From contig JANOSY010000085.1 of the NCBI GenBank assembly GCA_031416075.1, forward strand, positions 1 through 64,000: 64,000 nucleotides of DNA. The letters run 5' to 3'. Positions 1 to 64,000 of the stretch are shown here, piece after piece (position 1 is the stretch's first letter; every line of letters begins with the position of its first letter). Origin of the DNA: Candidatus Tenderia sp. GTDB taxonomy: Bacteria; Pseudomonadota; Gammaproteobacteria; Tenderiales; Tenderiaceae. The position numbers and the translations under genes are program-made. The notes beneath the pieces are model-generated. The model did no database searches and was not told the DNA's origin. It saw only the letters and a program-made list of their open reading frames with translations.

Positions 1-335
1 TATCCGGTGATCGGGGATAGTGCGAAAAAAATCGATGAATCCTTCGGGGGGCTCTTCCATTTCAAATGTTCCGTGCTGAAAATATCTGAAATGACAGATT
101 GCCGGGAATTTGTCACTCGGTTTTTAATGAGGGAGCCCTGATTCAACCGGCGTTAAGGCTGGTCGATTTTCCCTCAAAGGTGTAAAGTAGTGTAAAAAAT
201 CACAGCACTAGTTGAGAATGGGGGCGTAAATGAGTATCCTCACGCCGTAAATGCCAGACTACATGGCGGCATATAAAAAATAGAGCTATTCCCAGATTTG
301 CAGTAACCAAAACCCTAACTTTGAAGGAGTACTTA

Positions 336-1589
336 ATGCTATACGGAAAACGTGCTATTGCCGGTGTGACGCTGGCGCTGACTGCCGTTGCTACACAGGC
401 GATGGCTGGTACCACGAACGAAAGAACCTATTTTGTGCCTTCGCTCTCGTACATCAATGCGGATAGTGATCGTACCGCTGACAATGATGTGGGGTTGATG
501 CTGGGGCTTGGTAAACAGATCTCAAACATGTGGAATCTGGAGTTGAGTCTGGCTGCTGATAACCTCGATTTTGAATCGACTGCTAACAAATACAAACAGC
601 GTGGTGTTCAGTTGGATGGTCTTTACTTCTTTGACCGTTCCATGAGCTTTTCACCTTATGCAGTGATCGGTGCAGGTGTATTGCGTACTGAAATTGTTGG
701 TGACAGTGATAATAACGCCATGGTGAATGCCGGTGTTGGTGTGATGCGTAGTTTGACCGATTCAGGCATCAACCTGCGTGGCGATGTACGTTACCGTCTT
801 GATAATGATGATCGTATGGCCGGTGTTGACCGTTTTGGTGACTGGATGGTGAATGTTGGTTTGATGATGCCGATTGGTGCCAAGGCTGCTCCGGTAGCGG
901 CGGTTGTTGCGGTGCCTGTGGTTGCTAAGGTTGTGGCACCAGTACCGATAGCAAAACCGGCCCCAGTGGATGGCGATAGTGATGCGGATGGTGTTAAGGA
1001 CAGTATGGATAAATGTGCTGACACACCAAAAGGTAGCAAGGTTGATGCTATGGGGTGTGAACTTGATAGCGATAAGGATGGTGTGAGTGATAGTAAAGAT
1101 AGCTGTCCGAATACACCGGCTGGTGCCAAGGTTGATGCCAAAGGGTGCGAATTGGATGGTGATAAGGATGGCATCGCTGATAGTGCTGATAAATGCCCAG
1201 ACAGTAAGGCAGATGCCCGTGTTGATAGCAAAGGGTGTGAGCTGGAAGAGGTTATTGTCCTGAAGGGTGTTAACTTTGAAACAGGTTCTGCCAAGTTAAC
1301 CGACGAGTCACAAACTGTTCTGGACGATATGGCGACAACGTTGGTGAAATACTCAACTATGGTGGTGGAAGTTGCAGGCCATACTTCAAGCACTGGTTCT
1401 GTAAGTCTGAACCGTCGTTTGTCACAGCAGCGTGCTGATTCTGTGGCCGCTTATCTGGTAGGTAAAGGTGTTAAGGCGGATAACCTTAAAACCAAGGGTT
1501 ACGGTCCGGACAAGCCTGTGGCAGATAACGCTACAGCCACTGGCCGTAGTGCTAACCGTCGTGTTGAATTGCATATTCTGCAGCGTTAA
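336..1589 (+). CDS. OmpA-family outer membrane protein: N-terminal beta-barrel, Ca-binding TSP3-like repeats, C-terminal OmpA peptidoglycan-binding domain
   Basis: Signal peptide (...QAMA), barrel-like alternating strands, DxDxDG repeats, OmpA_C motifs GVNFETGSA / GHTS / NRRLSQQRA / NRRVE. Start placed at ATG 336 after AAGGAG. Confidence 0.9.
   Translation: MLYGKRAIAGVTLALTAVATQAMAGTTNERTYFVPSLSYINADSDRTADNDVGLMLGLGKQISNMWNLELSLAADNLDFESTANKYKQRGVQLDGLYFFDRSMSFSPYAVIGAGVLRTEIVGDSDNNAMVNAGVGVMRSLTDSGINLRGDVRYRLDNDDRMAGVDRFGDWMVNVGLMMPIGAKAAPVAAVVAVPVVAKVVAPVPIAKPAPVDGDSDADGVKDSMDKCADTPKGSKVDAMGCELDSDKDGVSDSKDSCPNTPAGAKVDAKGCELDGDKDGIADSADKCPDSKADARVDSKGCELEEVIVLKGVNFETGSAKLTDESQTVLDDMATTLVKYSTMVVEVAGHTSSTGSVSLNRRLSQQRADSVAAYLVGKGVKADNLKTKGYGPDKPVADNATATGRSANRRVELHILQR
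975..1244 (+). repeat. Three 90-bp (30-aa) intragenic repeats, DxDxDGVxDxxDxCxxT...VDxxGCEL
   Basis: Seen directly in the OmpA translation. Confidence 0.85.
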
Positions 1590-1597
1590 TGTTTGAG

Positions 1598-1631
1598 GCT
1601 TCCCGGCGCTAATGGTGCCGGGAAGCTTTTT
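1598..1631 (+). terminator. Rho-independent terminator after the OmpA gene
   Basis: gcttcccggc...gccgggaagc stem followed by a T run. Confidence 0.85.
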
Positions 1632-1952
1632 ACCCTTTATATTACCTCTCCTTATTTGATTTATGCCTGTTAATCATGGGCTGGATATTTTCTGTTTTTG
1701 TCTTTTTTATCCAATACATTAGAGTCCTGTATTAATTCTGTAGTTTCTTAACAATTTTTTATGGTTGTACTGCAGAGCGGTTATGAGTTTACTTTTGTGA
1801 TGATACTTCATTCCCCGGTCTCTCAATTCATCTCCTGGTAAAACAGTGTAAAAGCGTGTTTTTTGCCATTGTATAGAAACCGTTCATAGACGATAGTTGA
1901 TGGGAGAGCTACTTATGTAGCCACTGCTCAAGTAGTGTGGAGGACTTTTATT

Positions 1953-2345
1953 ATGGATATTACAAACAAAATTATTGAGATAAATGGAGGTTTATTAACC
2001 TCGTTGCTTATTTATAAGGAGTTTAGTTTTGAACAGTCTGTACGTTTTTTGCCAGAGGCGGTGCGTACGGTGGTTAATGTGGTATCGCTGCAGGATGTTT
2101 CTCAATTTACGTCATCGGACAGCACATCTTCTGTTATGGCATTGATGCAGAAAATTGACATTGACCTGTTGGCACTCAATACATCAATAGAACCAATATT
2201 GGCTAAGGATGGGATGTTGGTATTACTGCCAAAAATTATGGGATTGATCAGTAGCAGTAATGATGGTGGTATGAGTGTGGAAGGCAGTCAGAAAACAGTG
2301 TGGTTTAGCATGGATAAAAAGGACAAAGCTCATTGTGATGAGTGA
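1953..2345 (+). CDS. Hypothetical protein
   Basis: ORF with GGAGGA upstream of ATG 1953; no family recognised. Confidence 0.5.
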   Translation: MDITNKIIEINGGLLTSLLIYKEFSFEQSVRFLPEAVRTVVNVVSLQDVSQFTSSDSTSSVMALMQKIDIDLLALNTSIEPILAKDGMLVLLPKIMGLISSSNDGGMSVEGSQKTVWFSMDKKDKAHCDE

Positions 2346-2388
2346 TGGCAATAGCACGATAAAACTGCTGTTTTAACAGAGGTGTAAC

Positions 2389-2703
2389 ATGGCCAGATTA
2401 ATGGATGAAAATAGTGCTGTTTTTTCAAGAGGGGTTGAGGCCTTATCTGTCTCGGGGGCCTTTCGTGTGGCACTGTTGATGAAAGTATGCAGTAGCAACA
2501 GCGGTCGTGCAGCGTTGGCCAGAAAAAGTGGCGTTGATAGTACATTGTTGCTCAAATGGGTGAAAATGGCGGAGAGGCGTGCTGTTGATTCTGGTCGCTC
2601 TGTTTATTTATTGAAGATCTCTGATGTGAAAGCGATTCAAAAAGATTTTTTACGTGGTACTGAATATCCAGCGGTTAAAATGGGCGGTAGCCAACCGTTC
2701 TGA
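2389..2703 (+). CDS. Small protein resembling part of DUF4332 (possibly degenerate)
   Basis: GRAALARKSGVDSTLLLKWVKMAE resembles the DUF4332 helix-turn-helix segment; GAGGTG SD upstream. Confidence 0.4.
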   Translation: MARLMDENSAVFSRGVEALSVSGAFRVALLMKVCSSNSGRAALARKSGVDSTLLLKWVKMAERRAVDSGRSVYLLKISDVKAIQKDFLRGTEYPAVKMGGSQPF

Positions 2704-2884
2704 AATGAATAACGGCTTCGAGTATGTTGATTTTTATCATACTCAGGTTGTTGCAGTCTGGCACAGTCAGGCTCAAAAACTCACCCCCATTATGAGTATT
2801 GAGTCTGCTGTTACCGGGGCGGAGGGGCTGGTATGAATACCGGCTCATCCGTTTTTATGATTGATAGCCCTTGTTGGTTTGTTT

Positions 2885-3682
2885 TCAGGCGGGCAAGTTA
2901 TTGATTGCGACGTTTTCACCCCAGAGTGTCGAGATAATATCTGTTACTTGCGCTGAGTTGCCACTACTCCAGAAAGTATCCTTTCCCTTTTTGCCTTTAT
3001 CTGGATTGAGTAGTTGATGGTGATGGAGGCGTCGTTGTAGTTCTCGGGCAACAGCCGGGTTAGGGTCGATAATGGTGACGTTGCTTCCGGCTGTTTCTTG
3101 AATTGTATTTTTCAGGAAAGGGTAGTGGGTACAACCAAGCACTAACGTATCAACCCCCTTTTCCAGCAGCGGCGTGACGTAGCGGTCCACCAGTATGTGC
3201 GCCTCTTTATTATTGATATTGCCGTGTTCAACCAGTTCCACCCAGCCTGGGCAGGGCTGTACAACAATTTTTACACCGTTACCGTGACGGGCTGTGAGGT
3301 TGGCAAACCGTTCGCTGCTGAGTGTGCCGCTGGTGGCAAGAACGCCAATAACATTGCTGCGTGTCTGTTGTGCGGCGGGTTTAATGGCGGGTTCCATAGC
3401 GATTATGGGGATGTCAAAACGGGCGCGCAGTGTTTCAACGGCTGCACTGGTTGCTGTGTTGCAGGCGACTACAATTGCTTTGGCTTGTCGCTGAATAAAA
3501 AACTCGGTGATGAAAATGGCGCGGGTCTCGATAAAATGCCTGCTCTTCTCCCCATATGGCACGTGTGCGGAGTCGGCGACATAGAGCAGATCCTCGTGTG
3601 GCAGCAGATTGCGGATTTCACGCAGTACTGACAGTCCACCAACGCCAGAGTCGAATACTGCCACAGGGTTCTCTTGGGACAT
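2885..3682 (-). CDS. murI: Glutamate racemase
   Basis: FDSGVGGLSV, VVACNTAT and LGCTHYP catalytic motifs. Confidence 0.97.
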   Translation of the reverse strand: MSQENPVAVFDSGVGGLSVLREIRNLLPHEDLLYVADSAHVPYGEKSRHFIETRAIFITEFFIQRQAKAIVVACNTATSAAVETLRARFDIPIIAMEPAIKPAAQQTRSNVIGVLATSGTLSSERFANLTARHGNGVKIVVQPCPGWVELVEHGNINNKEAHILVDRYVTPLLEKGVDTLVLGCTHYPFLKNTIQETAGSNVTIIDPNPAVARELQRRLHHHQLLNPDKGKKGKDTFWSSGNSAQVTDIISTLWGENVAINNLPA

Positions 3683-3858
3683 CTATGAATACACTCATCA
3701 TGTTTTTTGTGAGGGATCGGGTGATCTCCATCAACTCGTCCCTAATAATACAGCAGTCGCTAATTTTGCTCTTCATTGATTCCGGTTTTAGGCAAAATGC
3801 AGTAACGTTGTGGTAAGTCCTCTGTGAGGAGGGCATCTGTTATTAAGGGATAGAAACG

Positions 3859-5334
3859 ATGGATGAAAATAGGCTGTTTATTGGTGCTGATGGCGATACT
3901 TCAGTTAGTTTGCGTTTGCGTATGGGGAATCGCCACGGTTTGATTACGGGGGCGACGGGCACGGGTAAAACGGTGACATTGCAGACCTTGATTGAGGGGT
4001 TTTCTCAGGCTGGGGTTCCGGTGTTTGCTACAGATATCAAGGGTGACCTTTCTGGCCTTGCCAAGGCTGGGGGGCTGAATGAGCGGATTCAGGCACGTGT
4101 AGAGCAGTTAAAGTTGACTCAGTATCAAAATCGTCCCTATCCGGTAGTCTTTTGGGATCTTTTCGGTCAGGCTGGCCATCCAGTGCGTACCACTATCTCA
4201 GAGATGGGGCCGTTATTGTTAGCCAATTTGCTGGAGCTGAACAGTACACAAGAGGCGGTATTGTACGCCTGTTTCAAGATTGCCGATGACCAGGGGTTGT
4301 TGCTGCTTGATTTTAAAGATTTACGTTCCATGTTGACATGGCTGTCTGACAACGCCAAGGCGTTGCAGAGGGAGTATGGTAACCTCTCCAGCACCAGTAT
4401 TGCCGCTATTCAGCGCAGTCTGCTGGTACTGGAGCAGGAGGGGGCGGAGCAATTTTTTGCTGAACCGGCATTGCAGTTACAGGATTTGATGCAGGTCGAT
4501 TTCTCTGGCAATGGTGTGGTGAGCATGCTGGATGCTACGTCACTGATGCCGCGTCCACGTCTGTACGCTACTTTTCTGTTGTGGTTGTTATCTGAACTGT
4601 TTGAAGAGCTGCCAGAAGTGGGGGATCCTGATCGGCCTAAACTGGTGCTCTTTTTTGATGAGGCACACCTACTGTTTAAAAATGCGCCAGCGGCGTTGGT
4701 TGATAAGATCGAACAGGTTGTGCGTCTGATTCGTTCAAAGGGGGTAGGGGTCTACTTTATTAGTCAGACGCCGTCGGATATCCCTGTCAACATTGCTGGC
4801 CAGCTGGGCAATCGTGTGCAACACGCATTGCGTGCCTTCACACCCAAGGATCAAAAAGCAGTCAAGAGTGCCGCGCAAACCTTGCGTAGCAACCCTAAAC
4901 TAGATACCGAGACGGTGATCAGTCAGCTAGGCGTGGGTGAGGCGTTAGTCTCTGTGCTTGATGATAAAGGGCAACCTACGATGGTGGAACGAGTGCTGAT
5001 TGCACCACCACAGTCGCGGATTGGGCCGTTGACTGTGGAGGAGCGGCAACCGCTCTTGGCTCGTTCACCTCTGGCGAGTAAATACAACAGCCTGGTTGAT
5101 CGTGAGTCGGCCTATGAACTGCTGCAAAAACGGAGTGAAGCGCTATTGGCACAGGCGGCTGAAGCAGAGCAGCTTGTGGAGGTGAAACAGACGTCTACCA
5201 AATCAACCACTTCCAGTGGGCCTGAGTCGGTCGTGAGTGCACTGGCCAAAAGTGCGGCACGTGCTATTGGCAGTCAACTGGGGCGGCAGATTGTACGCGG
5301 TCTACTGGGGTCGTTATTGGGTGGCAGGCGTTAA
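3859..5334 (+). CDS. DUF853 / HerA-like P-loop ATPase (YjgR family)
   Basis: [15 protein letters not shown] Walker [10 protein letters not shown] Walker [11 protein letters not shown]-terminal [11 protein letters not shown]. Confidence 0.92.
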
Positions 5335-5359
5335 ATAGGCCAGATGAAATCCAGATAAA

Positions 5360-5386
5360 ATAAAGGGACGCCTGGCGTCCCTTTAT
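5360..5386. terminator. Bidirectional terminator between convergent genes
   Basis: ataaagggacgcc-t-ggcgtccctttat inverted repeat with A/T-rich flanks. Confidence 0.85.
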
Positions 5387-5402
5387 CTATTTTTGCAGAT
5401 GT

Positions 5403-6449
5403 TTATCTTGCTGCGCCGACGATGCTGCCGCCGCTTGTAGCAGGTAGCCGTGGCATATCTATTTTAGGGAATTCGCCACTTAAGCTTTCAAGGAAGGCGA
5501 CAAGATCTGCTGTCTCTTTGTCGGTTAGCTCTTTATTAAGCTGGCCTTTGGCCATCACACGAACCGCTTCGTCCAGAGTCTGCACAGAGCCGTTATGGAA
5601 GTAGGGGGCGGTTAGGGCGATGTTCCGCAGGCTGGGTACACGCCAGACATTTTTATCGCTCTCATCCTTGGTGACCTCATGACGGCCAGTATCTTCCAGC
5701 AGCTTGTATTTGGCGTCATAGTCGCTGGCGAACATGGGGAATTTTTGATAGAAACCTTGTCCCGCCTGCATCAGTGGACCGGCAAAATTGGGGCCGCTGT
5801 GGCAAGCGTTGCAACCGCTCTCCTTAAATAGTTTCATGCCATTTTGTGCTTGGCTGGATAAGGCCTTTTTGTCGCCAGCCAAAAACCTGTCGAAGGGGCT
5901 GTTACGGGTGACTAATGTCCGTTCAAAGGCAGCAATGGCTTTAGCCATATTGTCATAGCTTACTGCATCTTTACCGCCGAAGACCTTATTGAACTGTTTA
6001 GCATAGCCGGAGATTGAACTAAGCCGCTCGACAATGGCCGCTTCGCTGGGCATGCCCATTTCAATTGGGTTTAAGGGTGGACCTTTAGCCTGATCTTCCA
6101 GTGTATTGGCGCGGCCATCCCAGAATTGTGCGCTCAGGAAGGCAGCATTCCAGACGGTGGGTGCACTTCTGCCGCCACGCTGTCCGTCAACACCGACGGA
6201 GGTAGCACGGCTGTCAGTGCCGTTGGCCATGACGTTGTGGCAGGAGTTACAGGAGACGGTGCCATCGATTGATAGGCGTGGATCAAAGTAGAGTTGTTTG
6301 CCCAGTTCGACTTTGGCGGCGGTGGTGGGGTTGTTGGGTGGGGTGGGGATGTTTTTGGGGAGCGCTTCAAAGGCGCTGGCACTGCTGGCACCCACTAGCA
6401 ATATTGCTATGCAGGTGGCCAGGACGGTACGTTTTTGTTTAATCATCAT
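5403..6449 (-). CDS. Di-haem cytochrome c peroxidase
   Basis: Signal peptide, two CxxCH motifs (CNSCH, CNACH), QFWDGRA, VPSLRNIALTAPYFHNG. Confidence 0.95.
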   Translation of the reverse strand: MMIKQKRTVLATCIAILLVGASSASAFEALPKNIPTPPNNPTTAAKVELGKQLYFDPRLSIDGTVSCNSCHNVMANGTDSRATSVGVDGQRGGRSAPTVWNAAFLSAQFWDGRANTLEDQAKGPPLNPIEMGMPSEAAIVERLSSISGYAKQFNKVFGGKDAVSYDNMAKAIAAFERTLVTRNSPFDRFLAGDKKALSSQAQNGMKLFKESGCNACHSGPNFAGPLMQAGQGFYQKFPMFASDYDAKYKLLEDTGRHEVTKDESDKNVWRVPSLRNIALTAPYFHNGSVQTLDEAVRVMAKGQLNKELTDKETADLVAFLESLSGEFPKIDMPRLPATSGGSIVGAAR

Positions 6450-6811
6450 CTTCTCCTAAGGATACATTTGAATAGTTGTATTGCGGGCAGAGGATAACCC
6501 TGCTTGTCGTCATGTTAAATTTAGACAAAGACTAAGTCAACATCGTATCACTATGTTTATTAATGATAATTCTTGATAAAAATAATCGGGTTTAACAATT
6601 TGTCCAGCATTCTGATAGGCATTAAAGTTGGCTAACAGCGGTAAATGATTACTGGGGTGTGACGATAGATAGTGGATTAGATACGGCCGATTTATTCACA
6701 AAATAAATTAATAAAATTAAAATCATTCATTTTATAAATAACAAGAGATGCGGCTATAGTGATTGCGTATTGATAAACAACCTGTCTTTAAATGACGTAA
6801 AGGAGATCCAA

Positions 6812-8284
6812 ATGAGTAATAAGCCTAAGTGTCCGATGACTACCGCGAACGGTGCCCCAGTTGCCGAGGATCAGAACAGTATCAGCGCCGGCGAGCGTGG
6901 TTCGCTGACCTTCGACAACTTCCGTATGTTTGAGAAGTTGGCCCACTTCAACCGTGAGCGTATCCCTGAGCGTGTTGTACATGCCCGGGGTAGTGGTGCT
7001 TACGGCACTTTTACATTGACCAAAGATATGTCGGACTACACCATCGCCAAATTCCTCCAGGGGGTTGGCAAAAAGACCGAGCTGTTCCTGCGTTTCTCCA
7101 CCGTCGGCGGCGGCCAGGACTCCAGCGACTACGCCCGCGATCCACGCGGCTTTGCGGTGAAGTTCTACACCGAGCAGGGCAATTGGGACATGGTCGGCAA
7201 TAATACTCCGGTCTTCTTTCTGCGTGATCCGATCAAGTTCCCCGATTTTGTCCACTCGCAGAAGAAAAATCCGCAGACCAATCTGCCCGATCCGGCGGCG
7301 ATGTTTGAGTTCTGGGCTAATAGCCCACAGTCACTGCACCAGATGACCATCTTGATGTCGGACCGTGGCATTCCAGCGACACTGCGTAATATGCATGGTT
7401 TCAGCTCCCACACACTAAGCTTTTGGAACGCCAAGGGTGAGCGCAGCTGGGTGAAGTGGCACTTCAAGAGCAATCAGGGGGTCAAGACCCTGACCAACGA
7501 AGAGGCGGCCAAAATGTCACCAGTCGGCGCGCAGCAGGATCTGGTGGAGTCTATCAACAAGGGCGACTTCCCGAGCTGGGCAGTTAAGGTGCAGATTATG
7601 AGCGAAGCCGAGGCACGTACCTATAAGATCAACCCGTTTGATCTGACTAAGATCTGGCCCCACAGTGACTTCCCGCTGATTGAAGTTGGCAAAATGGAGT
7701 TGAACCGCAACGTCACCAACTACTTTGCCGAGACCGAGCAGGCGGCCTTTAGCCCCGGCAATCTGGTGCCAGGCATTGGCGCGTCGCCTGACAAAATGTT
7801 GCAGGCGCGGTTGATGGCCTACCCCGATGCACACCGTTACCGCATCGGTGCTAACGCCAATCAGTTGCCAATTAACTCTCCTCGTTGCCCGTTCCACCAC
7901 TATCAGCGTGATGGGGCGATGGCGGGTATGCCAGCGGCCTTTGGTAGCGATAACAACCAGGGCGGTGGGGTGAACTTTTACCCTAACGATCAGGTGGGCG
8001 ATGGTGCCCCGGTACCGATGCCAGAGTTTGCTGAGCCACCGATGCCAATTTTGGGCGAGGCGTGGGTCAAGGCTTACGATACTCAGGATGAAGATAACTT
8101 CAGCCAGGCCGGTGATCTCTACCGTTTGATGTCGGAGGATCAAAAGAACCAGTTGGCGGGCAACATCGCCGGTGGTTTGGTTCACGCTACCAAGAGTGTG
8201 CAGGAGCGGATGTTAGCGCAGTTCAAAGAAGCAGATGCTGATTATGCCAAACGGGTTGCTGATGTGATGAAGGGCATGGTTTAG
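6812..8284 (+). CDS. Monofunctional haem catalase (small subunit)
   Basis: FNRERIPERVVHARG, RFSTV, VGNNTPVFF, RLMAYPDAHRYR. Start ATG 6812 after AAGGAG. Confidence 0.97.
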   Translation: MSNKPKCPMTTANGAPVAEDQNSISAGERGSLTFDNFRMFEKLAHFNRERIPERVVHARGSGAYGTFTLTKDMSDYTIAKFLQGVGKKTELFLRFSTVGGGQDSSDYARDPRGFAVKFYTEQGNWDMVGNNTPVFFLRDPIKFPDFVHSQKKNPQTNLPDPAAMFEFWANSPQSLHQMTILMSDRGIPATLRNMHGFSSHTLSFWNAKGERSWVKWHFKSNQGVKTLTNEEAAKMSPVGAQQDLVESINKGDFPSWAVKVQIMSEAEARTYKINPFDLTKIWPHSDFPLIEVGKMELNRNVTNYFAETEQAAFSPGNLVPGIGASPDKMLQARLMAYPDAHRYRIGANANQLPINSPRCPFHHYQRDGAMAGMPAAFGSDNNQGGGVNFYPNDQVGDGAPVPMPEFAEPPMPILGEAWVKAYDTQDEDNFSQAGDLYRLMSEDQKNQLAGNIAGGLVHATKSVQERMLAQFKEADADYAKRVADVMKGMV

Positions 8285-8320
8285 TACGGTCTGATGGAAT
8301 AGTTTGATGATTTCGGCTCA

Positions 8321-8350
8321 CGTCCCCTTTGTATTTGTATAAGGGGGACG
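8321..8350. terminator. Hairpin between convergent catalase and GGDEF/EAL genes
   Basis: cgtcccc...ggggacg stem. Confidence 0.6.
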
Positions 8351-8404
8351 GTAGAGCTGATGCTTTTTATACGCTGGCTGGTTATACGTTGGCTGGCAGT
8401 GTGA

Positions 8405-10129
8405 TTACTGTGGGGTTAGACAAACAATTGGTTTAGGCAGATCGATGCCGTGACCTTGAGCATAATCAACGCCGATTTCCCGTAACGCTATGATAGATTC
8501 TTCATCCTGGGCAAATTCAGCAATCGTTTTAATGCCACCGACGTGCGCAATCTCTGCAATCGCTTTGATAATGGCGTAATCCATGCGGTCTGTCCGCATG
8601 TTTTTGACAAAACTACCATCAATTTTAATGAAGTCGACGGGGATCCGTTTAAGGTAGGAGAAAGAACTCATGCCACTGCCAAAATCATCCAGGGCAAAGC
8701 GACAGCCATGTTCTTTTATTTTATGAATAAAGTGAATGGCATTGGTAAAGTCTGTAATTGCTGCGGTCTCAGTGATCTCAAAACAGATGGTGTGTGGTAA
8801 CAACTGGTAGAGTTCAAGTTGGGTATGAATGTATTCGAGTAGCCCCGCATCGCTTAGTGATGTGCCTGACAGGTTAATAAAAGTGATGTGATCATTGGTA
8901 GCTGTACTGTTTTGGTGTCGCTCACAGGCTAGCTGTTGAAAAGCGGTATGAATGACCCAGCGGTCAACCGTGGTCATCATATTGTAACGTTCAGCGGCAG
9001 GAATAAATGCGTAAGGGAGAATAAGCTTTCCTTCTTCATCTACCATGCGTATTAAAAATTCGCGATGATTGGCCGTTGTGTTGACATTCAAGGGCATAAT
9101 GGCGTGTTCGTGCAGAACAAAACGATTCTCCTGAACGGCTTGGGCTATTCGCGAGGCCCACTGCATTTCAGTGTGGCGACGGTTGAGTTCAGCATCATCG
9201 GCACGATAGAGGTGAACACGATTGCGCCCCAAGTCTTTAGCGGCATAACAGGCCATGTCAGCGCCACTTAATACCTCTTCAACATTGCGACTGCTACTGT
9301 TGATGATGGTGACGCCGATGCTGACGCCGATGGCAAAGTTGTAACCTTTCCAGGAAAAACGAAAGTTTTGAATGATTTCGCGGATGGTTTCGGCGATCTT
9401 TAAAGCGTGATCCAGATTACAGTTCTCCAGCAAGATGCCAAACTCATCACCACCGAGCCGTGCCAGCGTATCGCGGTTCCGTACTTGGTGTAACAGATCA
9501 ACGGTTAAACAGCGTAATAGTTGATCTCCAGCCATGTGGCCACAGGTGTCGTTGATGATTTTGAATTGATCCAGGTCAAGATAGAGCAATACATGTTCAT
9601 ATGAGCGTTCCTTTGCACTCTGTAGTGCGCGTTGCAGGCGCCGTTCAAATTCAAGTCGATTGACAAGCCCGGTGAGGGCATCGTGATAGGCCATATGGTG
9701 GATAGTGGCTTCGGCCTGGCGCAGTGCCAGGCGTCGTTGTGCTTCGCGAAGCTCGCGCCTGATGGCCGGCACAAGCCGAGTAAGATTGTTTTTCATGATG
9801 TAATCATTCGCACCATGCCGCATGGTTTCCACAGCAGTCTCCTCGCCGATGGTTCCAGAGACTATAATGATGGGGACGTCACCGTTTGTTTCGCGTACAA
9901 GTATCAGCCCTTGAATAGTATCAATAGTGGGCACGTTGTGGTCACTGATGACAATATCCCAAGGCCCCTCTGCTAATGCGGCGTGTAGGGCATCGAGATT
10001 ATCAGCGCGGTGGATAATGGTATTCAGGCCACCTTTATGCAGTTCGCGTTGTAAAAGGAGGGCGTCATCTGCGGAGTCTTCTATCAGTAGCAGACGCAAT
10101 GGTGGATCTTGCCTGCTCTCATCGGCCAC
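8405..10129 (-). CDS. Response regulator with REC, GGDEF and EAL domains
   Basis: LLLIEDS receiver, RLGGDEF with an RxxD I-site (RNRD), EFL / FEITET / DDFGSG / KIDGSF EAL motifs. Confidence 0.93.
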   Translation of the reverse strand: MADESRQDPPLRLLLIEDSADDALLLQRELHKGGLNTIIHRADNLDALHAALAEGPWDIVISDHNVPTIDTIQGLILVRETNGDVPIIIVSGTIGEETAVETMRHGANDYIMKNNLTRLVPAIRRELREAQRRLALRQAEATIHHMAYHDALTGLVNRLEFERRLQRALQSAKERSYEHVLLYLDLDQFKIINDTCGHMAGDQLLRCLTVDLLHQVRNRDTLARLGGDEFGILLENCNLDHALKIAETIREIIQNFRFSWKGYNFAIGVSIGVTIINSSSRNVEEVLSGADMACYAAKDLGRNRVHLYRADDAELNRRHTEMQWASRIAQAVQENRFVLHEHAIMPLNVNTTANHREFLIRMVDEEGKLILPYAFIPAAERYNMMTTVDRWVIHTAFQQLACERHQNSTATNDHITFINLSGTSLSDAGLLEYIHTQLELYQLLPHTICFEITETAAITDFTNAIHFIHKIKEHGCRFALDDFGSGMSSFSYLKRIPVDFIKIDGSFVKNMRTDRMDYAIIKAIAEIAHVGGIKTIAEFAQDEESIIALREIGVDYAQGHGIDLPKPIVCLTPQ

Positions 10130-10562
10130 GAGACACCTCGTTTAATACCAACCAGTAGAGGCCAAGGTGGCGTGCTGCCTCAACAAATTGGGTAAAGTCG
10201 ACGGGTTTGCGTACATAGCTGTTGGCCCCCAGCGAGTAGCTGGTGATGATGTCCTGCTCTTCATTGGAGGAGGTTAGCACGACCACTGGCAGGAGTTGAG
10301 TGAGTGGATTGAGCCGAATCTGTTTTAATACCTCCAGTCCGTCGATCTTTGGCAGCTTAAGGTCAAGCAGCACCACTTGTGGCAATTGTGATGTATCACG
10401 CCCTGCAAATGTGCCTGTGCCAAACAGATAGTTGAGTGCTTCCTCACCATCACGGACAACTACGATCTCATTGGCAATATTGCTTTTTTGCAGTGCCCTG
10501 ACGGTAAGTAGTTCATCGTCAGGATTGTCTTCGATTAATAGTATGGTAGTTGATTTTGCCAT
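10119..10562 (-). CDS. Single-domain response regulator (Rcp1-like)
   Basis: ILLIEDNPDD, LLDLKLPKIDG, GANSYVRKPVDF. Confidence 0.93.
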   Translation of the reverse strand: MAKSTTILLIEDNPDDELLTVRALQKSNIANEIVVVRDGEEALNYLFGTGTFAGRDTSQLPQVVLLDLKLPKIDGLEVLKQIRLNPLTQLLPVVVLTSSNEEQDIITSYSLGANSYVRKPVDFTQFVEAARHLGLYWLVLNEVSRGR

Positions 10563-10617
10563 GGTGGACCCCCGTCATATGATAGCTAGCTGTTATTATA
10601 AATTGTGGAACCATTTT

Positions 10618-11922
10618 TTACATCGTCTGCTCTGCATCTGAGTCAGGAAGGGTGAAGTAGAAGGTGGCACCGTGATTGACCTCGGCATCTACCCAGACCT
10701 TGCCGCCATGTTTTGTGATGACCCGCTGTACGGTGGCCAGACCAATGCCAGTTCCTTCGAACTGTTCGACGGGGTGCAGACGTTGAAAGGTATTAAACAG
10801 TTTGGATGAATATTTCATGTCAAAACCAACACCATTGTCACGGATGAAAAAACAGATGTTGTTGTCGTTGATGAGTGTATTGAACTCGATGGTGGCATCT
10901 GGTTGGTGACGAGTGAATTTCCATGCGTTACCAAGCAGATTGCCAAGCAATACCTGTAGTAATGTTGGGTCGCCATAGCCCCAGAGGTTGGGGGCGATAG
11001 CAATATTGACAGTGCGCTCAGGTTCGTTTTGGCGCAGCTCCTCGATGAGGTTTTCTGCCAGTAAACTTAGATTTATCTTTTTCAGCTGTAGTTCGCTGCG
11101 GGTAACGCGTGAGAGTTTCAAGAGATCGTCAATCAGATGCCCCATTTTCTGTGCGCTATTGCGGACACGGTTCAGATAGTCGCGACAGCCCTGGTTGAGT
11201 GATCCACTACAATCTTCCAGCAGTGCCAAACTGAAGCCGTCAATGGCGCGCAAAGGGGCACGTAGATCGTGTGAAACTGAGTAGCTAAAGGCTTCGAGCT
11301 CATTGTTGATAGAGGTGAGCTGAGCGGTACGATTGGTAACGGTTTTTTCCAACTGGTCATTTTGAGATTGGAGCGCTGTTTCAGCGCGGCGACGGCGTTC
11401 GACCTCACGTGATAGGGCGGCTGATTTTTTCTGGTATTTGGTTAAGGAGAAGGTCAGGGCTATCAGTAGTGAGGAGACGACCGTGTAGATTATACCGACA
11501 TTCCATGAGAGTTCGCGGTGCCGCATCTGAACGCCGACAAAGTCTTTGACGAGTTTAAGTTGAGCCGCGCCACGATAACCGTAATTGAAAGTGGTTGTGA
11601 AAGTGACTGGATTATCAGTGCTGGCGGGGCGTTTAAATTCATGGAATTGGTAGCTGTTAGCGGCCGTGATCTTCATCTCCCTGATGTCACTATTATTGCT
11701 TCCCCAGTCATCGATCAAACTATCAATATGCTGGTAGTTACCAGCCTGTAAGTCATTATGTATTAAAGAGGCCAGCAATTGAAGTTCACGCTCGGAGGAG
11801 CGCTGTTTTATTTGAAGTTCTTGTTGCCACTGATGCTGTACAAATAGCACGGATAATAAGAGCAGTAGCGCCAGAAACAGCGCTAGTAGTAACCACGGAA
11901 GTATGCGTGCCAGGCGCTGCAT
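10618..11922 (-). CDS. Membrane sensor histidine kinase
   Basis: Two TM helices, SHDLRAPL H-box, NLLGNAWKF, DNGVGF, GTGIGL. Confidence 0.93.
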   Translation of the reverse strand: MQRLARILPWLLLALFLALLLLLSVLFVQHQWQQELQIKQRSSERELQLLASLIHNDLQAGNYQHIDSLIDDWGSNNSDIREMKITAANSYQFHEFKRPASTDNPVTFTTTFNYGYRGAAQLKLVKDFVGVQMRHRELSWNVGIIYTVVSSLLIALTFSLTKYQKKSAALSREVERRRRAETALQSQNDQLEKTVTNRTAQLTSINNELEAFSYSVSHDLRAPLRAIDGFSLALLEDCSGSLNQGCRDYLNRVRNSAQKMGHLIDDLLKLSRVTRSELQLKKINLSLLAENLIEELRQNEPERTVNIAIAPNLWGYGDPTLLQVLLGNLLGNAWKFTRHQPDATIEFNTLINDNNICFFIRDNGVGFDMKYSSKLFNTFQRLHPVEQFEGTGIGLATVQRVITKHGGKVWVDAEVNHGATFYFTLPDSDAEQTM

Positions 11923-11925
11923 GGT

Positions 11926-12774
11926 TCAGCGCTCAGACTCTACTTTATGAACAATGGTTCTTAATTGTTCGTAATCACGTTCATGCACCGGGATTAATGC
12001 GGTTAACTCTTTGTGCATGGCGCTCATAATGGTTTTGCCGTTTGGCTCGTTGTTGAGTTGTAACAGCGCCTGGCGCAGTTTTTTGACCTTGGCGATGGGC
12101 AATGTGCTGCTGGTGATGAAGAGATGGTCAGGGGTGGCTGGTGTTGCCGCAATTACTCGTAACCCTTTGGATTCAAACTCAATAAATACCTCCTGTTTAA
12201 CAGCACCTGCATCAAAGTCACCTGCAAGTACGGCAATGGCGACGTTATGGTGTGAACCAAGAAATTTGTATTCCGATAATGCACTGACGGGAATGCCGGC
12301 CTCAGCTAACATAAAGCGGGGCACAATGTGGCTCATGGTTGATTCTTTGTCACCAAAGGCAAAACGTTTGCCCTGAAGCTGTTTGAGATTTCTTATGGGG
12401 CTTTCGTTGCGAGTGATGATTACGCCATAGAGGTTGGGACTGTTGTTGACTTCGAAGCGGGCCAGGAGCGGTTTACTGCCATATTTATCCAACAGTTTTA
12501 TATAGGGGGCAGGCCCCATAAAGGCGATGTCAACTTGATCTTTGCCGATAGCGTCGATGTGATCATCGTAGTTGCGCCCCACCCGGACAACGATGGGTTG
12601 CCCTAATGTGAGACTGAGATATTCAGCCAGCGGAGTAAAACGTTTTTGGATCTCTGCCTCAGGCAGATAGGGATGGACGGCCAGGATCAGTGGCTCGGTT
12701 GCTGCTATGACAGGTTGGATCGTTGTGGTAAACAGCAGTATCAGCGCAGCAAACAGTTTTTGTAATGGCTTCAT
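11926..12774 (-). CDS. PhnD-like phosphate/phosphonate periplasmic binding protein
   Basis: Signal peptide, LQGKRFAFGD..STMSH..P, GSHHNVAIAVLAGDFDAG. Confidence 0.85.
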   Translation of the reverse strand: MKPLQKLFAALILLFTTTIQPVIAATEPLILAVHPYLPEAEIQKRFTPLAEYLSLTLGQPIVVRVGRNYDDHIDAIGKDQVDIAFMGPAPYIKLLDKYGSKPLLARFEVNNSPNLYGVIITRNESPIRNLKQLQGKRFAFGDKESTMSHIVPRFMLAEAGIPVSALSEYKFLGSHHNVAIAVLAGDFDAGAVKQEVFIEFESKGLRVIAATPATPDHLFITSSTLPIAKVKKLRQALLQLNNEPNGKTIMSAMHKELTALIPVHERDYEQLRTIVHKVESER

Positions 12775-13144
12775 TTGACACTCACTTTATATGTGAATGA
12801 GACTGATGTTATATCGATGCAGTCTCGTTGTGCCGCGTCTATACCATCCTACGCCAGCAATCACCCCAGTACTATTTTGTTAAGGTGATTCTTGGCTCGT
12901 AGTCAAACAACTGTATAAATGTAATAGATACGCCCCTGACGCAGTCTGCTCTCCTATGAAAATCCTAGCAAGAGCTTGTGTGATTTATTATGCAGGAACG
13001 GTTACTTTGTGCTTCTTTTGGGAAAAGTCTGGAGGGTGGGATAGACATTGTCCCGGAGGGGATAGGCGTGGAGTGTTTTTTTGTAATGGTTATTTGATTA
13101 ATGAAGGAGGCACGTCTGAAAGTGTGCCCCCGTTTAGTGTTGAG

Positions 13145-13510
13145 TTATGCCCCAATCTCGGACCATACCGCAAATTCGTTGCCGCTGGGTTCAGTGAAAT
13201 GGAAACGCCTGCCCCCTGGGAATGAGAATATTTTAGTGCTGATAATCCCACCGGCCTGTTTTACTTTTTCTTCTGTGGACTCTAGATTATGGCTGTAAAA
13301 AACCAGTAATGCTGCACCGGTGCTAGTGGTTGAGGTCAGTTCCGATCGATAAAAACCGCCATCGAGTTCTTGATTTGAGAAGGCTGAGTAGTTGGGACCG
13401 TAGTCGATAAAGCTCCAACCAAATGCAGTTTTAAAGAATTTTTTTGTTTCACCAATATTTTTTGCAGGGTATTCAACGTAGTTTAGTTTTTCGTGTTTGT
13501 TCATGGGCAA
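13145..13510 (-). CDS. VOC/glyoxalase family protein
   Basis: LNYVEYPA, FGWSFIDYG, FPGGRRFHFTEPSGNE. Confidence 0.9.
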   Translation of the reverse strand: MPMNKHEKLNYVEYPAKNIGETKKFFKTAFGWSFIDYGPNYSAFSNQELDGGFYRSELTSTTSTGAALLVFYSHNLESTEEKVKQAGGIISTKIFSFPGGRRFHFTEPSGNEFAVWSEIGA

Positions 13511-13538
13511 TCGGGTCCTTGATAACCGGGGTGGATAT

Positions 13539-13892
13539 TTACTCGTCGACTAATACTTCAAATCCTCCGTAGATCATCCGCATGCCATCAAAGGGCATGG
13601 GATTGGTGTCTGGATGTAGTCGTGGATCATCCATCGCCAATTTCATACCTCTGTTACGGGCCTCTTTTGATGGCCAGCTGATCCACGAAAAAACAACGGT
13701 TTCATCTGGCTGACATTTTACAGCCATGGGGAATGAGGTGATTTTTCCTTCTGGAACATCGTCACCCCAGCACTCTACCAGTTTTAATGCACCGTACTCT
13801 TTGAATACAGCGGCTGCATTTTGAGAGTGCTTTTTGTAGATCTCTCTGTTTTGGTTAGGTACTGCTGCGACAAAACCATCGACGTAAGTCAT
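13539..13892 (-). CDS. DUF1428 (YbaA-like) protein
   Basis: MTYVDGFVAAVP, ECWGDDVPEGKITSF, MPFDGMRMIYGGF. Confidence 0.92.
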   Translation of the reverse strand: MTYVDGFVAAVPNQNREIYKKHSQNAAAVFKEYGALKLVECWGDDVPEGKITSFPMAVKCQPDETVVFSWISWPSKEARNRGMKLAMDDPRLHPDTNPMPFDGMRMIYGGFEVLVDE

Positions 13893-14551
13893 TGGGTATC
13901 CTCCTTGATGTATTGGTGAGTAATGAATGATCCAGCTTATCTAAAATTTTATGCAATACGAACAGCCTTGCACCTTTTTCTTGTCGCCTATGGGCGACAG
14001 GAGGGGCGTGTTGGCTAACGTTTTTCATAGTAGATTAACTATTCTTAATAGCCGTATTTTTATAATTTTCTATGTAGTCAAGCATGGCAGCGGTGACGTT
14101 GTCTGGATCTGGCGGATTGTTGTTTTCTATTTTTGTAGCCACCGTGTAGCTTGGTTTGAGTGGCAGGTAGGCAGATTGGCTGCTATCGGCAGAGAAACAG
14201 CCGATTTTTTTTGTTGAGTGAACAGCGGGACTCAGTGAGTTTTTTGAGTTGGGGGAATGTTTCTGTGTCATATGTCGATGCCTCACGATATCTGAGAAAT
14301 AAGATGTTTATCACTATGTGAAGGTGTAAGCAATAGTTGGACCATTGATGTTTTTAACATATTTATCAGTATGTTATTAATGTGGTGTCCTCTTTTTTTC
14401 ATGATTCATGAGCTTTTTGGATTGAACCGTTGCTAGTCAGCGACACTTAATTCAGAGATGGTGCCTAATCGATTGAATAGGGAGGAATGGTTGTGTTGTT
14501 GATTGGCGACAATAGGCACGGTTTCAGCTCCAGTTGAAGTGTAATAGTAGT

Positions 14552-17500
14552 CTAAAAAATCCGATTGCCAAGGTCGCGCACCATAGCTGCCGGATCAACA
14601 TCCGGCACCTCAAACTGCACGTCGTCGAGTGAGACATTAAACGGCTGCCCCTCCTTGTAGTGGATCGGGAAACGTACCCCGAGGCGCAGATTGGAGCCGA
14701 GTTCGTAGGCGGCGAGCTGCCAGGTATTGTCGTAGACGCTGAAACCGAGCGCGGTGACGGCGACATAGCCCGATACATCAAACTTAAATTTGGGTTCGGC
14801 GTGCAGATACCCTTCAGCGTCGAACTGGAGGCCTTGGTTGGGTTTCCAGTCGATGTGGGTGCTGGCTTCGGCGGCACCGTCGATGCCAAGGGTGCCGCCC
14901 AACTCCAACCCACCGGTGACGCTGGCGCCGGTGATGCCGAGGCCGATGCCGACGCGGGCACCGAGGCGCAGTCCGGCGTCAGCAGGCACGTTGACGTGGG
15001 CGTCGCCGGTGATGTGGGTATCCTCCTCGTGGTCGGGATTGTAGGTGATGCCGATCTTGAGCTGATCAAGCGCGCCAGGGCCGATGCCAGCCTTGGCGCT
15101 GAGGTTGCCACCGACCTCGGCAACAATGCCGGGGAAGATCGGGATCTGGGTCGAGAGTGAGAAGAGCGACTTGTTCAGCTCTTTGCGCGGAAAGATCTCC
15201 AGCGAGCTGGGCAGGCCGAGTTCACCGGCGACGGTCACTTCGCCCTTCTCATCCAGGGTCAGCCCGACGGTCGCCTTGAGCCACGGCGCGGCGGTGACGT
15301 TGACCTTGCCGCCGCCCCAGACCTTCATCGGTTCTGCTTCGCCGCCGCCATCACCAATCATCGCACGGGCGTTGAGGTCGACATTGCCTTCGACGATGCT
15401 ACGTTTGTAGTTGGCAGTCAGTTTGCCGTTGAGCAGCCCATCCTTGTAGTCGAGGTTGATCTTGGCGCTGGCGTCCAGGCCGCTCAGGTCCGGCTCCAGC
15501 TCACCGCTGCCGCCCAGTGACCAGAGATCCCCTTTCCGCTCAGCCGAGACGTTAAGTTTGCCCGCCTTGATGCGCGGGATGGTATCGGAGAGAGTCGCCT
15601 CGCCCGCCAGCGTGATATTGCCACTGTCGTCGGCATGGGCCGCCAGCTTGGCCCCTTTGAAACCGGGTACCGAGAGGTCGGCATCACCGGCAAAGTCGAT
15701 CGCCTTCTTGGCGTCGTCATAGGCAAGGGTGAAGTTGGCCTTTTTGATCCCCTTGAGCGCCCCTGGCTTGAGGCCGAGCGTGCCCGAGGCCTTTAGCCCC
15801 TTTTCACTGTCGTAATTGACCTTGCCGCTGCCGGTAAACAGCTCTTTGTCGAACAGCAGTTCGGCACCGAGGCTAAAACCATCCATACGCCCCTCACCGG
15901 TCAGTGAACCTGTGGCCAGCTCGCCGATGTGGAAGTCGATGGCGCCGTCGACCCCGATGCCAGAGCCGCTGGCAATGCTGACGGTAAGCGAACATTCGTC
16001 GATCTGGACGGGCCCTTTCAGTGCAATCTCGTCACTGCTGAAAGTGCGGCTAAAGATGATTTCACCACCGATGAACTGTACGTCGATCTGTGCGCCCGCC
16101 AAAATCGGGATGCCATCCACCTTGAGCTTGCCTGCTGCTGAGAGATCAGCGCTGGCGTCCATCTCTGCTGTGTCGAGTGCAATGGGGCTGAGCAGGGAGT
16201 GGCTGAAGGCGAACTGAAAGTTGGGCAGGATCGATGCCGGTGCTACCGTGGCAATCAGTGGCGTGGATGGATTGCCTTGTAATGCCAACTCTCCCGGCAC
16301 GGGCTTTTTACCGCCACGGGTATTGGCCACCACCTTCATCTTGCCAGTGCCTGAGGTGCGATCAAAACTGCCATCCACCACGTCGAGCCGTTTACCCCAG
16401 TTGCCACCCTCAAACTTGCCGTCGGGCTTGAGCTCTTTTGAATACATGACGCCGCCGCCGGGACGCGGGAAAATCTTGACATGTTTGTCGTCGAAGAGCA
16501 GGTCGAGATCCTTTGCCGCAGGTTTTTCGAGTGGGTCGAGGGTATCGCCACCCTCTACCTGCCCCTGACTCCATTTGGTAGTGGGTTTACCTTTCAGCGG
16601 GACATCGTAGGTCACGCCAGTGAATTTGACGGTGTAATTTTTGAATATTTCGTCGATGGCGACTTTGGCGGGATCGGGCGTTTTGTCGGCTGTCGCCCCT
16701 CCGGCTGTCGGTGCGGCAGCGGTTGCCGGGGCGGTTGCGCCACCAGCCGCTGGGGTGGCGGCCGACTTTTTGGGCAACTCCTTGCCGAGTATGTCGGGTG
16801 CGGCACCACTCGAGGGGGGTTCGATGGGCAGGGCATTGCGGACGCGCGCCGTGATGGCCTTGTCGATACGAGAGCCCGCGCTACGGTTGGCCGAGGCGTC
16901 GAGCATATGCATGTTGTCGGTGGTATTGGGGCCACCCAACTGGATCTCTTTGACGTGGTCAACGTCGAAATTATTGAGTTCACCATTGGCGTCCCACCAG
17001 GGGGCTTTTAGTTGTGAGGTCATGTCGGCAACTGACCCCACCAGGAAACCGTTGGCAGTGCCCTTGGCTTTTAATGCGTAGATGGAGCTTGGAACGCCGG
17101 GCTTTTCAGGACTCTTGGCGGCTTTGGCCGTGATCTTGCTGGCATCGGGTGCTTTAACGCCTGCCATCCAGACCTGCCGCTGATTGTCGGGGCGTGGGAT
17201 GCGTTTGCCTTTTTCTACCATCACGGTCGCGCCAAAGGCGTCTTTGAGTCCGGGCTTGTCGGGCAGGGCGAGCCCGTCGATTATCAGCGTCTCGCCCTCT
17301 AGTTTACCTTTGCCAGTGCCCTGCATGGCGGCCGTGGATTTCGGTTTGCCGCCAGTCGCTGCTGGGGTGGTCGCAGGTGCACGCATCACCCGCTGCACGT
17401 CGCCGCCTTGCTGCACCACATGGGTCAACTCATGGGCCAGCAGTTCCCGGCCGCTGTCGCTCTCGGGCGAGAACTCACCGGGGGCAAAAAAGATATCGTT

Positions 17501-18151
17501 ACCAACCGTGAAAGCACGGGCGTTGGTTTCGGCGCAGAGATCGGCGGCTTCGCTGTCGGTGTGGATCCGTACCTGGCTGAAATCCTGTCCAAACTGACTC
17601 TCCATATCTCTCTTGGCCGCATCGGGTAGGGTTGCCCCCGCGCCACGGCGGGCCTCGATACGGTTTTCGGTTTCGGCGCTGGTGGTCTGCCCGGCCATTG
17701 GGTCGGCGGCTTCGCGCTGTACCTTTGTCTCATCTTTACCGGCGGCGGCCGCCTTTTTATCGAGCTGCTGCTCGGCGCTGTTTTCGGGCACCGGGCGGCG
17801 CTGGATAGTTTCAGCGGCGGGCACCGGTTTGAGCGCCAGGGTGTCGCCCTTTTCGGCATTGATCTTTGGTTCCAGGCTGGCGCGTTGGGCCTTCTTTGCG
17901 CCGTCCTGCTTTGGTATTGCGGGCGCTGCCGGGGTGGCCTTGGGGGCGCGGGCGACCTGCTGTGCAACCTTGTCGGCCTCTTTTTCAGCGCCGTCTTGTG
18001 GGTGGCTGACCGCCATCTTGGCCTGCATGTAGGCAGGTGGTTTTGCCGCCTCCGGTTTTTGGCTGCGCTGCGCGCTGGCCGCTTTTTTGGCGACCTTATT
18101 GCCATCCTTTTTTTCTGGGGTGGATTTACTCTTCTGGGTAGCGGCGGCCAT
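14552..18151 (-). CDS. DUF4157 (eCIS core domain) protein with an internal HNH-like motif and a long beta-rich C-terminus; candidate effector
   Basis: MESQFGQDFSQVRIHTD...ARAFTVGNDIFF...LLAHELTHVVQQ; later DVDHVKEIQLGGPNTTDNMHMLDASANRSAG. Confidence 0.85.
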   Translation of the reverse strand: MAAATQKSKSTPEKKDGNKVAKKAASAQRSQKPEAAKPPAYMQAKMAVSHPQDGAEKEADKVAQQVARAPKATPAAPAIPKQDGAKKAQRASLEPKINAEKGDTLALKPVPAAETIQRRPVPENSAEQQLDKKAAAAGKDETKVQREAADPMAGQTTSAETENRIEARRGAGATLPDAAKRDMESQFGQDFSQVRIHTDSEAADLCAETNARAFTVGNDIFFAPGEFSPESDSGRELLAHELTHVVQQGGDVQRVMRAPATTPAATGGKPKSTAAMQGTGKGKLEGETLIIDGLALPDKPGLKDAFGATVMVEKGKRIPRPDNQRQVWMAGVKAPDASKITAKAAKSPEKPGVPSSIYALKAKGTANGFLVGSVADMTSQLKAPWWDANGELNNFDVDHVKEIQLGGPNTTDNMHMLDASANRSAGSRIDKAITARVRNALPIEPPSSGAAPDILGKELPKKSAATPAAGGATAPATAAAPTAGGATADKTPDPAKVAIDEIFKNYTVKFTGVTYDVPLKGKPTTKWSQGQVEGGDTLDPLEKPAAKDLDLLFDDKHVKIFPRPGGGVMYSKELKPDGKFEGGNWGKRLDVVDGSFDRTSGTGKMKVVANTRGGKKPVPGELALQGNPSTPLIATVAPASILPNFQFAFSHSLLSPIALDTAEMDASADLSAAGKLKVDGIPILAGAQIDVQFIGGEIIFSRTFSSDEIALKGPVQIDECSLTVSIASGSGIGVDGAIDFHIGELATGSLTGEGRMDGFSLGAELLFDKELFTGSGKVNYDSEKGLKASGTLGLKPGALKGIKKANFTLAYDDAKKAIDFAGDADLSVPGFKGAKLAAHADDSGNITLAGEATLSDTIPRIKAGKLNVSAERKGDLWSLGGSGELEPDLSGLDASAKINLDYKDGLLNGKLTANYKRSIVEGNVDLNARAMIGDGGGEAEPMKVWGGGKVNVTAAPWLKATVGLTLDEKGEVTVAGELGLPSSLEIFPRKELNKSLFSLSTQIPIFPGIVAEVGGNLSAKAGIGPGALDQLKIGITYNPDHEEDTHITGDAHVNVPADAGLRLGARVGIGLGITGASVTGGLELGGTLGIDGAAEASTHIDWKPNQGLQFDAEGYLHAEPKFKFDVSGYVAVTALGFSVYDNTWQLAAYELGSNLRLGVRFPIHYKEGQPFNVSLDDVQFEVPDVDPAAMVRDLGNRIF

Positions 18152-18154
18152 GGT

Positions 18155-20107
18155 TTACCCCGGCAGATGTTCGAGTTGTGGTGGCAGGGTGCGACCGAGT
18201 TTGCGGTACTCGGCTCGTAGCGCCTCCAGCAGGTGGGTGGATGCCAGGGGACTCTCCGGCGGTTGCGGACTCAGGGCGGCGGCGTTCAGCACGATGTTGC
18301 GGATGTGGCCGCCCGCCAGGTCGCTGTAGCTGGCCAGCAGGCGGCAGGTCTGTTCGTTGGGTGCGCGGTTGCCGAGGTGCGAGCGCCACAGCCGGTAGCG
18401 CTCCTCGACGCCGGGCAGCGGGAATTCGATGATGGCGTCGAAGCGGCGGCTAAAGGCGGTGTCGATGCGGTTGCGGCTGTTGCTGGTGAGCAGAACGATG
18501 CCAGGGTGGTTTTCAATGCGGGTGAGCAGGAAGTTGGTGAGCATGTTGGCATAGCGCTCGCCGGTCTCCTTGCCGTCGCTGCGGCGGCCAAAGAGGGTGT
18601 CGGCCTCATCCATCAGCAGGATGGCATCGAGGGCGGCGGCCTCGTCCAGTACTCGGCCGAGGTTCTTCTCCGACTCCCCTATATATTTGTTCATCACCGC
18701 CGCCAGATCAACGCGGAACAGCGGTGCCCCCAGCAGCGTGGCCAGACGGCTGGCGGCGAGGGTTTTGCCCGCGCCGCTCTCCCCGGCAAAGAGGGCACGC
18801 ACGCCGGGGGTGGGGTCGGCGAGACTCGCCCCTAGTCCCTGCCACAACCGTTCGCGGCGCTGGCAGCGCTGGATCAACTCATCAAACTGGGTCTGGATCT
18901 CCGGCGGCAGGATCAGGCCGTCGGCCTCGACATGGCGTGTCACCGGCTGGGCCAGCAGCCGCAGCCGCTCGGAGCCAAACTGGGCGCGGGCGGCGCGCAG
19001 GTGGTGCGGGCCGGGTGGCTCATCGCGGTGGGCGCTGCTAAAGCGGATACGTTCGGCCAGTGCCTGGATGGTGGGGCCATCCACCAGCGCCTGTTCGGCC
19101 ATGCTCTCGGGGATCTGCTCTGATAGCGCATCGCGCCAAGCGGTCAGCCGTTCGTCGCGATTGAGTGTCGGCAGGGTGATTTCCAGGGTGTCGCTCGCCG
19201 CGACGGTGCCGTCGTGGCCGCAGACCAGCAGCAGTGGTGTCTGGTGGAGCTGGTTGCGGCTGGGGCTGAAACGTTCGCCGGGGCCAAGGTTGATCAGCAG
19301 CAGCGGTAGCCAGCTGCCGTAGTGGCAGGCGGTGGCCAGCACCGGGCGCTGCTCCCAGACCTCTTGATCCACCTCGATGGCCAGCAGACCAAGTTCAGCG
19401 GCCAGGGCGGCGGCAGCGGCAAGTCCCGCCTGCGGATTGCCACGCAATACCACCACCCGCACCGCCCCCTGCCGCAGCTGTCTGGCTAGCAGTGGCAGTT
19501 GCCGTTTCAGGTCGCCGGGCAGGGCGGCGTTGCCCGGCGGCAGTGGCCGGGTGCCGGGCCACGGGGTGCTGTCGCCACAGAGCAGCGCCCATAGCTCCGG
19601 CGGCAGGGTCAGTTGGCGGGTCGGCAAGGGGCCGTCACCGTTTATTTCCAATATCCCGGCGCGTACCAGCCTATGGCTGGGCAGGGCGAGTGGCGGCAGT
19701 GGCGCATCAAAGAGCGCTTGCGCCATCACCTCCAGCAGATGCAAGCCGGGGCGCGGCGCGGCGCCAGGGCTTTGCAGCTCCGCCAGCGCCAGGTTGAGCA
19801 GGTGACTCGCCTCGGTCTCGCCGCAGAGCGCCAGCACAAACCATTCGTGCAGCTGGAGCTGATAGTCGCGCAGCAACTGGCCAAAGGGACCGGGCAGCTC
19901 TGGCGCGTGTTGCGCCAGCCGACCGATAGCCTCTTCCCACTCACCCGCAGGCAGCCCCATCAGCGTGGCCAGATCGGCGTAACGCTCCAGCTGCTCAAAC
20001 AGCGGCGCTGGCTGGGCTAGATAGAGCCGCGCAAACCGCGCCACGCCGCTGTAGACAAAGGCGCGGTTGAGCAGGGCGGGGGTGATGATGGGTGGCGTGC
20101 TGTTCAT
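18155..20107 (-). CDS. AAA+ ATPase (Afp15/Pvc15-like)
   Basis: LFAGESGAGKT, KYIGESEKNL, MDEADTLFGRR, IDTAFSRRF. Start ATG 20107 overlaps the upstream TGA. Confidence 0.93.
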   Translation of the reverse strand: MNSTPPIITPALLNRAFVYSGVARFARLYLAQPAPLFEQLERYADLATLMGLPAGEWEEAIGRLAQHAPELPGPFGQLLRDYQLQLHEWFVLALCGETEASHLLNLALAELQSPGAAPRPGLHLLEVMAQALFDAPLPPLALPSHRLVRAGILEINGDGPLPTRQLTLPPELWALLCGDSTPWPGTRPLPPGNAALPGDLKRQLPLLARQLRQGAVRVVVLRGNPQAGLAAAAALAAELGLLAIEVDQEVWEQRPVLATACHYGSWLPLLLINLGPGERFSPSRNQLHQTPLLLVCGHDGTVAASDTLEITLPTLNRDERLTAWRDALSEQIPESMAEQALVDGPTIQALAERIRFSSAHRDEPPGPHHLRAARAQFGSERLRLLAQPVTRHVEADGLILPPEIQTQFDELIQRCQRRERLWQGLGASLADPTPGVRALFAGESGAGKTLAASRLATLLGAPLFRVDLAAVMNKYIGESEKNLGRVLDEAAALDAILLMDEADTLFGRRSDGKETGERYANMLTNFLLTRIENHPGIVLLTSNSRNRIDTAFSRRFDAIIEFPLPGVEERYRLWRSHLGNRAPNEQTCRLLASYSDLAGGHIRNIVLNAAALSPQPPESPLASTHLLEALRAEYRKLGRTLPPQLEHLPG

Positions 20108-21708
20108 GGCTGTGGCTCCAGTCCGCTGCCGTAGTGGAAGGTCACTACCCGTCCTAGCCATGGCACCCAGCCGGGGTTGATGTCGAGGCCGACGCGCCGC
20201 ACTGACAGACAGGCGTCGTTGAGGCGAAAGTGCAGGTTGACGTGGCTACTGTCGGCGATCAGTCGCGCTGGTATCTGCCATGTCTTTGCCTGCCACACCG
20301 CGTCACCGTAACGGTTGGCCCCCAGGTGTATGAGTGAGTTCACGGTGGCCAGGGGTGGTTGCTGTGCCAGCATCGCGCCGTTTTTCATGCCACATTCGTC
20401 GGCAATAAATTCCAGCAACGCCCCGGCGGGTGGGCAGCCGAGCGCTGTGGCCAGATCATAGAGCCAACGCCACCCGGCGCCGGGGCGGTCTGTGGGGAGC
20501 AACGCCCGCACCGCAGGCAGGTTGAGAAAGTTGATGAGGTAGAGCAAGCCACCTTGATGGGTGGTGAAGTTATGCTCGAAGGTGGTTTTGTATGTTGTTG
20601 TTGCAGAAGCTATTTCTGCTGTTGATTCTGTTTCTGAAACTGTTTTTGTGTCTGTTTCTTTATCTGTTTTTGGCGTAGCTGGATTCAAACTTCCTGTGAC
20701 ACTAAGTTCGAAGTGATTGCCGGACGACGTTGCCCTATCCAACGTTGGCGTGGGCATGGTCTCTTTAATTGATTGGGCCTCTACCTCATGTTGCTTCTCA
20801 ACACTGATCAGGCTGGGCGCTTTAGCACTGTAGTCTGGATGAAACACAGTGGAATCGGGGGCGCTGCTCCCCGGATTGCGTTTCACTCCATCCGGGCTAC
20901 CAGACTGCGCCGAGATGGTTGGCGAGTTGCCACTCATGATCCGCGTCAGCAGGCAGAGCTGTTCCGCCCCTGTTGCTCCTGTCGTCTGTGCCAACAGGGT
21001 TGGCGCTTGTTGCCACAGCGCCAACAGCGCCGCCAGCAGGGGGCGTGAATCGGTTGCTGCAACGTTGAGGAAACCAAGGTCGGTTTGTTGGCGGGGGATC
21101 AGCGCTGGCGCGACCATTATGTCGTTACTGGCGATAAGCTGACGGGCGGCCTGCACTGTCGCCGACCAACCAGCCGCCTGGGCGGCGACTGTCAGCAGCC
21201 GTTCAGCGCCACTGCTGCTAAGGCTCTGCCAGAAGGGTTGCCAGAGCTGGGTGGTGTGCAGCTGCGCCGCCACGGCGGGCAGGTACAGCGGTGACTCCTC
21301 AAGCAGGGCGACAAGCGCCGCGTCTGTGGGGTGTTGCAGTTCACCCTGCCAGCGCCGCCAGTACCAGTGGTGTTGGGCGCTGCCGTGCAGCAGGTCGCGG
21401 ATCAGGCAGGCGAGCAGGCTGGCGTGGCTGCGAAAGCGCACCGCCAGGGCGTTTGGAGCGGCGGCGGACCAGCCATCCACAGCGTTTTCGGCAAGACGGC
21501 GTGCCTGCTCGGCGGCGCGGGCGGCGATCTCGCGCGGGTTGCCGCTGGCGGTGATGCGGCGCAGAAAGAGCAGCTCCCCTGGTGCCGTGGTCGGCCAGCT
21601 GCTCTGCTCCAGCGCGGTTTTGAGGGGCGCGCGGGCGGCATCAATGGTCTCAATCGTGCCACGCAGGGTGACACGATTCAGTAGCACTGTTTCCGTGGCG
21701 GGGATCAT
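20104..21708 (-). CDS. Probable CIS tape-measure protein (Afp14-like)
   Basis: Directly upstream of the ATPase; low-complexity centre; C-terminal GGLLYLINFL...RRVGLDINPGWVPWLGRVVTFHY. Confidence 0.65.
   Translation of the reverse strand: MIPATETVLLNRVTLRGTIETIDAARAPLKTALEQSSWPTTAPGELLFLRRITASGNPREIAARAAEQARRLAENAVDGWSAAAPNALAVRFRSHASLLACLIRDLLHGSAQHHWYWRRWQGELQHPTDAALVALLEESPLYLPAVAAQLHTTQLWQPFWQSLSSSGAERLLTVAAQAAGWSATVQAARQLIASNDIMVAPALIPRQQTDLGFLNVAATDSRPLLAALLALWQQAPTLLAQTTGATGAEQLCLLTRIMSGNSPTISAQSGSPDGVKRNPGSSAPDSTVFHPDYSAKAPSLISVEKQHEVEAQSIKETMPTPTLDRATSSGNHFELSVTGSLNPATPKTDKETDTKTVSETESTAEIASATTTYKTTFEHNFTTHQGGLLYLINFLNLPAVRALLPTDRPGAGWRWLYDLATALGCPPAGALLEFIADECGMKNGAMLAQQPPLATVNSLIHLGANRYGDAVWQAKTWQIPARLIADSSHVNLHFRLNDACLSVRRVGLDINPGWVPWLGRVVTFHYGSGLEPQP
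20830..20900. repeat. Inverted pair of GTAG-tagged REP-like palindromes inside the tape-measure CDS
   Basis: GTAGTCTGGATGAAACACAGTGGAATCGGGG on + and GTAGCCCGGATGGAGTGAAACGCAATCCGGGG on -. Confidence 0.75.
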
Positions 21709-21712
21709 CGGC

Positions 21713-23566
21713 TCAGCTCCGTAGCCCCGTTACCCGCATCTCCAGGGTGAGGGAGATGTTGGGGTTGATGATGGTGGCGATGGAGGCGAGGGTTCCTCTG
21801 CTGTCGTGGTCTTCCACCCGCACTGTGGCGATCACCTGCTGTTTGTCGTCGAGCAGCTGCAACAGATTGCCCGCCGCCGGTTCGCGGTTGAGGTCGAGGC
21901 GCAGCAGTTCGCCGGGGCGGAAACGGCTCGGCAGGCTCTTTAACTGTCCCTGGAGTAGCTGTTGTGGGTCGTCGCTGGCGGCCAGTAGCAGGCAGGCACG
22001 GACGAAGTTGCCCATGGCGGTGCGGCTGTCGCCGGAGGCGTCGCTGTCGAGCTGGCGGAACCACCAGCGGACCAGCTCCACCAGGGTGCGGATGTTGTTG
22101 AAGTCATCCGCCTCGGCCCTGGCCAGATTGGGCCAGCGCTCCGGACTCTCCACTGCCAGGCGGTTGTCGTCGGCCAGGTCGGCCCAGGCTAGCCGGATTG
22201 AGGGTTTGATGGCGCGCAGGCCGCTAAGCAGACAACCGGCGGCGGCATTGAGGCGCTGGTGTAGCTGGTTGGCTGGTTCGCGCAACGCCGGGATGGGGCT
22301 GGCGAGCAGGTCTTCGAGGGCTAGAATCTTGTGCCCCTGCTGCTGCATCTCGCGTAGGGCGGTGATGGCAAACGGTTTGGCGGCGATGGTCTGTTGCATG
22401 ACCAGATGGTTTTGCAACATGCCAAAGAGCGTTGGCTGGAGGCCGGTCGGGGCGGCCGGTTGCCTGAGCTTGACCTCGATGATCTGACGTCTTCTCAGCA
22501 CCATTTGCTCCAGCGGGATGCGCCCCGGCAGCTGGTTGGAGAGGCCGCTCAACAGGGTCCAGTCAGCGGCGGGGATATCAAGCAGTGTCGCCATAAAGGG
22601 CAGCAGCTCTTCGGCCAGTGGCGTGGCGCGATTGGGGCAACCTGGTGCCAGGTCGTCAGCACTGCCGGGGCGTAGGTCGAGCGGGTCGGGCAGGGTGCGC
22701 GACAGTGGCGTCTCACGGACCCGCACGTAGTAGAGACCAAGATTGCTCTCGATGATGCGCTTGCGCTCGGCCCACTTCTGTTCAACCTCCTGCCAGTGCT
22801 CTGCCAGCAGCCGCTGGGCGACGGCGTAGTCGTCGAGCAGTTCGCTGCGTTTGGCCTCCAGCCCCTTGAGGGTGGAGTTTTCGTTGGTGATACGAACCGC
22901 TAGCTCGGCCAGCTCTGCCTGTTTCTTTTCCAGCTTTTGTTGCTGTTGCCGCCGCACCTTTACCAGGGCAAAACGCAACGCCTCCATGGTGCGGATGTCA
23001 TCGGTCATCACCATGCCGGTGGCAAAGAGTGCCGAGTGGGTATTGTGCGTGACGGTGAGGTTGGAGACCCCGCCCGTCTTGTCGGAGATGTCATCAAAGG
23101 GGATGGTGAAGGAGCCACCGAGTTTGGGCAGTGGCTTTTTTAGAAAACCGCCATTTTCGTCGGCAGTGACACCCAACTCATTGACCAGGGCGGTATACCC
23201 CACGCCGAGCTGTTTTTGCAGATACTCCTCGACCCGTGCAATCAGGGATTTGCCGGTGCCGGGCGCCTTGGTGGCGATGTCGCGCAGGGCCTCAAGGTTG
23301 ATACGGGCGTTGATGAAATGGTCGCGTATCGGCTCGATCTGACGCATGGTGCCAAATTTGGCGCTGGCCTTGGCGTAGGTCGGTTCGCTAACCGGCTCGG
23401 TGGGTGCTGCGGGCGCGGCGGGCTGCGCTGGAAAATAGGGTCCCGCCTGATACTGGAAGATGCCGGGGTTGTAAGCGGCGGCGCTCATCAGCAGCGGGGC
23501 GTTGTTCTCAACCGGTGTCAGCTTGAGTTCCTGCATGTCTGCGACGCCAAAAAATTTCTGAGCCAT
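21713..23566 (-). CDS. CIS-associated hypothetical protein with a central coiled coil
   Basis: 617-aa ORF tightly packed in the operon; heptad region RRQQQQKLEKKQAELAEL... Confidence 0.75.
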   Translation of the reverse strand: MAQKFFGVADMQELKLTPVENNAPLLMSAAAYNPGIFQYQAGPYFPAQPAAPAAPTEPVSEPTYAKASAKFGTMRQIEPIRDHFINARINLEALRDIATKAPGTGKSLIARVEEYLQKQLGVGYTALVNELGVTADENGGFLKKPLPKLGGSFTIPFDDISDKTGGVSNLTVTHNTHSALFATGMVMTDDIRTMEALRFALVKVRRQQQQKLEKKQAELAELAVRITNENSTLKGLEAKRSELLDDYAVAQRLLAEHWQEVEQKWAERKRIIESNLGLYYVRVRETPLSRTLPDPLDLRPGSADDLAPGCPNRATPLAEELLPFMATLLDIPAADWTLLSGLSNQLPGRIPLEQMVLRRRQIIEVKLRQPAAPTGLQPTLFGMLQNHLVMQQTIAAKPFAITALREMQQQGHKILALEDLLASPIPALREPANQLHQRLNAAAGCLLSGLRAIKPSIRLAWADLADDNRLAVESPERWPNLARAEADDFNNIRTLVELVRWWFRQLDSDASGDSRTAMGNFVRACLLLAASDDPQQLLQGQLKSLPSRFRPGELLRLDLNREPAAGNLLQLLDDKQQVIATVRVEDHDSRGTLASIATIINPNISLTLEMRVTGLRS

Positions 23567-23571
23567 GGTGA

Positions 23572-25170
23572 TTACCCCTTTGAGGTGTCGGTTGCAGTGG
23601 TGTCAAACGCCACCGCGCCGTTCCAGCGCATCATGCTGCTGCCGGAGCCGTCGCCCGCCACCCCGCCGGCCAAGGCGCTGAACGAGACGGTGAGGCTGTC
23701 GAGCTGCTGGCGCTGCAGGTTGAGGTAGTCGTTCAACTCGTTGAGCAGGCGGTAGCTCTCATCCAGATCCTGCTCCAGATTGGTGATGTCGTTGTAGATG
23801 CCCTCGCGTTGCAACAGCAGCTGCTCTGCGGCGGCAATAGGGTCACCCATCGAGGTGTAGTCAACGACGGCATGGGGTGAGAGCAGATGGCTGCTGTAGG
23901 GTTCGGGCAGCGGCGTGGTTGTGTCGCCCAATGCTTTGCGGCGCTGTTCAACCAGGTCATTGCGGAACAGGGTGGGGTCGCGGGGGCGAACCACCAGGGT
24001 GGGGGCTTGCGCCAGTTTAAGCTGGTCGCTATTGAGGCCGCCAAAGAGCAGCTGCCATTGTAGCCACCACGCCTTCCAGGCCTGGGCGGCGGCCATCTCG
24101 CGCTGAAACAGTTCATCTTCCAGGGCGGTGTCGCGCTGTGGCAGATCCAGCAGTTGCGGGTGGTAGTCGAGGTCGGGGATCGCCAGCAGCAGGCGGATGC
24201 GGTCGCCCAGCCCGTGGATCAGATCGACGCTGCCGCGTGGCAGCTCGCGGTCGATGACGGCACCAATGGTACTGGCGGGCACGGGCGCCAGCTCCACCTG
24301 CAGGTCGGCCGGCTGGAACATCAGTTTGGGTGTTTTGCTCGCCGCATCTTTCAACAGCATGGGTGGCAGTGGCCCGGCGGCGGGCAGGTAGTCGACCCCC
24401 AGCAGGGTGGCGAGTGAGGCACTGGCGTTGCCCTGATTACCCTTTTGCAGCCACTGTTCCAGTAGCCCGATGTTATGGGCGAGAAAGGTCCGGTAGGCGC
24501 TGTCCGGCTCGGAGAGGTAACGCCCGGCCACGGTGTCGATCCAGGCGGGGGTTTTGTTGATCACCTTGATCAGCGCCACCGGCACGGTGCCGTTGTTGGC
24601 AGCATGGGGTGATTCGTTTAAAAAGCGAACACAGATGCGGTTGGCGGCACGCGCCTGTGACATCGCCAGCAGCCGTGGATTGGCGCTGATGAACTGGAGG
24701 TTGGGCAGGATCACCGTCTCTAATCGGCGCTGCCGCAACGGGTCTAGCTCGGTGCGGGTGCAGGGTACTTGATCACTGTTTTTATCGACCTCCTCAACCA
24801 CAGCGTGCAGCGTGAGCAGGTAGAGGCCATCACCCAGTTTGTTATCCAGTTGCCGCTCCATCAGCTCGGCAAACGGTGGCCATTCCTGTTTTAGTGGATA
24901 AAAAAGCCGCAGCAGTCTGCCTGCCGCACCCACCGCCACACCGGGCTGAATGGTGAAAACGGTGAGGCTGCCACTCCCTTCAGTACGCACATCCAGGCCG
25001 CTGACAATGCCAGCAGGCAGGCCGCTGACCAGTGGCGTGATGCGGTCATCAACATAGGCCTGTAGCAGCTCGAACTCCCGTTCGCTGAGGTAGCGTCCGG
25101 GAAAGGAGTTGAGACGCCGGGGTTCGTCTGGCCCGGCTTGGGGTGTGGTGATGCGAATGAATTGGTTCAT
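23572..25170 (-). CDS. CIS fibre/baseplate-attachment-like protein (paralogue 3)
   Basis: RLNSFPGRYLSEREFELLQAY...GIVSGLDV...IQPGVAVGAAGRLL N-terminal motif; C-terminal coiled coil. Confidence 0.65.
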   Translation of the reverse strand: MNQFIRITTPQAGPDEPRRLNSFPGRYLSEREFELLQAYVDDRITPLVSGLPAGIVSGLDVRTEGSGSLTVFTIQPGVAVGAAGRLLRLFYPLKQEWPPFAELMERQLDNKLGDGLYLLTLHAVVEEVDKNSDQVPCTRTELDPLRQRRLETVILPNLQFISANPRLLAMSQARAANRICVRFLNESPHAANNGTVPVALIKVINKTPAWIDTVAGRYLSEPDSAYRTFLAHNIGLLEQWLQKGNQGNASASLATLLGVDYLPAAGPLPPMLLKDAASKTPKLMFQPADLQVELAPVPASTIGAVIDRELPRGSVDLIHGLGDRIRLLLAIPDLDYHPQLLDLPQRDTALEDELFQREMAAAQAWKAWWLQWQLLFGGLNSDQLKLAQAPTLVVRPRDPTLFRNDLVEQRRKALGDTTTPLPEPYSSHLLSPHAVVDYTSMGDPIAAAEQLLLQREGIYNDITNLEQDLDESYRLLNELNDYLNLQRQQLDSLTVSFSALAGGVAGDGSGSSMMRWNGAVAFDTTATDTSKG

Positions 25171-25194
25171 GGTCTATTCCTCTGCCGATGCCGA

Positions 25195-27726
25195 TTAACC
25201 TATCAGCGATTTCCAGATCCGCAGGTTCGCCGTTGTCATGCCCAGCTGTGCGCCGTTGTCGAGGTAGGCGTTGCCCACCGGCACCCCCTGATTGGTCGCT
25301 TGCAGCACTATGTCGCGCAGCTGCGGCAGATTTTTTGGCTCCTGGGCCACCGAGACAAGTGAGGGCCAGAGCGCCTTGTCGAACTGTGCCGGGGTCAGGG
25401 TCAGCAGGTGGACCACGGCCAGACGGGCACTGTTGTTATCGGCCACCAGCGATTCGAGTTTTTCCGCGGCGCTGGTATCGCCACCGCGCATTTTGGCCAG
25501 CTCCACCAGCGGGAAGGTGCTGCGCATCGAGATGCGTTGTGCCAGCTGGAGCTGCAGGTCGGCGCTCTTTTTCTCCGCCGCTGCCAGCTGTGTTTGCAGC
25601 GCGGCCAGCAGCTCTCTGTTTTTGCTCAACTCCAGTGCCTGGGCACTGCTCACCGCCTGTGCCTCTTGCGCCACGTTGAGCGCGTCGCTCAGTTTGAGCG
25701 TGGCGTTTTTGCTGTCGTTTTCGGCGGCGGCTTGCGCCTGCTGGGCCTTGAGCAGTTTTTCCTCGAGACCCTGCTGCTGCTCGGTGAGTGCCTTGATAGT
25801 GGCGTTGAGCCTGTCGATCTCCTCCTTAGCGGCGGCCAGATCGGTGTCGCTGCTGGTGGTGCCGCTGCTGAGTTCATCGAGTTTTTTCTTTAGTTGTTCC
25901 AGCTCGGCGGTCAGGGTTTTCAGTGTGAGTTCAGCCTCGGCCAGCTTTAACTGGATGGCGTCGCGTTCATCTTTGAATGCGCTGGCCTTGCTGTTGGCGG
26001 CATCAAGGGCCTCTGCCAGCGCCTTGATCTTTTCCTGCGCCTCTGTATCGGTGCTGCTACCCCCGGCCTCCAGCTCGGCAATCTTTTTCAGGGCAAGCTC
26101 GAGTTCGGCAGAGAGCGTGGTGATCTTGTCGGTGGCGGCGGCCAGGGCGGTCTTGAGTACGGCGGCATCCTCCGTGCCTGCTTGCAGTGCCTTGATCTGC
26201 TCCTCGGCGGCGGCCAGTTCGGCCTTTAAGGTCTGCAGCTGTGCCAGCGCCTCGTTGAGTTCAATATCGCTGCCAAGTGACTGCTCCAGCTGTTTGATCT
26301 TCTCTTCCAGCGCACTGATCTTGGCTTTGGCCTGCTCCAGTTTGGCCGTGGCGGCAACACTCTCATCCAGCGCAGTGTCGAGCTGCGCCTCCAGGCTGGC
26401 GGGATCGGGGGGCAGCGTCGTGTTGATCTCCGGCAGTTCAAAACCACGCGCCAGCACCACGGCGCTGACGTTGGTCTCGGCGGTGCGGGGTGGGCGACGG
26501 ACGTAGATCAGTTCGTCGCCGTCGGCCTCGTCCCAGATCGCCTTCCAGGCGTCGGCATCGGTATCGATGAGGTGGGTGGGCGGTTGGGTGAAGAGGCGCA
26601 ACGTCAGTCCACCAAACCAGGGCAGTTTGTTGATCACCGGCAACTGCTGCTGGGCGCTCTTTTCCAGCTGCCGGGCACGTATGGCAAAGGCCTGGTCGCT
26701 CATCGGGACCAGCACCATGATGTCGGCGTCGGCATCCCGTTGCAGATCCATGGGGGCCAGATGGGCCGACTCTTCGATGATGGCAGCCAGATCGGCACGC
26801 CGTACCGGGGCGATGGCCACCTCGTAATCCTTGGGAAAGTAGCCCTGGCGACCCGTGACGGGGTCGATGGCGCCCTTGGGTAGCGGGCCGAAGGGCGGCA
26901 GCACACGGAAGTAGCTGCTGGCGTCAAAATCATTCAGCCGTCCGCCGTTTTCACGGGCGGTCTGCACCGCGACAAACAGCTCTTGATAGTGGGTTGCCAG
27001 ATCCAGCTGCAGGGCGTTGCCAAGGTTGGGGCGGCGCAGTGGTCGGCGCAGCAGCCCCAGGTCGAGCCAGAGCGGCCGGGCCTGGTCGATGGCGATCAGG
27101 CCGAGGGCAATCACCTCGTCGCTGGGCAGGACAAAGCTGTTGCCAGCGGCGATAAACTGTTGCGCGAGGGCGGCGCGCATGGCGAGATCATCACCCCGTG
27201 GCAGGTGGATGTTGAGCGGGATCAGGGTCAGTTCGACCCCTTCGGCATAACTGCTCACCTGCCAGCTGCGGCGGCTGGCAAGGTCGGCTGGATAGGCCTC
27301 CGCGACGCCGTCCACCACCTCGGCATATTTGAGGGCAACGGCGTAGAGACCGCGGTTGAAACGACGGTAGAGCCCCTGGTTGAGGTCGGCGATGAAGCCG
27401 CTGTCCTGGAGGTCGATCTCCAGTGTCTTGCCACTCAGTTGCAGCACCCGGCCGGAGGGGGCGACGGCGATGCCGGGGTGGAGCCGTAACAGCTGGTTTT
27501 TGATCAGCTCCACCTCCAGCCCTTGTGAGATGCCGCTGCCCAATACCTGTCCCATCTCCAGCAACCGTTCGTCGAGGTAGATCTGGTCGCGGGTCAGGTC
27601 CGAGGCCTTGAGCAGCTGGCCGTCGAAGTAGTGGGTGCGGCTCAGGCGCGGGTCGATGCTGCCGATGCGGTTGCCAGCGCTGTCGCTGGTGCCGGGGGCG
27701 TAGGGCTGGAAGCTGATAGTGGTCAT
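25195..27726 (-). CDS. CIS fibre/baseplate-attachment-like protein with a long coiled coil (paralogue 2)
   Basis: RTHYFDGQLLKASDLTRDQIY...GISQGLEV...LHPGIAVAPSGRVL; ~290-aa A/E/K/L heptad region. Confidence 0.7.
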   Translation of the reverse strand: MTTISFQPYAPGTSDSAGNRIGSIDPRLSRTHYFDGQLLKASDLTRDQIYLDERLLEMGQVLGSGISQGLEVELIKNQLLRLHPGIAVAPSGRVLQLSGKTLEIDLQDSGFIADLNQGLYRRFNRGLYAVALKYAEVVDGVAEAYPADLASRRSWQVSSYAEGVELTLIPLNIHLPRGDDLAMRAALAQQFIAAGNSFVLPSDEVIALGLIAIDQARPLWLDLGLLRRPLRRPNLGNALQLDLATHYQELFVAVQTARENGGRLNDFDASSYFRVLPPFGPLPKGAIDPVTGRQGYFPKDYEVAIAPVRRADLAAIIEESAHLAPMDLQRDADADIMVLVPMSDQAFAIRARQLEKSAQQQLPVINKLPWFGGLTLRLFTQPPTHLIDTDADAWKAIWDEADGDELIYVRRPPRTAETNVSAVVLARGFELPEINTTLPPDPASLEAQLDTALDESVAATAKLEQAKAKISALEEKIKQLEQSLGSDIELNEALAQLQTLKAELAAAEEQIKALQAGTEDAAVLKTALAAATDKITTLSAELELALKKIAELEAGGSSTDTEAQEKIKALAEALDAANSKASAFKDERDAIQLKLAEAELTLKTLTAELEQLKKKLDELSSGTTSSDTDLAAAKEEIDRLNATIKALTEQQQGLEEKLLKAQQAQAAAENDSKNATLKLSDALNVAQEAQAVSSAQALELSKNRELLAALQTQLAAAEKKSADLQLQLAQRISMRSTFPLVELAKMRGGDTSAAEKLESLVADNNSARLAVVHLLTLTPAQFDKALWPSLVSVAQEPKNLPQLRDIVLQATNQGVPVGNAYLDNGAQLGMTTANLRIWKSLIG

Positions 27727-27736
27727 GGTCTCTGCC

Positions 27737-28711
27737 TCACTTGCGGATCAGTTGTGCCAGGGTGGTGGCGTTAAAGATGAATGGGCGTACCAGGTTGTTG
27801 ACGCTGACGCGGCGCGGGTTGACGATCAACTCGCGTGCCGCTGTCAGGCGGATGGCGACTCGGGCCAGCAGGGTGCGCGCCAGCTCGGCGGCGGTGATGG
27901 TCAACTCCTGACGTGGTGCCAGCGCGTTGTTGTCATCACCCAGGGTGTAGAGCAGACGGGCAGCGAGCTGGAGCTGCTCTTTTTCACTGCTGCTGGCGGC
28001 GTCGATCTGGTCGCGCTCCCCCTGGCTGAGTCGGTTGGCGAGGTCGGTGTCCCACGCCGGCAGGGCGTTGTGGGCGGCAAAGGGGTGGTCGCCCGTGGCA
28101 GCGTCAGCGGGGCGCTCCGCCACCAGTTCAAACAGTACACAATCCTGAAGGCGGCTCGGCTTGACCGCATCGGTGCTGGCGTTGACATCGGTGGCCAGTA
28201 CCGGTTGCAGGCCGCTGGGGTTCTCCTGGTAACGCATGGTGACCTTGAGCCAGAGCAGGTCTACGGTCTCACTGGCGATGGTAGTCTGTTCGTAGCCGTC
28301 ACGGATCAGGGCCCCCCAGCGGTCGTTCTCTGTGTCTTCGAACTGGCTGGTGAGCCAGGCACCCAGGTCGATGCAGTAGGGTTCGGAGACGGTGACTTCG
28401 CGCCCCAGGCCGTCGACGCCGATGCCGGGTGAGACATGCAACCGGACTCGGGCGGGGGTGACATCGTCGCCTGGCTCGTCGCCCGGATCGTCGCCCTTGG
28501 CGTTGATGCGTAGCCCGGCCACGGTGCCGCTGCCGTGCAGCCAGTAGCCGTGGCGGTTGAGGTGGCGACGGTGGTACTCCTGCTCGGCGCGGGTCGCCTC
28601 CAGCCCCAGCAACATGCCGGGTTGGTAACTGACCCGCTTGAGAGCGGCCTTGAAGTCGGCATCGGCGGCTAAACCGGCGTCTTGCAGTTCCGAATTGTCA
28701 GATTGGCTCAT
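27737..28711 (-). CDS. CIS fibre/baseplate-attachment-like protein (paralogue 1)
   Basis: RVSYQPGMLLGLEATRAEQEY...GTVAGLRI...VSPGIGVDGLGREV; AAGGAG SD. Confidence 0.7.
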   Translation of the reverse strand: MSQSDNSELQDAGLAADADFKAALKRVSYQPGMLLGLEATRAEQEYHRRHLNRHGYWLHGSGTVAGLRINAKGDDPGDEPGDDVTPARVRLHVSPGIGVDGLGREVTVSEPYCIDLGAWLTSQFEDTENDRWGALIRDGYEQTTIASETVDLLWLKVTMRYQENPSGLQPVLATDVNASTDAVKPSRLQDCVLFELVAERPADAATGDHPFAAHNALPAWDTDLANRLSQGERDQIDAASSSEKEQLQLAARLLYTLGDDNNALAPRQELTITAAELARTLLARVAIRLTAARELIVNPRRVSVNNLVRPFIFNATTLAQLIRK

Positions 28712-29121
28712 GCCAGAACTCCTTTTTGATGTTGCGTGCTGCCAGGTTTAAATCCCCCCTGGCCCCCCTTTTTCAAAGGGGGGAAGGGTAAGAGGGTGGT
28801 GCAGACGCCGTCACTAAAACTAAACACCATCATTTCCTCTTTTGAAAAAGGGGGTAAGGGTAAGAGGGTGGTGCAGACGCCGTCACTAAAACTAAACACC
28901 ATCATTTCCTCTTTTGAAAAGTGGGGGAAGGGTAAGAGGGTGGTGCAGACATCGTCACTAAAACTAAACACCATCATTTCCTCTTTTGAAAAGTGGGGGA
29001 AGGGTAAGAGGGTGGTGCAGACGCCATTACTAAAACTAAACACCATCATTTCCTCTTTTGAAAAGTGGGGTAAGGGTAAGAGGGTGGTGCAGATGCCATC
29101 GCCAAAATTAAGCACCATCAT
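28708..29121 (-). CDS. Possible 137-aa repeat peptide (5x MMVFSFSDGVCTTLLPFPHFSKEE-like); translation unproven
   Basis: Open frame across the array with ATGA overlaps to both neighbouring genes. Confidence 0.3.
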   Translation of the reverse strand: MMVLNFGDGICTTLLPLPHFSKEEMMVFSFSNGVCTTLLPFPHFSKEEMMVFSFSDDVCTTLLPFPHFSKEEMMVFSFSDGVCTTLLPLPPFSKEEMMVFSFSDGVCTTLLPFPPLKKGGQGGFKPGSTQHQKGVLA

Positions 29122-29156
29122 TCCCCCCTTTGAAAAAGGGGGGTTAGGGGGGATTT
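28750..29156. repeat. Five tandem 72-bp units enclosed by 36-bp inverted palindromic repeats
   Basis: Units start at 28786, 28858, 28930, 29002 and 29074. 28750-28785 matches the reverse complement of 29121-29156 at 34/36 nt. Confidence 0.95.
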
Positions 29157-29507
29157 AGTGCGGGCAAACTCAAAAATCATAGCCAACACCGATTCCGTCT
29201 CTTTCATCACCTGTGTGTTATCAAAGCGCATCACCTGCAACCTCTGTTGCCGAAGAAAGTCATCCCGTTCCTGATCATGCTTCAGTGTGTTCTGTTCAAA
29301 ATGTTGTCCACCATCCAGTTCAATCACCAAGCCAATTGCAGGTGCGTAAAAATCCACGATGAACTGACCTATTGGCTTTTGCCGATAGAATTGCACTCCT
29401 AAAATTTGCTTCCGTCGCAAATGTTGCCACAACAGCTGCTCCACATCCGTCATGTTGCTGCGCAGTTGGCGGGAATAGGATTTTAGGTGTGGTTCGTACC
29501 TCAGCAT
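29118..29507 (-). CDS. DUF559 / Vsr-like endonuclease domain protein
   Basis: RQLRSNMTDVEQLLWQHLR, FYRQKPIGQFIVDF, IELDGGQH, DQERDDFL..MRFDN. Confidence 0.92.
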   Translation of the reverse strand: MLRYEPHLKSYSRQLRSNMTDVEQLLWQHLRRKQILGVQFYRQKPIGQFIVDFYAPAIGLVIELDGGQHFEQNTLKHDQERDDFLRQQRLQVMRFDNTQVMKETESVLAMIFEFARTKSPLTPLFQRGE

Positions 29508-29531
29508 TGGTTTTTCCTTGTTCCTGATCCC

Positions 29532-31934
29532 TTAGTCCCTTAAATCCCCAACCGCCCCAGCATGCTCCGGCGCGAGCGCTACCGGGTTTTGTATCAGGTG
29601 GCCACGGCCGAGGTGGGTGCGGTCGAGCTGCACCCGGCCCGGGGCCGGTTCCTTTTCTAAATAGGTGTCGATGCGCAACAGCGGCGACAGCCCGAGTACA
29701 AATGGGTGGTCGCTCTCCAGCAGTTGCCACTGCACCACGGCCGGTACCAGGCTGGGCAGCGCATCGGCCACCACCTGACGCAGCCGGCGGGCCGGGCCGT
29801 GCAGCACCACGGTCAGGCGGCGGGCGTAGTGGTCGAAAAAGCGCTCCACCGTGTCGCGCTCGAGCGTGCCCACGGCCAACTCCGGCGCAAACAGGGCGAG
29901 AAATTCACGGGAGTGGTCGTCGGCCAGGATCAGGCTCTCACCAACGATGCTGTTGCCGGACTGGCCGGTGCCGAGGGTCAGTGGGTGCTGGGCGTCATCC
30001 ATCTCGATGCCGAGAATGGTGCTGAGGGTGCGGCGCAGCCGGAACAGCTCCACCGGCACCACCTCGCCACGGCGCACACCGCCGTCGGTGATGATGTCGA
30101 GCGCCCGGCAGAGCCCACCGAAGCTGCCATTCTGCCGTTGCAGATTTCCCTGTTGCGCCAGCCAGAGGCGCTGGCGTGGTTCCGGCCAGTGCGGTGGCAG
30201 GCGGGTGGCGTTGAGCTGTGCTAGCCATGGCAGAAAAGGGGCCGGGGTGGCATCCGGGTAGAGCAGTGTTTCGGCGGCGGCGATGCGCTCTTCAATCGGC
30301 GTCATCATCCCTTCAAAGCAGGCCAGTAGCCGGTCGCGCAGGTCGGCGCCGTTGGCTGCTTCTGTCACTATGGGGGTGGCGGTTGGCAGTGGTTGTTGCT
30401 GATGAAAGTGGCTGGGCAGAAAATTGGCCTGCCACGAGAAGCGTGGATACCAGGCACGAATGGCGTAGATGGCTGGGGTGTGGCGACCATCACCGGAGAG
30501 GGTGAGCCGCAGCCGCAGGTAACGTCCGGCCAGATCGCGCACCGCGCCGTTGCTACGTTGTAGCAACACCTCGAAGAGTCCCTCACGTTCTGGCACTGGT
30601 GTGAGTGCCGCCGTCGCAAAGGGGAGTTCGGAGGTGATCGGTAGCCACGCCGGGTCTGGCTGTTTTTCCCAAGGGTGGGCTGACGGATTGCGCCACACTT
30701 CGAAGGCGTGGGCCTCTATCTCGATACGGCAACCGGACGGGATACACGCTTCTATATATAGTCGGTGCCAGACTGTGCCAGGGGTGCTGGAGTCGAGTGG
30801 TTGGGTCAGTACGGCACTGGCGCGGTGTGGGAAACGGGCCTGGGCCAGACGGTAGAGCGGTGTCACCCCCTCGTTGGTCATGGTGCGGACGCCGTTGTCG
30901 CGGTGGCGTACAAAACGAACGCCTCTGCCGGTATCGGCCTCGGAACGGCGCGGCCAGCGTTCCGGCAACAGTTGGGCCATGGCCGTGCCGCTCTCGCTGG
31001 TATTGAGATAGAGCAGTGGGCAGTCACGCTCCTGACCACGGCGTGTCCCCTCTTCGAAGGGGGGCAGTAGCAGCAGTTGATTGGTGGCGACGCAGCAGAT
31101 GTCGGTGGCCAGAGGTAGCTCTGCCGGGAGTGGGTAGAGGGTGAAAGAGGTGTTGGCGGCGGTGGTCACTGGTCGTGCCAGCAGCTGTTGTTGATGGGGG
31201 TCTGTGGCATCCCGCACCAGTAGCACCACGCTGTTGTCGTCCGCTGCTAGTGCCATCAGTCCGCCGTGTGTGGGTAGTGGCTGTTGCCACAGTAGCCGCA
31301 GTGGATCGGGGTTGATCTGCTCCGGCTCGAAGCGGTCACCACGGGGGGTGTAGGGCTGGGGCAGCGGCGCACCACGGCAGAGACCGAGCTGGGTTTCACC
31401 GGCGATCCAGGTGCGGTCCTCACCATCGACCCAGGCCCGCAGCGGCGCAAATGGCAGGGGGCAGCTGAGCTGCCAGCGGTGTCGCAGGTGCAGCAGTAAC
31501 AGGCCATGGTCATTTGCCCCATCGCTGTAGGGCAGTGCCACCAGACCGCTGCCGCCAAGGTGAAGATCGGTGAATAGGGTGGCCCTTGGCGCATCCACCG
31601 GGTCAAGCGTGACGGCGGCGGCAGTGTCGGCAACGCCACCCTCGATGGCGGCCCGCACCGGTTGCCACTCTGTGCCGGGCCAACTCAGCGACCACTCAAA
31701 GCGGCGGCGGTCGCCGCTGAGGCGGCCGATCTGGCCGTGGTCGTCGAGCACATAGGGGGTGGCGTCGCGCCAGAGCTGCTGGGTGCGGCTTGGGTCGAGG
31801 TGTGGCAACCGTGGCTGGTCCTGACGCGCCAGTGTGAAGGCCCCTGCCAGCGGATTCCAGCCGCAGTCGCGACGGGCGCTGCGAAAATCGCTGGGCCCTT
31901 TGATGAGTACAAAACGGCTGCCGTTGCTGTCCAT
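29532..31934 (-). CDS. Baseplate wedge / P2 gpI-like tail protein (Afp12-like)
   Basis: Follows baseplate J; GRYLRLRLTLSGDG, LPSHF, P..TPAPFLPWLA motif, GSFGGL..ALDI. Confidence 0.75.
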   Translation of the reverse strand: MDSNGSRFVLIKGPSDFRSARRDCGWNPLAGAFTLARQDQPRLPHLDPSRTQQLWRDATPYVLDDHGQIGRLSGDRRRFEWSLSWPGTEWQPVRAAIEGGVADTAAAVTLDPVDAPRATLFTDLHLGGSGLVALPYSDGANDHGLLLLHLRHRWQLSCPLPFAPLRAWVDGEDRTWIAGETQLGLCRGAPLPQPYTPRGDRFEPEQINPDPLRLLWQQPLPTHGGLMALAADDNSVVLLVRDATDPHQQQLLARPVTTAANTSFTLYPLPAELPLATDICCVATNQLLLLPPFEEGTRRGQERDCPLLYLNTSESGTAMAQLLPERWPRRSEADTGRGVRFVRHRDNGVRTMTNEGVTPLYRLAQARFPHRASAVLTQPLDSSTPGTVWHRLYIEACIPSGCRIEIEAHAFEVWRNPSAHPWEKQPDPAWLPITSELPFATAALTPVPEREGLFEVLLQRSNGAVRDLAGRYLRLRLTLSGDGRHTPAIYAIRAWYPRFSWQANFLPSHFHQQQPLPTATPIVTEAANGADLRDRLLACFEGMMTPIEERIAAAETLLYPDATPAPFLPWLAQLNATRLPPHWPEPRQRLWLAQQGNLQRQNGSFGGLCRALDIITDGGVRRGEVVPVELFRLRRTLSTILGIEMDDAQHPLTLGTGQSGNSIVGESLILADDHSREFLALFAPELAVGTLERDTVERFFDHYARRLTVVLHGPARRLRQVVADALPSLVPAVVQWQLLESDHPFVLGLSPLLRIDTYLEKEPAPGRVQLDRTHLGRGHLIQNPVALAPEHAGAVGDLRD

Positions 31935-31937
31935 GGC

Positions 31938-34115
31938 TTAGCAGATATCCGGGATGACGGGGACGGGCACGGGCCGTTTGCCGCTGCTGCTGCCGGTAGT
32001 GGTGCCGGGGGCAAAACCGCGTGGTGGCAGCGGTTGTGCCTCGCCGGGCTGCATGGCGACCGCCATCAGCTGTGGCAACTGGTAGTCGCTGAGTGGCAGC
32101 GCCTGACTAGAGGTCAACTCGCGCCACTGCAGGCTGGTGAGATCCTGATAGAAGAGGCGCAGGCCGTTGACTGCTTCAACGCCATCGACCCGCCCGGCCT
32201 GGGTCCGCAGTTCGTTGATCTCGACACTGCGCCCCAGCGGCCAGCCAGCACCCCGCAGCCCATGGGGTGGCAGCGGCCAGAGGTAGTGCAGCAGCGCCTC
32301 TTCCACGGCGCGCAGGGTCTGCTGTTCGGTGGCAGGATCAACCACCTCGAGGGAGAGGGCGATGGCGACCGGCTGGTACTGGGGGCTGAGCACGTAGAGT
32401 TCGGTGCCGAGCAGGGTGCGGGCGCTGAGATATTCGTAGATATCGCGGATCATGCCGACGCTGGGACGCGGCACCTGCCCCAACGCCGGAGCGATTGGCG
32501 GCAATACAAAAAGGCTGATCACCCCTGGAATATTGCGGCGCACGGCGGAGAGGCTGGCGCCGGGGAAGAATCCGGGCATGGCGTTGGCGCGGGCGACGGG
32601 CCGTAGTGGGTTGTCGAGCGCCAGCACGGCAAAATCGTCCCCCGTAACAGCCCGGTCGCGGTGGCTAAGGAAGGCGGGGATGCGCCGTTCCGCTGCAGCG
32701 ACGCCCTCGCGGTCGACGCCGCCACGGGTCGGCCACTCGTGGCGCACCTTGAGTTTGCCCGGTGCGGCATCCACGGTGGTGATCGATTCGCTGGGCAGGT
32801 TGCCACTGCTGCCACCGCCGTAGCGGTAAGTGGCGGCGCGGATGCGGGCGTTGGCGGCGGGGCGTCTGCCACGAATGCCGTCGCCGAAGCGGATCTCGCC
32901 GCTGCTAGGGCCGAGGGTGTAGACGCGGTCATCGGGGCCACTGCCAGCAAAGTGGCTCACCCGCTGCCAGACAACAAACTGGCGCAGCTCCTCGACACCG
33001 ATCTCGATGCTGTTTTCATCAATGTCGGTATGCGGCAGGGTGAGAATCTGATCGGGTTGACCGGTACCGCTGCCGACAACCAGGTCGCGGGCGACACCGA
33101 CCCCTTCCACATCAACCGCGTTAACGCCAAGATAGCCCAGCTCCAGATCGTCATCGGCGCAGCGCAGCCGCAGCCAGAAGAGCAGCTGGCCGGGGGCGAG
33201 GTCGGCGGGGGGTTCTGGCGGGGTCTCTTCGAAACCGGCAAACTGCGGATCGATAGCCTCGGGCAGGGTGAGCATCTCGACGATGCGTGGCAGGCGCAGT
33301 CGCGCCACGCCGCTGCGGCGACCGCCCTGGGAGCTGTCGGCCACCACCTCCAGCGGCAGGTAGGTCACTTCGGCCGGTTTGGTGGCGTCCGGCCACCAGG
33401 CCAGGTCCCACTGGAGACGGCGCGGTGCCAGGGTGGTGGTAAGCTCGCCGTCGATCTCGGTCTGCGGTGCCAGACCGATGTTGAGTGTGATGCCCGCCAG
33501 ATTACGCAGCAGTTTGTCGCGGTTAGGGATGAGCTGGGGCTTTTTCAGCGCGAGGGCGAGGTAGAGCGCGCCATCGGCCGTGCCAACGGTGGTGATCGGG
33601 TCACGCCCCGGCGTCAGGCTCACTGGGCGGAAGGCGCTCGGCTCTACCCCATATTGGTTACGTAGTTGCTGCAGGCTGATCCCTTCGGCGGTCAGCAGGC
33701 TGATATCGAGTGTTGCCTTGACCAGCAGCCGCAGCTCCAGCGGTGTGGCTTGCAGTTCGCCAACGCTGGAGAAGGTCACTTGGCCAGCCTTGAGGGTGGT
33801 CTCGCTGCGCAGCAGTGGCGGCAGCTGGGTATCGTTGCTGACAGCGTCGATGCAGACGATGCCACGGGCCGGACGGGCGGGGCGCAACGGGATCTGCAAC
33901 AGGTTGAGGAAGGCGCGCTGCTGGCGCTCCGGAATGCGGTTGGCGCGGTAGATGACGGTCTCGGTGAGCCAGGCAAAGAGGTCAACAAAGGCGTGCACCG
34001 GATCACCAGGGGCGAGCTGGGTCAGCTCCGGCAGCTGCCGCAGCAGCCGCGCCTGGAGTTCGGCGCTGAGGTCGTCGAAGCGGCGGTCGTCGAGGTCAGG
34101 GATGGGCAGTGGCAT
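31938..34115 (-). CDS. Baseplate J-like protein (Afp11-like)
   Basis: MPLPIPDLDDRRFDDL, IRFGDGIRGRRP, YRYGGG..GN, RDRAVTGDDF, GWPLGR. Confidence 0.92.
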   Translation of the reverse strand: MPLPIPDLDDRRFDDLSAELQARLLRQLPELTQLAPGDPVHAFVDLFAWLTETVIYRANRIPERQQRAFLNLLQIPLRPARPARGIVCIDAVSNDTQLPPLLRSETTLKAGQVTFSSVGELQATPLELRLLVKATLDISLLTAEGISLQQLRNQYGVEPSAFRPVSLTPGRDPITTVGTADGALYLALALKKPQLIPNRDKLLRNLAGITLNIGLAPQTEIDGELTTTLAPRRLQWDLAWWPDATKPAEVTYLPLEVVADSSQGGRRSGVARLRLPRIVEMLTLPEAIDPQFAGFEETPPEPPADLAPGQLLFWLRLRCADDDLELGYLGVNAVDVEGVGVARDLVVGSGTGQPDQILTLPHTDIDENSIEIGVEELRQFVVWQRVSHFAGSGPDDRVYTLGPSSGEIRFGDGIRGRRPAANARIRAATYRYGGGSSGNLPSESITTVDAAPGKLKVRHEWPTRGGVDREGVAAAERRIPAFLSHRDRAVTGDDFAVLALDNPLRPVARANAMPGFFPGASLSAVRRNIPGVISLFVLPPIAPALGQVPRPSVGMIRDIYEYLSARTLLGTELYVLSPQYQPVAIALSLEVVDPATEQQTLRAVEEALLHYLWPLPPHGLRGAGWPLGRSVEINELRTQAGRVDGVEAVNGLRLFYQDLTSLQWRELTSSQALPLSDYQLPQLMAVAMQPGEAQPLPPRGFAPGTTTGSSSGKRPVPVPVIPDIC

Positions 34116-34119
34116 AATC

Positions 34120-34515
34120 TTAGGCTCCAAGTTCCAGTGCCAGGTTGAAGCTGTCACGGCTGCCATCGTGACGCAGCCGGTAGCGGATCGACAGGTTTGC
34201 ATGGGAGAGGCGCAGCGGGTCGGGGACCAGGCTCACCTCCTCCAGGATCACCCGCGGCTCCCAGCGTGTCAGGGCGCGCTGGGCGGCGTCGACGATGAGG
34301 GCACGGGTTGTTTCATTATTGGGGTAGTGGATGAAATCAAGCACGCCGGTGCCAAACTCGGGGCGCATCAGCCGCTCGCCGGGGCGTGTCAGCAGGATGT
34401 TGAGCATCACCTCACGAATGCTGGCGTTGCCCGTCTGCCACTCTAGTCGGCCGCTTTTGGTGACGCCGTCGAAGAGTGGAAAGCTGGTGAGTCGCTGTCT
34501 GTTACTGTCCATCAT
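34120..34515 (-). CDS. gp25/GPW baseplate protein (Afp9-like)
   Basis: ILLTRPGERLMRPEFG, ALTRWEPRV. Confidence 0.93.
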   Translation of the reverse strand: MMDSNRQRLTSFPLFDGVTKSGRLEWQTGNASIREVMLNILLTRPGERLMRPEFGTGVLDFIHYPNNETTRALIVDAAQRALTRWEPRVILEEVSLVPDPLRLSHANLSIRYRLRHDGSRDSFNLALELGA

Positions 34516-34576
34516 TACCCCTTAATCGCACTTGGTGGGTCTTCTCAGTGAAGTGCGGTGTTTTGTTCTGTTTGGT

Positions 34577-34795
34577 TTATAGTTTTTCGCCGTACTCTTT
34601 TTCAAATTCCATTTTTAAATAATTGATTATTCCCTCCATTCGGTCGGTCTCTTCGCAGATTTCCGCCGCGTCATCTTCTCCGACTGTTTCTAGGTCAATA
34701 GCCAAATTGGAGGAAATTTTTTCTTCCAATGCTTCTATAACCAGCCGCCAATCCCCCATGATCATGGGGAGTGACAATCCATCAAGCTTATCCAT
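34577..34795 (-). CDS. Small acidic helical protein; candidate Tsi2-like immunity protein
   Basis: 72 aa, strongly D/E-rich, two amphipathic helices, start overlaps the toxin stop by 8 nt. Confidence 0.6.
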   Translation of the reverse strand: MDKLDGLSLPMIMGDWRLVIEALEEKISSNLAIDLETVGEDDAAEICEETDRMEGIINYLKMEFEKEYGEKL

Positions 34796-35207
34796 TTTGA
34801 ATTTCCTGTGGTGTGAGCTTTACGCATTTGGTTGTGTCTGAACCCAACTCTTGCAGTAAACCTAAATATTTCATAAGAGGCATATCCTTGTCGGGCGCAA
34901 TCATGAAATGTCCTTTTTTAGTAGGTGTTCTATCGTGCACGATTTTCAATTCTGAGGGGATCAAAATCCCCTTTTTTATTTTCCAGACATTCTTACCTTG
35001 ACGCTTCATTCCTGACGTAATGTGATCGAATGTGGAAAAGCCGTTGCCGTTAGCTCTTACGTATGTGATGCCAGATTTTTCGTACGTGGAGATATCTTTG
35101 AGTGCGCGGTTTTGACTAAAGTTAGGACTTAACGAATTACCACTACGGAATAATGGTATTTGCAAATCATCAAAATTTTCAATAAATAACAGTTCAGTGT
35201 TTATCAC
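34788..35207 (-). CDS. Tse2-like ADP-ribosyltransferase-fold toxin
   Basis: LFRSGN, GFSTFD, WKIKKG..IP.ELKIVHD, GHFMIAP..DMP..KY pattern with an R21-S58-H100 triad. Confidence 0.7.
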   Translation of the reverse strand: MINTELLFIENFDDLQIPLFRSGNSLSPNFSQNRALKDISTYEKSGITYVRANGNGFSTFDHITSGMKRQGKNVWKIKKGILIPSELKIVHDRTPTKKGHFMIAPDKDMPLMKYLGLLQELGSDTTKCVKLTPQEIQNG

Positions 35208-35249
35208 TTAGAACCCCTAATATTTGTGTTTTGAAAAGTTGAACGATGA

Positions 35250-36932
35250 TCATTTGTTCTCACTTAATAGTTTTCCGCAGAGCCGGGGCAGGGCGAGGAA
35301 AGCCCACGGCAGCCAGCGGAAGATGAGGTTGAGCAGATTCATGACAATCATCAGCAATACAAAGGCGCAGATGGTGACAACCGGGATGCTTAGGCTGAAG
35401 TTCCAGCAGAGTCCGGTGGGGTTGCCGGGGCCACCTTGCTCCATCTTCATGTCGGGTTTGATCTTGCGTAACAGCTCGGCGATGGACTTGGGGACCACCA
35501 GTGTGACCCCTTTGGCAGCGCCGCGTTTGATGTCATTGAGCCCCGGCAGGATCACGGCGCGCGGACGCTGCGCCTCGGGGTCGAAGGGCGAGACAACACG
35601 AAAATCGATGCTGCCCTGCTGGCCCCAGTGAATCTGTTCGCAGCCGCACTCGTCCTGCCAGCGTACAAAGGGCACGACAAAAAAGGTGTCGTCATCGCCC
35701 TGGCCAAAACGGGGCATCGCCAGCCCTTCCTCCATTACCACCATGGCGCGGCCGCCACGCAATAGCAGGGTGTCGCGTAGCCTTTGGGCCTGCTGCTCGG
35801 TGATGAAGAGGTCGTCGTTACGCAGGCTGGTGCTGGCCACACTGCCATTGCTGTTGAGCGTGGAGCTTGGCAGCGGGCTGCTGGCCAGGGTGGTTTTGGC
35901 GATGGCAATGTTACTCAGCCACTCCAGCAGGGCGTCGCGGCTGGTTTCGATCCAGCTCAGCAGGTTCTGACCTCGGGTGGCGACGGGCGGCACGGCGTAA
36001 GGGTCCAGAGGAGTGGGTGGATTGGCGAGCAGCTGCGGGTAGAAGTGGATCTCTGCCAGCTGGCGGCGCAGTTCGCCGTTGTCGGCATCCTGTTCGAAGA
36101 TGCGGTAGCGTATCAGCAGCAGTTCCAGCAGTTCGTAGAGCGCGGTGGTGGCGTGGCCCCGAAAGGCGGGGCGGTTGTCCTGCTTGATCCAGCTGTGCAG
36201 ATTGCGTTCGCCAAAGGGCCAGATCAGCTCCTGACGCAAGGCGTTGGTTGCCTCGGCAGGGGCTTGGTTGGTGTTGTTACTGGAATTGTTACTTGAATTA
36301 TTGTTGGCGCGATAGCTGCCGCCGAGCGGCAGGTACCCCCACAGCAGGGTGCGGCTGCGGCTATCGTTGTTATTGGGTTGTTTGCTGCGTATCAGTAGTG
36401 GGTGCAGTGGGTAGCTCTCTTCACCGCTATAACCTGGCTCCGGGTATTGCGGTTGCACCAGCTTGTGGTTGAGGAAGCGGCGATAGTCGTCCGGTTCCTG
36501 ACTGGGGATGGCGCCGCTCTGCCAGCCGAGCGCCTGTCCTTCATTGACCATCCAGCGCTGTACTGCGCCGCTGGCGCCGCGGCGGCGGATCACAAAACCA
36601 GCGGAGCTGATGCGCTGGGGATCGAAGGCAGGTTTACCGGCTGCGCTGGCGGCGTCGCAGCTCACCTCGCAGCAGACGGTGTAGAAGGTCTGGTGCATCG
36701 GCAGGCGCAGGGTGGGCAGATCCTTGCGGCCAAAGCGGTCGCCGTTGTACCACCCCTGGGCGCGTGTGGCGGTGAGGCGATTGCTCATCGCTTCCTGCAC
36801 AAAACGTTGTACAAACTGGTCGTCGAAATAGCGGTGCAACGTCATGCCTTCGTCGCTGCCGGCAAACCAGGGGTGATGCAGCAGCGGGCTGTGGACCACG
36901 CTCGGCTGCACTTTTTTAGCGGCGCTTACCAT
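35250..36932 (-). CDS. Spike-coupled hypothetical protein with a C-terminal hydrophobic (TM) segment
   Basis: ATG 36932 overlaps the spike stop; LSIPVVTICAFVLLMIVMNLLNLIFRWLPWAFLAL near the C-terminus. Confidence 0.75.
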   Translation of the reverse strand: MVSAAKKVQPSVVHSPLLHHPWFAGSDEGMTLHRYFDDQFVQRFVQEAMSNRLTATRAQGWYNGDRFGRKDLPTLRLPMHQTFYTVCCEVSCDAASAAGKPAFDPQRISSAGFVIRRRGASGAVQRWMVNEGQALGWQSGAIPSQEPDDYRRFLNHKLVQPQYPEPGYSGEESYPLHPLLIRSKQPNNNDSRSRTLLWGYLPLGGSYRANNNSSNNSSNNTNQAPAEATNALRQELIWPFGERNLHSWIKQDNRPAFRGHATTALYELLELLLIRYRIFEQDADNGELRRQLAEIHFYPQLLANPPTPLDPYAVPPVATRGQNLLSWIETSRDALLEWLSNIAIAKTTLASSPLPSSTLNSNGSVASTSLRNDDLFITEQQAQRLRDTLLLRGGRAMVVMEEGLAMPRFGQGDDDTFFVVPFVRWQDECGCEQIHWGQQGSIDFRVVSPFDPEAQRPRAVILPGLNDIKRGAAKGVTLVVPKSIAELLRKIKPDMKMEQGGPGNPTGLCWNFSLSIPVVTICAFVLLMIVMNLLNLIFRWLPWAFLALPRLCGKLLSENK

Positions 36933-37570
36933 AGGTTGCCCGCCCCTGGTGTGTAGCTGCTGGAGACTACGGCGTTGCTGATCAGGGTGTCGCACTGCAC
37001 TACGCCGGAGAATTTGCTCATGCCGGCATCGACCTTGACCATGCTGGCTGTGATATCCACCTGGCTGGCCTGCACCGTGACCTTGGCGGAGCTGGTGATG
37101 CTGATGCCGCTGGCGCTCATCTCGATCTTCTCGCCGCCCTTTTCGAGGGTGACGGTGCCGCTGCCCGCGTCGGTGATGGTGAGGTGGTAGCCCGCCGGGG
37201 TCTTGATCTCCACCTTGGGGGCTTGATCATCAAGTAGCACCTGGGTGCCGGCCGGGGTCTGGATCAGGTAGCGCTCCTCCACCGGTGCAGCGTCATCGGG
37301 CTGGCTGCTGCTACCACTCCAGACCGCGCCCAGCACCATGGGCAGATTGGGGCTGACAAAGGCCAGCACCACCTGTTCATTCTGGCGTGGCAGCTGGCTG
37401 ACGCCGTAGCCGTTGCCAGCGCTGGCGACGATGACGCTGGCCCACAGCTCCAGTCCGGTAGCGTGCAGCTTTACCTGGATGCGGCCACGCGACTCCGGGT
37501 CGGCATTGTCGAGCACAATGCCGAGGTGGAGGTCGTTGAGGCTACCGAGGCTGTGACCGTTCATGTTCAT
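36926..37570 (-). CDS. Spike protein: gp5/gpV OB-fold plus beta-helix (VgrG C-terminal half)
   Basis: DPESRGRIQV, WASV...GNGYG...P...EQVVLAF...PMVLGAVW, then beta-strand repeats. Confidence 0.9.
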   Translation of the reverse strand: MNMNGHSLGSLNDLHLGIVLDNADPESRGRIQVKLHATGLELWASVIVASAGNGYGVSQLPRQNEQVVLAFVSPNLPMVLGAVWSGSSSQPDDAAPVEERYLIQTPAGTQVLLDDQAPKVEIKTPAGYHLTITDAGSGTVTLEKGGEKIEMSASGISITSSAKVTVQASQVDITASMVKVDAGMSKFSGVVQCDTLISNAVVSSSYTPGAGNLW

Positions 37571-38628
37571 GGATTCCAGTCGGGGCGCTGGACGCGCAGG
37601 CGGGTGCGCAGGCCGTTTGCCATATCAAACTGGTGCCAGCACTCCATCACCCGATAGCGCCCGGCCAGGCGCGGCGAGACGTTGTTGAGCTGGACCTCGC
37701 GGCCACTCTTCAAGGCGCTGTTGCCCTGGCAGATGATCTCGCCATGGAGGAAACGGTTGGCGCGTTGGCGGAACTGTTTGGTCGCCAGGGTCTCGGCCTC
37801 CTGCTGGGCGCGGGCGAAGGGGTGGGGCAGGGTTGATTCACTCTGCCAGCCCAGATCGGAGAGCAGGGTTGCGCCGGTTGTGCCGCTGGGGGCGGGGGCG
37901 ATGCTGGAGCTGCTGCCGCTGGCCTCGCTGTCGTCCGCCAGATTGTAGCCGCTGACCTTGACTTCACTCGGTTGCCGGTTGAGGTCGGCGATGATACGAA
38001 TATTGATGGCGGTGGCGGGGTCGAGTGCCACCGGTTCGGGGTCGGTCTCGTCGTCGCGCACCCGCAGTTGGCCGTTGTGCAGCCGCAGCCCCACGTCATA
38101 GCTGCTGAGCTGACGCATCAGAAAGGCGAGGTTGCTCTCGTTGACCTGGAGCCAGGTGGCGCTGCCGGAGGCGACGTTGACGTCACTCTGGAGGTTGGCC
38201 TCCCCAGCGATCTGCTGAACCACATCGTTCAAGCTCATCGATTCAAAGACGCGGTTGTGGCGCTGCCGCGCCAGCCGGTGCAGCAGATCTTCGGCGAGCA
38301 GGATAAGTTGCGGGGCACCGTCGCCATAACGCTCTTCGATGGCGGTGATCTCGCCGCTGAAGGCGCTGCTTTCGGCATTTTCACCCAGCAGCAGTTCGAT
38401 GCGGCTGCCCAGGCGAATATCCTGAAACAGAAAATCGGGCTGGCCGCTGCTGCCTGATCGATCACTGGCCCCCCAGTTGAGCAGGCGCACCTCGGCGCTG
38501 GCCATGCCAAAACGTGGCAGATGGATCTGCATCGAAAGCGCGGCCTCACCGAGATTGGCGCGGACGTTGCCATCGATGCTGATGCGCGGCCGGACGTTGA
38601 GCAGTGACAGGTCGTTAGTCGATGGCAA
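37567..38628 (-). CDS. gp27/late control D-like hub protein (VgrG N-terminal half)
   Basis: FSGEITAIE, QVNESNLAFL, GN..LKSG..V.L..V..RL.G.Y.V..C.H.FD. Confidence 0.88.
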   Translation of the reverse strand: MPSTNDLSLLNVRPRISIDGNVRANLGEAALSMQIHLPRFGMASAEVRLLNWGASDRSGSSGQPDFLFQDIRLGSRIELLLGENAESSAFSGEITAIEERYGDGAPQLILLAEDLLHRLARQRHNRVFESMSLNDVVQQIAGEANLQSDVNVASGSATWLQVNESNLAFLMRQLSSYDVGLRLHNGQLRVRDDETDPEPVALDPATAINIRIIADLNRQPSEVKVSGYNLADDSEASGSSSSIAPAPSGTTGATLLSDLGWQSESTLPHPFARAQQEAETLATKQFRQRANRFLHGEIICQGNSALKSGREVQLNNVSPRLAGRYRVMECWHQFDMANGLRTRLRVQRPDWNP

Positions 38629-38779
38629 GGCGGGCCCTCCTCTCTTGCAGCAGCTCCAGCAGATTGATCATGGACTGTTTCTCCTGCTCCTCGGTGGGGC
38701 GTGGTTCACCCTCGCCAGCGCCGTCGTGCTGTGGCGCTGCTTCGACATTGGCAATCATCTCGTTAATCACAACCGCCAT
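38615..38779 (-). CDS. 54-aa small CIS protein (Afp6-like), not in the ORF track
   Basis: Hand-translated MAVVINEMIANVEAAPQ...LLELLQERRARLAID*; fills the gap exactly, with a TGATG overlap upstream and an overlap into the hub gene. Confidence 0.75.
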   Translation of the reverse strand: MAVVINEMIANVEAAPQHDGAGEGEPRPTEEQEKQSMINLLELLQERRARLAID

Positions 38780-39483
38780 CAACGACCTCCGCTCTGTGCG
38801 CTGCTGTTGGGTACATTGACGCCGTTGTCTGGCGTGGTGCGTGGGTTTTCAAGGTTGTTGGCGTCGGCCACGCCGCGCCAGTCACGCGGGTTTTGACCGG
38901 CAGCCTGGGTGGCCTGCGCGGCGCTGACACCCGCACCACCGGGGGTAAACTTGGGCAGCTCGCGCACGGCGGCCTGTACGGCTTCGTCCATATCAAACTG
39001 GTAGCGATCCTCCTTGAGGTTGAGTGCTAGGGTGGCGCGCAACGGAATCCCCTCAGGGGCAAAAAAATCGAGGGTCTCGCTGTAGCTGGAGACCATGCCG
39101 CTGAACTGGAAGCTGCCCCACTGAAAGCGGCAGCGTTTGGGCGCCTTGGGACGTTTGGAGTTGGGCTCCTGCGGCTGCATGAACTGCTCGGCGATGCGTC
39201 TGGTCTGTTTGCGCACGTCGGAGTTGGCCTGTACCGCTTTCCACTTGATGGTGGTATCGAAGAGTAGCTCTACACTCAGGTTGGATTCGCTCTTTTCGAC
39301 AAACTGGGCGGCGTTGCGGCTGCCGCCACTGCCACCTTTGTTGTCGGCCTTGAGGCTGTTGGATAGGGTGACCTTGAGCGTGGCCGGATTGAACTGCACC
39401 TCGATATGTTGGTTTTCGTCGGTGACAACCTTGTCGCCCTCCATCGGGATCAGTTTGGCATGTGCGATCTTGATGTCAGCCAT
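38779..39483 (-). CDS. Afp7-like tube initiator with a degenerate LysM domain
   Basis: VQFNPATL, LSVELLFDT, P..CRFQWG, FFAPEGIPLRA, WRGVADANNLENPR. Confidence 0.88.
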   Translation of the reverse strand: MADIKIAHAKLIPMEGDKVVTDENQHIEVQFNPATLKVTLSNSLKADNKGGSGGSRNAAQFVEKSESNLSVELLFDTTIKWKAVQANSDVRKQTRRIAEQFMQPQEPNSKRPKAPKRCRFQWGSFQFSGMVSSYSETLDFFAPEGIPLRATLALNLKEDRYQFDMDEAVQAAVRELPKFTPGGAGVSAAQATQAAGQNPRDWRGVADANNLENPRTTPDNGVNVPNSSAQSGGR

Positions 39484-39489
39484 TTTTTT

Positions 39490-39975
39490 CTACTTCGTTC
39501 CTTGTGTGGGAGGCCGTTCCAGGGTCAGCCCCTCATGCACCAGATGCAGCTCCTCCACGGCCACCTGACTGGCAGTGGCGGAGAGATCGGGACCCTTGAA
39601 TTTGGTGGGCAGCACGTTGATAAGATTCCAACGCAAGGCGGGCTCTCCTGAGGGGAGAAACACCTCGATCATGCCGCTGTAACGCAGGCCATAGTTGGCG
39701 CTGCGGGTGGTGGTTTCGAACCAGCTCCAGAGATGGTCGATGTCGGTGATGCCGCGCTTCAGGATCACCGGCGGAAAGGTGACCGGACCGGAGAGCTGCA
39801 CCTCGCCCCAGTTGCGGCCACCCTCTTTGTGGGTTTTGGGTGTCATGCTCGCCTCCAGTCCGGAGACCTCGCTGAAGGCTCCCTGGCACAGCTCCTGGCT
39901 GACATCCGCGCTGTCGAAAAGGGTGACGCGGAAGCGAAAGGGGATGAATTCACCGGGTACGCTGTCGTCAGCCAT
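39490..39975 (-). CDS. Tail tube protein 2 (T4 gp19-like, Afp5-like)
   Basis: FRFRV, FSEVSGLE, EGGRN, LKRG, P.KFKGP.LSA..SQVAVEEL. Start ATG 39975. Confidence 0.9.
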   Translation of the reverse strand: MADDSVPGEFIPFRFRVTLFDSADVSQELCQGAFSEVSGLEASMTPKTHKEGGRNWGEVQLSGPVTFPPVILKRGITDIDHLWSWFETTTRSANYGLRYSGMIEVFLPSGEPALRWNLINVLPTKFKGPDLSATASQVAVEELHLVHEGLTLERPPTQGTK

Positions 39976-41557
39976 TGGCAACCTCAATGTCGGTGCTGGT
40001 CCCGGTGCTGTGGCGATTCTGCATGAAGGTGATACGCAGCCGGTCGATGGGGTAGGCCGGGGCGATCTCGATATCGAAGGCGATGAGGTTGTCGCCATCA
40101 TTGCGTTGGGTCAGGGTGAAACCATCCTCAGCCCGGCGACCGCGCAGTGCGCCGAGGCCATGGAGCCGGGTGAAGAAGGCACGCAGCGCCAGCGCCGGAC
40201 GTGGGTCGCGTGGATCGACATCAAAGATCATCCGTTCGCCCAGCCCCTGGAGTTCACGCCGTAACCAGCCCATAAAACGCATGATCTCGGCGGAGCGCCA
40301 GTGTTCGTCGTTGCGTCGTTCACTACTGAGTTGTTGCAGTGCGGCGGCGGGCAGACACGGTGCACACATCCGTTCGTCATCCACCACGGTGCGGCTGGCG
40401 CGGTGCAGCAGCACAGTTACGCCGGGGCGGTTGCGCAGTGCCGTGGCGCCCTGTTGATTCAGCGGCGGCCACGGCAGGCAGCGCCCCGGCAGCGGCCGGG
40501 CACCGATGGAGCGCCACGGGCCGTGCTGCTGGCTCACCATCGCCTGCATTCCGGCGACCAGACCTACGGCTGTACCGAGTCTGCGGTCCGGTCCACGCAG
40601 ATAGGGGTAGAGCAGTTGCAGGTGACGGATGGCCTCGGTCAGGGTGCCGCGTGACCCATCAACCAACAGACCATCGTCATCGATGCCGACGGCCTGGGCG
40701 AGGCAGTCGAGAAACTCGGGGGCCGGACCGGGGCGTTCACTGCCGGGGATGGCGGCGAGCGCCACGCTCAGCAGACACTGCATGTCGGGGCGCAGCCGCG
40801 CCAGGGTGCGGGCGATGGGAGTCACCACCTCACGCGAGGCGAGGGGTTCAGGCATTTGCGGGATTTCGTCCGCGTGGCGTCGTTCGCGGTGGCCGTCGCC
40901 CAGATCGGCACCGCAGGGCAAAAAGACCGGTGGTGGGCTGTCGAGACGTACTCTTGGAATATCTTCAAGGTGGGATGGAATCTGTAATCGTTCCAGGTCC
41001 GGCAGCGCCAGTATGCCCGCCCGTGGAATCAGCAGCGCCCGTTCAAAGGGGCCTAATGTCTCTGGTTCGACCATGTTGGCGTTGGCCGTTGGCAGGAATG
41101 GTTGGCTGCCTGCCGCTTCATCGACGCGGATGATCCAGAGTTTGAGTGTCTGGCCATCGCCGCTGCTTTCAAAAAAATCCTGCACTGCCAGTGGTAGCCA
41201 GGCATGTTCGCCACCGAGCACGCTGCGATACTGCGTGGCGGTCTCGAAGGTGTCGGGGAAGAGCGCCTGAAATTGACCAAAGGAGTAGAGCGGGATCGGC
41301 AGGTTGTAGAGCGCCAGTAGCGTTGCATCGTCTGCCGTTGCCGGGACGCCTGCTGCCAGGTCACGCAGACGTGAACACTCCTGAGTGAAGCCAAGCTGAG
41401 TAATCTCGGCCAGCAACATTGCATCGCTGGCAAGCCGCCGCCACTGGATGCGCTCTGCGGGCGATGGACAGTGGCCGATCATCACCACCTCCAGCACGGT
41501 CTGTGCCGGAGGTGTCGGACGGGCGTCGAGTTCGATGCGGTTGTCGGCGAACAGCAT
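39968..41557 (-). CDS. Divergent second tail sheath protein
   Basis: PIPLYSFGQF...LAVQDFF...WIIRV N-terminus; RFMGWLRR...IFD...GALRG...IAPAYPI C-terminal sheath pattern. Confidence 0.7.
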   Translation of the reverse strand: MLFADNRIELDARPTPPAQTVLEVVMIGHCPSPAERIQWRRLASDAMLLAEITQLGFTQECSRLRDLAAGVPATADDATLLALYNLPIPLYSFGQFQALFPDTFETATQYRSVLGGEHAWLPLAVQDFFESSGDGQTLKLWIIRVDEAAGSQPFLPTANANMVEPETLGPFERALLIPRAGILALPDLERLQIPSHLEDIPRVRLDSPPPVFLPCGADLGDGHRERRHADEIPQMPEPLASREVVTPIARTLARLRPDMQCLLSVALAAIPGSERPGPAPEFLDCLAQAVGIDDDGLLVDGSRGTLTEAIRHLQLLYPYLRGPDRRLGTAVGLVAGMQAMVSQQHGPWRSIGARPLPGRCLPWPPLNQQGATALRNRPGVTVLLHRASRTVVDDERMCAPCLPAAALQQLSSERRNDEHWRSAEIMRFMGWLRRELQGLGERMIFDVDPRDPRPALALRAFFTRLHGLGALRGRRAEDGFTLTQRNDGDNLIAFDIEIAPAYPIDRLRITFMQNRHSTGTSTDIEVANG

Positions 41558-41560
41558 TGC

Positions 41561-42019
41561 TTACTCCTGGGTGACCATCTCGACCGACAGCACCAGCTCT
41601 TCAATCGCCACATCACCGCCGCCCTTGGCGGTGAGGGTGGGGCCGGTCCATTTGATGGGCATGGCGCTGACCAGTTTCCAGGTGACGACGGTGCTGTCAC
41701 GGTCTTCGCTCTGGAGTTTGATAACGATGTTGCGCTTGGCCTCCTTGAGGTTGCCGTTACGGCACTTCTCCAGCCATTCGTAGAGGTTCTGTGCGCCAAT
41801 GACACCACGCTTGAGGGTGACGTCCCCGGCCTTGTGGATGCCGGGCAGTTTGTTGACATAGTTCACCTTGGAGTTGCCGGCGCGGTATTCCGCAACGGTG
41901 ACCTCGGCGTTGAGGCCTGAGACCTCTGAAAATCCGGCCTGAATCTCCTGGCCCTGGCCGGGTTCGATCTCCACCAGAAAGTTGAAGGCGGAGTAGGGTG
42001 TATCGCGTAAAGTTGCCAT
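41561..42019 (-). CDS. Major tail tube protein (T4 gp19-like, Afp1-like)
   Basis: PYSAFNFLVEI, GFSEVSGL, EYRAGN, KLPG, VTLKRG, P.KWTGP.L.A....VAIEEL. Confidence 0.95.
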   Translation of the reverse strand: MATLRDTPYSAFNFLVEIEPGQGQEIQAGFSEVSGLNAEVTVAEYRAGNSKVNYVNKLPGIHKAGDVTLKRGVIGAQNLYEWLEKCRNGNLKEAKRNIVIKLQSEDRDSTVVTWKLVSAMPIKWTGPTLTAKGGGDVAIEELVLSVEMVTQE

Positions 42020-42045
42020 CTATTCAGATCTCCTCGTAATCGCTA

Positions 42046-44202
42046 TTAGGCGTCGGCGGTCTTCTGGCCGATGCGGAAAATGACAAACTCGGCGGGGGTG
42101 AGCGCGGCTACGCCGACGACACAGACCATGCGGCCGTTGTCGATGTCGTTCTGGGTCATCGTGGACCTGTCGCAACGGACGAAGTAGGCCTCTTTCGGGG
42201 TGCTGCCGAGCAGCCGTCCGCTCTTCCATTCGTTAAAGACAAAATCCTCAACCGTGCTGCGGATGTTGGACCAGAGCGCTTCGCCATTCGGTTCAAACAC
42301 TGCCCATTGGGTGGATTTTTCGATCGAGCGTTCGAGGTAGAGGAAGTAGCGCCGTACGTTGACATATTTCCATTCGGGGTCGCTGGAGAGGGTACGTCCA
42401 CCCCAGATCCGATGGCCACGGCCAGGGAAGGAGCGCAGGCAGTTGATGCCATTGGGGTTGAGCAGCTCCTGCTGGAATTTGTTGATCTGCTGTTCGAAAC
42501 GCAGCGCCCCCATTACCACTTCGTTGGCGGGTGACTTGTGCACACCACGCTCAACATCGGTACGGACATAGACACCGGCGATGAAGCCGGCGGGGGGGAC
42601 TGCCAGTTCGTTGCGGACACCAGTGGGGTCGGCGATGACCACCCAGGGGTAGTAGAGTGCCAGACGGCTGTCGTCAAAGTCGTTACGGAAGGCGCGTACT
42701 TCACCCAGTGACATGCCCAGGCGACTGTCGGCAATACCGATGCGGTAACGCATCTTGCGGCAGTGTTTCTGTACCCCCATCAGCACTGCCTTGTGTGTTG
42801 CTGCATGGGCCGCAGCAGCGGGAGTCATGACGATGGATATATCTTCAATCCCTTCGAGGGAGGCCAGGCCGGTGCTGCCGTTGGTCTCATCCTCTTCACC
42901 GGCGTAGTCGATGGCGACGGGAACGTTGCCATCGGTTCCATCCTTGAGTTCGATGATGTAGCGCGGATCATCGAGTGAGTTGGCAGGTGGTTGCAGATCA
43001 GCCTGTACATAGAGTGCTTCGAGTGCAGCAAGTACCTTGGCGCCTGTAATGGCTGCACCAAATTTACTGGAGATGGGCTGTGCCAGCTGCGCGGCCTTTT
43101 TCTCTGGTGTGGCAGTGAAGATGCTGTCGAGGCTTTGATCGGTGCCGGGGGCGATGGTGATGGCGGCAGCACGCCAGATGACCTCGCCGTTTTTGTCACC
43201 GCGGTGTACATCGAGATCGAACAGCGATGCTGCAACACTCTTTATATCGACGAGGTTGTTGCCCAGCGCCGCCAATGGCAGCTCCAGATCACCCGTCAGC
43301 GAGGCGTTGCGGGTGGCGGGCAGGGAGAGTGTGTCACCCTTGATGTTGATGAAACCGATAAAGGTTGTGCCAGCGCCGAGCACCCAACTGCTGTTGAGTG
43401 TGGTGAGATCAACAGCTTTTTTTAACTTCAGCACTGCCGCTGTGCCGTCGGCCAGTACACCGTTGGTAGGGCGACGGGCGCGGATGCGGTAGACGTGGGT
43501 GGTGGCAGCGGGCAGCTCGGCAATATTCAAACCGGCCAGGGCAGTATCGTCAACAGGATCACCCGTGGTTGAGTCGGTGGTGATCGCCGTGCCGATCACT
43601 TCGTAGTTCGCGCCGTTACGTTTGACCACGGCCTTGACGTTGACCGGAAATTTGTCATTGGCCGGGCCGGTGGTCTTGGCGCTGGCGGGCACATTTTTGA
43701 CATCGATAAAAACAATCTCATCCTGATCTGCCGTGCCCAGCTGGGTGCTGGTGAGCAGGTGTTCACTCTCTTTCCAGTGCAGCTCCAATGTGTAGTTGCC
43801 CATGGCGCCGGGGAAGCGTGACTGAAAGCTGACATCGGTAACTGACGCCTTGCTCTTGGCCAGGATGGCGCTGGCGCCGCTGCCATCAGCACTTACATCA
43901 TTTACCCCCTGAATGACACGCGCCACATAGAGCTGCTTGCCACCGTTGTCGAAAAAGGCGCGGGCGGCGTGGGCGGTGTAGTTGGGCACGGGGGTTGAAA
44001 CATCGGAGAAGGTTAGATCGTTGGCATCACCAAAGATGCGCTCGAATTCGGCATAACTGGTGACCACCTCCGGCGCGCCGCGTAGCGGTCCGGTACGGGT
44101 GGGACCCACTAGTGAAGAGACGCTGGTACCGACCCCTTCAATGGATTTATGGCGAAAACTGGTCTCCTCTATAAATACTCCGGGGGCTAGGTATTCAGGC
44201 AT
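42046..44202 (-). CDS. Major contractile tail sheath protein
   Basis: MPEYLAPGVFIEE, FFDNGG, ALYYPW, RGVHKSPANE, YVNVRR, WAVFEPN, PAEFVIFRI. Confidence 0.97.
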   Translation of the reverse strand: MPEYLAPGVFIEETSFRHKSIEGVGTSVSSLVGPTRTGPLRGAPEVVTSYAEFERIFGDANDLTFSDVSTPVPNYTAHAARAFFDNGGKQLYVARVIQGVNDVSADGSGASAILAKSKASVTDVSFQSRFPGAMGNYTLELHWKESEHLLTSTQLGTADQDEIVFIDVKNVPASAKTTGPANDKFPVNVKAVVKRNGANYEVIGTAITTDSTTGDPVDDTALAGLNIAELPAATTHVYRIRARRPTNGVLADGTAAVLKLKKAVDLTTLNSSWVLGAGTTFIGFINIKGDTLSLPATRNASLTGDLELPLAALGNNLVDIKSVAASLFDLDVHRGDKNGEVIWRAAAITIAPGTDQSLDSIFTATPEKKAAQLAQPISSKFGAAITGAKVLAALEALYVQADLQPPANSLDDPRYIIELKDGTDGNVPVAIDYAGEEDETNGSTGLASLEGIEDISIVMTPAAAAHAATHKAVLMGVQKHCRKMRYRIGIADSRLGMSLGEVRAFRNDFDDSRLALYYPWVVIADPTGVRNELAVPPAGFIAGVYVRTDVERGVHKSPANEVVMGALRFEQQINKFQQELLNPNGINCLRSFPGRGHRIWGGRTLSSDPEWKYVNVRRYFLYLERSIEKSTQWAVFEPNGEALWSNIRSTVEDFVFNEWKSGRLLGSTPKEAYFVRCDRSTMTQNDIDNGRMVCVVGVAALTPAEFVIFRIGQKTADA

Positions 44203-44232
44203 GTCGCTATTCTCCTTCCGTTGAACTAACGG

Positions 44233-45021
44233 TTACGTTGATTTAAGAACGATTAGGGTGTGATTCGGACTGACAACTTTGGCAACGGTCCCTGGTGCTA
44301 TTGCCAGATTGAGCGTTTTAACAAACAGGCTGTTGCCACCACTGTTTTTGCCGTTGGCGATGTCGACTTGGGTGAGTGTATCCGGGTCAACAAGCGCTTC
44401 AGGCGCTGTGGAGTGCAGAGCCTTAACTTCAAGTGTTGCGCTGTAGGTTGTGGTGGGTGCATCTTTGGTGAGAGCAGGCAGGCGGTTCAGTGGCAGAGAG
44501 AATTCGCCATGAATATCCGACTGGGCGACAAATTTAAGCGGTGCACCGAGTGAGGGTGTCACTGTCAGTGTTATGAGTGCCCATGCTGCGGTGTTGCCAT
44601 CATCAAAACCTACTTGACCATAAATGCCGCCAGCATTGCTGAAACGTGCCCCAAAAGGTGAGTGGTAGAGCGAAACCTGATGTTCGCTGTTGGAACCTAT
44701 AGTGAAGGAGAATATACGTGGCAGATAGCGGCCAGAGGGGTCGGAGACGTTGCCGTCGATTGGATAGGATGTGATCGATTGTGCCGTTTTGTCTGCGTCG
44801 GTTGCAATGCCCTTAACGACCTTCGATGGTCCGGCGCTGTTTTTATGCCAGAGTAAAGTGCCTTGAGGTTTGTGGTGTACGTAGAGCGCTTGTGGGGCTC
44901 TGTTAAATTCGATACGTAAGGTTGCAGGGGGGATGCGCTGAGGTGGTTTGTTGGCGAAGCCGCTGCGTTCGTGCCACTCGACCAGATCACCTCCGTGGAT
45001 GATTAATGTTTCGGTAATCAT
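44233..45021 (-). CDS. Beta-rich hypothetical protein between cap and sheath (possible cap adaptor)
   Basis: ATGA-coupled to the DUF4255 gene; Ig/carboxypeptidase-regulatory-like strand pattern. Confidence 0.6.
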   Translation of the reverse strand: MITETLIIHGGDLVEWHERSGFANKPPQRIPPATLRIEFNRAPQALYVHHKPQGTLLWHKNSAGPSKVVKGIATDADKTAQSITSYPIDGNVSDPSGRYLPRIFSFTIGSNSEHQVSLYHSPFGARFSNAGGIYGQVGFDDGNTAAWALITLTVTPSLGAPLKFVAQSDIHGEFSLPLNRLPALTKDAPTTTYSATLEVKALHSTAPEALVDPDTLTQVDIANGKNSGGNSLFVKTLNLAIAPGTVAKVVSPNHTLIVLKST

Positions 45022-45608
45022 TTGTTGTTCTCCATACGTGTATCCATAGGATAAACGAGGGTTTTGACTAATGGCCCTTCGTCACGTTCATCATCAGGGG
45101 ATAGCCGTAATGTTTTGATGATGTAGGGAACAGATAGGCGATATCCACCAGGAAAGCTATCCCACAGACGGGTGAGATCCTCGGTGCTCATCTCTTCAGG
45201 TATCACTTGTACCGAGTCGGTCTCCCCCCAGCTTGGGTCAGCGATGCCAACTTCAGCAATGCCGAGATTCATGGCGCTGCCGATGATTTGCATGGCGGTG
45301 GAAAGATAGGTGACTTCAGCTTCGTTTTTGTCGCTCCAGCCGACCAATAAAATATGCAGATTAACCGGCAGTTCAGGGCGTGGAGTTTTTCTTCCCTCGG
45401 CGGCGGCCAGATGGCGGTTGCGGGCGTAAGGATCCACGGCGATTCGATAGAGGTAGATGCCCAGCGATTCAGAGGTGGGTGTTCCGCTTAACTCTTGCGA
45501 ACCCAGCAGTTTGACGTTTGGATTGCCGCCAAGTAGGGCGGCCATGCGTAGCGACAGGCGCTCTTTTAACGCTTGTAAGACCCCCATGCTTGCACGATAT
45601 CCAGCCAT
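45018..45608 (-). CDS. DUF4255 tail terminator/cap protein (Afp16-like)
   Basis: LGIYLYRI..D...RN, LPVNLHIL, LTRLW...YRLSVPY; first gene of the operon. Confidence 0.9.
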   Translation of the reverse strand: MAGYRASMGVLQALKERLSLRMAALLGGNPNVKLLGSQELSGTPTSESLGIYLYRIAVDPYARNRHLAAAEGRKTPRPELPVNLHILLVGWSDKNEAEVTYLSTAMQIIGSAMNLGIAEVGIADPSWGETDSVQVIPEEMSTEDLTRLWDSFPGGYRLSVPYIIKTLRLSPDDERDEGPLVKTLVYPMDTRMENNK

Positions 45609-45804
45609 GCCAATCTCCCTGGCGTTGATAATTGTTGATTAAATCACTTGCTTGACAACACCGGTATTGATGACTGTTTTACTAGGTTTTTAATGGTGTT
45701 AAAAACAGTGGCGATGGATTTATGTTGTCACACCTGAAATTTCTTGTACACAGAGATTTGTGTGAAAATTTCACAGAAATAAAATATTTTTTCTGTCGGG
45801 GCTT

Positions 45805-45844
45805 TAAGGGCAGTTGATACTCTGAATAGTATCAATTGCCCTTA
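45805..45844. terminator. 17-bp-stem hairpin downstream of the Dyp gene and upstream of the CIS promoter region
   Basis: taagggcagttgatact-ctgaat-agtatcaattgccctta (one mismatch). Confidence 0.65.
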
Positions 45845-45865
45845 TTGAGGGAGAGGAGGGGGGAA

Positions 45866-46747
45866 CTATTTTTTGAGCGCACGTAAATTTAAACAGTTGT
45901 TTTTGATGGGGGGGCACCAGTAATAACCGCCAGAGATGGGGCGTGAAAATGTAAACAGGGCATCGGTGATGCCATCTTCATAACCTGCCATGCGCTCTAG
46001 CATCATCTCAAAACTATCGAGCGAGTTGACGAAGGCGACAAAATTAAGTCCGGCTTCATTGCCTTCACTCCATGGCATGGAGCGGCGCACCATAAATGCC
46101 TCGGGGCTAAAGCTCTCTTGTGCTGTGCGTTTTACATGGGCTGAATCGGGGGCGTGCTCCAGCTCCTGATTGTCGCTTTTGCGGCGGCCAACGGTTGCAT
46201 CCTGTTCGTCGTCAGACATGTGTTCGAAATGGTCAAAGTTGTGTTGCCACTGTTGTACTGCCACAAAACTTGAACCGTCTATGCCATCCCCCATGCCATG
46301 GATGATGGCGGCATTAATGGCTTCATTTTCTTTTGGATTTTCTGTGCCATCTTCATAGCCGGTGAGATCAAGCCCCTTGCCATGTTTAAATCCGTCAAGT
46401 ACTTCATGCAACCTAAAGTCGTTGGCCAGTGCGTGCTCTAGTTTGCGTGACCGCAGGTGCAGCTCACCAATATCATCGCCACGCAGCCAGAGCCAGAGTG
46501 AGTGTTGTGTGGCGGGGATGTCAAAACCAGGGCCGCTGATGCTGGGGAAGGGGCGTAACCCGGTAATATCTTTGCCCAGTGCGGCCAGCAGTGATGGCCC
46601 TAGACCAACAACAGTTGACTGGCCATCGATGAGTTCTATAAGTGGCTCCAGTGCTGCTAAGTAGTTGTCATCTTCTGGTTCAAAAGTGAAAAACATGTAT
46701 CGGGAGTGGTGGGGGATGGGGTGGAGAATGCCTGTCTGATAATTCAT
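45866..46747 (-). CDS. Dyp-type haem peroxidase
   Basis: DLTGYEDGTENP, GSSFVAVQQWQH, SAHVKR, RRSMPW. Start ATG 46747 after GGAG. Confidence 0.95.
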   Translation of the reverse strand: MNYQTGILHPIPHHSRYMFFTFEPEDDNYLAALEPLIELIDGQSTVVGLGPSLLAALGKDITGLRPFPSISGPGFDIPATQHSLWLWLRGDDIGELHLRSRKLEHALANDFRLHEVLDGFKHGKGLDLTGYEDGTENPKENEAINAAIIHGMGDGIDGSSFVAVQQWQHNFDHFEHMSDDEQDATVGRRKSDNQELEHAPDSAHVKRTAQESFSPEAFMVRRSMPWSEGNEAGLNFVAFVNSLDSFEMMLERMAGYEDGITDALFTFSRPISGGYYWCPPIKNNCLNLRALKK

Positions 46748-46776
46748 TAAGATCTCCTGCTGGAATGGATTTTTTC

Positions 46777-47391
46777 TCAATAGTTGCCGTTCTTGGCAGA
46801 TGAGTCAAATTTATTCTCAGGTTCTTTGTGTGGTTTGAATATCAGCGCAGCGACGGCACCGCCTATCGCACCCAGCAGGTGTGATTCGACGATGACTGGG
46901 CCACCTGCCATGTCAACAGTGCCTGGCATGGGGCCATATCTCTGCTCCCACAGCAATTTGGCGATGATCACTATGAGCAGCAGCGCTTCACGATGGTCGC
47001 CACGGCGTATGCCGCCTATGGTACCGGCCACAAACAGGCCGTGCAGCAGGCCGGAGAGTCCGACATACCATGTCACTTCTGGCATGAACCAATGCAGTCC
47101 CAGGGTGACGGTGAGTGCACTGAAGAGGGTGATAAATAACCACCGATCTGTTGTGAATGTGCGCCAGAACAGCCCCCAGATCAGCCCTAGCCCAAGGGCG
47201 TTCAGGATCATGTGCGACCAGCCTAGATGAACGATGTTGCCACTGAGTAGCCGCCATAGCTGATGGGTAGTGAAAATATCTGATTGGTAGCGTAGTAGTT
47301 CAGTGGCTGTGTTGCCGATAAGCGCAAAAATTGTAGAAAACAGAATGAGTATAACTGGGAGTAGGTGGGGGCGTAGACGATCTTGTCTCAT
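46777..47391 (-). CDS. rrtA: Rhombosortase (rhomboid-family intramembrane protease)
   Basis: QLWRLLSG..VH..W.H..LN, YVGLSGLLHGLF, SHLLGAIGG. Confidence 0.8.
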   Translation of the reverse strand: MRQDRLRPHLLPVILILFSTIFALIGNTATELLRYQSDIFTTHQLWRLLSGNIVHLGWSHMILNALGLGLIWGLFWRTFTTDRWLFITLFSALTVTLGLHWFMPEVTWYVGLSGLLHGLFVAGTIGGIRRGDHREALLLIVIIAKLLWEQRYGPMPGTVDMAGGPVIVESHLLGAIGGAVAALIFKPHKEPENKFDSSAKNGNY

Positions 47392-50036
47392 TTTGTCAGA
47401 TAGCTGCTTAATGTCTGTTTTAATGTGGCAAGTAGTTCGCGGTTGGTGACGGGCTGTCCGTTATTGTCAACGATGAAAAAGACATCTTCAACCCGTTCAC
47501 CCACGGTGCAGATTTTGGCATTTTGCAGGTCGATATCACACTCCATCAAGGTTCTGCCAACCGCTGATAGTATGCCGGGACGATCGGCAGTAATTAACTC
47601 CATGATGGTGCGTTGGTTACGAAGATCCTGATCGAAGTTGATCTGTGTGGGGGTATGAAAATGTTTTAATTGCCGGGCGCTACGGCGTTCGATTTTTTTA
47701 TCGATGAACTGGGGGTGGCTTAGTTCGCGTTTGAGTTGAGCTAGAATATCTTCAATGCGATGACGACTGCTGATGGTGGCACCATTCTCTTCGAGTACCA
47801 CATAGGTATCGAAGGTGTAATCTTTATCCGAGGTGATGATACGGGCATCCACCACGGTCAGCCCGAGCTGATCGAGGCTGCGGGTGGCGACGGCAAAGAG
47901 GTGGTTGGCGTAGGGCATGTGAATAAAGATTTCGGTACCGCCACGCTCGGCCTCCTGCTGTACCAGTATCAGCGGAAAATTGCGTGCGCTGTTTAAAATA
48001 ATCGCCTCGCTATGCCAGGCGATCTGTTCGGCATTGTGGCGTAAAAAATAGTCTTCAGGCAGGCTGTTCCAGAGTTTTGTGATAGCGTCGCTGTTGATGT
48101 TGGCGCTGTTGAGTTTTTTGAGGGCGCTCTCTTTGGTCTCATTGATCAATTCACTGTGATCAATAGGGTTTTCTAACCCGCGCCTGAGGACGCGCACTGT
48201 GGCTTGGTATAGATCAAAGAGTAGGGCATCTTTCCAGCTGTTCCAGAGTGTTTTGTTGGTGCCGCGAATATCCGCCACGGTCAGCAGGTAGAGATGATCG
48301 AGACGGTTTTTATCACCCATCTGTGCGGCAAAGTGTGCAACTATCTCCGGATCACTAATATCTTTGCGTTGGGCGGTGCTGGACATCAGCAGGTGATTTT
48401 TAACCAGCCACGCGACCAGCCGTGCATCGTGGTTGCTCAGGCTGTGCTGTTGGCAAAACTCCAGTGCATCGTGAGACCCCAGTTCAGAATGGTCACCACC
48501 ACGCCCTTTGGCGATATCGTGGAACACTCCGCCCAGATAGAGTAGCTCCAGTTTAGGGATTTTTTTGATTAGTTGGCTGCAATAGGGAAGTTCGTCGTTG
48601 TGGGTATTGATGGTCATGCGGCGCAAATTGCGGAGGACCATGAGTGTATGTTCGTCGACTGTATATATATGGAACAGATCGTACTGCATCAACCCCACAA
48701 TTTTTCCAAACGGGGGCAGGTAGCAGGCCAGAATCCCGTAGCGATTCATGCGTCTGAGTTCATGGGTGACGCCGTGAGGTTGGCGAAATATTTCCATGAA
48801 CAGTGTGCGATTTCGTAGATCCTGGCGAAAGGTGTTGTCGATGAGGTTGCGATGTTTTCTGATGAGACGGATGGTGGCGGCGCGTACCCCTTTGATTTCG
48901 GGATGCTGCTGAATCAGGAGAAAAATTTCGAGCAGGGCAAAGGGATAGTTTTGAAAAACCTGTTTATGAGTCACCTCAATAAACCCTTTGCTGACCTGAA
49001 AGCGTTTATTGAGTGGCGTCGGGGTGTTAACGCCATCCTTGAGTAAAATGGCCTCCTGAAATAGTTGCAGCAACATTTCATTGAGACGATTCAGCTCCAT
49101 AATGGTGCGATAGTACTGTTTCATGAACTGTTCTACGGCCAGCACTGATTCATGGGTCTGGTAGCCAAACTGCTCTGCCAAGGTGCGTTGGTAGTCAAAT
49201 AGCAGTCGGTCCTCACGCCGTTTGGTCAATATGTGGAGTGCAAAACGTATCTTCCAGAGAAAATTCTGACCTTCTATCAGCTCGGCGTGCTCCGCCTCGG
49301 TGAGAAAACCGTGTTTGACGAGGTCGTGCAGGGTGGTGGCGTTGAAGTGACGTTTGGCGACCCAGCCAATCATTTGGATGTCACGCATGCCGCCCGGTCC
49401 CTCTTTGATGTTAGGCTCCAGATTGTAGGAGGTGTCATCAAATTTGCGGTGGCGCTGAATCTGCTCTTGCCATTTGGCCTCAAAAAAATCGCGGCTGGGC
49501 CAGATCTGGTCGGGCCCCGTTAGTTGGCGCATGGCAGTGAATAGTTCGACGGGGCCGGCGATAGGGCGCGATTCCATCAGGTTGGTAGCAATGGTGATGT
49601 CCAGGCTGGCCTGCTCAATACACTCCTGCAGGGAGCGCACGCTATGCCCCACCTCAAGACCAATGTCCCAGAGAAACATGACAAAAAGCTCTAGCGCAGC
49701 GCGGTAGTGGTCGTGTTTGTTGTCGCGCAGCAAGATCAGTATATCGATATCTGAACCGGGGTGGAGCTCGCCACGACCATAACCACCCACGGCAATCAGA
49801 GAGATATTGGGATCATTGGCCGTAAAATAGTCGCGCCAAGCGTGATATAGCAAACGGTCTATCAGCTGTGCTTGGAATGTCACCAGGTTTGTCGTGCTTT
49901 CACCGTTCAGGAAAAGATCTTTGATGCGCTCTTTGCTGTCGCGTAATGTTTCGCGAAACAGTTGCACAGTGGGCTGATCAGCCTTTAGTTGCGTTTCAAA
50001 CTGCTGTTCATCAAAGATCGCTGTCAGGGCGGTCAT
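47388..50036 (-). CDS. glnD: [Protein-PII] uridylyltransferase
   Basis: AVGGYGRGELHPGSDID, EPNIKEGPGG.RD, HDIAKGRGGDHS, C-terminal ACT domains; next to map. Confidence 0.98.
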   Translation of the reverse strand: MTALTAIFDEQQFETQLKADQPTVQLFRETLRDSKERIKDLFLNGESTTNLVTFQAQLIDRLLYHAWRDYFTANDPNISLIAVGGYGRGELHPGSDIDILILLRDNKHDHYRAALELFVMFLWDIGLEVGHSVRSLQECIEQASLDITIATNLMESRPIAGPVELFTAMRQLTGPDQIWPSRDFFEAKWQEQIQRHRKFDDTSYNLEPNIKEGPGGMRDIQMIGWVAKRHFNATTLHDLVKHGFLTEAEHAELIEGQNFLWKIRFALHILTKRREDRLLFDYQRTLAEQFGYQTHESVLAVEQFMKQYYRTIMELNRLNEMLLQLFQEAILLKDGVNTPTPLNKRFQVSKGFIEVTHKQVFQNYPFALLEIFLLIQQHPEIKGVRAATIRLIRKHRNLIDNTFRQDLRNRTLFMEIFRQPHGVTHELRRMNRYGILACYLPPFGKIVGLMQYDLFHIYTVDEHTLMVLRNLRRMTINTHNDELPYCSQLIKKIPKLELLYLGGVFHDIAKGRGGDHSELGSHDALEFCQQHSLSNHDARLVAWLVKNHLLMSSTAQRKDISDPEIVAHFAAQMGDKNRLDHLYLLTVADIRGTNKTLWNSWKDALLFDLYQATVRVLRRGLENPIDHSELINETKESALKKLNSANINSDAITKLWNSLPEDYFLRHNAEQIAWHSEAIILNSARNFPLILVQQEAERGGTEIFIHMPYANHLFAVATRSLDQLGLTVVDARIITSDKDYTFDTYVVLEENGATISSRHRIEDILAQLKRELSHPQFIDKKIERRSARQLKHFHTPTQINFDQDLRNQRTIMELITADRPGILSAVGRTLMECDIDLQNAKICTVGERVEDVFFIVDNNGQPVTNRELLATLKQTLSSYLTK

Positions 50037-50038
50037 GG

Positions 50039-50809
50039 TCAGGCAAAGGACTCTTCTGGACGCAGAGTCAGAATTTCATGGCCAGTCTCTGTGACCAGGA
50101 TGGTGTGCTCCCATTGTGCTGAAAGGCTGCGGTCCTTGGTGACAACGGTCCATTTGTCCGGCAGCAGCTTAACGTGGCGTTTGCCACTATTGATCATCGG
50201 TTCGATGGTGAATATCATGCCGGCGTGCAGCTCGACCCCGGTATTGGGGGTGCCATAATGTACAACCTGCGGCTCTTCGTGGAATTTACTGCCAATGCCA
50301 TGGCCGCAATACTCGCGCACCACGGATAGCCCAAGCCCCTCGGCGTACGTCTGGATCACATGGCCGATATCGCCCAGTCTGTTACCGGGTTTGACCATTG
50401 CTATACCTAGTTTGAGGCACTCGTAGCTAGCCTCGCAGACACGGCGCGCCAGTATGGATGGCTCACCTATGTAAAACATCTTGCTGGTATCACCGTGGTA
50501 GCCGTCTTTGATAACGGTAATATCGATATTCACAATGTCATTATTTTTCAATATCTTATCGCCAGGAATGCCGTGGCATACCTGATGATTGACGGAGGTG
50601 CATATGGATTTGGGAAAGCCATGGTAGTTAAGCGGTGCCGGTATCGCCTGCTGAACGTCAACAATATAGTTGTGACAGATCTGGTTAAGTTCGTCGGTTG
50701 TGACGCCTGGTTTGACGTGAGGTTCTATCATTGTCAGCACTTCTGCGGCCAAACGACCGGCAACGCGCATTTTTTCGATCTCTTCAGGGGTTTTTATCAT
50801 GCTGGTCAT
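50039..50809 (-). CDS. map: Methionine aminopeptidase type I
   Basis: CHGIP, DGYHGDTS, GHGIG..FHEEP, TIEPM, SAQWEHT. Confidence 0.98.
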   Translation of the reverse strand: MTSMIKTPEEIEKMRVAGRLAAEVLTMIEPHVKPGVTTDELNQICHNYIVDVQQAIPAPLNYHGFPKSICTSVNHQVCHGIPGDKILKNNDIVNIDITVIKDGYHGDTSKMFYIGEPSILARRVCEASYECLKLGIAMVKPGNRLGDIGHVIQTYAEGLGLSVVREYCGHGIGSKFHEEPQVVHYGTPNTGVELHAGMIFTIEPMINSGKRHVKLLPDKWTVVTKDRSLSAQWEHTILVTETGHEILTLRPEESFA

Positions 50810-50984
50810 AGGCAGGGTGTGTTCTTGAGTGGTGGTTATGGGCGTGTTCGACGCGATAGCCGGGCCAGTTACCCGGAGTGTTGATAAGATATTAACGTGT
50901 TTGCATCTCATTGTCAGCCATCGCTTTTTTCCAAAAACAGGGGGTTAACCCCAGGTTATGGAGATTGAGTCGGTCACCGGTTTA

Positions 50985-51000
50985 TGGTATAAAGCGCGCC
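50985..51000 (+). promoter_or_regulatory. rpsB promoter: extended -10 plus GC-rich discriminator
   Basis: TG-g-TATAAA-GCGCGCC, as in gammaproteobacterial rpsB promoters. Confidence 0.75.
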
Positions 51001-51049
51001 AACCAGCGGTAATTGCTGGTGTTTCAGGTGCCGACAATAGTCGGTAATT

Positions 51050-51130
51050 CGCACACACATCGACACAGTTGCCTGGGTGCCCCCGGATCTTCCGGCGGGT
51101 TGGCAACTGGGATGTGTGGAGGACCAACCC
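51050..51130 (+). ncRNA. t44 / rpsB leader (S2 autoregulatory RNA); boundaries approximate
   Basis: cacacacatcgacac...gggtgcc...tgggatgtgtggagg..aaccc in the rpsB 5' UTR. Confidence 0.75.
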
Positions 51131-51149
51131 ATACAAACTGGAGTTTTTA

Positions 51150-51950
51150 ATGTCTACTGTAACAATGCGTCAAATGTTGGAAGCGGGTGTTCACTTTGGT
51201 CACCAGACACGCTACTGGAACCCCAAAATGGGCCAGTATATCTTCGGTGATCGTAACCGCATCCACATCATCAACCTTGAAAAAACCTTGCCGATGTTCA
51301 ATGACGCCATGAATTTCCTGGGCAGCGTTGTCGCCAAGCGTGGCAAAGTTCTGTTTGTTGGCACCAAGCGCTCTGCTCAGGACATCATTCGTGAAGAGGC
51401 CCTCCGTTGTGGCATGCCGTATATCAACCATCGTTGGTTGGGCGGCATGCTGACTAACTTTAAAACCATTAAACAGTCAATCAAACGTTTGAAAGAGCTT
51501 GAGGCGATGGAGCTGGATGGTAGTTTTAACCGCTTCAATAAAAAAGAGCAGCTTACCCTGAGCCGCGAGATGATTAAGCTGGAGCGTAGTATTGGTGGTA
51601 TCAAAAACATGGATACACTGCCGGATGCAATCTTTTTGATTGACGTTGGCCATGAGAAGATTGCTATCCAAGAGTCCAAGACATTGGGCATCCCGGTTGT
51701 TGGTGTGGTTGATACTAATAATGACCCGCGTGTTGTTGACTATATCATTCCTGGTAATGATGACTCCGCACGTGCCATCTCTTTGTATGCTTGTGGTGTT
51801 GCCGATGCTGTCATTAATGCTCGTGGTGCTGATCTTGCCATCAATACGCCAGATGACTTTGTTGAAATGGATGATGAAAGCAAGGTTAAAACCAGTGTTA
51901 AAAAGCCTAAGAAAATCACTGAGGCAGTTGCTGGTGATGCGTCGGCTTAA
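51150..51950 (+). CDS. rpsB: 30S ribosomal protein S2
   Basis: [34 protein letters not shown]. Confidence 0.99.
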
Positions 51951-52064
51951 ACTGGTTTTTATACGCTGAGTACATAGGCTGCCCCCTGTTATGAAACAGT
52001 CAGGGGCAGTCTCTCTTAGCTTTTTTGATGGTTTTATAAACGAATTTTAAGTGAGGTTGAGGCG

Positions 52065-52949
52065 ATGGAAATTACAGCAGCCCTAGTGAAAGAATTGCGT
52101 GAGCGTACTGGCTCCGGCATGATGGAATGTAAAAGAGCGTTGGTTGAAACCAATGGTGATATTGAAGTGGCCATTGAATTAATGCGTAAGGCCGGTCTGG
52201 CTCGGGCAGATAAAAAATCTGATCGTATCGCCGCTGAAGGTGCCATTATTGCTGCACGCAGTGCTGATGGTAAACAGGCCGTTCTGGTTGAAGTGAATTC
52301 TGAAACCGACTTTGTGGCCAAAGGTGATGCCTTCAAGGTGTTTTCTGATGAAGTTGTGCAGTGCGCGCTGGACAGCGGTGTGAGCACGGGTGAGGCGCTG
52401 TTGAACACCCCAGTCACCAAGGGTTCTGACCTAACGGTGGCCGACCGTACCAAGGAGCTGATTGCCAAAGTGGGTGAGAAGATCTCCGTACGTCGTATGT
52501 GCCGCGTTGAGTCTACAGGCGTTGTGGGTGCTTACCTGCACGGTACGCGTATCGGCGTTCTGGTGGGATTGGAAGGGGGTGACGAAGAGTTGGCACGTGA
52601 TATTGCCATGCACATTGCTGCCAGCAGACCCATCTGTATCAGTTCCGAGCAGGTTCCTGCCGAAGAGATTGCAAAAGAACGAGAAATTTTCATTGCTCAG
52701 GCAGCTGAAAGTGGCAAACCCGCTGACATCATCGAAAAAATGGTGGATGGGCGTATCGCCAAGTTCCTGAAGGAGATCACCCTTCTGGGGCAGCCATTTG
52801 TGAAAAATCCAGATCAGACGATCGAAAAGCTGTTGGCGTCCAAAGGGGCCAAAGTGGTCCGTTTTGAACGTATCGAAGCTGGTGAAGGTATTGAAAAGAA
52901 AGCGGAAGACTTCGTTGCTGAAGTAATGGCCCAAGCGAAAGGAGCCTAA
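52065..52949 (+). CDS. tsf: Elongation factor Ts
   Basis: [26 protein letters not shown]. Confidence 0.99.
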
Positions 52950-52952
52950 CCT

Positions 52953-53693
52953 GTGAATAGTAGCGGCGCTAAATCTGGATATAAGCGGGTATTGCTTAAA
53001 CTGAGTGGCGAAGCACTGATGGGTGAGGGTCAATTTGGTATTGACCCTTACACCATTGACCGCATTGCGGGTGAGGTGAAAGAGCTGATTGGTGCGGGCA
53101 TCGAAATTGGCATGGTGATTGGTGGCGGCAATCTGTTTCGTGGTGCTGGTTTGGCAGAAGCAGGCATGGAGCGTGTCACAGGTGACCATATGGGCATGCT
53201 GGCGACGGTGATGAATGCGCTGGCCATGCAGGATGCCCTTGAGCATCACGGGATGTTTGCCCGCGTTATGTCAGCGATTAAAATCAATCAGATCTGTGAG
53301 GATTACATCCGTCGTCGTGCTGTGCGCCATCTTGAAAAAGGGCGTGTTGTGATTTTTGCTGCGGGTACTGGTAATCCATTTTTTACGACGGACTCCGCCG
53401 CCAGCCTGCGTGCGATTGAGATTAATGCTGATCTGCTGATTAAGGCAACCAAGGTTGACGGTGTCTATACCGCCGATCCCAAAAAAGACCCTAATGCTAC
53501 TCGTTACGATAGTTTGACTTATGATTCTGTGCTGGACCAGCGATTGATGGTCATGGATGCAACGGCGATTGTATTGTGCCGTGATCACGATATGCCGCTG
53601 TGTGTCCTCGATATCAATAAACCTGGTGCGCTTATGAGCGCTATTATGGGTGGCAAAGAGGGAACATTTGTTAGCAAGGGAGTTGAAGCATGA
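52953..53693 (+). CDS. pyrH: UMP kinase
   Basis: [29 protein letters not shown]. Confidence 0.99.
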
Positions 53694-54247
53694 TTGAAGA
53701 TCTCAAAAAAGATGCAGTTGCACGTATGGGCAAGAGCATTGAGACCTTGAAGGATGAGATGTCCAAAATCAGAACTGGACGTGCCCATGTGAGCTTGTTG
53801 GACCAGATAAAAATTAATTATTACGGTAACGAAGTGCCGCTGGCTCAGGCAGCCACAGTCTCTGTATCGGATGCCAGAACGTTGTCAGTGCAGCCGTGGG
53901 AAAAAGCGATGATTCCTGTGGTTGAAAAAGCGATTTTGAGTTCAGGGCTGGGTTTGAATCCGGTGACCTCAGGTCCGGTGATTCGTGTGCCTCTGCCCTC
54001 GTTGACCGAAGAGCGCCGCAAAGACATGATCAAGATTGTTCGTGCTGAAGCGGAAGGTGCAAAAGTAGCGATTCGTAACATCCGCCGTGATGTGAATGGC
54101 GACTTTAAGGCGCTCTTGAAAGATAAAGATATTACTGAAGATGATTGTCGCGGTGCCGAGGATGCAATTCAGAAATCTACTGATAAATATATTGCTGAAG
54201 TGGATCAGGTGCTGGCGGCAAAAGAGAAGGATCTGTTGGAAATCTAA
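53690..54247 (+). CDS. frr: Ribosome recycling factor
   Basis: [26 protein letters not shown]. Confidence 0.99.
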
Positions 54248-54259
54248 GCCGCAGTTGAG

Positions 54260-54283
54260 AGGGAGCGCATGCGCTCCCTTTTT
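54260..54283 (+). terminator. Rho-independent terminator after frr
   Basis: agggagcgcatgcgctccct followed by a T run. Confidence 0.75.
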
Positions 54284-54325
54284 AAATTCAGGCGTGGCCC
54301 AAGCGGTAATTCACATAAAATAACA

Positions 54326-55090
54326 ATGATGGCCGAAGATAAGCAGAAAGACGAATATCATGGAACAGTCCCTCGCCATGTCGCCATTATTATGGATGGC
54401 AATGGCCGTTGGGCAAAGAAGCGTCTGATGCCTCGTATCGCGGGGCATCGTGCTGGAGTTGATTCGGTACGTGCTATTGTTCAGCGCTGTGGTGAAGTGG
54501 GCGTCAGTGCACTGACACTGTTTGCCTTCAGCAGTGAAAACTGGCGTCGCCCCGAAAGCGAAGTAGGTTTGTTGATGGAGTTGTTTCTGGTGGCGCTGCA
54601 ACGTGAGAGCAAAAAGCTGGATCAGAACAATGTTCGCTTGCGTGTGATTGGTGATCGCAGCCGCTTCTCTGAGAAACTGCAGCAGGAAATTGTTAATGCT
54701 GAGTGTCTGACGGCGGACAATAGCGGGCTGGTGCTCTCTGTGGCGGCTAACTACGGTGGTCGCTGGGATATTGCACAGGCTGCTCGTCAGGTTGCCGAGC
54801 AGGTCAAGGCGGGCTCGATTGAACCTGCCGCAGTTGATGAGGCGTTGTTGGGACAGTACATGACGTTGGCCGCGCTACCTGAGCCAGATCTTTTTATTCG
54901 CACCGGCGGTGAGCAACGTATCAGCAATTTTTTGCTCTGGCAGTTGGCTTATTCGGAACTCTTTTTTACTGACACCCTCTGGCCCGATTTCAAGCAGGAT
55001 GCGTTTGATCTGGCACTGCAGTCATTTACCAGCAGGCAGCGCCGTTTTGGTCGCACTGGCGATCAGGTGGAGGAGAATAAACGTGCTTAA
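54326..55090 (+). CDS. uppS: Undecaprenyl diphosphate synthase
   Basis: HVAIIMDGNGRWA, FSSENWRRP, RTGGEQRISNFLLWQ. Confidence 0.98.
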   Translation: MMAEDKQKDEYHGTVPRHVAIIMDGNGRWAKKRLMPRIAGHRAGVDSVRAIVQRCGEVGVSALTLFAFSSENWRRPESEVGLLMELFLVALQRESKKLDQNNVRLRVIGDRSRFSEKLQQEIVNAECLTADNSGLVLSVAANYGGRWDIAQAARQVAEQVKAGSIEPAAVDEALLGQYMTLAALPEPDLFIRTGGEQRISNFLLWQLAYSELFFTDTLWPDFKQDAFDLALQSFTSRQRRFGRTGDQVEENKRA

Positions 55091-55913
55091 ACAGCGCCTT
55101 CTTACCGCGGCTATTCTTATTCCCCTGGTGGTTTGGGGCATTCTTTTTCTCTCCACATCAATCATTAGTTGGATATTGGCCCTATTTGTATTGGTGGGTG
55201 GTTGGGAGTGGGCACGCCTGATCGGTTTTACTGCTCCAGTGACACGAATAGCCTATGCACTGTTCGTTGCTATGGCTCTCTGGTTAACACAGCTGTTTGT
55301 GAGCAGTCTTGAGTCGGCTGCTTTGATTATATTGCTGCTCTCAGGGCTATGGTGGTTGGTGGGGAGTAGCATGGTCTTCCGTTACCGTGGTGAAGTGGGT
55401 CTAAATGGTCGTGCCCGCTTTTTTGGCAGTTTTATCGGTCTTTTAGTGCTGGTGCCCACTTGGTTGGCACTGGTTCATCTGCATGGCTACTCATCACATG
55501 GGCCAGCACTGGTGCTGTTTTTGATGGTGCTGATTTGGGGGGCTGATAGCGGTGCCTATTTTGTCGGTCGCAAATGGGGCAAACGTAAACTGGCACCCTA
55601 TGTAAGTCCTGGCAAATCGATTGAGGGTGTGGCTGGAGGTGCGGTCACTTCGGTGCTGATTGCTGTAATTGGTATGGTGCTGCTTGATATGCCGCTGGCA
55701 AGTGCCCTATGGTTTATCCCGCTCTGTTTTGTGGTGATACTCTTTTCGGTGATGGGTGATCTTTTTGAAAGCCTGTTTAAACGCCGTGCGGGTGTTAAAG
55801 ATAGTGGCCAGTTATTGCCAGGCCATGGTGGTGTGCTTGATCGCATTGATAGTCTGACCACGGCGGCACCGATCTTTACACTGGGGTTGATTCTGTTGGG
55901 TGGAGTGGAATGA
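55083..55913 (+). CDS. cdsA: Phosphatidate cytidylyltransferase
   Basis: [40 protein letters not shown] start at 55083. Confidence 0.97.
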
Positions 55914-57088
55914 TTGGCGTCACTGTATTGGGGGCGACGGGTTCGATAGGCGTCAGCACTCTGGACGTGATTGCGCGCCATCCAGATGTATATAAGGTAG
56001 TGGCACTGACGGCAAATCGCGATGTTGCCAGGATGTTTGAGCAGTGCCAGATGTTTACGCCACGTTACGCGGTTATGGTGGACGAACAGGCCGCTGAGTT
56101 ATTGGCAACGCAGTTAAAAAATAGTGGCAATGAGACACAGGTGCTTGCTGGCATGGCAGGCTTGATTACAGTGGCAACGTTGCCTGAGGCGGAGTGTGTG
56201 ATGGCCGCTATTGTTGGTGCCGCAGGGTTGTTACCGACGTTGGCGGCGGCGGAGGCAGGTAAACGTATCTTGCTGGCCAACAAAGAGGCGCTCGTTCTAT
56301 CTGGCAATATCTTTATGGACACTGTCCAAAAACATGGCGCGCTGTTGTTGCCGGTGGATAGTGAGCACAACGCAATTTTTCAGTGTTTGCCACACGATTA
56401 TGCCGGTGACATAACACAGGCGGGAATTTGTCAGATTCTTTTAACCGCCTCTGGTGGCCCGTTTCGAACCCGCGCCCTTGAAGAGCTTGTTGATGTTACC
56501 CCCGCTGAGGCGTGCGCCCACCCTAACTGGGAGATGGGTCGTAAAATTTCAGTCGACTCTGCCACGATGATGAATAAGGGGCTGGAGGTGATTGAGGCGC
56601 GCTGGCTCTTTAATCTTGAACCAGAGCAGATCCAGGTGGTCATACACCCCCAGAGCGTTGTCCATTCAATGGTTGAGTATGTGGATGGTTCGGTATTAGC
56701 TCAGTTAGGCAGCCCCGATATGCGCACCCCTATCGCCAGTGCATTGGCGTGGCCAAAACGAATTGATGCTGGTGTGCAGCGGCTGAATCTCTTTAAAGTG
56801 GCACATCTTGATTTTTCAGAGCCAGACTTTAACCGTTTTCCATGCCTACGCCTGGCTTATGAGGCGTTGGCAGAGGGGGGTACAGCAACTGCGACACTTA
56901 ATGCGGCCAATGAGGTAGCGGTGGAAGCATTTCTTAATGGGGAGTTGTGCTTTACGGCTATTGCTGATGTGGTAAGGAAAACATTAAACAATATCAGTTC
57001 GGTTAAAGCAGAGTGCATTGATACTGTGTTGGATGCTGACCGTGAAGCCCGCCTGTATGCTAGGCATTTGATTCACCAAGCTGGTTAG
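55910..57088 (+). CDS. dxr: 1-deoxy-D-xylulose-5-phosphate reductoisomerase
   Basis: [37 protein letters not shown]. Confidence 0.99.
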
Positions 57089-57093
57089 GTGGC

Positions 57094-58461
57094 ATGATAA
57101 CTGTACTATCATCAGTTTTTTTCTTCATCCTGGCGCTGGCCATTCTCATCACAGTGCATGAGTTTGGCCACTATTGGGTGGCGCGCAAACTCGGCGTTAA
57201 GGTGTTGCGTTTTTCTATCGGTTTTGGCAAACCGCTTTGGCGTAAAGTAGGTGGCCCTGATAATACAGAGTATGTTGTTGCAGCCATTCCGTTGGGCGGT
57301 TATGTGCGTATGTTGGATGAGCGGGAAGGGGATGTTGCACCTGAGGAGCAGCATCGTGCATTTAACCGTCAGTCGTTGGCCAGACGGTTTGCCATTGTTG
57401 TTGCTGGCCCGGTGTTTAATTTTATTCTTGCCATTGCCGCTTACTGGCTCATCTTTGTGATGGGCACTGTTGGTATGAAGCCGATTGTTGGTGCGGTAAC
57501 GGCGGATTCTATTGCCGCTCAGGCAGGATTGTCACAGGGGGATGAGATCGTCTCTGTGGCAGGTAAACGTACATTTACCTGGGAAAATGTTGTGGTGGGT
57601 ATGCTTGAGTCAGCCCTGGACTCAGGCGAGATTGTGCTTAAGGTGAAGCCATCTGCGGATAGCGCTGAAGTTGAACACCGTTTTCAGTTTGCCACGATCC
57701 CTGATGATCTTAATCGGGGTGGTTTCCTTGATCAGATCGGTATGCGTCCATATCGTCCGGCCATGCCCCCCGCCATTGGTGAGTTGTCCCCTGAAGGCGC
57801 TGCATCTGACGCGGGTATGCAGGTGGGGGATCTGATTATCTCTGCTGATGGGGTGGCAGTAACCGATTGGGAAGAGTGGGTTAGCTATGTGCGTGCCCGC
57901 CCAGACAAAGCAATTGCAGTGATTGTGATGCGTGATGGTGCGCAGGTTGCACTTTCACTGACGCCAGCCGCACTCACCAGCAGAGAGGGGAAGATTGGTA
58001 AAATTGGCGCGGGGGTTGTTTTGCAGCAGATGCCTGCAGAGTTGGTGGCCCATATACAATACGGCCCGCTGGACTCGCTGGTTAATGCTACAGCCAAGAC
58101 ATGGGACATGTCGGTATTAACGTTAAACATGTTGGGCAAGATGGTTGTGGGTGATGTGGCACTCTCTAACCTTAGTGGTCCAATCAGCATTGCCCGTTAT
58201 GCGGGTTATTCGGCCAGTATTGGGTTTATTTCGTTTCTAACATTTCTGGCAATTATCAGCATCAGCCTTGGCGTGTTAAATCTCCTGCCTATCCCAATGC
58301 TGGATGGTGGCCACTTGATGTACTATTTGATTGAGATGGTGAAGGGGTCGGCAGTGTCAGAAAGGACGCAAATATTTGGACAGAAGATTGGTATCGCGAT
58401 GCTATTAGGTTTGATGGTAGTTGCGTTTTATAATGACATTCTACGTCTTTTAGTTAAATAA
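57094..58461 (+). CDS. rseP: RIP metalloprotease RseP
   Basis: HEFGH, two PDZ regions, NLLPIPMLDGG. Confidence 0.98.
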   Translation: MITVLSSVFFFILALAILITVHEFGHYWVARKLGVKVLRFSIGFGKPLWRKVGGPDNTEYVVAAIPLGGYVRMLDEREGDVAPEEQHRAFNRQSLARRFAIVVAGPVFNFILAIAAYWLIFVMGTVGMKPIVGAVTADSIAAQAGLSQGDEIVSVAGKRTFTWENVVVGMLESALDSGEIVLKVKPSADSAEVEHRFQFATIPDDLNRGGFLDQIGMRPYRPAMPPAIGELSPEGAASDAGMQVGDLIISADGVAVTDWEEWVSYVRARPDKAIAVIVMRDGAQVALSLTPAALTSREGKIGKIGAGVVLQQMPAELVAHIQYGPLDSLVNATAKTWDMSVLTLNMLGKMVVGDVALSNLSGPISIARYAGYSASIGFISFLTFLAIISISLGVLNLLPIPMLDGGHLMYYLIEMVKGSAVSERTQIFGQKIGIAMLLGLMVVAFYNDILRLLVK

Positions 58462-58475
58462 CAGGGTCGTGAAAG

Positions 58476-60761
58476 ATGAATAAACGACCTGGTTTTTACT
58501 GGACTCCCCTTCTTGCGGCGCTGCTTGTCAATCAGGCATGGGCTGTAGAGCCGTTTACTATTAAAAGCATTGAGGTGGAAGGTGTTCAACGTATTAGTGA
58601 AGGAACCCTTTTCAACTATTTGCCACTTCAGACGGGCGACCAGTTTAATGACTTTAAGTCTCAGCAGGCATTAGCGGCACTCTATAAGACCGGGTTTTTT
58701 AACAACATTGAAATCTATCATGATGATGACAAGCTCATCATTAAGGTGGAAGAGCGCCCCTCAATTGCAAAAATTCTGATTGAAGGGAATAGCGAGCTAT
58801 CAACAGACGATTTAAAAACCGGGTTGAAGAGCGCCGGGCTTGCCGAAGGGAAAGTCTTTGACCGTTCGCTGCTTGATAGAATTAAACTGGATCTGCAACG
58901 ACAATATTTTGTGCGTGGTTACTATGCGGTTGAAATCGAAACAGAGGTGACACCTCTGCAGGACAACCGGGCTGATTTAAAAATCAAGATTCGCGAAGGT
59001 GAAGTTGCTACCATTAAACAGATCAATCTTGTGGGGAACCGTCGTTTTGGCGAGGATGAACTGCTGGATCAGTTTGAGTTAGGCGTCCCACCTTTTTATG
59101 CCTTTTTTAGCAACCGTGATCAGTATTCAAAACAGAAGCTGGCGGCGGATATGGAGACTTTACGCTCCTGGTATCTTGATCGTGGTTATATTAATTTTAA
59201 TATTGAATCATCCCAGGTGTCGATTACGCCAGATAAAAACTCGGTTTTTATTACCATCAATCTTCGTGAGGGTGAGCCGTTTACGTTGCGTGAAATAGGA
59301 CTCTCCGGTGAACTTATTGTGTCTGAGAAAGAGCTGCGTGACATGGTCACGGTTGTGCCAGGAGATACCTTCTCGCGGCGTACGGTAACGGATATTACGA
59401 CTGCAATTACCGAGCGTTTAGGTGAAGAGGGCTACGCCTTTGCCAATGTGAATGCGGTGCCTGAAATTAATGAGGTTACAAAGGAGATTGAGCTGACTTT
59501 TTTTGTTGACCCAGGCAAGCGAGTCTATGTGCGTCATATCAATATCAGTGGTAATCAAAAGACCGAGGATGAGGTGATTCGCCGTGAGTTCAGGCAGATG
59601 GAAGGGGCTTGGCTCTCTACCAGTAAACTTAATCGTTCTCGGGTACGTGTACAACGGTTGAGTTATGTCGATCAGGTGACCCTTGATACACCCTCAGTTC
59701 CCGGTAGTGATGATCAGGTGGATGTTAATTTATCTATGAATGAGCGCCCCTCCGGGTCGTTGATGGTGGGTATTGGTTATTCGGGTGGTGATGGCATGTT
59801 GCTGAATGGCAGTGTGAGTCAGGAAAACTTTCTCGGTACCGGTAAACGGGTGAGTACAGAGGTTAACTCCAGTAAGGTTAATACTGTGTATAAACTCTCT
59901 CATACTGATCCCTATTTTACCTTGGATGGTGTGAGCCAGAGTATTGGGCTTACATATCGGCAGACCGACGCGGCAAAGGCCAACCTGGCGAGTTATGTTG
60001 CCGATGTCTGGGGTGGTTCGTTGAGCTATGGGATTCCGCTGACAGAGTACAATACTGCCCGAGTCGGATTGGAGTTTGAGTCCACCGAGATTAAGGTGAA
60101 TGATACGACGCCCACGGCGTATAAAGATTACTTACTTGCCAACAGTGATAAGTTCAATGTGCTTAAGCTATCACTTGGCTGGAGTCATGACACTCGTAAT
60201 AGAACGGTGTTTGCCAGTGAAGGGGTGATGCAGTCGCTGTTTGCTGAGGCTACCACCCCGAATAGTGACCTGAACTTTTATAAGTTATCATCCAGTACCC
60301 GCTGGCTCTACCCGCTGAGCAAGAAACTGACGGCCTCTTTAGATGGGGAAGTGGGGTTCAGTGATAGTTTTAAAAGCACAACGGATGTACCATTTTTTGA
60401 AAAATATTCGGCAGGCGGGGCACAGTCTGTACGGGGTTACCGCGCAAATTCTTTAGGCCCCAAAGACGGCACGGTCAGTTTGGGCGGTAATTTCCGTGTG
60501 ACAGGTACGGCAGAGGTTATTTTTCCGCCACCGTTCTCACCGGATAGCAGTACCGTGCGGATGAGTCTGTTTTGGGATGTTGGAAATGTGTTTGCTGATA
60601 TCGATAGCTTTGATCGGGCTCAGTTACGTCAGTCGGCGGGTGTCTCACTGATCTGGTTGTCACCCGTGGGACCGCTTGCATTTAGCTGGTCACAACCGTT
60701 GAACAACAAACCAGCCGACAGAATTGAAAAGTTCCAGTTTACACTGGGATCATTTTTTTAG
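58476..60761 (+). CDS. bamA: Outer membrane protein assembly factor BamA
   Basis: POTRA repeats, VRGY motif, C-terminal FQFTLGSFF. Confidence 0.98.
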   Translation: MNKRPGFYWTPLLAALLVNQAWAVEPFTIKSIEVEGVQRISEGTLFNYLPLQTGDQFNDFKSQQALAALYKTGFFNNIEIYHDDDKLIIKVEERPSIAKILIEGNSELSTDDLKTGLKSAGLAEGKVFDRSLLDRIKLDLQRQYFVRGYYAVEIETEVTPLQDNRADLKIKIREGEVATIKQINLVGNRRFGEDELLDQFELGVPPFYAFFSNRDQYSKQKLAADMETLRSWYLDRGYINFNIESSQVSITPDKNSVFITINLREGEPFTLREIGLSGELIVSEKELRDMVTVVPGDTFSRRTVTDITTAITERLGEEGYAFANVNAVPEINEVTKEIELTFFVDPGKRVYVRHINISGNQKTEDEVIRREFRQMEGAWLSTSKLNRSRVRVQRLSYVDQVTLDTPSVPGSDDQVDVNLSMNERPSGSLMVGIGYSGGDGMLLNGSVSQENFLGTGKRVSTEVNSSKVNTVYKLSHTDPYFTLDGVSQSIGLTYRQTDAAKANLASYVADVWGGSLSYGIPLTEYNTARVGLEFESTEIKVNDTTPTAYKDYLLANSDKFNVLKLSLGWSHDTRNRTVFASEGVMQSLFAEATTPNSDLNFYKLSSSTRWLYPLSKKLTASLDGEVGFSDSFKSTTDVPFFEKYSAGGAQSVRGYRANSLGPKDGTVSLGGNFRVTGTAEVIFPPPFSPDSSTVRMSLFWDVGNVFADIDSFDRAQLRQSAGVSLIWLSPVGPLAFSWSQPLNNKPADRIEKFQFTLGSFF

Positions 60762-60772
60762 TAGAGGAGGGT

Positions 60773-61285
60773 ATGCGTTTGAAAAAATGGGTCATAAGTA
60801 TGATGGTAGCGGCTGGGTTGATACTTCCGGCGCTGGTGGCGGCTAAAGATGAGATAAAGATCGGTTTTGTGGATGGCACACGTCTGTCCCAGGAGGCGCC
60901 TCAGGCTAAACTTGCCTCTGATCGCCTTGCTAAAGAGTTTGAGCCGCGTAAAAATGACATTGTAAAAGCGCAGGACCAGATGCGTGAGCGTGAGGAGCGC
61001 TTTGTAAAAGATAGCGCCTTTATGAGCGCGGCAGACAAACAGAAAAAAGAGCGTGAACTGGCCGGTGCCCAACGTGATTTAAGGACGAAACAGAATGAGT
61101 TTCAGGAAGACCTGACCATTCGCCGCAATGACGAGTTGGCCAAGGTGATGGACTCTCTGCGTAGTACGATTCAGGAGTATGGCAAAGCTGAGGGTTATGA
61201 CCTGATTCTGTTTGAAGGGGTCTCATACGCCAGTGATCGGGTGAATTTGACCGATGCCATTCTGAAAAAACTGAAGGCAAAATAA
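60773..61285 (+). CDS. skp: OmpH/Skp periplasmic chaperone
   Basis: Signal peptide, KIGFVD, coiled coil, GYDLIL; between bamA and lpxD. Confidence 0.93.
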   Translation: MRLKKWVISMMVAAGLILPALVAAKDEIKIGFVDGTRLSQEAPQAKLASDRLAKEFEPRKNDIVKAQDQMREREERFVKDSAFMSAADKQKKERELAGAQRDLRTKQNEFQEDLTIRRNDELAKVMDSLRSTIQEYGKAEGYDLILFEGVSYASDRVNLTDAILKKLKAK

Positions 61286-61295
61286 AGCGGGCAGT

Positions 61296-62315
61296 ATGGG
61301 AGTAACCCTGAAAAAACTGGCTCGTGAAATCGGGTGTGAATTACATGGTGATTCAGACTGTATAGTCTCGGCCGTGGGTACGTTGCAAAATGCCGGTATT
61401 GGTCAGGTCTCATTTTTGGCCAATGCCAAATATCGCCACTATCTGAAAACAACACAGGCCAGCGCGGTGATTGTCTGGCCTCAGGATCTGCCGTTATCCA
61501 GAACAAATGCCCTAGTGAGCAACAATCCTTACCTGGCATTTGCTAAGGCTGCACGATTGTTAAACCCTGAACCGCAGGTGGTGGCGGGAGTACATGCGAC
61601 TGCGGTAGTTGAAGAGGACGCAGTGGTTGATCCGACGGCCAGTATTGGTGCCCACTGTTACATTGGCGCAGGCAGTTTAATTGGTGCCGGTGCAGTGATT
61701 GGGCCAGGCTGTGTTGTTGAGCATGGTGTTAGTATGGGCGCTAATAGTCGGTTGGTTGCCAGGGTTACTCTTTGTCACGATGTGTGTATTGGCGCTAATG
61801 TGCTGATTCATCCTGGTGTTGTAGTGGGTGGTGACGGTTTTGGCATTGCTAATGACGGGGGGCATTGGATTAAAGTGCCACAGCTGGGTAGTGTGGTGAT
61901 TGGTGATGATGTTGAGATTGGTGCCAACACTACCATTGACCGTGGGGCACTGGAAGATACGGTGATCGAAGAGGGTGTGAAGCTGGATAACCAGATTCAG
62001 GTGGCGCATAACGTACATATCGGCGCGCATACTGCGATTGCAGGGTGCGCGGCGATTGCAGGCAGCACCACGATTGGCAAACGTTGCCAGATTGGCGGGG
62101 CGGTTGGCATAGTGGGACACCTCTTTATTGCAGATGACGTTCACATCACCGCGATGTCTCTGGTGACGGGTAACATTACCCATGCCGGTGTTTTTTCATC
62201 AGGGATTGCTGCTCAGCCACGTAGTGAGTGGGTTAGAAATGCGGCGAGAGTCAGACAGCTGAATGAGATTGCTCAGCGTCTTCGGGGGCTAGAGAAGCGG
62301 CTGGATGAAGAATAG
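61296..62315 (+). CDS. lpxD: UDP-3-O-acylglucosamine N-acyltransferase
   Basis: Hexapeptide repeats, [28 protein letters not shown]. Confidence 0.98.
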
Positions 62316-62335
62316 GTTACTTTGGGAACGGTGTT

Positions 62336-62800
62336 ATGGATGAAGTCACAAATACATTAAGCACGATGGATATTTATGAGGTGCTTGAGCATCTGCCGCA
62401 CCGTTATCCGTTTCTGCTGGTTGACCGGGTGATCGACTATAAGGTGGGCGAATACCTGACCGCGATCAAAAACGTCAGTTATAACGAACCCTATTTTCAA
62501 GGCCACTTTCCTCACCGTCCAGTGATGCCAGGTGTGTTGATTCTTGAGGCATTGGCCCAGGCCACTGGAATATTAGCGTTTAAAACGACGGGGTCTAAGC
62601 CCACAGCCAAGTCGCTCTACTATTTTGTGGGGGTTGATGGTGCCCGCTTTAAACAGCCAGTGGAGCCGGGTGATCAACTGCTGCTTGAGGTTAAAGTGGT
62701 AAAAACCATGCGTGGAGTTTGGAAGTTTGATTGTGAGGCCAAGGTGGATGGCAAGGTCGTTACTAGTGCAGAGTTGATGTGTGCAGAGAGGGAAGTTTGA
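62336..62800 (+). CDS. fabZ: 3-hydroxyacyl-ACP dehydratase
   Basis: [31 protein letters not shown]. Confidence 0.98.
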
Positions 62801-62802
62801 CT

Positions 62803-63585
62803 GTGATTGATTCTATTATCGACCCCAGAGCAGTCATCGACCCCACTGCACGGATTGCTGCTGGGGTGACTATCTCCCCATACGCTATTATCGGTGCTGA
62901 TGTTGAGATTGGTGAGGGTAGCTGGGTAGGCCCGCATGTTGTGATCAACGGCCCTTGCCGCATTGGTAAAGAGAATAAAATCTTCCAGTTTTCATCCATC
63001 GGCGAAGCGCCACAAGACAAAAAATATAAAGGTGAGCCGACGCTGCTGGAGATTGGTGACCGTAATGTTATCCGTGAATATTGCACGTTCAACCGTGGCA
63101 CCGTGCAGGATAAGGGGACGACCAAGATTGGGAATGACAACTGGATTATGGCCTATGTGCACATCGCCCATGATTGTGTGGTGGGTGACAATACCATTTT
63201 TGCTAACAATACAACGCTGGCCGGTCATGTCACGATTGAGGATCATGTGACTTTGGGCGGTGCAAGTTTGATCCACCAGTTTTGTGTGGTGGGTGCCCAT
63301 AGTTTTGTCGGCATGGGGAGCGCCATCGCTAAGGATGTGCCGCCTTTTTTGATGGTCTCTGGCCAGCCTGCCAAACCACATGGTTTGAATGTAGAAGGGT
63401 TGCGTCGTCGTGGTTTTAGTCCGGAAATGATTAAGCTGCTGCGTCAGGCATATAAGATAGTCTATCGTTCTGGCCATACAGTGGCCCAGGCATTGGAGAT
63501 GCTTAAACCACTGATGTCGGAGTCGGAACAGGTGGTGCAATTTGCCTGTTTTGTGCGTGATTCCGGGCGTGGTATTGTGCGTTAG
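62803..63585 (+). CDS. lpxA: UDP-N-acetylglucosamine O-acyltransferase
   Basis: PQDKKYKGE, IREY.T..RGT, HIAHDC, LAGHV, GLN.EGLRRRGF; start approximate (GTG 62803). Confidence 0.97.
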   Translation: MIDSIIDPRAVIDPTARIAAGVTISPYAIIGADVEIGEGSWVGPHVVINGPCRIGKENKIFQFSSIGEAPQDKKYKGEPTLLEIGDRNVIREYCTFNRGTVQDKGTTKIGNDNWIMAYVHIAHDCVVGDNTIFANNTTLAGHVTIEDHVTLGGASLIHQFCVVGAHSFVGMGSAIAKDVPPFLMVSGQPAKPHGLNVEGLRRRGFSPEMIKLLRQAYKIVYRSGHTVAQALEMLKPLMSESEQVVQFACFVRDSGRGIVR

Positions 63586-63660
63586 TCAGGTGTTGCTGCT
63601 GTGATTAGGGGGCAGGGCCGTTGGTCATGCCCCTTTGTTTTGTGTGGGGTAAGGGTTGAT

Positions 63661-64000
63661 ATGAAAATCGGAATCATTGCTGGAGAGGCGTCAGGGGATC
63701 TGTTGGCAGCCGCTCTGATTGATGCGATTAAAGCGCGTTATCCTGATGCTGAATTTGAAGGGATTGCAGGGCCAGCCATGGTGAAGGCTGGTTGTCAGGC
63801 TCTTCACCCGGCTGAGAAGTTGGCTGTGATGGGGTTTGAGGCGCTAGCTCACTACCGTGAACTTAAGGGCGTTCAGAACGAGATGGTAGCCCACTTTTCT
63901 GCCAACCCCCCGGATGTTTTTATTGGTGTTGATGCCCCTGATTTTAACTTAACCATTGCGCGCAAGTTGAAGGCACAGGGGATAAAAGCGGTTCATTATG
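63661..64000 (+). CDS. lpxB: Lipid-A-disaccharide synthase (runs off the window end)
   Basis: MKIGIIAGEASGDLL...FEGIAGP.M...GVDAPDFN; follows lpxA. Confidence 0.96.
   Translation, partial: MKIGIIAGEASGDLLAAALIDAIKARYPDAEFEGIAGPAMVKAGCQALHPAEKLAVMGFEALAHYRELKGVQNEMVAHFSANPPDVFIGVDAPDFNLTIARKLKAQGIKAVHY

Follow-up and report, generated by a model that had tools for sequence, protein, structure and literature searches.

In the stretch of DNA analysed here (the window, 64,000 nucleotides), positions 14552-45608 are taken up by a single intact operon that encodes a contractile injection system of eCIS-like type, with every long ORF on the minus strand. On balance, we consider it probable that these ~31 kb are a single, horizontally acquired unit belonging to eCIS lineage II and to its PAAR-less, split-spike type. 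The island has a G+C content of 57-69% vs 52.8% genome-wide. Another genome of the same genus (G009) carries the same island at the same site, and its amino-acid identity of 90-99%, compared with a nucleotide identity of 89-90%, implies that the island is under selection; a further genome (G010) likewise carries it.

A preliminary description, made from the letters alone, had viewed the locus as an atypical hybrid of eCIS core genes and T6SS-like traits. Its observations are confirmed and its interpretation is supported in part. Four traits, namely the missing PAAR, the split spike, a membrane protein encoded behind the spike and large accessory genes, are a clade-wide signature and not specific to this locus, because the gene order from g01 to g20 is collinear in 79 of the 80 related loci examined (the best 80 of 266 loci found in species genomes by g10-based search). 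Hosts of the related loci include Beta- and Gammaproteobacteria, Desulfobacterota, Acidobacteriota and Planctomycetota. Among five relatives followed further, g21, g22 and the ATPase gene come next in all five and g24 in four. Overall, 20 genes, including those for the cap, the sheath and its probable paralogue, the tube and tube initiators (g04, g06 and g07), hub and spike, g10, wedge, Cis13-like trio, g21, g22, ATPase and g24, form a fixed cassette present in hundreds of genomes.

Gene content and placement in lineage II

All core eCIS families are matched in the window above curated Pfam cut-offs, in agreement with the complete Afp-like set and the DUF4255, AAA+ ATPase and DUF4157 hallmarks described earlier. 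The features, in operon order, are:

45018-45608, minus: g01, Pvc16_N/DUF4255 cap (tail terminator), 196 aa; PF14065, E 5.1e-29
44233-45021, minus: g02, conserved protein, 262 aa; same position in 59/80 loci
42046-44202, minus: g03, long sheath, 718 aa; Pfam sheath domains, E 5.6e-20 and 4.3e-13
41561-42019, minus: g04, tube protein (gp19 family), 152 aa; PF06841, E 4.7e-37
39968-41557, minus: g05, candidate second sheath paralogue, 529 aa; via the G016 gene
39490-40101, minus: g06, second gp19-family tube protein, 203-aa ORF; PF06841, E 6.4e-30, residues 55-193
38779-39483, minus: g07, CIS_tube family (tube initiator), 234 aa; PF19266, E 3.8e-27
37567-38628, minus: g08, gp27-like baseplate hub (Phage_GPD), 353 aa; PF05954, E 1.3e-9
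36926-37570, minus: g09, gp5-like spike (OB fold and beta-helix), 214 aa; PF04717 Phage_base_V, E 6.1e-16
35250-36932, minus: g10, C-terminal-anchor protein, 560 aa; hydrophobic segment 507-543
34788-35207, minus: g11, Tse2-family ADP-ribosyltransferase toxin, 139 aa; PF18648, E 6.7e-12, 46.6 bits (cut-off 26.6)
34577-34795, minus: g12, acidic partner of g11, 72 aa; overlaps g11 by 8 nt
34120-34515, minus: g13, gp25-like baseplate wedge, 131 aa; PF04965, E 7e-21
31938-34202, minus: g14, Baseplate_J (Afp11/Cis11-like), single copy; PF04865, E 1.7e-5
29532-31934, minus: g15, Tail_P2_I (Afp12/Cis12-like), 800 aa; PF09684, E 6.9e-6
29118-29507, minus: g16, DUF559 (Vsr-like endonuclease fold), 129 aa; PF04480, E 6.7e-33
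28775-29143, no strand: g17, 72-bp x 5.1 tandem repeat array; TRF score 591, 92% matches
27737-28711, minus: g18, Cis13-like N-terminus, 324 aa; CIS13_fam, E 5.4e-8, far below cut-off
25195-27726, minus: g19, Cis13-like N-terminus and long coiled coil, 843 aa; CIS13_fam, E 6.1e-6
23572-25170, minus: g20, paralogue of the g19 N-terminus, 532 aa; CIS13_fam, E 6.8e-5
21713-23566, minus: g21, conserved protein, 617 aa; in 5/5 extended relatives
20104-21708, minus: g22, fast-evolving conserved protein, 534 aa; in 5/5 extended relatives
18155-20161, minus: g23, AAA+ ATPase (Afp15/Cis15-like), 668 aa; PF00004, E 2e-23
14552-18151, minus: g24, DUF4157/eCIS_core protein, 1199 aa; PF13699, E 8.6e-33

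The cap gene was found in 59 of the 80 related loci, the remainder being cut by contig ends, and its neighbour g02 has no counterpart in Pfam, NCBIfam or PHROG. Family profile searches gave no match for g05 itself. The gene at the same position in genome G016 shares 23% identity with g05 over 456 aa (E 3.3e-6) and matches solved sheaths (E 7.5e-16); through this link, g05 is probably a much-diverged second sheath paralogue. The true start of g06 is probably the Met at about 39975, and that of g14 probably lies near 34115. The g14 product matches PDB chain 9gtp_1K (E 8.3e-40), and a PDB sequence search with g15 returned no match.

As described previously, PAAR, holin, endolysin and TssJLM families are missing from the operon: none was reported in a Pfam scan of 23 ORFs, and tblastn with the genome's own PAAR as a query gave a best E of 1.1 in the window. 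PAAR is likewise absent from 86 related stretches searched by tblastn with one PAAR query, and PF05488 is not found inside the locus in any of five related genomes, one of which lacks it altogether. The suggested genome-wide check gave a different picture, since the genome does encode a PAAR, within a second eCIS locus on contig C8. In addition, contig C56 of this genome carries two T6SS TssC genes.

The available text of the dbeCIS survey (Chen et al. 2019, PMC6899500) describes subtype IIb as the only eCIS subtype without afp10/PAAR and assigns to it a gp27-like/gp5-like split spike, one afp11, both afp12 and afp13 in divergent form, and two to three genes particular to the subtype that lack known domains. 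All of these traits are present here; in particular, there is one Baseplate_J gene, and the hub g08 and the spike g09 are two distinct genes, the latter with a C-terminal YTPGAGN(I/L/V)W motif that is nearly invariant in relatives. The same text lists an afp6-like gene for IIb, which was not recognised in the locus. Assigned by traits alone, the locus thus appears to fit subtype IIb. Furthermore, the best solved relatives of the sheath g03 are 8bky/9gtp (E 2.6e-104) and then 9ezm (E 5.8e-97), far ahead of those of Afp and PVC (E 1e-39 to 2e-48), which argues for placement in lineage II. 9GTP is the Streptomyces coelicolor CIS model, and 9EZM is named in the paper on the haloarchaeal T6SS (PMC11566945). 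The earlier proposal of an uncharacterised subtype holds insofar as our literature search found no paper characterising a member of the PAAR-less split-spike type, but the subtype itself had already been catalogued. This type is widespread, and the locus adds a new, uncharacterised member to it.

Five conserved accessory genes, rather than the four counted initially, lie between the baseplate genes and the ATPase (324, 843, 532, 617 and 534 aa). The CIS13_fam matches of g18-g20 are to NCBIfam profiles. The first of the trio, g18, is kept in 64 of the 80 related loci, while g19 has additional SMC-like coiled-coil matches (NCBIfam) and aligns with g20 by BLASTP at 24% identity over 343 aa (E 4.9e-7). 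The trio with its long coiled coil could represent tail fibres, which would suit a released, target-binding particle. Profile searches gave no family for g21. The product of g22 is 27-43% identical to those of all five extended relatives and only 75% identical to that of G009, compared with 93-95% for its neighbours. The last gene, g24, encodes an HExxH motif (HELTH at residue 240) and an HNH-like motif (D397-H398...N422), the Pfam HNH match being sub-threshold (E 0.0083, 16.7 bits, cut-off 21.4). Its C-terminal 600 aa are all-beta (AF2 model, pLDDT 71.5) and conserved in 299 proteins; TM-scores of the fold against LptD are low, at 0.13-0.17. With its metalloprotease-like HExxH motif, HNH-like motif and long beta-hairpin domain, g24 is a likely candidate for a conserved payload, a role taken from the association published in the available part of PMC8213781.

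g10 and the mode of action

The membrane-spanning protein noticed earlier next to the spike is g10, the only one of the 24 products with a strong hydrophobic segment, which covers residues 507-543 of its 560. Its N-terminus lacks a hydrophobic stretch, it has no periplasmic domain, and the AF2 model (pLDDT 74.9) displays a folded 400-aa N-terminal body. No Pfam family was found, nor any match at E <= 0.001 in a PDB fold search, and all 95 homologues are unnamed and devoid of Pfam domains. In relatives, g10 is found immediately between the spike and gp25, separated from the latter by no more than 137 nt in 76 of 79 loci, at the gene position where other subtypes have PAAR. Its C-terminal 150 aa matched 723 clusters (E <= 0.001) and are C-terminal in all 150 proteins listed from them. 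A sister subtype in the host's family has a 739-aa protein at the g10 position, with which only the C-terminal module is shared. Judging from sequence conservation and position, g10 is a conserved core gene of the type.

The lineage-II systems characterised so far make membrane anchoring plausible here by analogy. Indeed, membrane association is a reasonable expectation because the closest solved sheaths come from the Streptomyces CIS, which is cytoplasmic, and from the haloarchaeal system, which is anchored in the membrane, and a conserved membrane protein accompanies membrane-bound or cytoplasmic action in both clade IIa (PMC11566945) and clade IId (PMC12237407). We tentatively propose, with somewhat less than even confidence, that g10 is held in the inner membrane of the producing cell by a C-terminal hydrophobic hairpin and that its 500-aa cytoplasmic body docks the spike end of the particle. 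The baseplate would nucleate the tube and sheath in the cytoplasm, with the ATPase (g23) helping in assembly or loading; sheath contraction would then push the spike and tube across a membrane, delivering g24 as the probable conserved payload. The docked machine would fire from the cell interior, like other lineage-II systems, and not as a free particle. Against docking inside a diderm cell, where the outer membrane would still have to be passed, g10 lacks a periplasmic domain and the cluster encodes neither a peptidoglycan hydrolase nor a TssJLM-like complex. More generally, the available text of PMC12998442 states that the mode of action cannot be inferred reliably from sequence.

A classical extracellular system, in which particles are released by lysis, bind targets through Cis13-like proteins and inject, with g10 replacing PAAR at or near the tip (as a membrane-inserting tip or as cargo) or serving merely in assembly, is possible but rather unlikely. 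Such a system would agree with the spike-to-gp25 position of g10, which is that of the PAAR gene (available text of PMC6899500), with the three Cis13-like N-termini, one of them in a protein with a long coiled coil, and with DUF4255, AAA+ ATPase and DUF4157, all published eCIS markers (PMC8213781, in the part available). On the other hand, lysis genes were not recognised in the operon or in ~6 kb of each flank, a soluble particle would have to shield the hydrophobic segment of 37 residues although a chaperone-like gene is not apparent, and the characterised lineage-II systems are described as intracellular in the available texts (PMC12237407, PMC11566945, PMC12998442). It is very improbable that g10 is instead a large holin-like release factor opening the inner membrane after assembly to let the particles out, even though it is the sole membrane protein of a cluster without recognisable lysis genes. 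Holins are small, multi-pass proteins, unlike a 560-aa protein with a folded 400-aa N-terminal body; moreover, g10 lies amid structural genes and not at the operon end, and no endolysin partner was found.

The toxin pair, the DUF559 gene and the repeat array

The toxin-immunity-like pair of the preliminary description stands as a pair and says little on the target. No direct sequence match of g11 to any solved chain was found, and homologues with 80-90% identity to it occur in several genera of Gammaproteobacteria. Profile searches gave no family for g12, a candidate immunity protein or antitoxin for g11; on plasmid NZ_CP098526.1, the toxin is followed by an ORF with 66% identity to g12. G+C content is 41-46% in g11 and 47% in g16, vs about 64% in neighbouring genes, and g11, g12, g16 and g17 are found in none of the 80 related loci (best 80 of 266). 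Within g17, ORFs are open on both strands, and a 37-nt inverted repeat bounds the array (28749-28785 vs 29121-29157). A 137-aa ORF at 28708-29121 was rejected as a gene, being part of this 72-bp repeat. We favour the view that the toxin pair and the DUF559 gene with the repeat array are selfish elements that entered two intergenic gaps later on, and that neither belongs to the machine.

T6SS-like killing of competitors, with the Tse2-family toxin as a loaded effector and its partner as immunity protein, appears improbable. The toxin scores above the PF18648 cut-off and has a conserved adjacent partner; the two genes are co-oriented within the operon just downstream of the spike and g10, and the toxin-g10 junction is stable, since contigs of another sample and of another study span it too. 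Toxin-immunity pairs next to eCIS operons have also been reported (PMC8213781, in the part available). Against this, the pair is missing from all 80 related loci and foreign to the island in G+C, and one genome has 22 toxin matches, all of them scattered outside its eCIS locus. The same pair, moreover, is carried by a plasmid of 3.8 kb whose remaining content is a replication gene and small ORFs. This resembles an addiction module and makes the pair weak evidence for antibacterial targeting. The Tse2 toxin acts in the cytoplasm, so the partner is required for self-protection whichever cells are targeted, and the pair is not a pointer to bacterial prey.

Comparison with known systems

The toxin g11, like that of Pseudomonas aeruginosa Tse2-Tsi2, belongs to the Tse2 family (PF18648), and g12 follows it as Tsi2, a small acidic protein, follows Tse2. 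Unlike Tse2-Tsi2, g11 lies in an eCIS operon without a T6SS link and its cassette occurs on a tiny plasmid.

Afp and PVC (subtype Ia) have the sheath, tube, gp25, Baseplate_J, spike, Pvc16 cap and AAA+ ATPase in common with the locus, but their VgrG-like protein is encoded by a single ORF and their Afp10 is PAAR-like (available text of PMC6899500), and their gene order differs from that of the locus, where the cap gene is first. SalCIS of Salmonella enterica subsp. salamae (clade Ib) encodes an integral membrane protein and is reported to interact with the inner membrane; according to the available part of the preprint (10.1101/2025.06.01.657177), it has a PAAR-like Cis10, and its membrane protein Cis19 combines a signal sequence and three transmembrane helices with a hydrolase domain in the periplasm.

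The haloarchaeal T6SS-like CIS (clade IIa) has the second-closest solved sheath. Its anchor has six predicted transmembrane helices and is encoded upstream of the core cluster (PMC11566945), and clade IIa has two afp11 copies and PAAR (PMC6899500, in the text available). The closest solved sheath and Baseplate_J are those of the Streptomyces coelicolor CIS (clade IId), a lineage-II system for which no fibre-like genes are reported and whose cluster-encoded membrane protein, CisA, is required for the system to fire at the cytoplasmic membrane (PMC12237407). The spike of clade IId is one ORF (available text of PMC6899500), whereas it is split here. In CisA, the cytoplasmic N-terminus is unstructured, and a single transmembrane segment is combined with a solute-binding-like domain in the periplasm (PMC12237407); g10, by contrast, has a folded N-terminal body and a C-terminal anchor, with no domain outside.

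Gene content and class of the locus

The features discussed by position are listed here; the limits 14552-45608 given in the preliminary description coincide exactly with the operon boundaries.

14501-44000: island with 57-69% G+C in most 500-bp windows, between flanks of 40-52% G+C
14552-45608, minus strand: operon for products g01-g24, densely packed, with every long ORF on this strand
28501-29500: G+C dip (47-55%) holding the DUF559 gene and a tandem repeat
28749-29157: 37-nt inverted repeat bounding a 72-bp array
34501-35500: G+C dip (41-46%) holding g11 and g12
36926-37570, minus strand: spike gene (Phage_base_V)
37567-38628, minus strand: hub gene (Phage_GPD)

Above curated Pfam cut-offs, the operon encodes a Pvc16_N/DUF4255 cap, a 718-aa sheath, two gp19-type tubes, CIS_tube, a gp27-like Phage_GPD hub, gp25, one Baseplate_J, Tail_P2_I, an AAA ATPase and a 1199-aa eCIS_core/DUF4157 protein, as well as a spike that is an ORF of its own (214 aa, gp5-like Phage_base_V). 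Sheath, tube, gp25, Baseplate_J and gp5/gp27 spike, the structural set of eCIS, are encoded together above these cut-offs, and the eCIS markers are all present (PF14065, E 5.1e-29; PF00004, E 2e-23; PF13699, E 8.6e-33). Judged by this defining gene content, the locus is a member of the eCIS superfamily, a further member of a catalogued eCIS kind. The T6SS-like character proposed earlier does not extend to T6SS membership: no TssJ, TssL or TssM family was found among the operon ORFs, and VipB/TssC matches are confined to contig C56, with none in the window. On family content, the locus is not a T6SS.

The preliminary description had also reported that PAAR is absent, and indeed none of the 23 ORFs scanned with Pfam matched a PAAR family. 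With the genome's own PAAR as the single query, tblastn gave a best E of 1.1 in the window and no match below E 2.0 across the 86 related stretches; PF05488 was found inside the locus in none of five related genomes, of which the Thauera genome had no match anywhere. According to the parts of Chen et al. 2019 (PMC6899500) that define the subtypes, IIb is the one subtype that lacks afp10/PAAR, IIa, IIb and IIc have separate gp27 and gp5 ORFs in place of a single VgrG-like gene, a single afp11 copy is found in Ia, Ib, IIb and IId, and divergent afp12 and afp13 are retained in IIa and IIb; the IIb trait list also includes afp6. In our locus, Phage_GPD and Phage_base_V are distinct ORFs (split afp8), PF04865 (Baseplate_J/afp11) is matched by one ORF only, Tail_P2_I is above cut-off (afp12), and the CIS13 matches of g18-g20 (afp13) are significant by E-value, though far under the NCBIfam 370-bit cut-off. 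No operon ORF matched a family that can be equated with afp6 in the Pfam and NCBIfam scans. Among the subtypes, IIb alone combines the listed traits, and the locus displays those other than afp6, with afp13 as a candidate below cut-off; it fits subtype IIb on five published traits, and the label is one of traits. The solved structures point the same way at the level of lineage. The sheath (g03) is closest to chains 8bky/9gtp (E 2.6e-104), followed by 8bl4/9gts and 9ezm (E 5.8e-97), and Afp and PVC sheaths score lower (E 1e-39 to 2e-48); Baseplate_J matches 9gtp at E 8.3e-40. 9GTP and 9GTS are described in PMC12237407 as models of the Streptomyces coelicolor CIS, and 9EZM is named in the paper on the haloarchaeal T6SS, whose authors assign their system to clade IIa (PMC11566945). 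The proximity of both proteins to the Streptomyces and haloarchaeal models thus places the locus, by sequence similarity, in eCIS lineage II. No paper on a member of this PAAR-less type was found in the full-text literature, searched also by carrier genus names, with subscription-only papers and supplements outside its reach.

The host genome holds further contractile systems. A second, unrelated eCIS locus with native G+C lies on contig C8 at ~29970-50583 (L001, L101, L102; contig G+C 47.6%) and encodes a Pvc16 cap, a 508-aa sheath, two tubes, CIS_tube, gp25, an AAA ATPase, a single 596-aa VgrG-like ORF, the host genome's only PAAR and, beside gp25, a 1371-aa ORF that is a candidate Baseplate_J by position. 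Two adjacent TssC/VipB genes are found at C56:52480-54966 (L097, L098; E 6e-137 and 1e-115), so the genome carries a T6SS besides its two eCIS loci; T6SS and eCIS have been suggested seldom to share one genome in the relevant part of Chen et al. 2019 (PMC6899500).

Conservation of the operon and its inserted genes

One genome per prokaryotic species was scanned for relatives of g10, the membrane protein encoded after the spike, which yielded 266 loci, and the best 80 of these were compared with the 24 products of the window by tblastn. Among these 80, g01-g20 are collinear in 79, and the sole exception (L073) comes from the two tube genes matching each other. No more than 137 nt separate g10 from gp25 in 76 of 79 loci, the best g10 alignment having ended early in the other three, and no more than 328 nt separate P2_I from g18 in all 64 loci, again within the best 80 of 266. 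In five relatives extended downstream (Thauera, Methylomonas, Hahella, Marinobacter and Desulfobulbus genomes), the conserved proteins g21 and g22 and the ATPase always come next, followed in four of the five by a protein like g24, the DUF4157 protein, which is only partial in Marinobacter and was not seen in the Hahella stretch. By record name, the carriers are Rhodocyclales, Thauera, Accumulibacter, Burkholderiales, Holophagaceae, Cellvibrionaceae, Methylomonas, Marinobacter, Hahella, Thalassolituus, Chromatiales, Desulfobulbales and Planctomycetota; cultured ones include species of Methylomonas, Marinobacter, Thauera, Hahella, Thalassolituus and Aliikangiella. The locus therefore comes from a large clade with a remarkably fixed gene order and cultured carriers. 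The TM protein and the large accessory genes, regarded as atypical in the preliminary description, are common to the whole clade (79 of 80 loci collinear) and not additions to this locus; given the fixed synteny in relatives, they are core genes of a widespread type.

The operon lies in a high-G+C island of a genome of 3.49 Mb (95 contigs, 52.8% G+C). The genes flanking the island are ordinary chromosomal genes, for a Dyp peroxidase, a rhomboid protease, GlnD and methionine aminopeptidase on one side and for DUF1428, a glyoxalase, a phosphonate-binding protein, a two-component system and a GGDEF-EAL protein on the other. No integrase was found among the flanking genes scanned, and no tRNA within the window. 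In the same-genus genome G009, two contigs end within the island and both flanks have 94-95% nucleotide identity, and in a second one (G010) a single contig carries the upstream flank together with the beginning of the long sheath; as judged from these alignments, the island is at the same site in at least three of five genomes of the genus. The gene for g10 was found in none of the four same-genus genomes, which for G009 reflects an assembly gap, the middle of the island being missing from its assembly. Most island genes have 90-99% amino-acid identity to G009 at 89-90% nucleotide identity, and amino-acid identity in excess of nucleotide identity points to purifying selection on the island genes. 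Among the loci compared, their nearest relatives are in a Rhodocyclales genome (58-84% amino-acid identity).

Two low-G+C insertions are of foreign origin to the island. The first consists of g11 (139 aa), which belongs to the Tse2 ADP-ribosyltransferase toxin family (PF18648; 46.6 bits vs cut-off 26.6), and g12, an acidic 72-aa ORF overlapping it. They constitute a candidate Tse2-Tsi2-type pair, that is, a family-matching toxin with an adjacent conserved small partner, and the preliminary description had counted this pair among the T6SS-like traits. That interpretation is not supported, as the pair has low G+C, also occurs on a plasmid and is missing from the relatives (g11 and g12 each in none of the best 80 of 266 loci). 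Homologues of the toxin occur in records under the names Sessilibacter, Pseudoalteromonas and Rheinheimera (80-90% identity) and Pantoea (60% identity). The 3799-bp Pseudoalteromonas plasmid NZ_CP098526.1 carries the toxin gene and, overlapping its end by 8 nt just as g12 overlaps g11, a 70-aa ORF that is 66% identical to g12; the remainder of the plasmid is a replication gene and three small ORFs. Furthermore, a Cellvibrionaceae genome with the same eCIS type (G006, the genome of L045) has 22 matches to the toxin family across its chromosome and none in its eCIS locus. In this unusually expanded family, several of the 22 matches have internal stops. A direct PDB sequence search with g11 and g12 gave nothing meaningful. 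Contigs run across the junction of the toxin gene with g10 in another sample of one study (0 differences) and in a second study (15 differences), and no supported contig skipping the insertion was found. Such bridging indicates that the insertion is real and stable and not an assembly chimera. We read the pair as a mobile addiction-type cassette that inserted where 50 nt separate g10 from gp25; g11 might serve as cargo, but this is unsupported. Judged by its gene neighbourhood alone, the system would have been labelled antibacterial, wrongly, on account of a hitch-hiking cassette.

The second insertion holds the DUF559 gene and the tandem array (72 bp x 5.1), which is open on both strands and mimics a 137-aa ORF. 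One arm of the inverted repeat bounding the array is the 3' end of the DUF559 gene, and copies of this arm are also found on contigs C93 and C14. Similar repeat peptides occur in intergenic gaps of a sister locus in a genome of the host family (G016), and the repeats of the array appear to be native to that family.

Candidate payload and other conserved genes

The N-terminal 65-85 residues of g18, g19 and g20 match NCBIfam CIS13_fam (E 5e-8 to 7e-5, far under the 370-bit cut-off); g19 and g20 are paralogous across 340 residues, and g19 has a long coiled coil. The diverged second sheath candidate, g05, has no match of its own and aligns with the same-position gene in G016, itself a recognisable member of the sheath family.

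The DUF4157 protein, g24, has HELTH at residue 240 and a nearly invariant D-H...E...N...N motif at 397-422 (27-row alignment), with a sub-threshold Pfam HNH match (E 0.0083). Its C-terminal 600 residues are 40-80% identical among 120 listed of 299 proteins, and most of these 120 have 1000-1450 aa and all but three contain DUF4157. The C-terminal model (pLDDT 71.5) contains beta structure only, its hairpins having strands as long as 28 residues. An LptD or large beta-barrel fold was considered for this region and rejected: the E-values are 3.6e-6 to 1e-3, but TM scores are 0.13-0.17 and rmsd exceeds 30 A. The matches are only local, to a long beta-hairpin meander in the model, with no shared fold, and a protein-atlas search with g24 returned proteins of its own kind. 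DUF4157 is described in Geller et al. 2021 (PMC8213781), in the part consulted, as an eCIS core domain joined by long linkers to toxins, with an undefined role. By this published association alone, g24 is the best candidate for a payload.

Between the host and G009, g24 is 47% and g22 75% identical, and the other island genes 86-99% (amino acid), a pattern that fits parts meeting a target. In the middle of g24 (window 15247-17403 vs L115:7483-9553, the corresponding stretch), DNA similarity is undetectable and the surrounding genes have ~90% DNA identity, which suggests that the candidate payload has either been exchanged for another allele or diversified rapidly. A third G+C dip (51.8%, window 20501-21000) lies inside the fast-evolving conserved g22.

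The membrane protein g10 and the mode of action

The point worth pursuing in this locus is not the toxin pair but g10, a clade-wide membrane-anchored protein in the PAAR position without a family or known fold. Counted from the second Met, it has 560 aa, and it alone among the 24 products contains a strongly hydrophobic stretch (residues 507-543, Kyte-Doolittle 2.66), which bears out the TM-bearing protein noted beside the spike in the preliminary description. The N-terminus is polar and the few residues past the hydrophobic stretch are basic. An AlphaFold2 model (mean pLDDT 74.9, 18-row alignment) has a mostly confident mixed alpha/beta body at residues 12-400 and two C-terminal helices, 516-537 and 541-558. 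This helix pair, together with the basic tail, fits a hairpin or in-plane anchor that would leave the entire protein on the cytoplasmic side. Foldseek gave no PDB match to the model at E <= 0.001, only unnamed clusters were found in a protein atlas, and the 95 homologues in a large protein collection are all unnamed and without Pfam domains; likewise, g10, g02, g05, g21 and g22 matched nothing in PHROGs, NCBIfam or PADLOC. The last 150 residues match 723 clusters at E <= 0.001 in a set of 1.84 billion cluster representatives, and in all 150 proteins listed of the 723, from fragments of ~90 aa to proteins of 685 aa, the match stops no more than ~20 residues short of the C-terminus. The host family also has a sister form of the system, with a 570-aa sheath and likewise in a high-G+C island, at G016:C1:2620000-2651000 (L112, L113) and in G008, G012, G017 and G022. 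In the position of g10 it has a membrane protein of 739-804 aa (739 aa in one) with only the C-terminal module in common, and, as this comparison of sequences has it, the conserved unit of g10 is therefore that module with its anchor. An apparent natural fusion of spike and g10, a 778-aa ORF in L050 (9150-9700), is a frame artefact from a run of 10 N; the spike there terminates normally in another frame.

By analogy with contractile tails, whose architecture is well established, the hub, the spike and the wedge proteins would form the baseplate, on which tube and sheath would polymerise and be capped by the Pvc16-like protein, and contraction would expel tube and spike. Contractile injection systems are now sorted as released, membrane-anchored or cytoplasmic, and sequence cannot yet predict which. 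We favour, tentatively and at just under an even chance, the reading in which the particle is docked by its spike end, through g10, on the cytoplasmic side of the inner membrane and the machine fires from within the cell. Lineage II offers precedents, both cytoplasmic, in Streptomyces, Roseiflexus and Deinococcota (as described in parts of PMC12237407 and PMC12998442), and membrane-anchored, in haloarchaea (likewise, PMC11566945), and two such systems depend on, or correlate with, a membrane protein encoded in the cluster. Against docking stand the fibre-like genes, the absence of an encoded periplasm-spanning part and the warning, in the part of PMC12998442 concerned, that the mode of action is unreadable from sequence. 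A complex prediction for three spike C-termini (residues 95-214) with g10 scored 0.21 vs a mark of 0.32 and weighs in neither direction. If particles were instead released, g10 could be a spike-tip or cargo protein, which we consider rather unlikely; that it is a release factor seems very improbable, and the rest of the probability is assigned to no reading. A family scan recognised no lysis gene in the operon or flanks. Docking by g10 may be extended to the whole clade, that is, to hundreds of loci in Proteobacteria, Desulfobacterota, Acidobacteriota and Planctomycetota. The PAAR-less machine, with g10 as its tether on the cytoplasmic side of the inner membrane, would then fire from inside a diderm cell without a TssJLM-like complex, either into neighbouring cells or, as the Streptomyces CIS does, to kill its own cell under stress, and deliver the DUF4157-HNH-like-beta-hairpin protein; here, the Tse2-family toxin might have been captured as extra spike-proximal cargo. 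All parts taken jointly, this is doubtful, but clade-wide tethered firing, if true, would be a mode of action so far undescribed for diderm bacteria. Being conserved in the PAAR position, g10 is a concrete gene with which to ask whether PAAR-less systems work at the membrane.

The membrane proteins of known systems differ from g10. CisA of Streptomyces is, according to the relevant part of PMC12237407, bitopic, its cytoplasmic N-terminus being disordered and its C-terminal domain periplasmic and solute-binding-like, whereas the N-terminal body of g10 is folded and the chain closes with the hydrophobic segment; on this architecture, g10 is not a CisA homologue. Similarly, g10 is unlike the membrane hydrolase of SalCIS and unlike the six-helix anchor of the haloarchaeal system.

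Follow-up and report, generated by a model that had tools for sequence, protein, structure and literature searches.

Why should a gene pair resembling a T6SS toxin and its immunity protein lie in the middle of an eCIS operon? The window, by which we mean the whole stretch of 64,000 nucleotides of Candidatus Tenderia sp. DNA that was analysed, holds such an operon on the minus strand (14552..45608, by Pfam scans), with the gene order Pvc16_N, sheath, tube proteins, gpD hub, gpV spike, X, gp25, Baseplate_J, P2_I, AAA ATPase, and DUF4157/eCIS_core. The pair sits between X and gp25, and a preliminary description of this DNA had proposed that it was recruited from a T6SS as tube cargo of the injection system. 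We lean towards a different reading, in which it is a mobile, self-addictive pair of the Tse2/Tsi2 type that rides in the operon as a passenger without belonging to the machine; the T6SS of the host would most likely serve it.

The two genes overlap by 8 nt (34788-34795). The toxin gene (34788..35207, minus strand) has a GTG start and encodes 139 amino acids; it was assigned to the Tse2 family and to an ADP-ribosyltransferase (ART) fold from the ORF list, Pfam PF18648, and a fold match. The predicted cognate immunity gene (34577..34795, minus strand) has an ATG start and encodes 72 amino acids; its assignment draws on the ORF list, an AlphaFold2 (AF2) model, its conservation downstream of the toxin gene, and a predicted complex. 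The ORF lengths and overlap, the three toxin motifs, LFRSGN (R21), GFSTF (S58), and GHFMIAP (H100), and the spot GC counts of 23/60 at 34921-34980 and 41/60 at 18241-18300 were all found exactly as first described. Over the span 34577..35207, G+C is 250/631 (0.40), compared with 0.615 for the surrounding eCIS (14552-45608) and 0.48 to 0.50 for the chromosomal flanks. Third-position GC shows the same break, with 0.40 in the toxin gene and 0.45 in the immunity gene against 0.77 in gp25 and 0.76 in X. A second low-GC two-gene insert, composed of a DUF559 gene and a 137-aa ORF, is present in the same operon.

The extent of the insert was read from an alignment with L059 and L060, the two nearest loci in which the junction is unbroken: it spans 34516..35249, or 734 bp with a GC content of 0.398, and consists of the two genes with 42 bp of leader before them and a tail of 61 bp behind. 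The tail carries a Shine-Dalgarno-like AAGGGG ahead of the gp25 start. The cassette is embedded in the operon and lies on the same strand, and a promoter/terminator scan found no terminator-like site on that strand, so that read-through and coexpression with the eCIS genes are probable. The scan returned one promoter-like and one terminator-like site in all, which are uninformative because shuffled sequences gave means of 1.6 and 2.1, so that the counts are at or below expectation.

The 139-aa protein (15.7 kDa, pI 9.38) matches Pfam PF18648 (ADPRTs_Tse2) over residues 35-127 with 46.6 bits (cutoff, 26.6) and an E value of 6.7e-12. NCBIfam and PADLOC gave no match, and a single-sequence phmmer search against the PDB gave no meaningful one, but a profile of the toxin family had Tse2 (5ako_C) as its sole sequence match in the PDB (E value of 0.02). 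The preliminary description had suggested a structural comparison with Tse2, and the AF2 model (pLDDT of 89.9) bore the resemblance out: it aligns with 5ako_C at Z 10.8 and an rmsd of 2.5 over 114 of 139 residues, with a sequence identity of about 21%, while the runner-up reaches Z 5.3. Foldseek also ranked 5ako_C first, with a probability of 1.00. Lower-ranked matches have the ART fold as well (KptA/Tpt1, Z 5.3 to 4.1; Tne2, 3.8; diphtheria toxin, 3.8).

A preprint (10.64898/2026.06.15.732508) gives R14, T79, S80, and H122 as the predicted catalytic pocket of Tse2 in the part that deals with it. In the window protein, S58 and H100 align with Tse2 S80 and H122 in the profile alignment (chain numbering offset of 21), and R21 corresponds to R14 by position in the fold, not by the printed alignment. 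The T79 equivalent is F57, and thus three of the four predicted pocket residues are kept. R21, S58, and H100 are invariant in all 15 aligned sequences, down to an identity of 28%, and all 15 invariant positions of the family are present. Profile and model together show the protein to be a Tse2-type toxin in family and predicted fold, with conserved residues in its predicted pocket.

The 72-aa partner is an acidic 8-kDa protein (pI 4.05; 20 Asp and Glu, 7 Lys and Arg), and its AF2 model (pLDDT of 87.6) is a plain two-helix hairpin with helices at residues 13-31 and 40-68. No family was found for it in Pfam, NCBIfam, or PADLOC, and neither Pfam nor NCBIfam detected a DNA-binding domain. Likewise, no sequence match to Tsi2 was obtained with single-sequence phmmer or with a profile against the PDB, where the profile matched only de novo TIM-barrel repeats and coiled coils. 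The top fold matches of the model are Tsi2 entries (3stq_F; Foldseek probability of 0.97, TM of 0.75, Z 8.1), but these matches are weak, with E values no better than 0.8, and hairpins unrelated to Tsi2 reach Z 7.9. As far as the model goes, the fold match to Tsi2 is not discriminating. The likeness to Tse2/Tsi2 that had been proposed for the pair is thus borne out for the toxin in family, fold, and pocket, and for its partner in the acidic hairpin and the predicted binding.

The predicted complex of the two proteins obtained a score of 0.81 (runs of 0.82, 0.66, and 0.81), against 0.01 for the best of three controls; the mark we used is reached by 58 of 80 solved complexes and by 2 of 110 mismatched pairs, and a pass here may reflect likeness only, since the Tse2-Tsi2 complex (5AKO) has already been solved. 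The runs share at least 90% of their contacts, with partner pLDDT of at least 87, and the structural check of the complex that had been suggested at the outset came out in its favor at the level of prediction. On the toxin side the predicted interface takes in residues 21-25, 58, and 100, and on the immunity side residues 40-62, so that the 72-aa protein is predicted to bind over the predicted pocket of the toxin. A small acidic gene lies directly 3' of the toxin gene in all loci examined. In six loci the toxin and immunity identities to the window pair are 63 and 56%, 54 and 24%, 46 and 24%, 38 and 19%, 38 and 19%, and 28 and 15%, respectively, declining together (Spearman coefficient of 0.99).

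The borders of the insert coincide with the ends of two operon genes. Upstream it begins at the stop codon of X (35250..36995, minus strand), a lineage-specific ORF with no family in Pfam and only unnamed clusters in a protein atlas look-up; the true start of X is probably later than annotated, because the annotated start overlaps the spike gene. X ends in a conserved C-terminal hydrophobic hairpin, a motif kept in L013-L019, L021-L025, and L059-L064. Downstream the insert ends at the start codon of the gp25-like baseplate wedge gene (34120..34515, minus strand; Pfam PF04965, E value of 7e-21). We compared 14 related X-gp25 junctions (L017-L019, L021-L025, and L059-L064). X and gp25 abut in all 14, and none of the junctions carries a gene. 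The spacers measure 123 to 177 bp in L017-L019 and 1 to 25 bp in L059-L064, and in L021-L025, where they were estimated from the positions at which ORFs end and matches begin, they come to about 90 bp or less. The two loci nearest to the window, with gp25 proteins 85% and 83% identical to its own, have spacers of 1 and 5 bp, and their X shares its C-terminal ...LPRLC.KLL.E.. tail with X of the window; X is therefore intact here and the insert strictly intergenic. Seventeen eCIS-related loci, 124.6 kb in all, gave no match to HMMs of the toxin and the immunity protein, which did match the window as a control.

Among same-genus relatives, neither X nor gp25 nor Baseplate_J was found in G001-G004, and the contigs end before the slot: one contig of G003 (C19) is syntenic at 92% DNA identity and stops at window position 36952, and one of G004 (C198) stops at 29619. 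In a second study, the X-toxin junction is present on a 494-nt contig covering 35006-35499 with 15 differences, in two runs that look like one data set (X3 and X4). With an identity of about 97%, the insertion has thus persisted while strains diverged to some degree. Among the contigs from sequencing runs, none was seen that bypasses the cassette. A joint of 34109 to 34351 in another run (X5, side 33) falls within gp25 and probably comes from another organism.

Outside the window, toxin relatives at 53 to 90% identity occur in non-CIS contexts and never in a CIS. A small plasmid, represented by a 3.9-kb contig that encodes Mob_Pre and Rep3 (L007), carries the cassette as its sole accessory module, and a P2-like prophage, whose contig has genes for GPD, GpU, tape measure, and Bro-N (L072), has it in its accessory region. 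Other copies adjoin a transposase (L010) or are flanked by ggt and a GNAT gene (L009) or by genes for a sigma factor and a CheY-like protein (L008). In other genomes the two-gene unit recurs with the identical 8-nt overlap and start context, and the DNA similarity between cassettes is confined to the two ORFs and about 10 to 30 nt upstream. Judged from these sequence comparisons, the cassette has been shown to be mobile. In two of these loci the toxin gene is broken and the immunity gene kept, by a frameshift in L008 and by a stop and a frameshift in L010, and in L042 an orphan immunity gene of the window type adjoins another pair. Decay of the toxin with retention of immunity, together with an orphan immunity gene, is the pattern expected of delivered toxins.

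Contig C56 of the host genome encodes TssC, contigs C92 and C17 each encode an Hcp, and the toxin-immunity pair is not linked to these T6SS genes. TssC is present in 11 of 13 cassette-bearing genomes, the host included, against 84 of 400 in a class sample, a count that takes in one genome flagged as unpublished (G311). The enrichment has a Fisher p of 0.0014 on genomes and a binomial p of 0.02 at genus level, with the reservation that kin are not independent. The two carriers in which TssC is absent are 100% (G047) and 97% (G385) complete, and a T6SS is therefore not obligatory. The eCIS marker Pvc16_N was found in 3 of 8 Tse2-family genomes against 27 of 401 in the background, a count that, like the one for gp25, includes a genome flagged as unpublished (G055); here the difference has a Fisher p of 0.012, or 0.066 at genus level. 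Toxin matches and marker are on separate contigs in G075 and about 2.8 Mb apart on one contig in G416, and in G003 a toxin-family copy lies on the eCIS contig, 24 kb outside the operon.

These data bear on four readings of the cassette. The proposal that a T6SS-type Hcp-lumen effector was captured with its immunity gene, so that the toxin is loaded into the Hcp-like inner tube of the eCIS, the producer and its kin are protected, and the particle is antibacterial, now looks improbable to us. The cassette does lie inside the operon, co-oriented and with no terminator-like site on its strand, the X-toxin junction is retained in the contigs of a second study, and the Tse2 family and Pvc16_N co-occur to a modest extent. 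With its 15.7 kDa the toxin is of a size that suits cargo of a tube lumen, and the preprint cited above places Tse2 inside Hcp1 rings in its relevant part. Toxin-immunity pairs beside eCIS operons are also on record in the sections of Geller et al. (2021; PMC8213781) that describe them, and so the remark in the preliminary description that an immunity gene would be unusual for an eCIS is only partly true. The same sections name DUF4157 and a 3'-end position as the marks of eCIS toxins. The cassette is mid-operon, and it is a 1,199-aa eCIS_core/DUF4157 protein (14552-18151, minus strand; Pfam), about 16 kb from the cassette, that occupies the 3' end and is, going by its domain and position, a candidate for the operon's own canonical cargo. 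Nearly all of the best 150 Tse2-family representatives have at most 210 amino acids, and PAAR, Hcp, VgrG, Rhs, and DUF4157 were all absent from the 18 longest. An N-terminal packaging leader is known for PVC effectors, and the toxin shows no obvious addition of this kind: in the AF2 model pLDDT nowhere falls below 50 and the N terminus does not extend into a low-confidence stretch, and the length of 139 aa is the same as in plasmid and chromosomal (non-CIS) relatives. Further against loading into the eCIS tube are the 14 empty junctions and the lack of any match in the 124.6 kb of related loci, the cassettes of unchanged length in plasmid, prophage, and housekeeping contexts, a composition foreign to the operon, and a host T6SS with Hcp that offers the known route of the family.

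A pure addiction module of the toxin-antitoxin kind, never exported, is possible though rather doubtful. It would persist since loss kills, or would serve phage exclusion on prophages and plasmids, and here it would stabilize the eCIS island. Carriage by the small plasmid as its only accessory module and by the P2-like prophage fits this well, as do the two small overlapping genes for a basic toxin and an acidic partner, the two carriers without TssC, and the DUF559 insert, which shows that the eCIS island collects selfish cassettes. Tsi2 is moreover essential in P. aeruginosa because Tse2 acts in the cytoplasm of the producer, according to the relevant passages of PMC3325213. Against a module that is never exported, T6SS genes occur in 11 of the 13 carriers compared with a background of 21%, and immunity genes outlast their toxin genes or stand as orphans, which is better explained by defence against an incoming toxin. 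In addition, no DNA-binding domain was found in the 72-aa protein by Pfam, unlike in most type II antitoxins, and PADLOC had no match. That the cassette is an inert remnant, a recent insertion heading for decay and functionless in this genome, we consider very improbable. Two close relatives have broken toxin genes (L008 and L010), and the composition has not been ameliorated toward host or island; however, both ORFs are intact here with every invariant family position kept, the 8-nt overlap and start context are conserved, and the same junction recurs at about 97% identity in another study.

Under the passenger reading that we prefer, a low-GC cassette of 734 bp would have been acquired horizontally and inserted at the stop/start junction of X and gp25, splitting two genes that were presumably translationally coupled, and its tail would have supplied gp25 with a new ribosome-binding site. 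The site of action of the basic 15.7-kDa toxin may be the bacterial cytoplasm, with R21, S58, and H100 forming a pocket like that of an ADP-ribosyltransferase, and the second helix of the acidic hairpin would cover this pocket and block it. Loss of the cassette, or of the immunity gene alone, would then poison the cell, which would make the pair inherently addictive and let it stabilize the DNA that carries it, whether this belongs to a plasmid or prophage or, as in the window, to an eCIS island. Export, if it takes place, would most likely proceed through the T6SS of the host, with the toxin inside Hcp rings like Pseudomonas Tse2, and not through the eCIS tube.

The pair can be set beside Tse2-Tsi2 of P. 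aeruginosa (PA2702/PA2703, PDB 5AKO), a pair of the H1-T6SS whose genes lie away from the H1 cluster. Toxin family and fold are shared, as are the pocket R, S, and H, with an identical S-to-H spacing of 42 residues; native Tse2 has 158 residues to the 139 of the window toxin, and the R-to-S segment is probably shorter in the latter. In both systems a small acidic helical protein is encoded directly 3' of the toxin, with a pI of 4.05 here and 4.1 for Tsi2 (as given in part of PMC3325213), and the predicted interface covers the pocket, as the review PMC6099711 reports for Tsi2 in its section on the pair. The differences are that the toxins are only about 21% identical, with F57 in place of T79, that the immunity protein lacks detectable Tsi2 sequence similarity and its Z of 8.1 is tied with unrelated hairpins, and that the window pair sits inside an eCIS operon. 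It has in common with the eCIS toxin-immunity pairs treated in PMC8213781, exemplified there by the EAT5 RES-like toxin with an Xre-like antitoxin, a physical tie to the operon and a kind of toxin that acts on bacteria. According to the same part of that paper, however, those pairs adjoin operons or lie at the 3' end and are often linked to DUF4157, whereas the window pair lies between two baseplate-region genes, is absent from 14 of 14 related loci, and has no DUF4157 link. Type II toxin-antitoxin and plasmid addiction modules likewise have small overlapping genes, a basic toxin, and an acidic neutralizer that binds directly, as predicted here, and are likewise carried on small plasmids and prophages, as are relatives of the window cassette. 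Unlike these modules, the cassette has its toxin gene first and a neutralizer with no recognizable DNA-binding domain, and its family co-occurs with T6SSs and includes orphan immunity genes.

If the cassette is a passenger, the finding is mostly an ordinary one. Tse2-family pairs would spread as units of no more than two genes, carried by plasmids and prophages or lodged in intergenic sites, with a tendency toward T6SS-bearing genomes, and horizontally acquired eCIS islands would gain selfish cassettes even at tightly coupled junctions; a toxin gene within a CIS operon thus need not be cargo. If it were cargo after all, it would be the first case of an effector exchange between T6SS and eCIS and would provide a testable antibacterial eCIS with a cognate immunity gene, a matter that Geller et al. 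(2021; PMC8213781) leave open for most eCIS toxins in the part concerned with them. No paper that puts a gene of the Tse2 family in an eCIS came up in our literature search; PF18648 might be in the supplementary tables of Geller et al., which lay outside the search, and where Tse2 appears in the consulted part of that paper it serves only as a positive control.

Two repeats at or near the insert edges were considered as traces of the insertion. The hexamer AATGAT, a candidate target-site duplication or terminal repeat, is present at both edges, and a 15-nt direct repeat (13/15 identical; family D3) links the 3' end of X with the 3' end of the immunity gene. We treated both as chance, because the same 1.2 kb contains ten families of comparable quality.

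Pfam scans revealed a complete minus-strand eCIS around the cassette. Its order is headed by Pvc16_N (45018-45608), followed by the sheath, two gp19-type tube proteins, a CIS_tube protein, the gpD hub and the gpV spike (36926-37570). [quoted passage not shown] The latter, the canonical candidate for cargo of the eCIS, yielded no other Pfam domain, its long C-terminal part being unannotated. From 14552 to 45608 the eCIS forms an island with a GC content of 0.615 in a genome of about 0.49-0.50, neighbored by Dyp peroxidase, rhomboid, glnD and map genes. Contig C19 of the same-genus genome G003 carries this island at the same site and in the same arrangement (92% DNA identity); the island assemblies of G003 and a second same-genus genome, G004, end inside the eCIS, at window positions 36952 and 29619, respectively. 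GC also dips to 0.518 at 20501-21000, against about 0.65 on either side, within a 534-aa eCIS ORF (20104-21708).

The cassette consists of a 139-aa toxin ORF with a GTG start (34788..35207, minus) and a 72-aa immunity ORF (34577..34795, minus), overlapping by 8 nt. The preliminary description of a low-GC overlapping pair proved exact in its ORFs and in its spot GC values (23/60 and 41/60 on recount), and the motifs it quoted are present. GC is 0.40 across the cassette versus 0.615 in the operon and 0.48-0.50 in the chromosomal flanks, and third-position GC is 0.40 in the toxin gene and 0.45 in the small gene versus 0.77 in gp25 and 0.76 in X. The pI is 9.38 for the toxin versus 4.05 for its partner.

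The toxin matches PF18648 (ADPRTs_Tse2) with 46.6 bits (cut-off, 26.6), and a profile of 15 relatives retrieved only Tse2 (5ako_C, E value of 0.02) from the PDB. Its AF2 model (pLDDT of 89.9) has 5ako_C as the top Foldseek match (probability of 1.00); a second structural alignment gave a Z score of 10.8 and an rmsd of 2.5 over 114 residues, followed by other ART-fold proteins with Z scores of at most 5.3. R21, S58 and H100 are invariant in 15/15 aligned family sequences. The proposal of a Tse2-like toxin proved right. The catalytic pocket reported as predicted for Tse2 comprises R14, T79, S80 and H122 (10.64898/2026.06.15.732508); in the profile alignment to 5ako_C, S58 and H100 align with S80 and H122 of that pocket, and F57 occupies the position of T79.

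No Pfam or NCBIfam family was assigned to the 72-aa protein, which is modeled as a two-helix hairpin. Tsi2 entries rank first among its fold matches, but with E values of 0.8 or worse, unrelated hairpins tie with them by reaching a Z score of 7.9, and neither its single sequence nor its profile retrieved Tsi2 from the PDB. The predicted toxin complex scored 0.81 versus 0.01 for the best of three controls, passing a mark attained by 58/80 solved complexes and 2/110 mismatched pairs; contact agreement between runs was at least 90% and partner pLDDT at least 87. The predicted interface joins toxin residues 21-25, 58 and 100, at the pocket, to the second helix of the partner, and this prediction supports binding over the pocket. 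As the Tse2-Tsi2 structure has been solved, the pass may reflect likeness to a known complex. The protein is acidic and helical, as first proposed, and Tsi2-like in kind, a possible homologue of Tsi2.

We gathered all related junctions that could be located, recognizing X from its conserved C-terminal hydrophobic hairpin adjoining gp25. The X-gp25 junction is empty in 14/14 related loci, with spacers of 123-177 bp in three family-level relatives, about 90 bp or less in five loci of the class sample (estimated from ORF ends and match starts) and 1-25 bp in six metagenome contigs. In the two closest loci (gp25 85% and 83% identical), only 1 and 5 bp separate the X stop from the gp25 start, and the end residues of X are nearly those of the window. 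Comparison with these junctions shows that X is intact and that a clean 734-bp insert (34516-35249) lies between stop and start; its 61-bp tail carries AAGGGG ahead of the gp25 start. Toxin and immunity HMMs run over 17 eCIS-related loci (124.6 kb) had no match there, while the window control was matched. This position is thus no slot for variable cargo, a point that the preliminary description had raised, and the cassette is a one-off insertion at a junction where two genes are translationally coupled.

Toxin relatives with 53-90% identity, nearly all likewise of 139 aa, occur in records of Pseudoalteromonas, Sessilibacter, Rheinheimera, Pantoea, Methylomonas, Cellvibrionaceae and Parabeggiatoa, each with a small acidic gene overlapping downstream. 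In L007 the cassette shares a 3.9-kb contig with Mob_Pre and Rep3; in L010 it adjoins a transposase, in L009 it is flanked by ggt and a GNAT gene, and in L008 by a sigma factor gene and a CheY-like gene. Housekeeping genes flank the more distant pairs. In an IMG/VR contig (L072, 8001-8643; toxin 83% identical), it is an accessory pair of a P2-like prophage, adjoining a SRAP-domain gene, with the early region (Bro-N) on one side and the tail region (P2-type GPD, GpU, tape measure) on the other. No CIS or T6SS structural genes lay beside these cassettes within the stretches read. At the DNA level, cassettes resemble one another over the ORFs and 10-30 nt upstream, and no further. Elsewhere in the window's genome, contig C90 (4762-5082) bears another Tse2-like pair, 42% identical, whose acidic partner again has 72 aa, and contig C8 bears a second CIS locus with Pvc16_N (50053-50562).

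The most favored reading, which we hold somewhat above even, is that of a mobile Tse2-family effector-immunity pair, a known type in an unusual place, inside an eCIS operon. Such a pair would be inherently addictive, would have reached the island by chance and, if exported at all, would use the T6SS of its host. A T6SS is present in the window's genome, with TssC on C56, as are two orphan Hcp genes (C92, C17). Eight genomes of the 401-genome class sample carry the Tse2 family, and TssC is present in six of them versus 84/400 overall. All five further carriers reached through loci also have it, giving 11/13; for the excess of TssC, Fisher p is 0.0014 and genus-level p is 0.02, with kin not independent and one background genome, G311, flagged unpublished. 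The two carriers that show none speak against this reading. A Tse2-domain protein of Pseudoalteromonas fuliginea is annotated as a predicted T6SS effector (PMC11882849). The TssC distribution makes a purely intracellular addiction module rather unlikely, as do the kept immunity genes: in L008 and L010 the toxin gene is broken (a frameshift in both, plus a stop in L010) beside an intact immunity gene, and in contig C110 of G385 a different Tse2-like toxin-immunity pair is immediately followed by an orphan 73-aa immunity gene very like that of the window (...LSIPMIMGDWRLIIEALEEK...). Such retention would be expected if immunity guarded against incoming toxin.

That the pair was recruited as tube cargo of the eCIS, as originally suggested, now seems improbable, given the empty junctions, the non-CIS contexts of its relatives and the operon's own DUF4157 protein. 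Geller et al. 2021 (PMC8213781) describe a DUF4157 domain and a position at the operon 3' end as usual marks of eCIS toxins. No sign of eCIS adaptation was found in the toxin by checks of extension, length and domain fusion: relatives' lengths and the AF2 model show no N-terminal extension, nearly all of the best 150 of 417 family clusters are of at most 210 aa, and the 18 longest of these 150 lack PAAR, Hcp, VgrG, Rhs and DUF4157. In favor of cargo, the cassette shares the orientation of the operon, a site scan found no terminator-like site on its strand, and the X-toxin junction recurs at about 97% identity in a second study's contigs. Pvc16_N is also commoner in Tse2-family genomes (3/8 versus 27/401; Fisher p of 0.012, genus-level p of 0.066); it is unlinked to the toxin copy in G003 and to the toxin genes in G075 (different contigs) and G416 (about 2.8 Mb apart on one contig). 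The immunity gene had been called unusual for an eCIS, which needs softening: Geller et al. already report toxin-immunity pairs adjoining eCIS operons, a precedent for immunity genes in this setting.

X belongs to no Pfam family and is conserved in this eCIS lineage (the window, L017-L019, L021-L025 and L059-L064), always between the gpV spike and gp25, to which it is translationally coupled in the relatives. Full-length copies are of 739-759 aa (L017-L019), the remaining ones being cut by locus ends. The C terminus is always the same hairpin (...SIP.VT.CA.ILLMI...L.WLP....LP...), a putative membrane-inserting element near the spike and baseplate of a CIS termed "extracellular". The operon also contains a second low-GC (0.478) two-gene insert at 28732-29560. 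One ORF (29118-29507) has a DUF559/Vsr-like endonuclease domain (Pfam E value of 6.7e-33), with weak PADLOC matches to DpdF and mREase_II, and overlaps a Cys-rich 137-aa ORF (28708-29121). In contig C198 of G004 the flanks meet with 17 nt between them (92-93% identity), which identifies these 829 bp as an insertion in the window.
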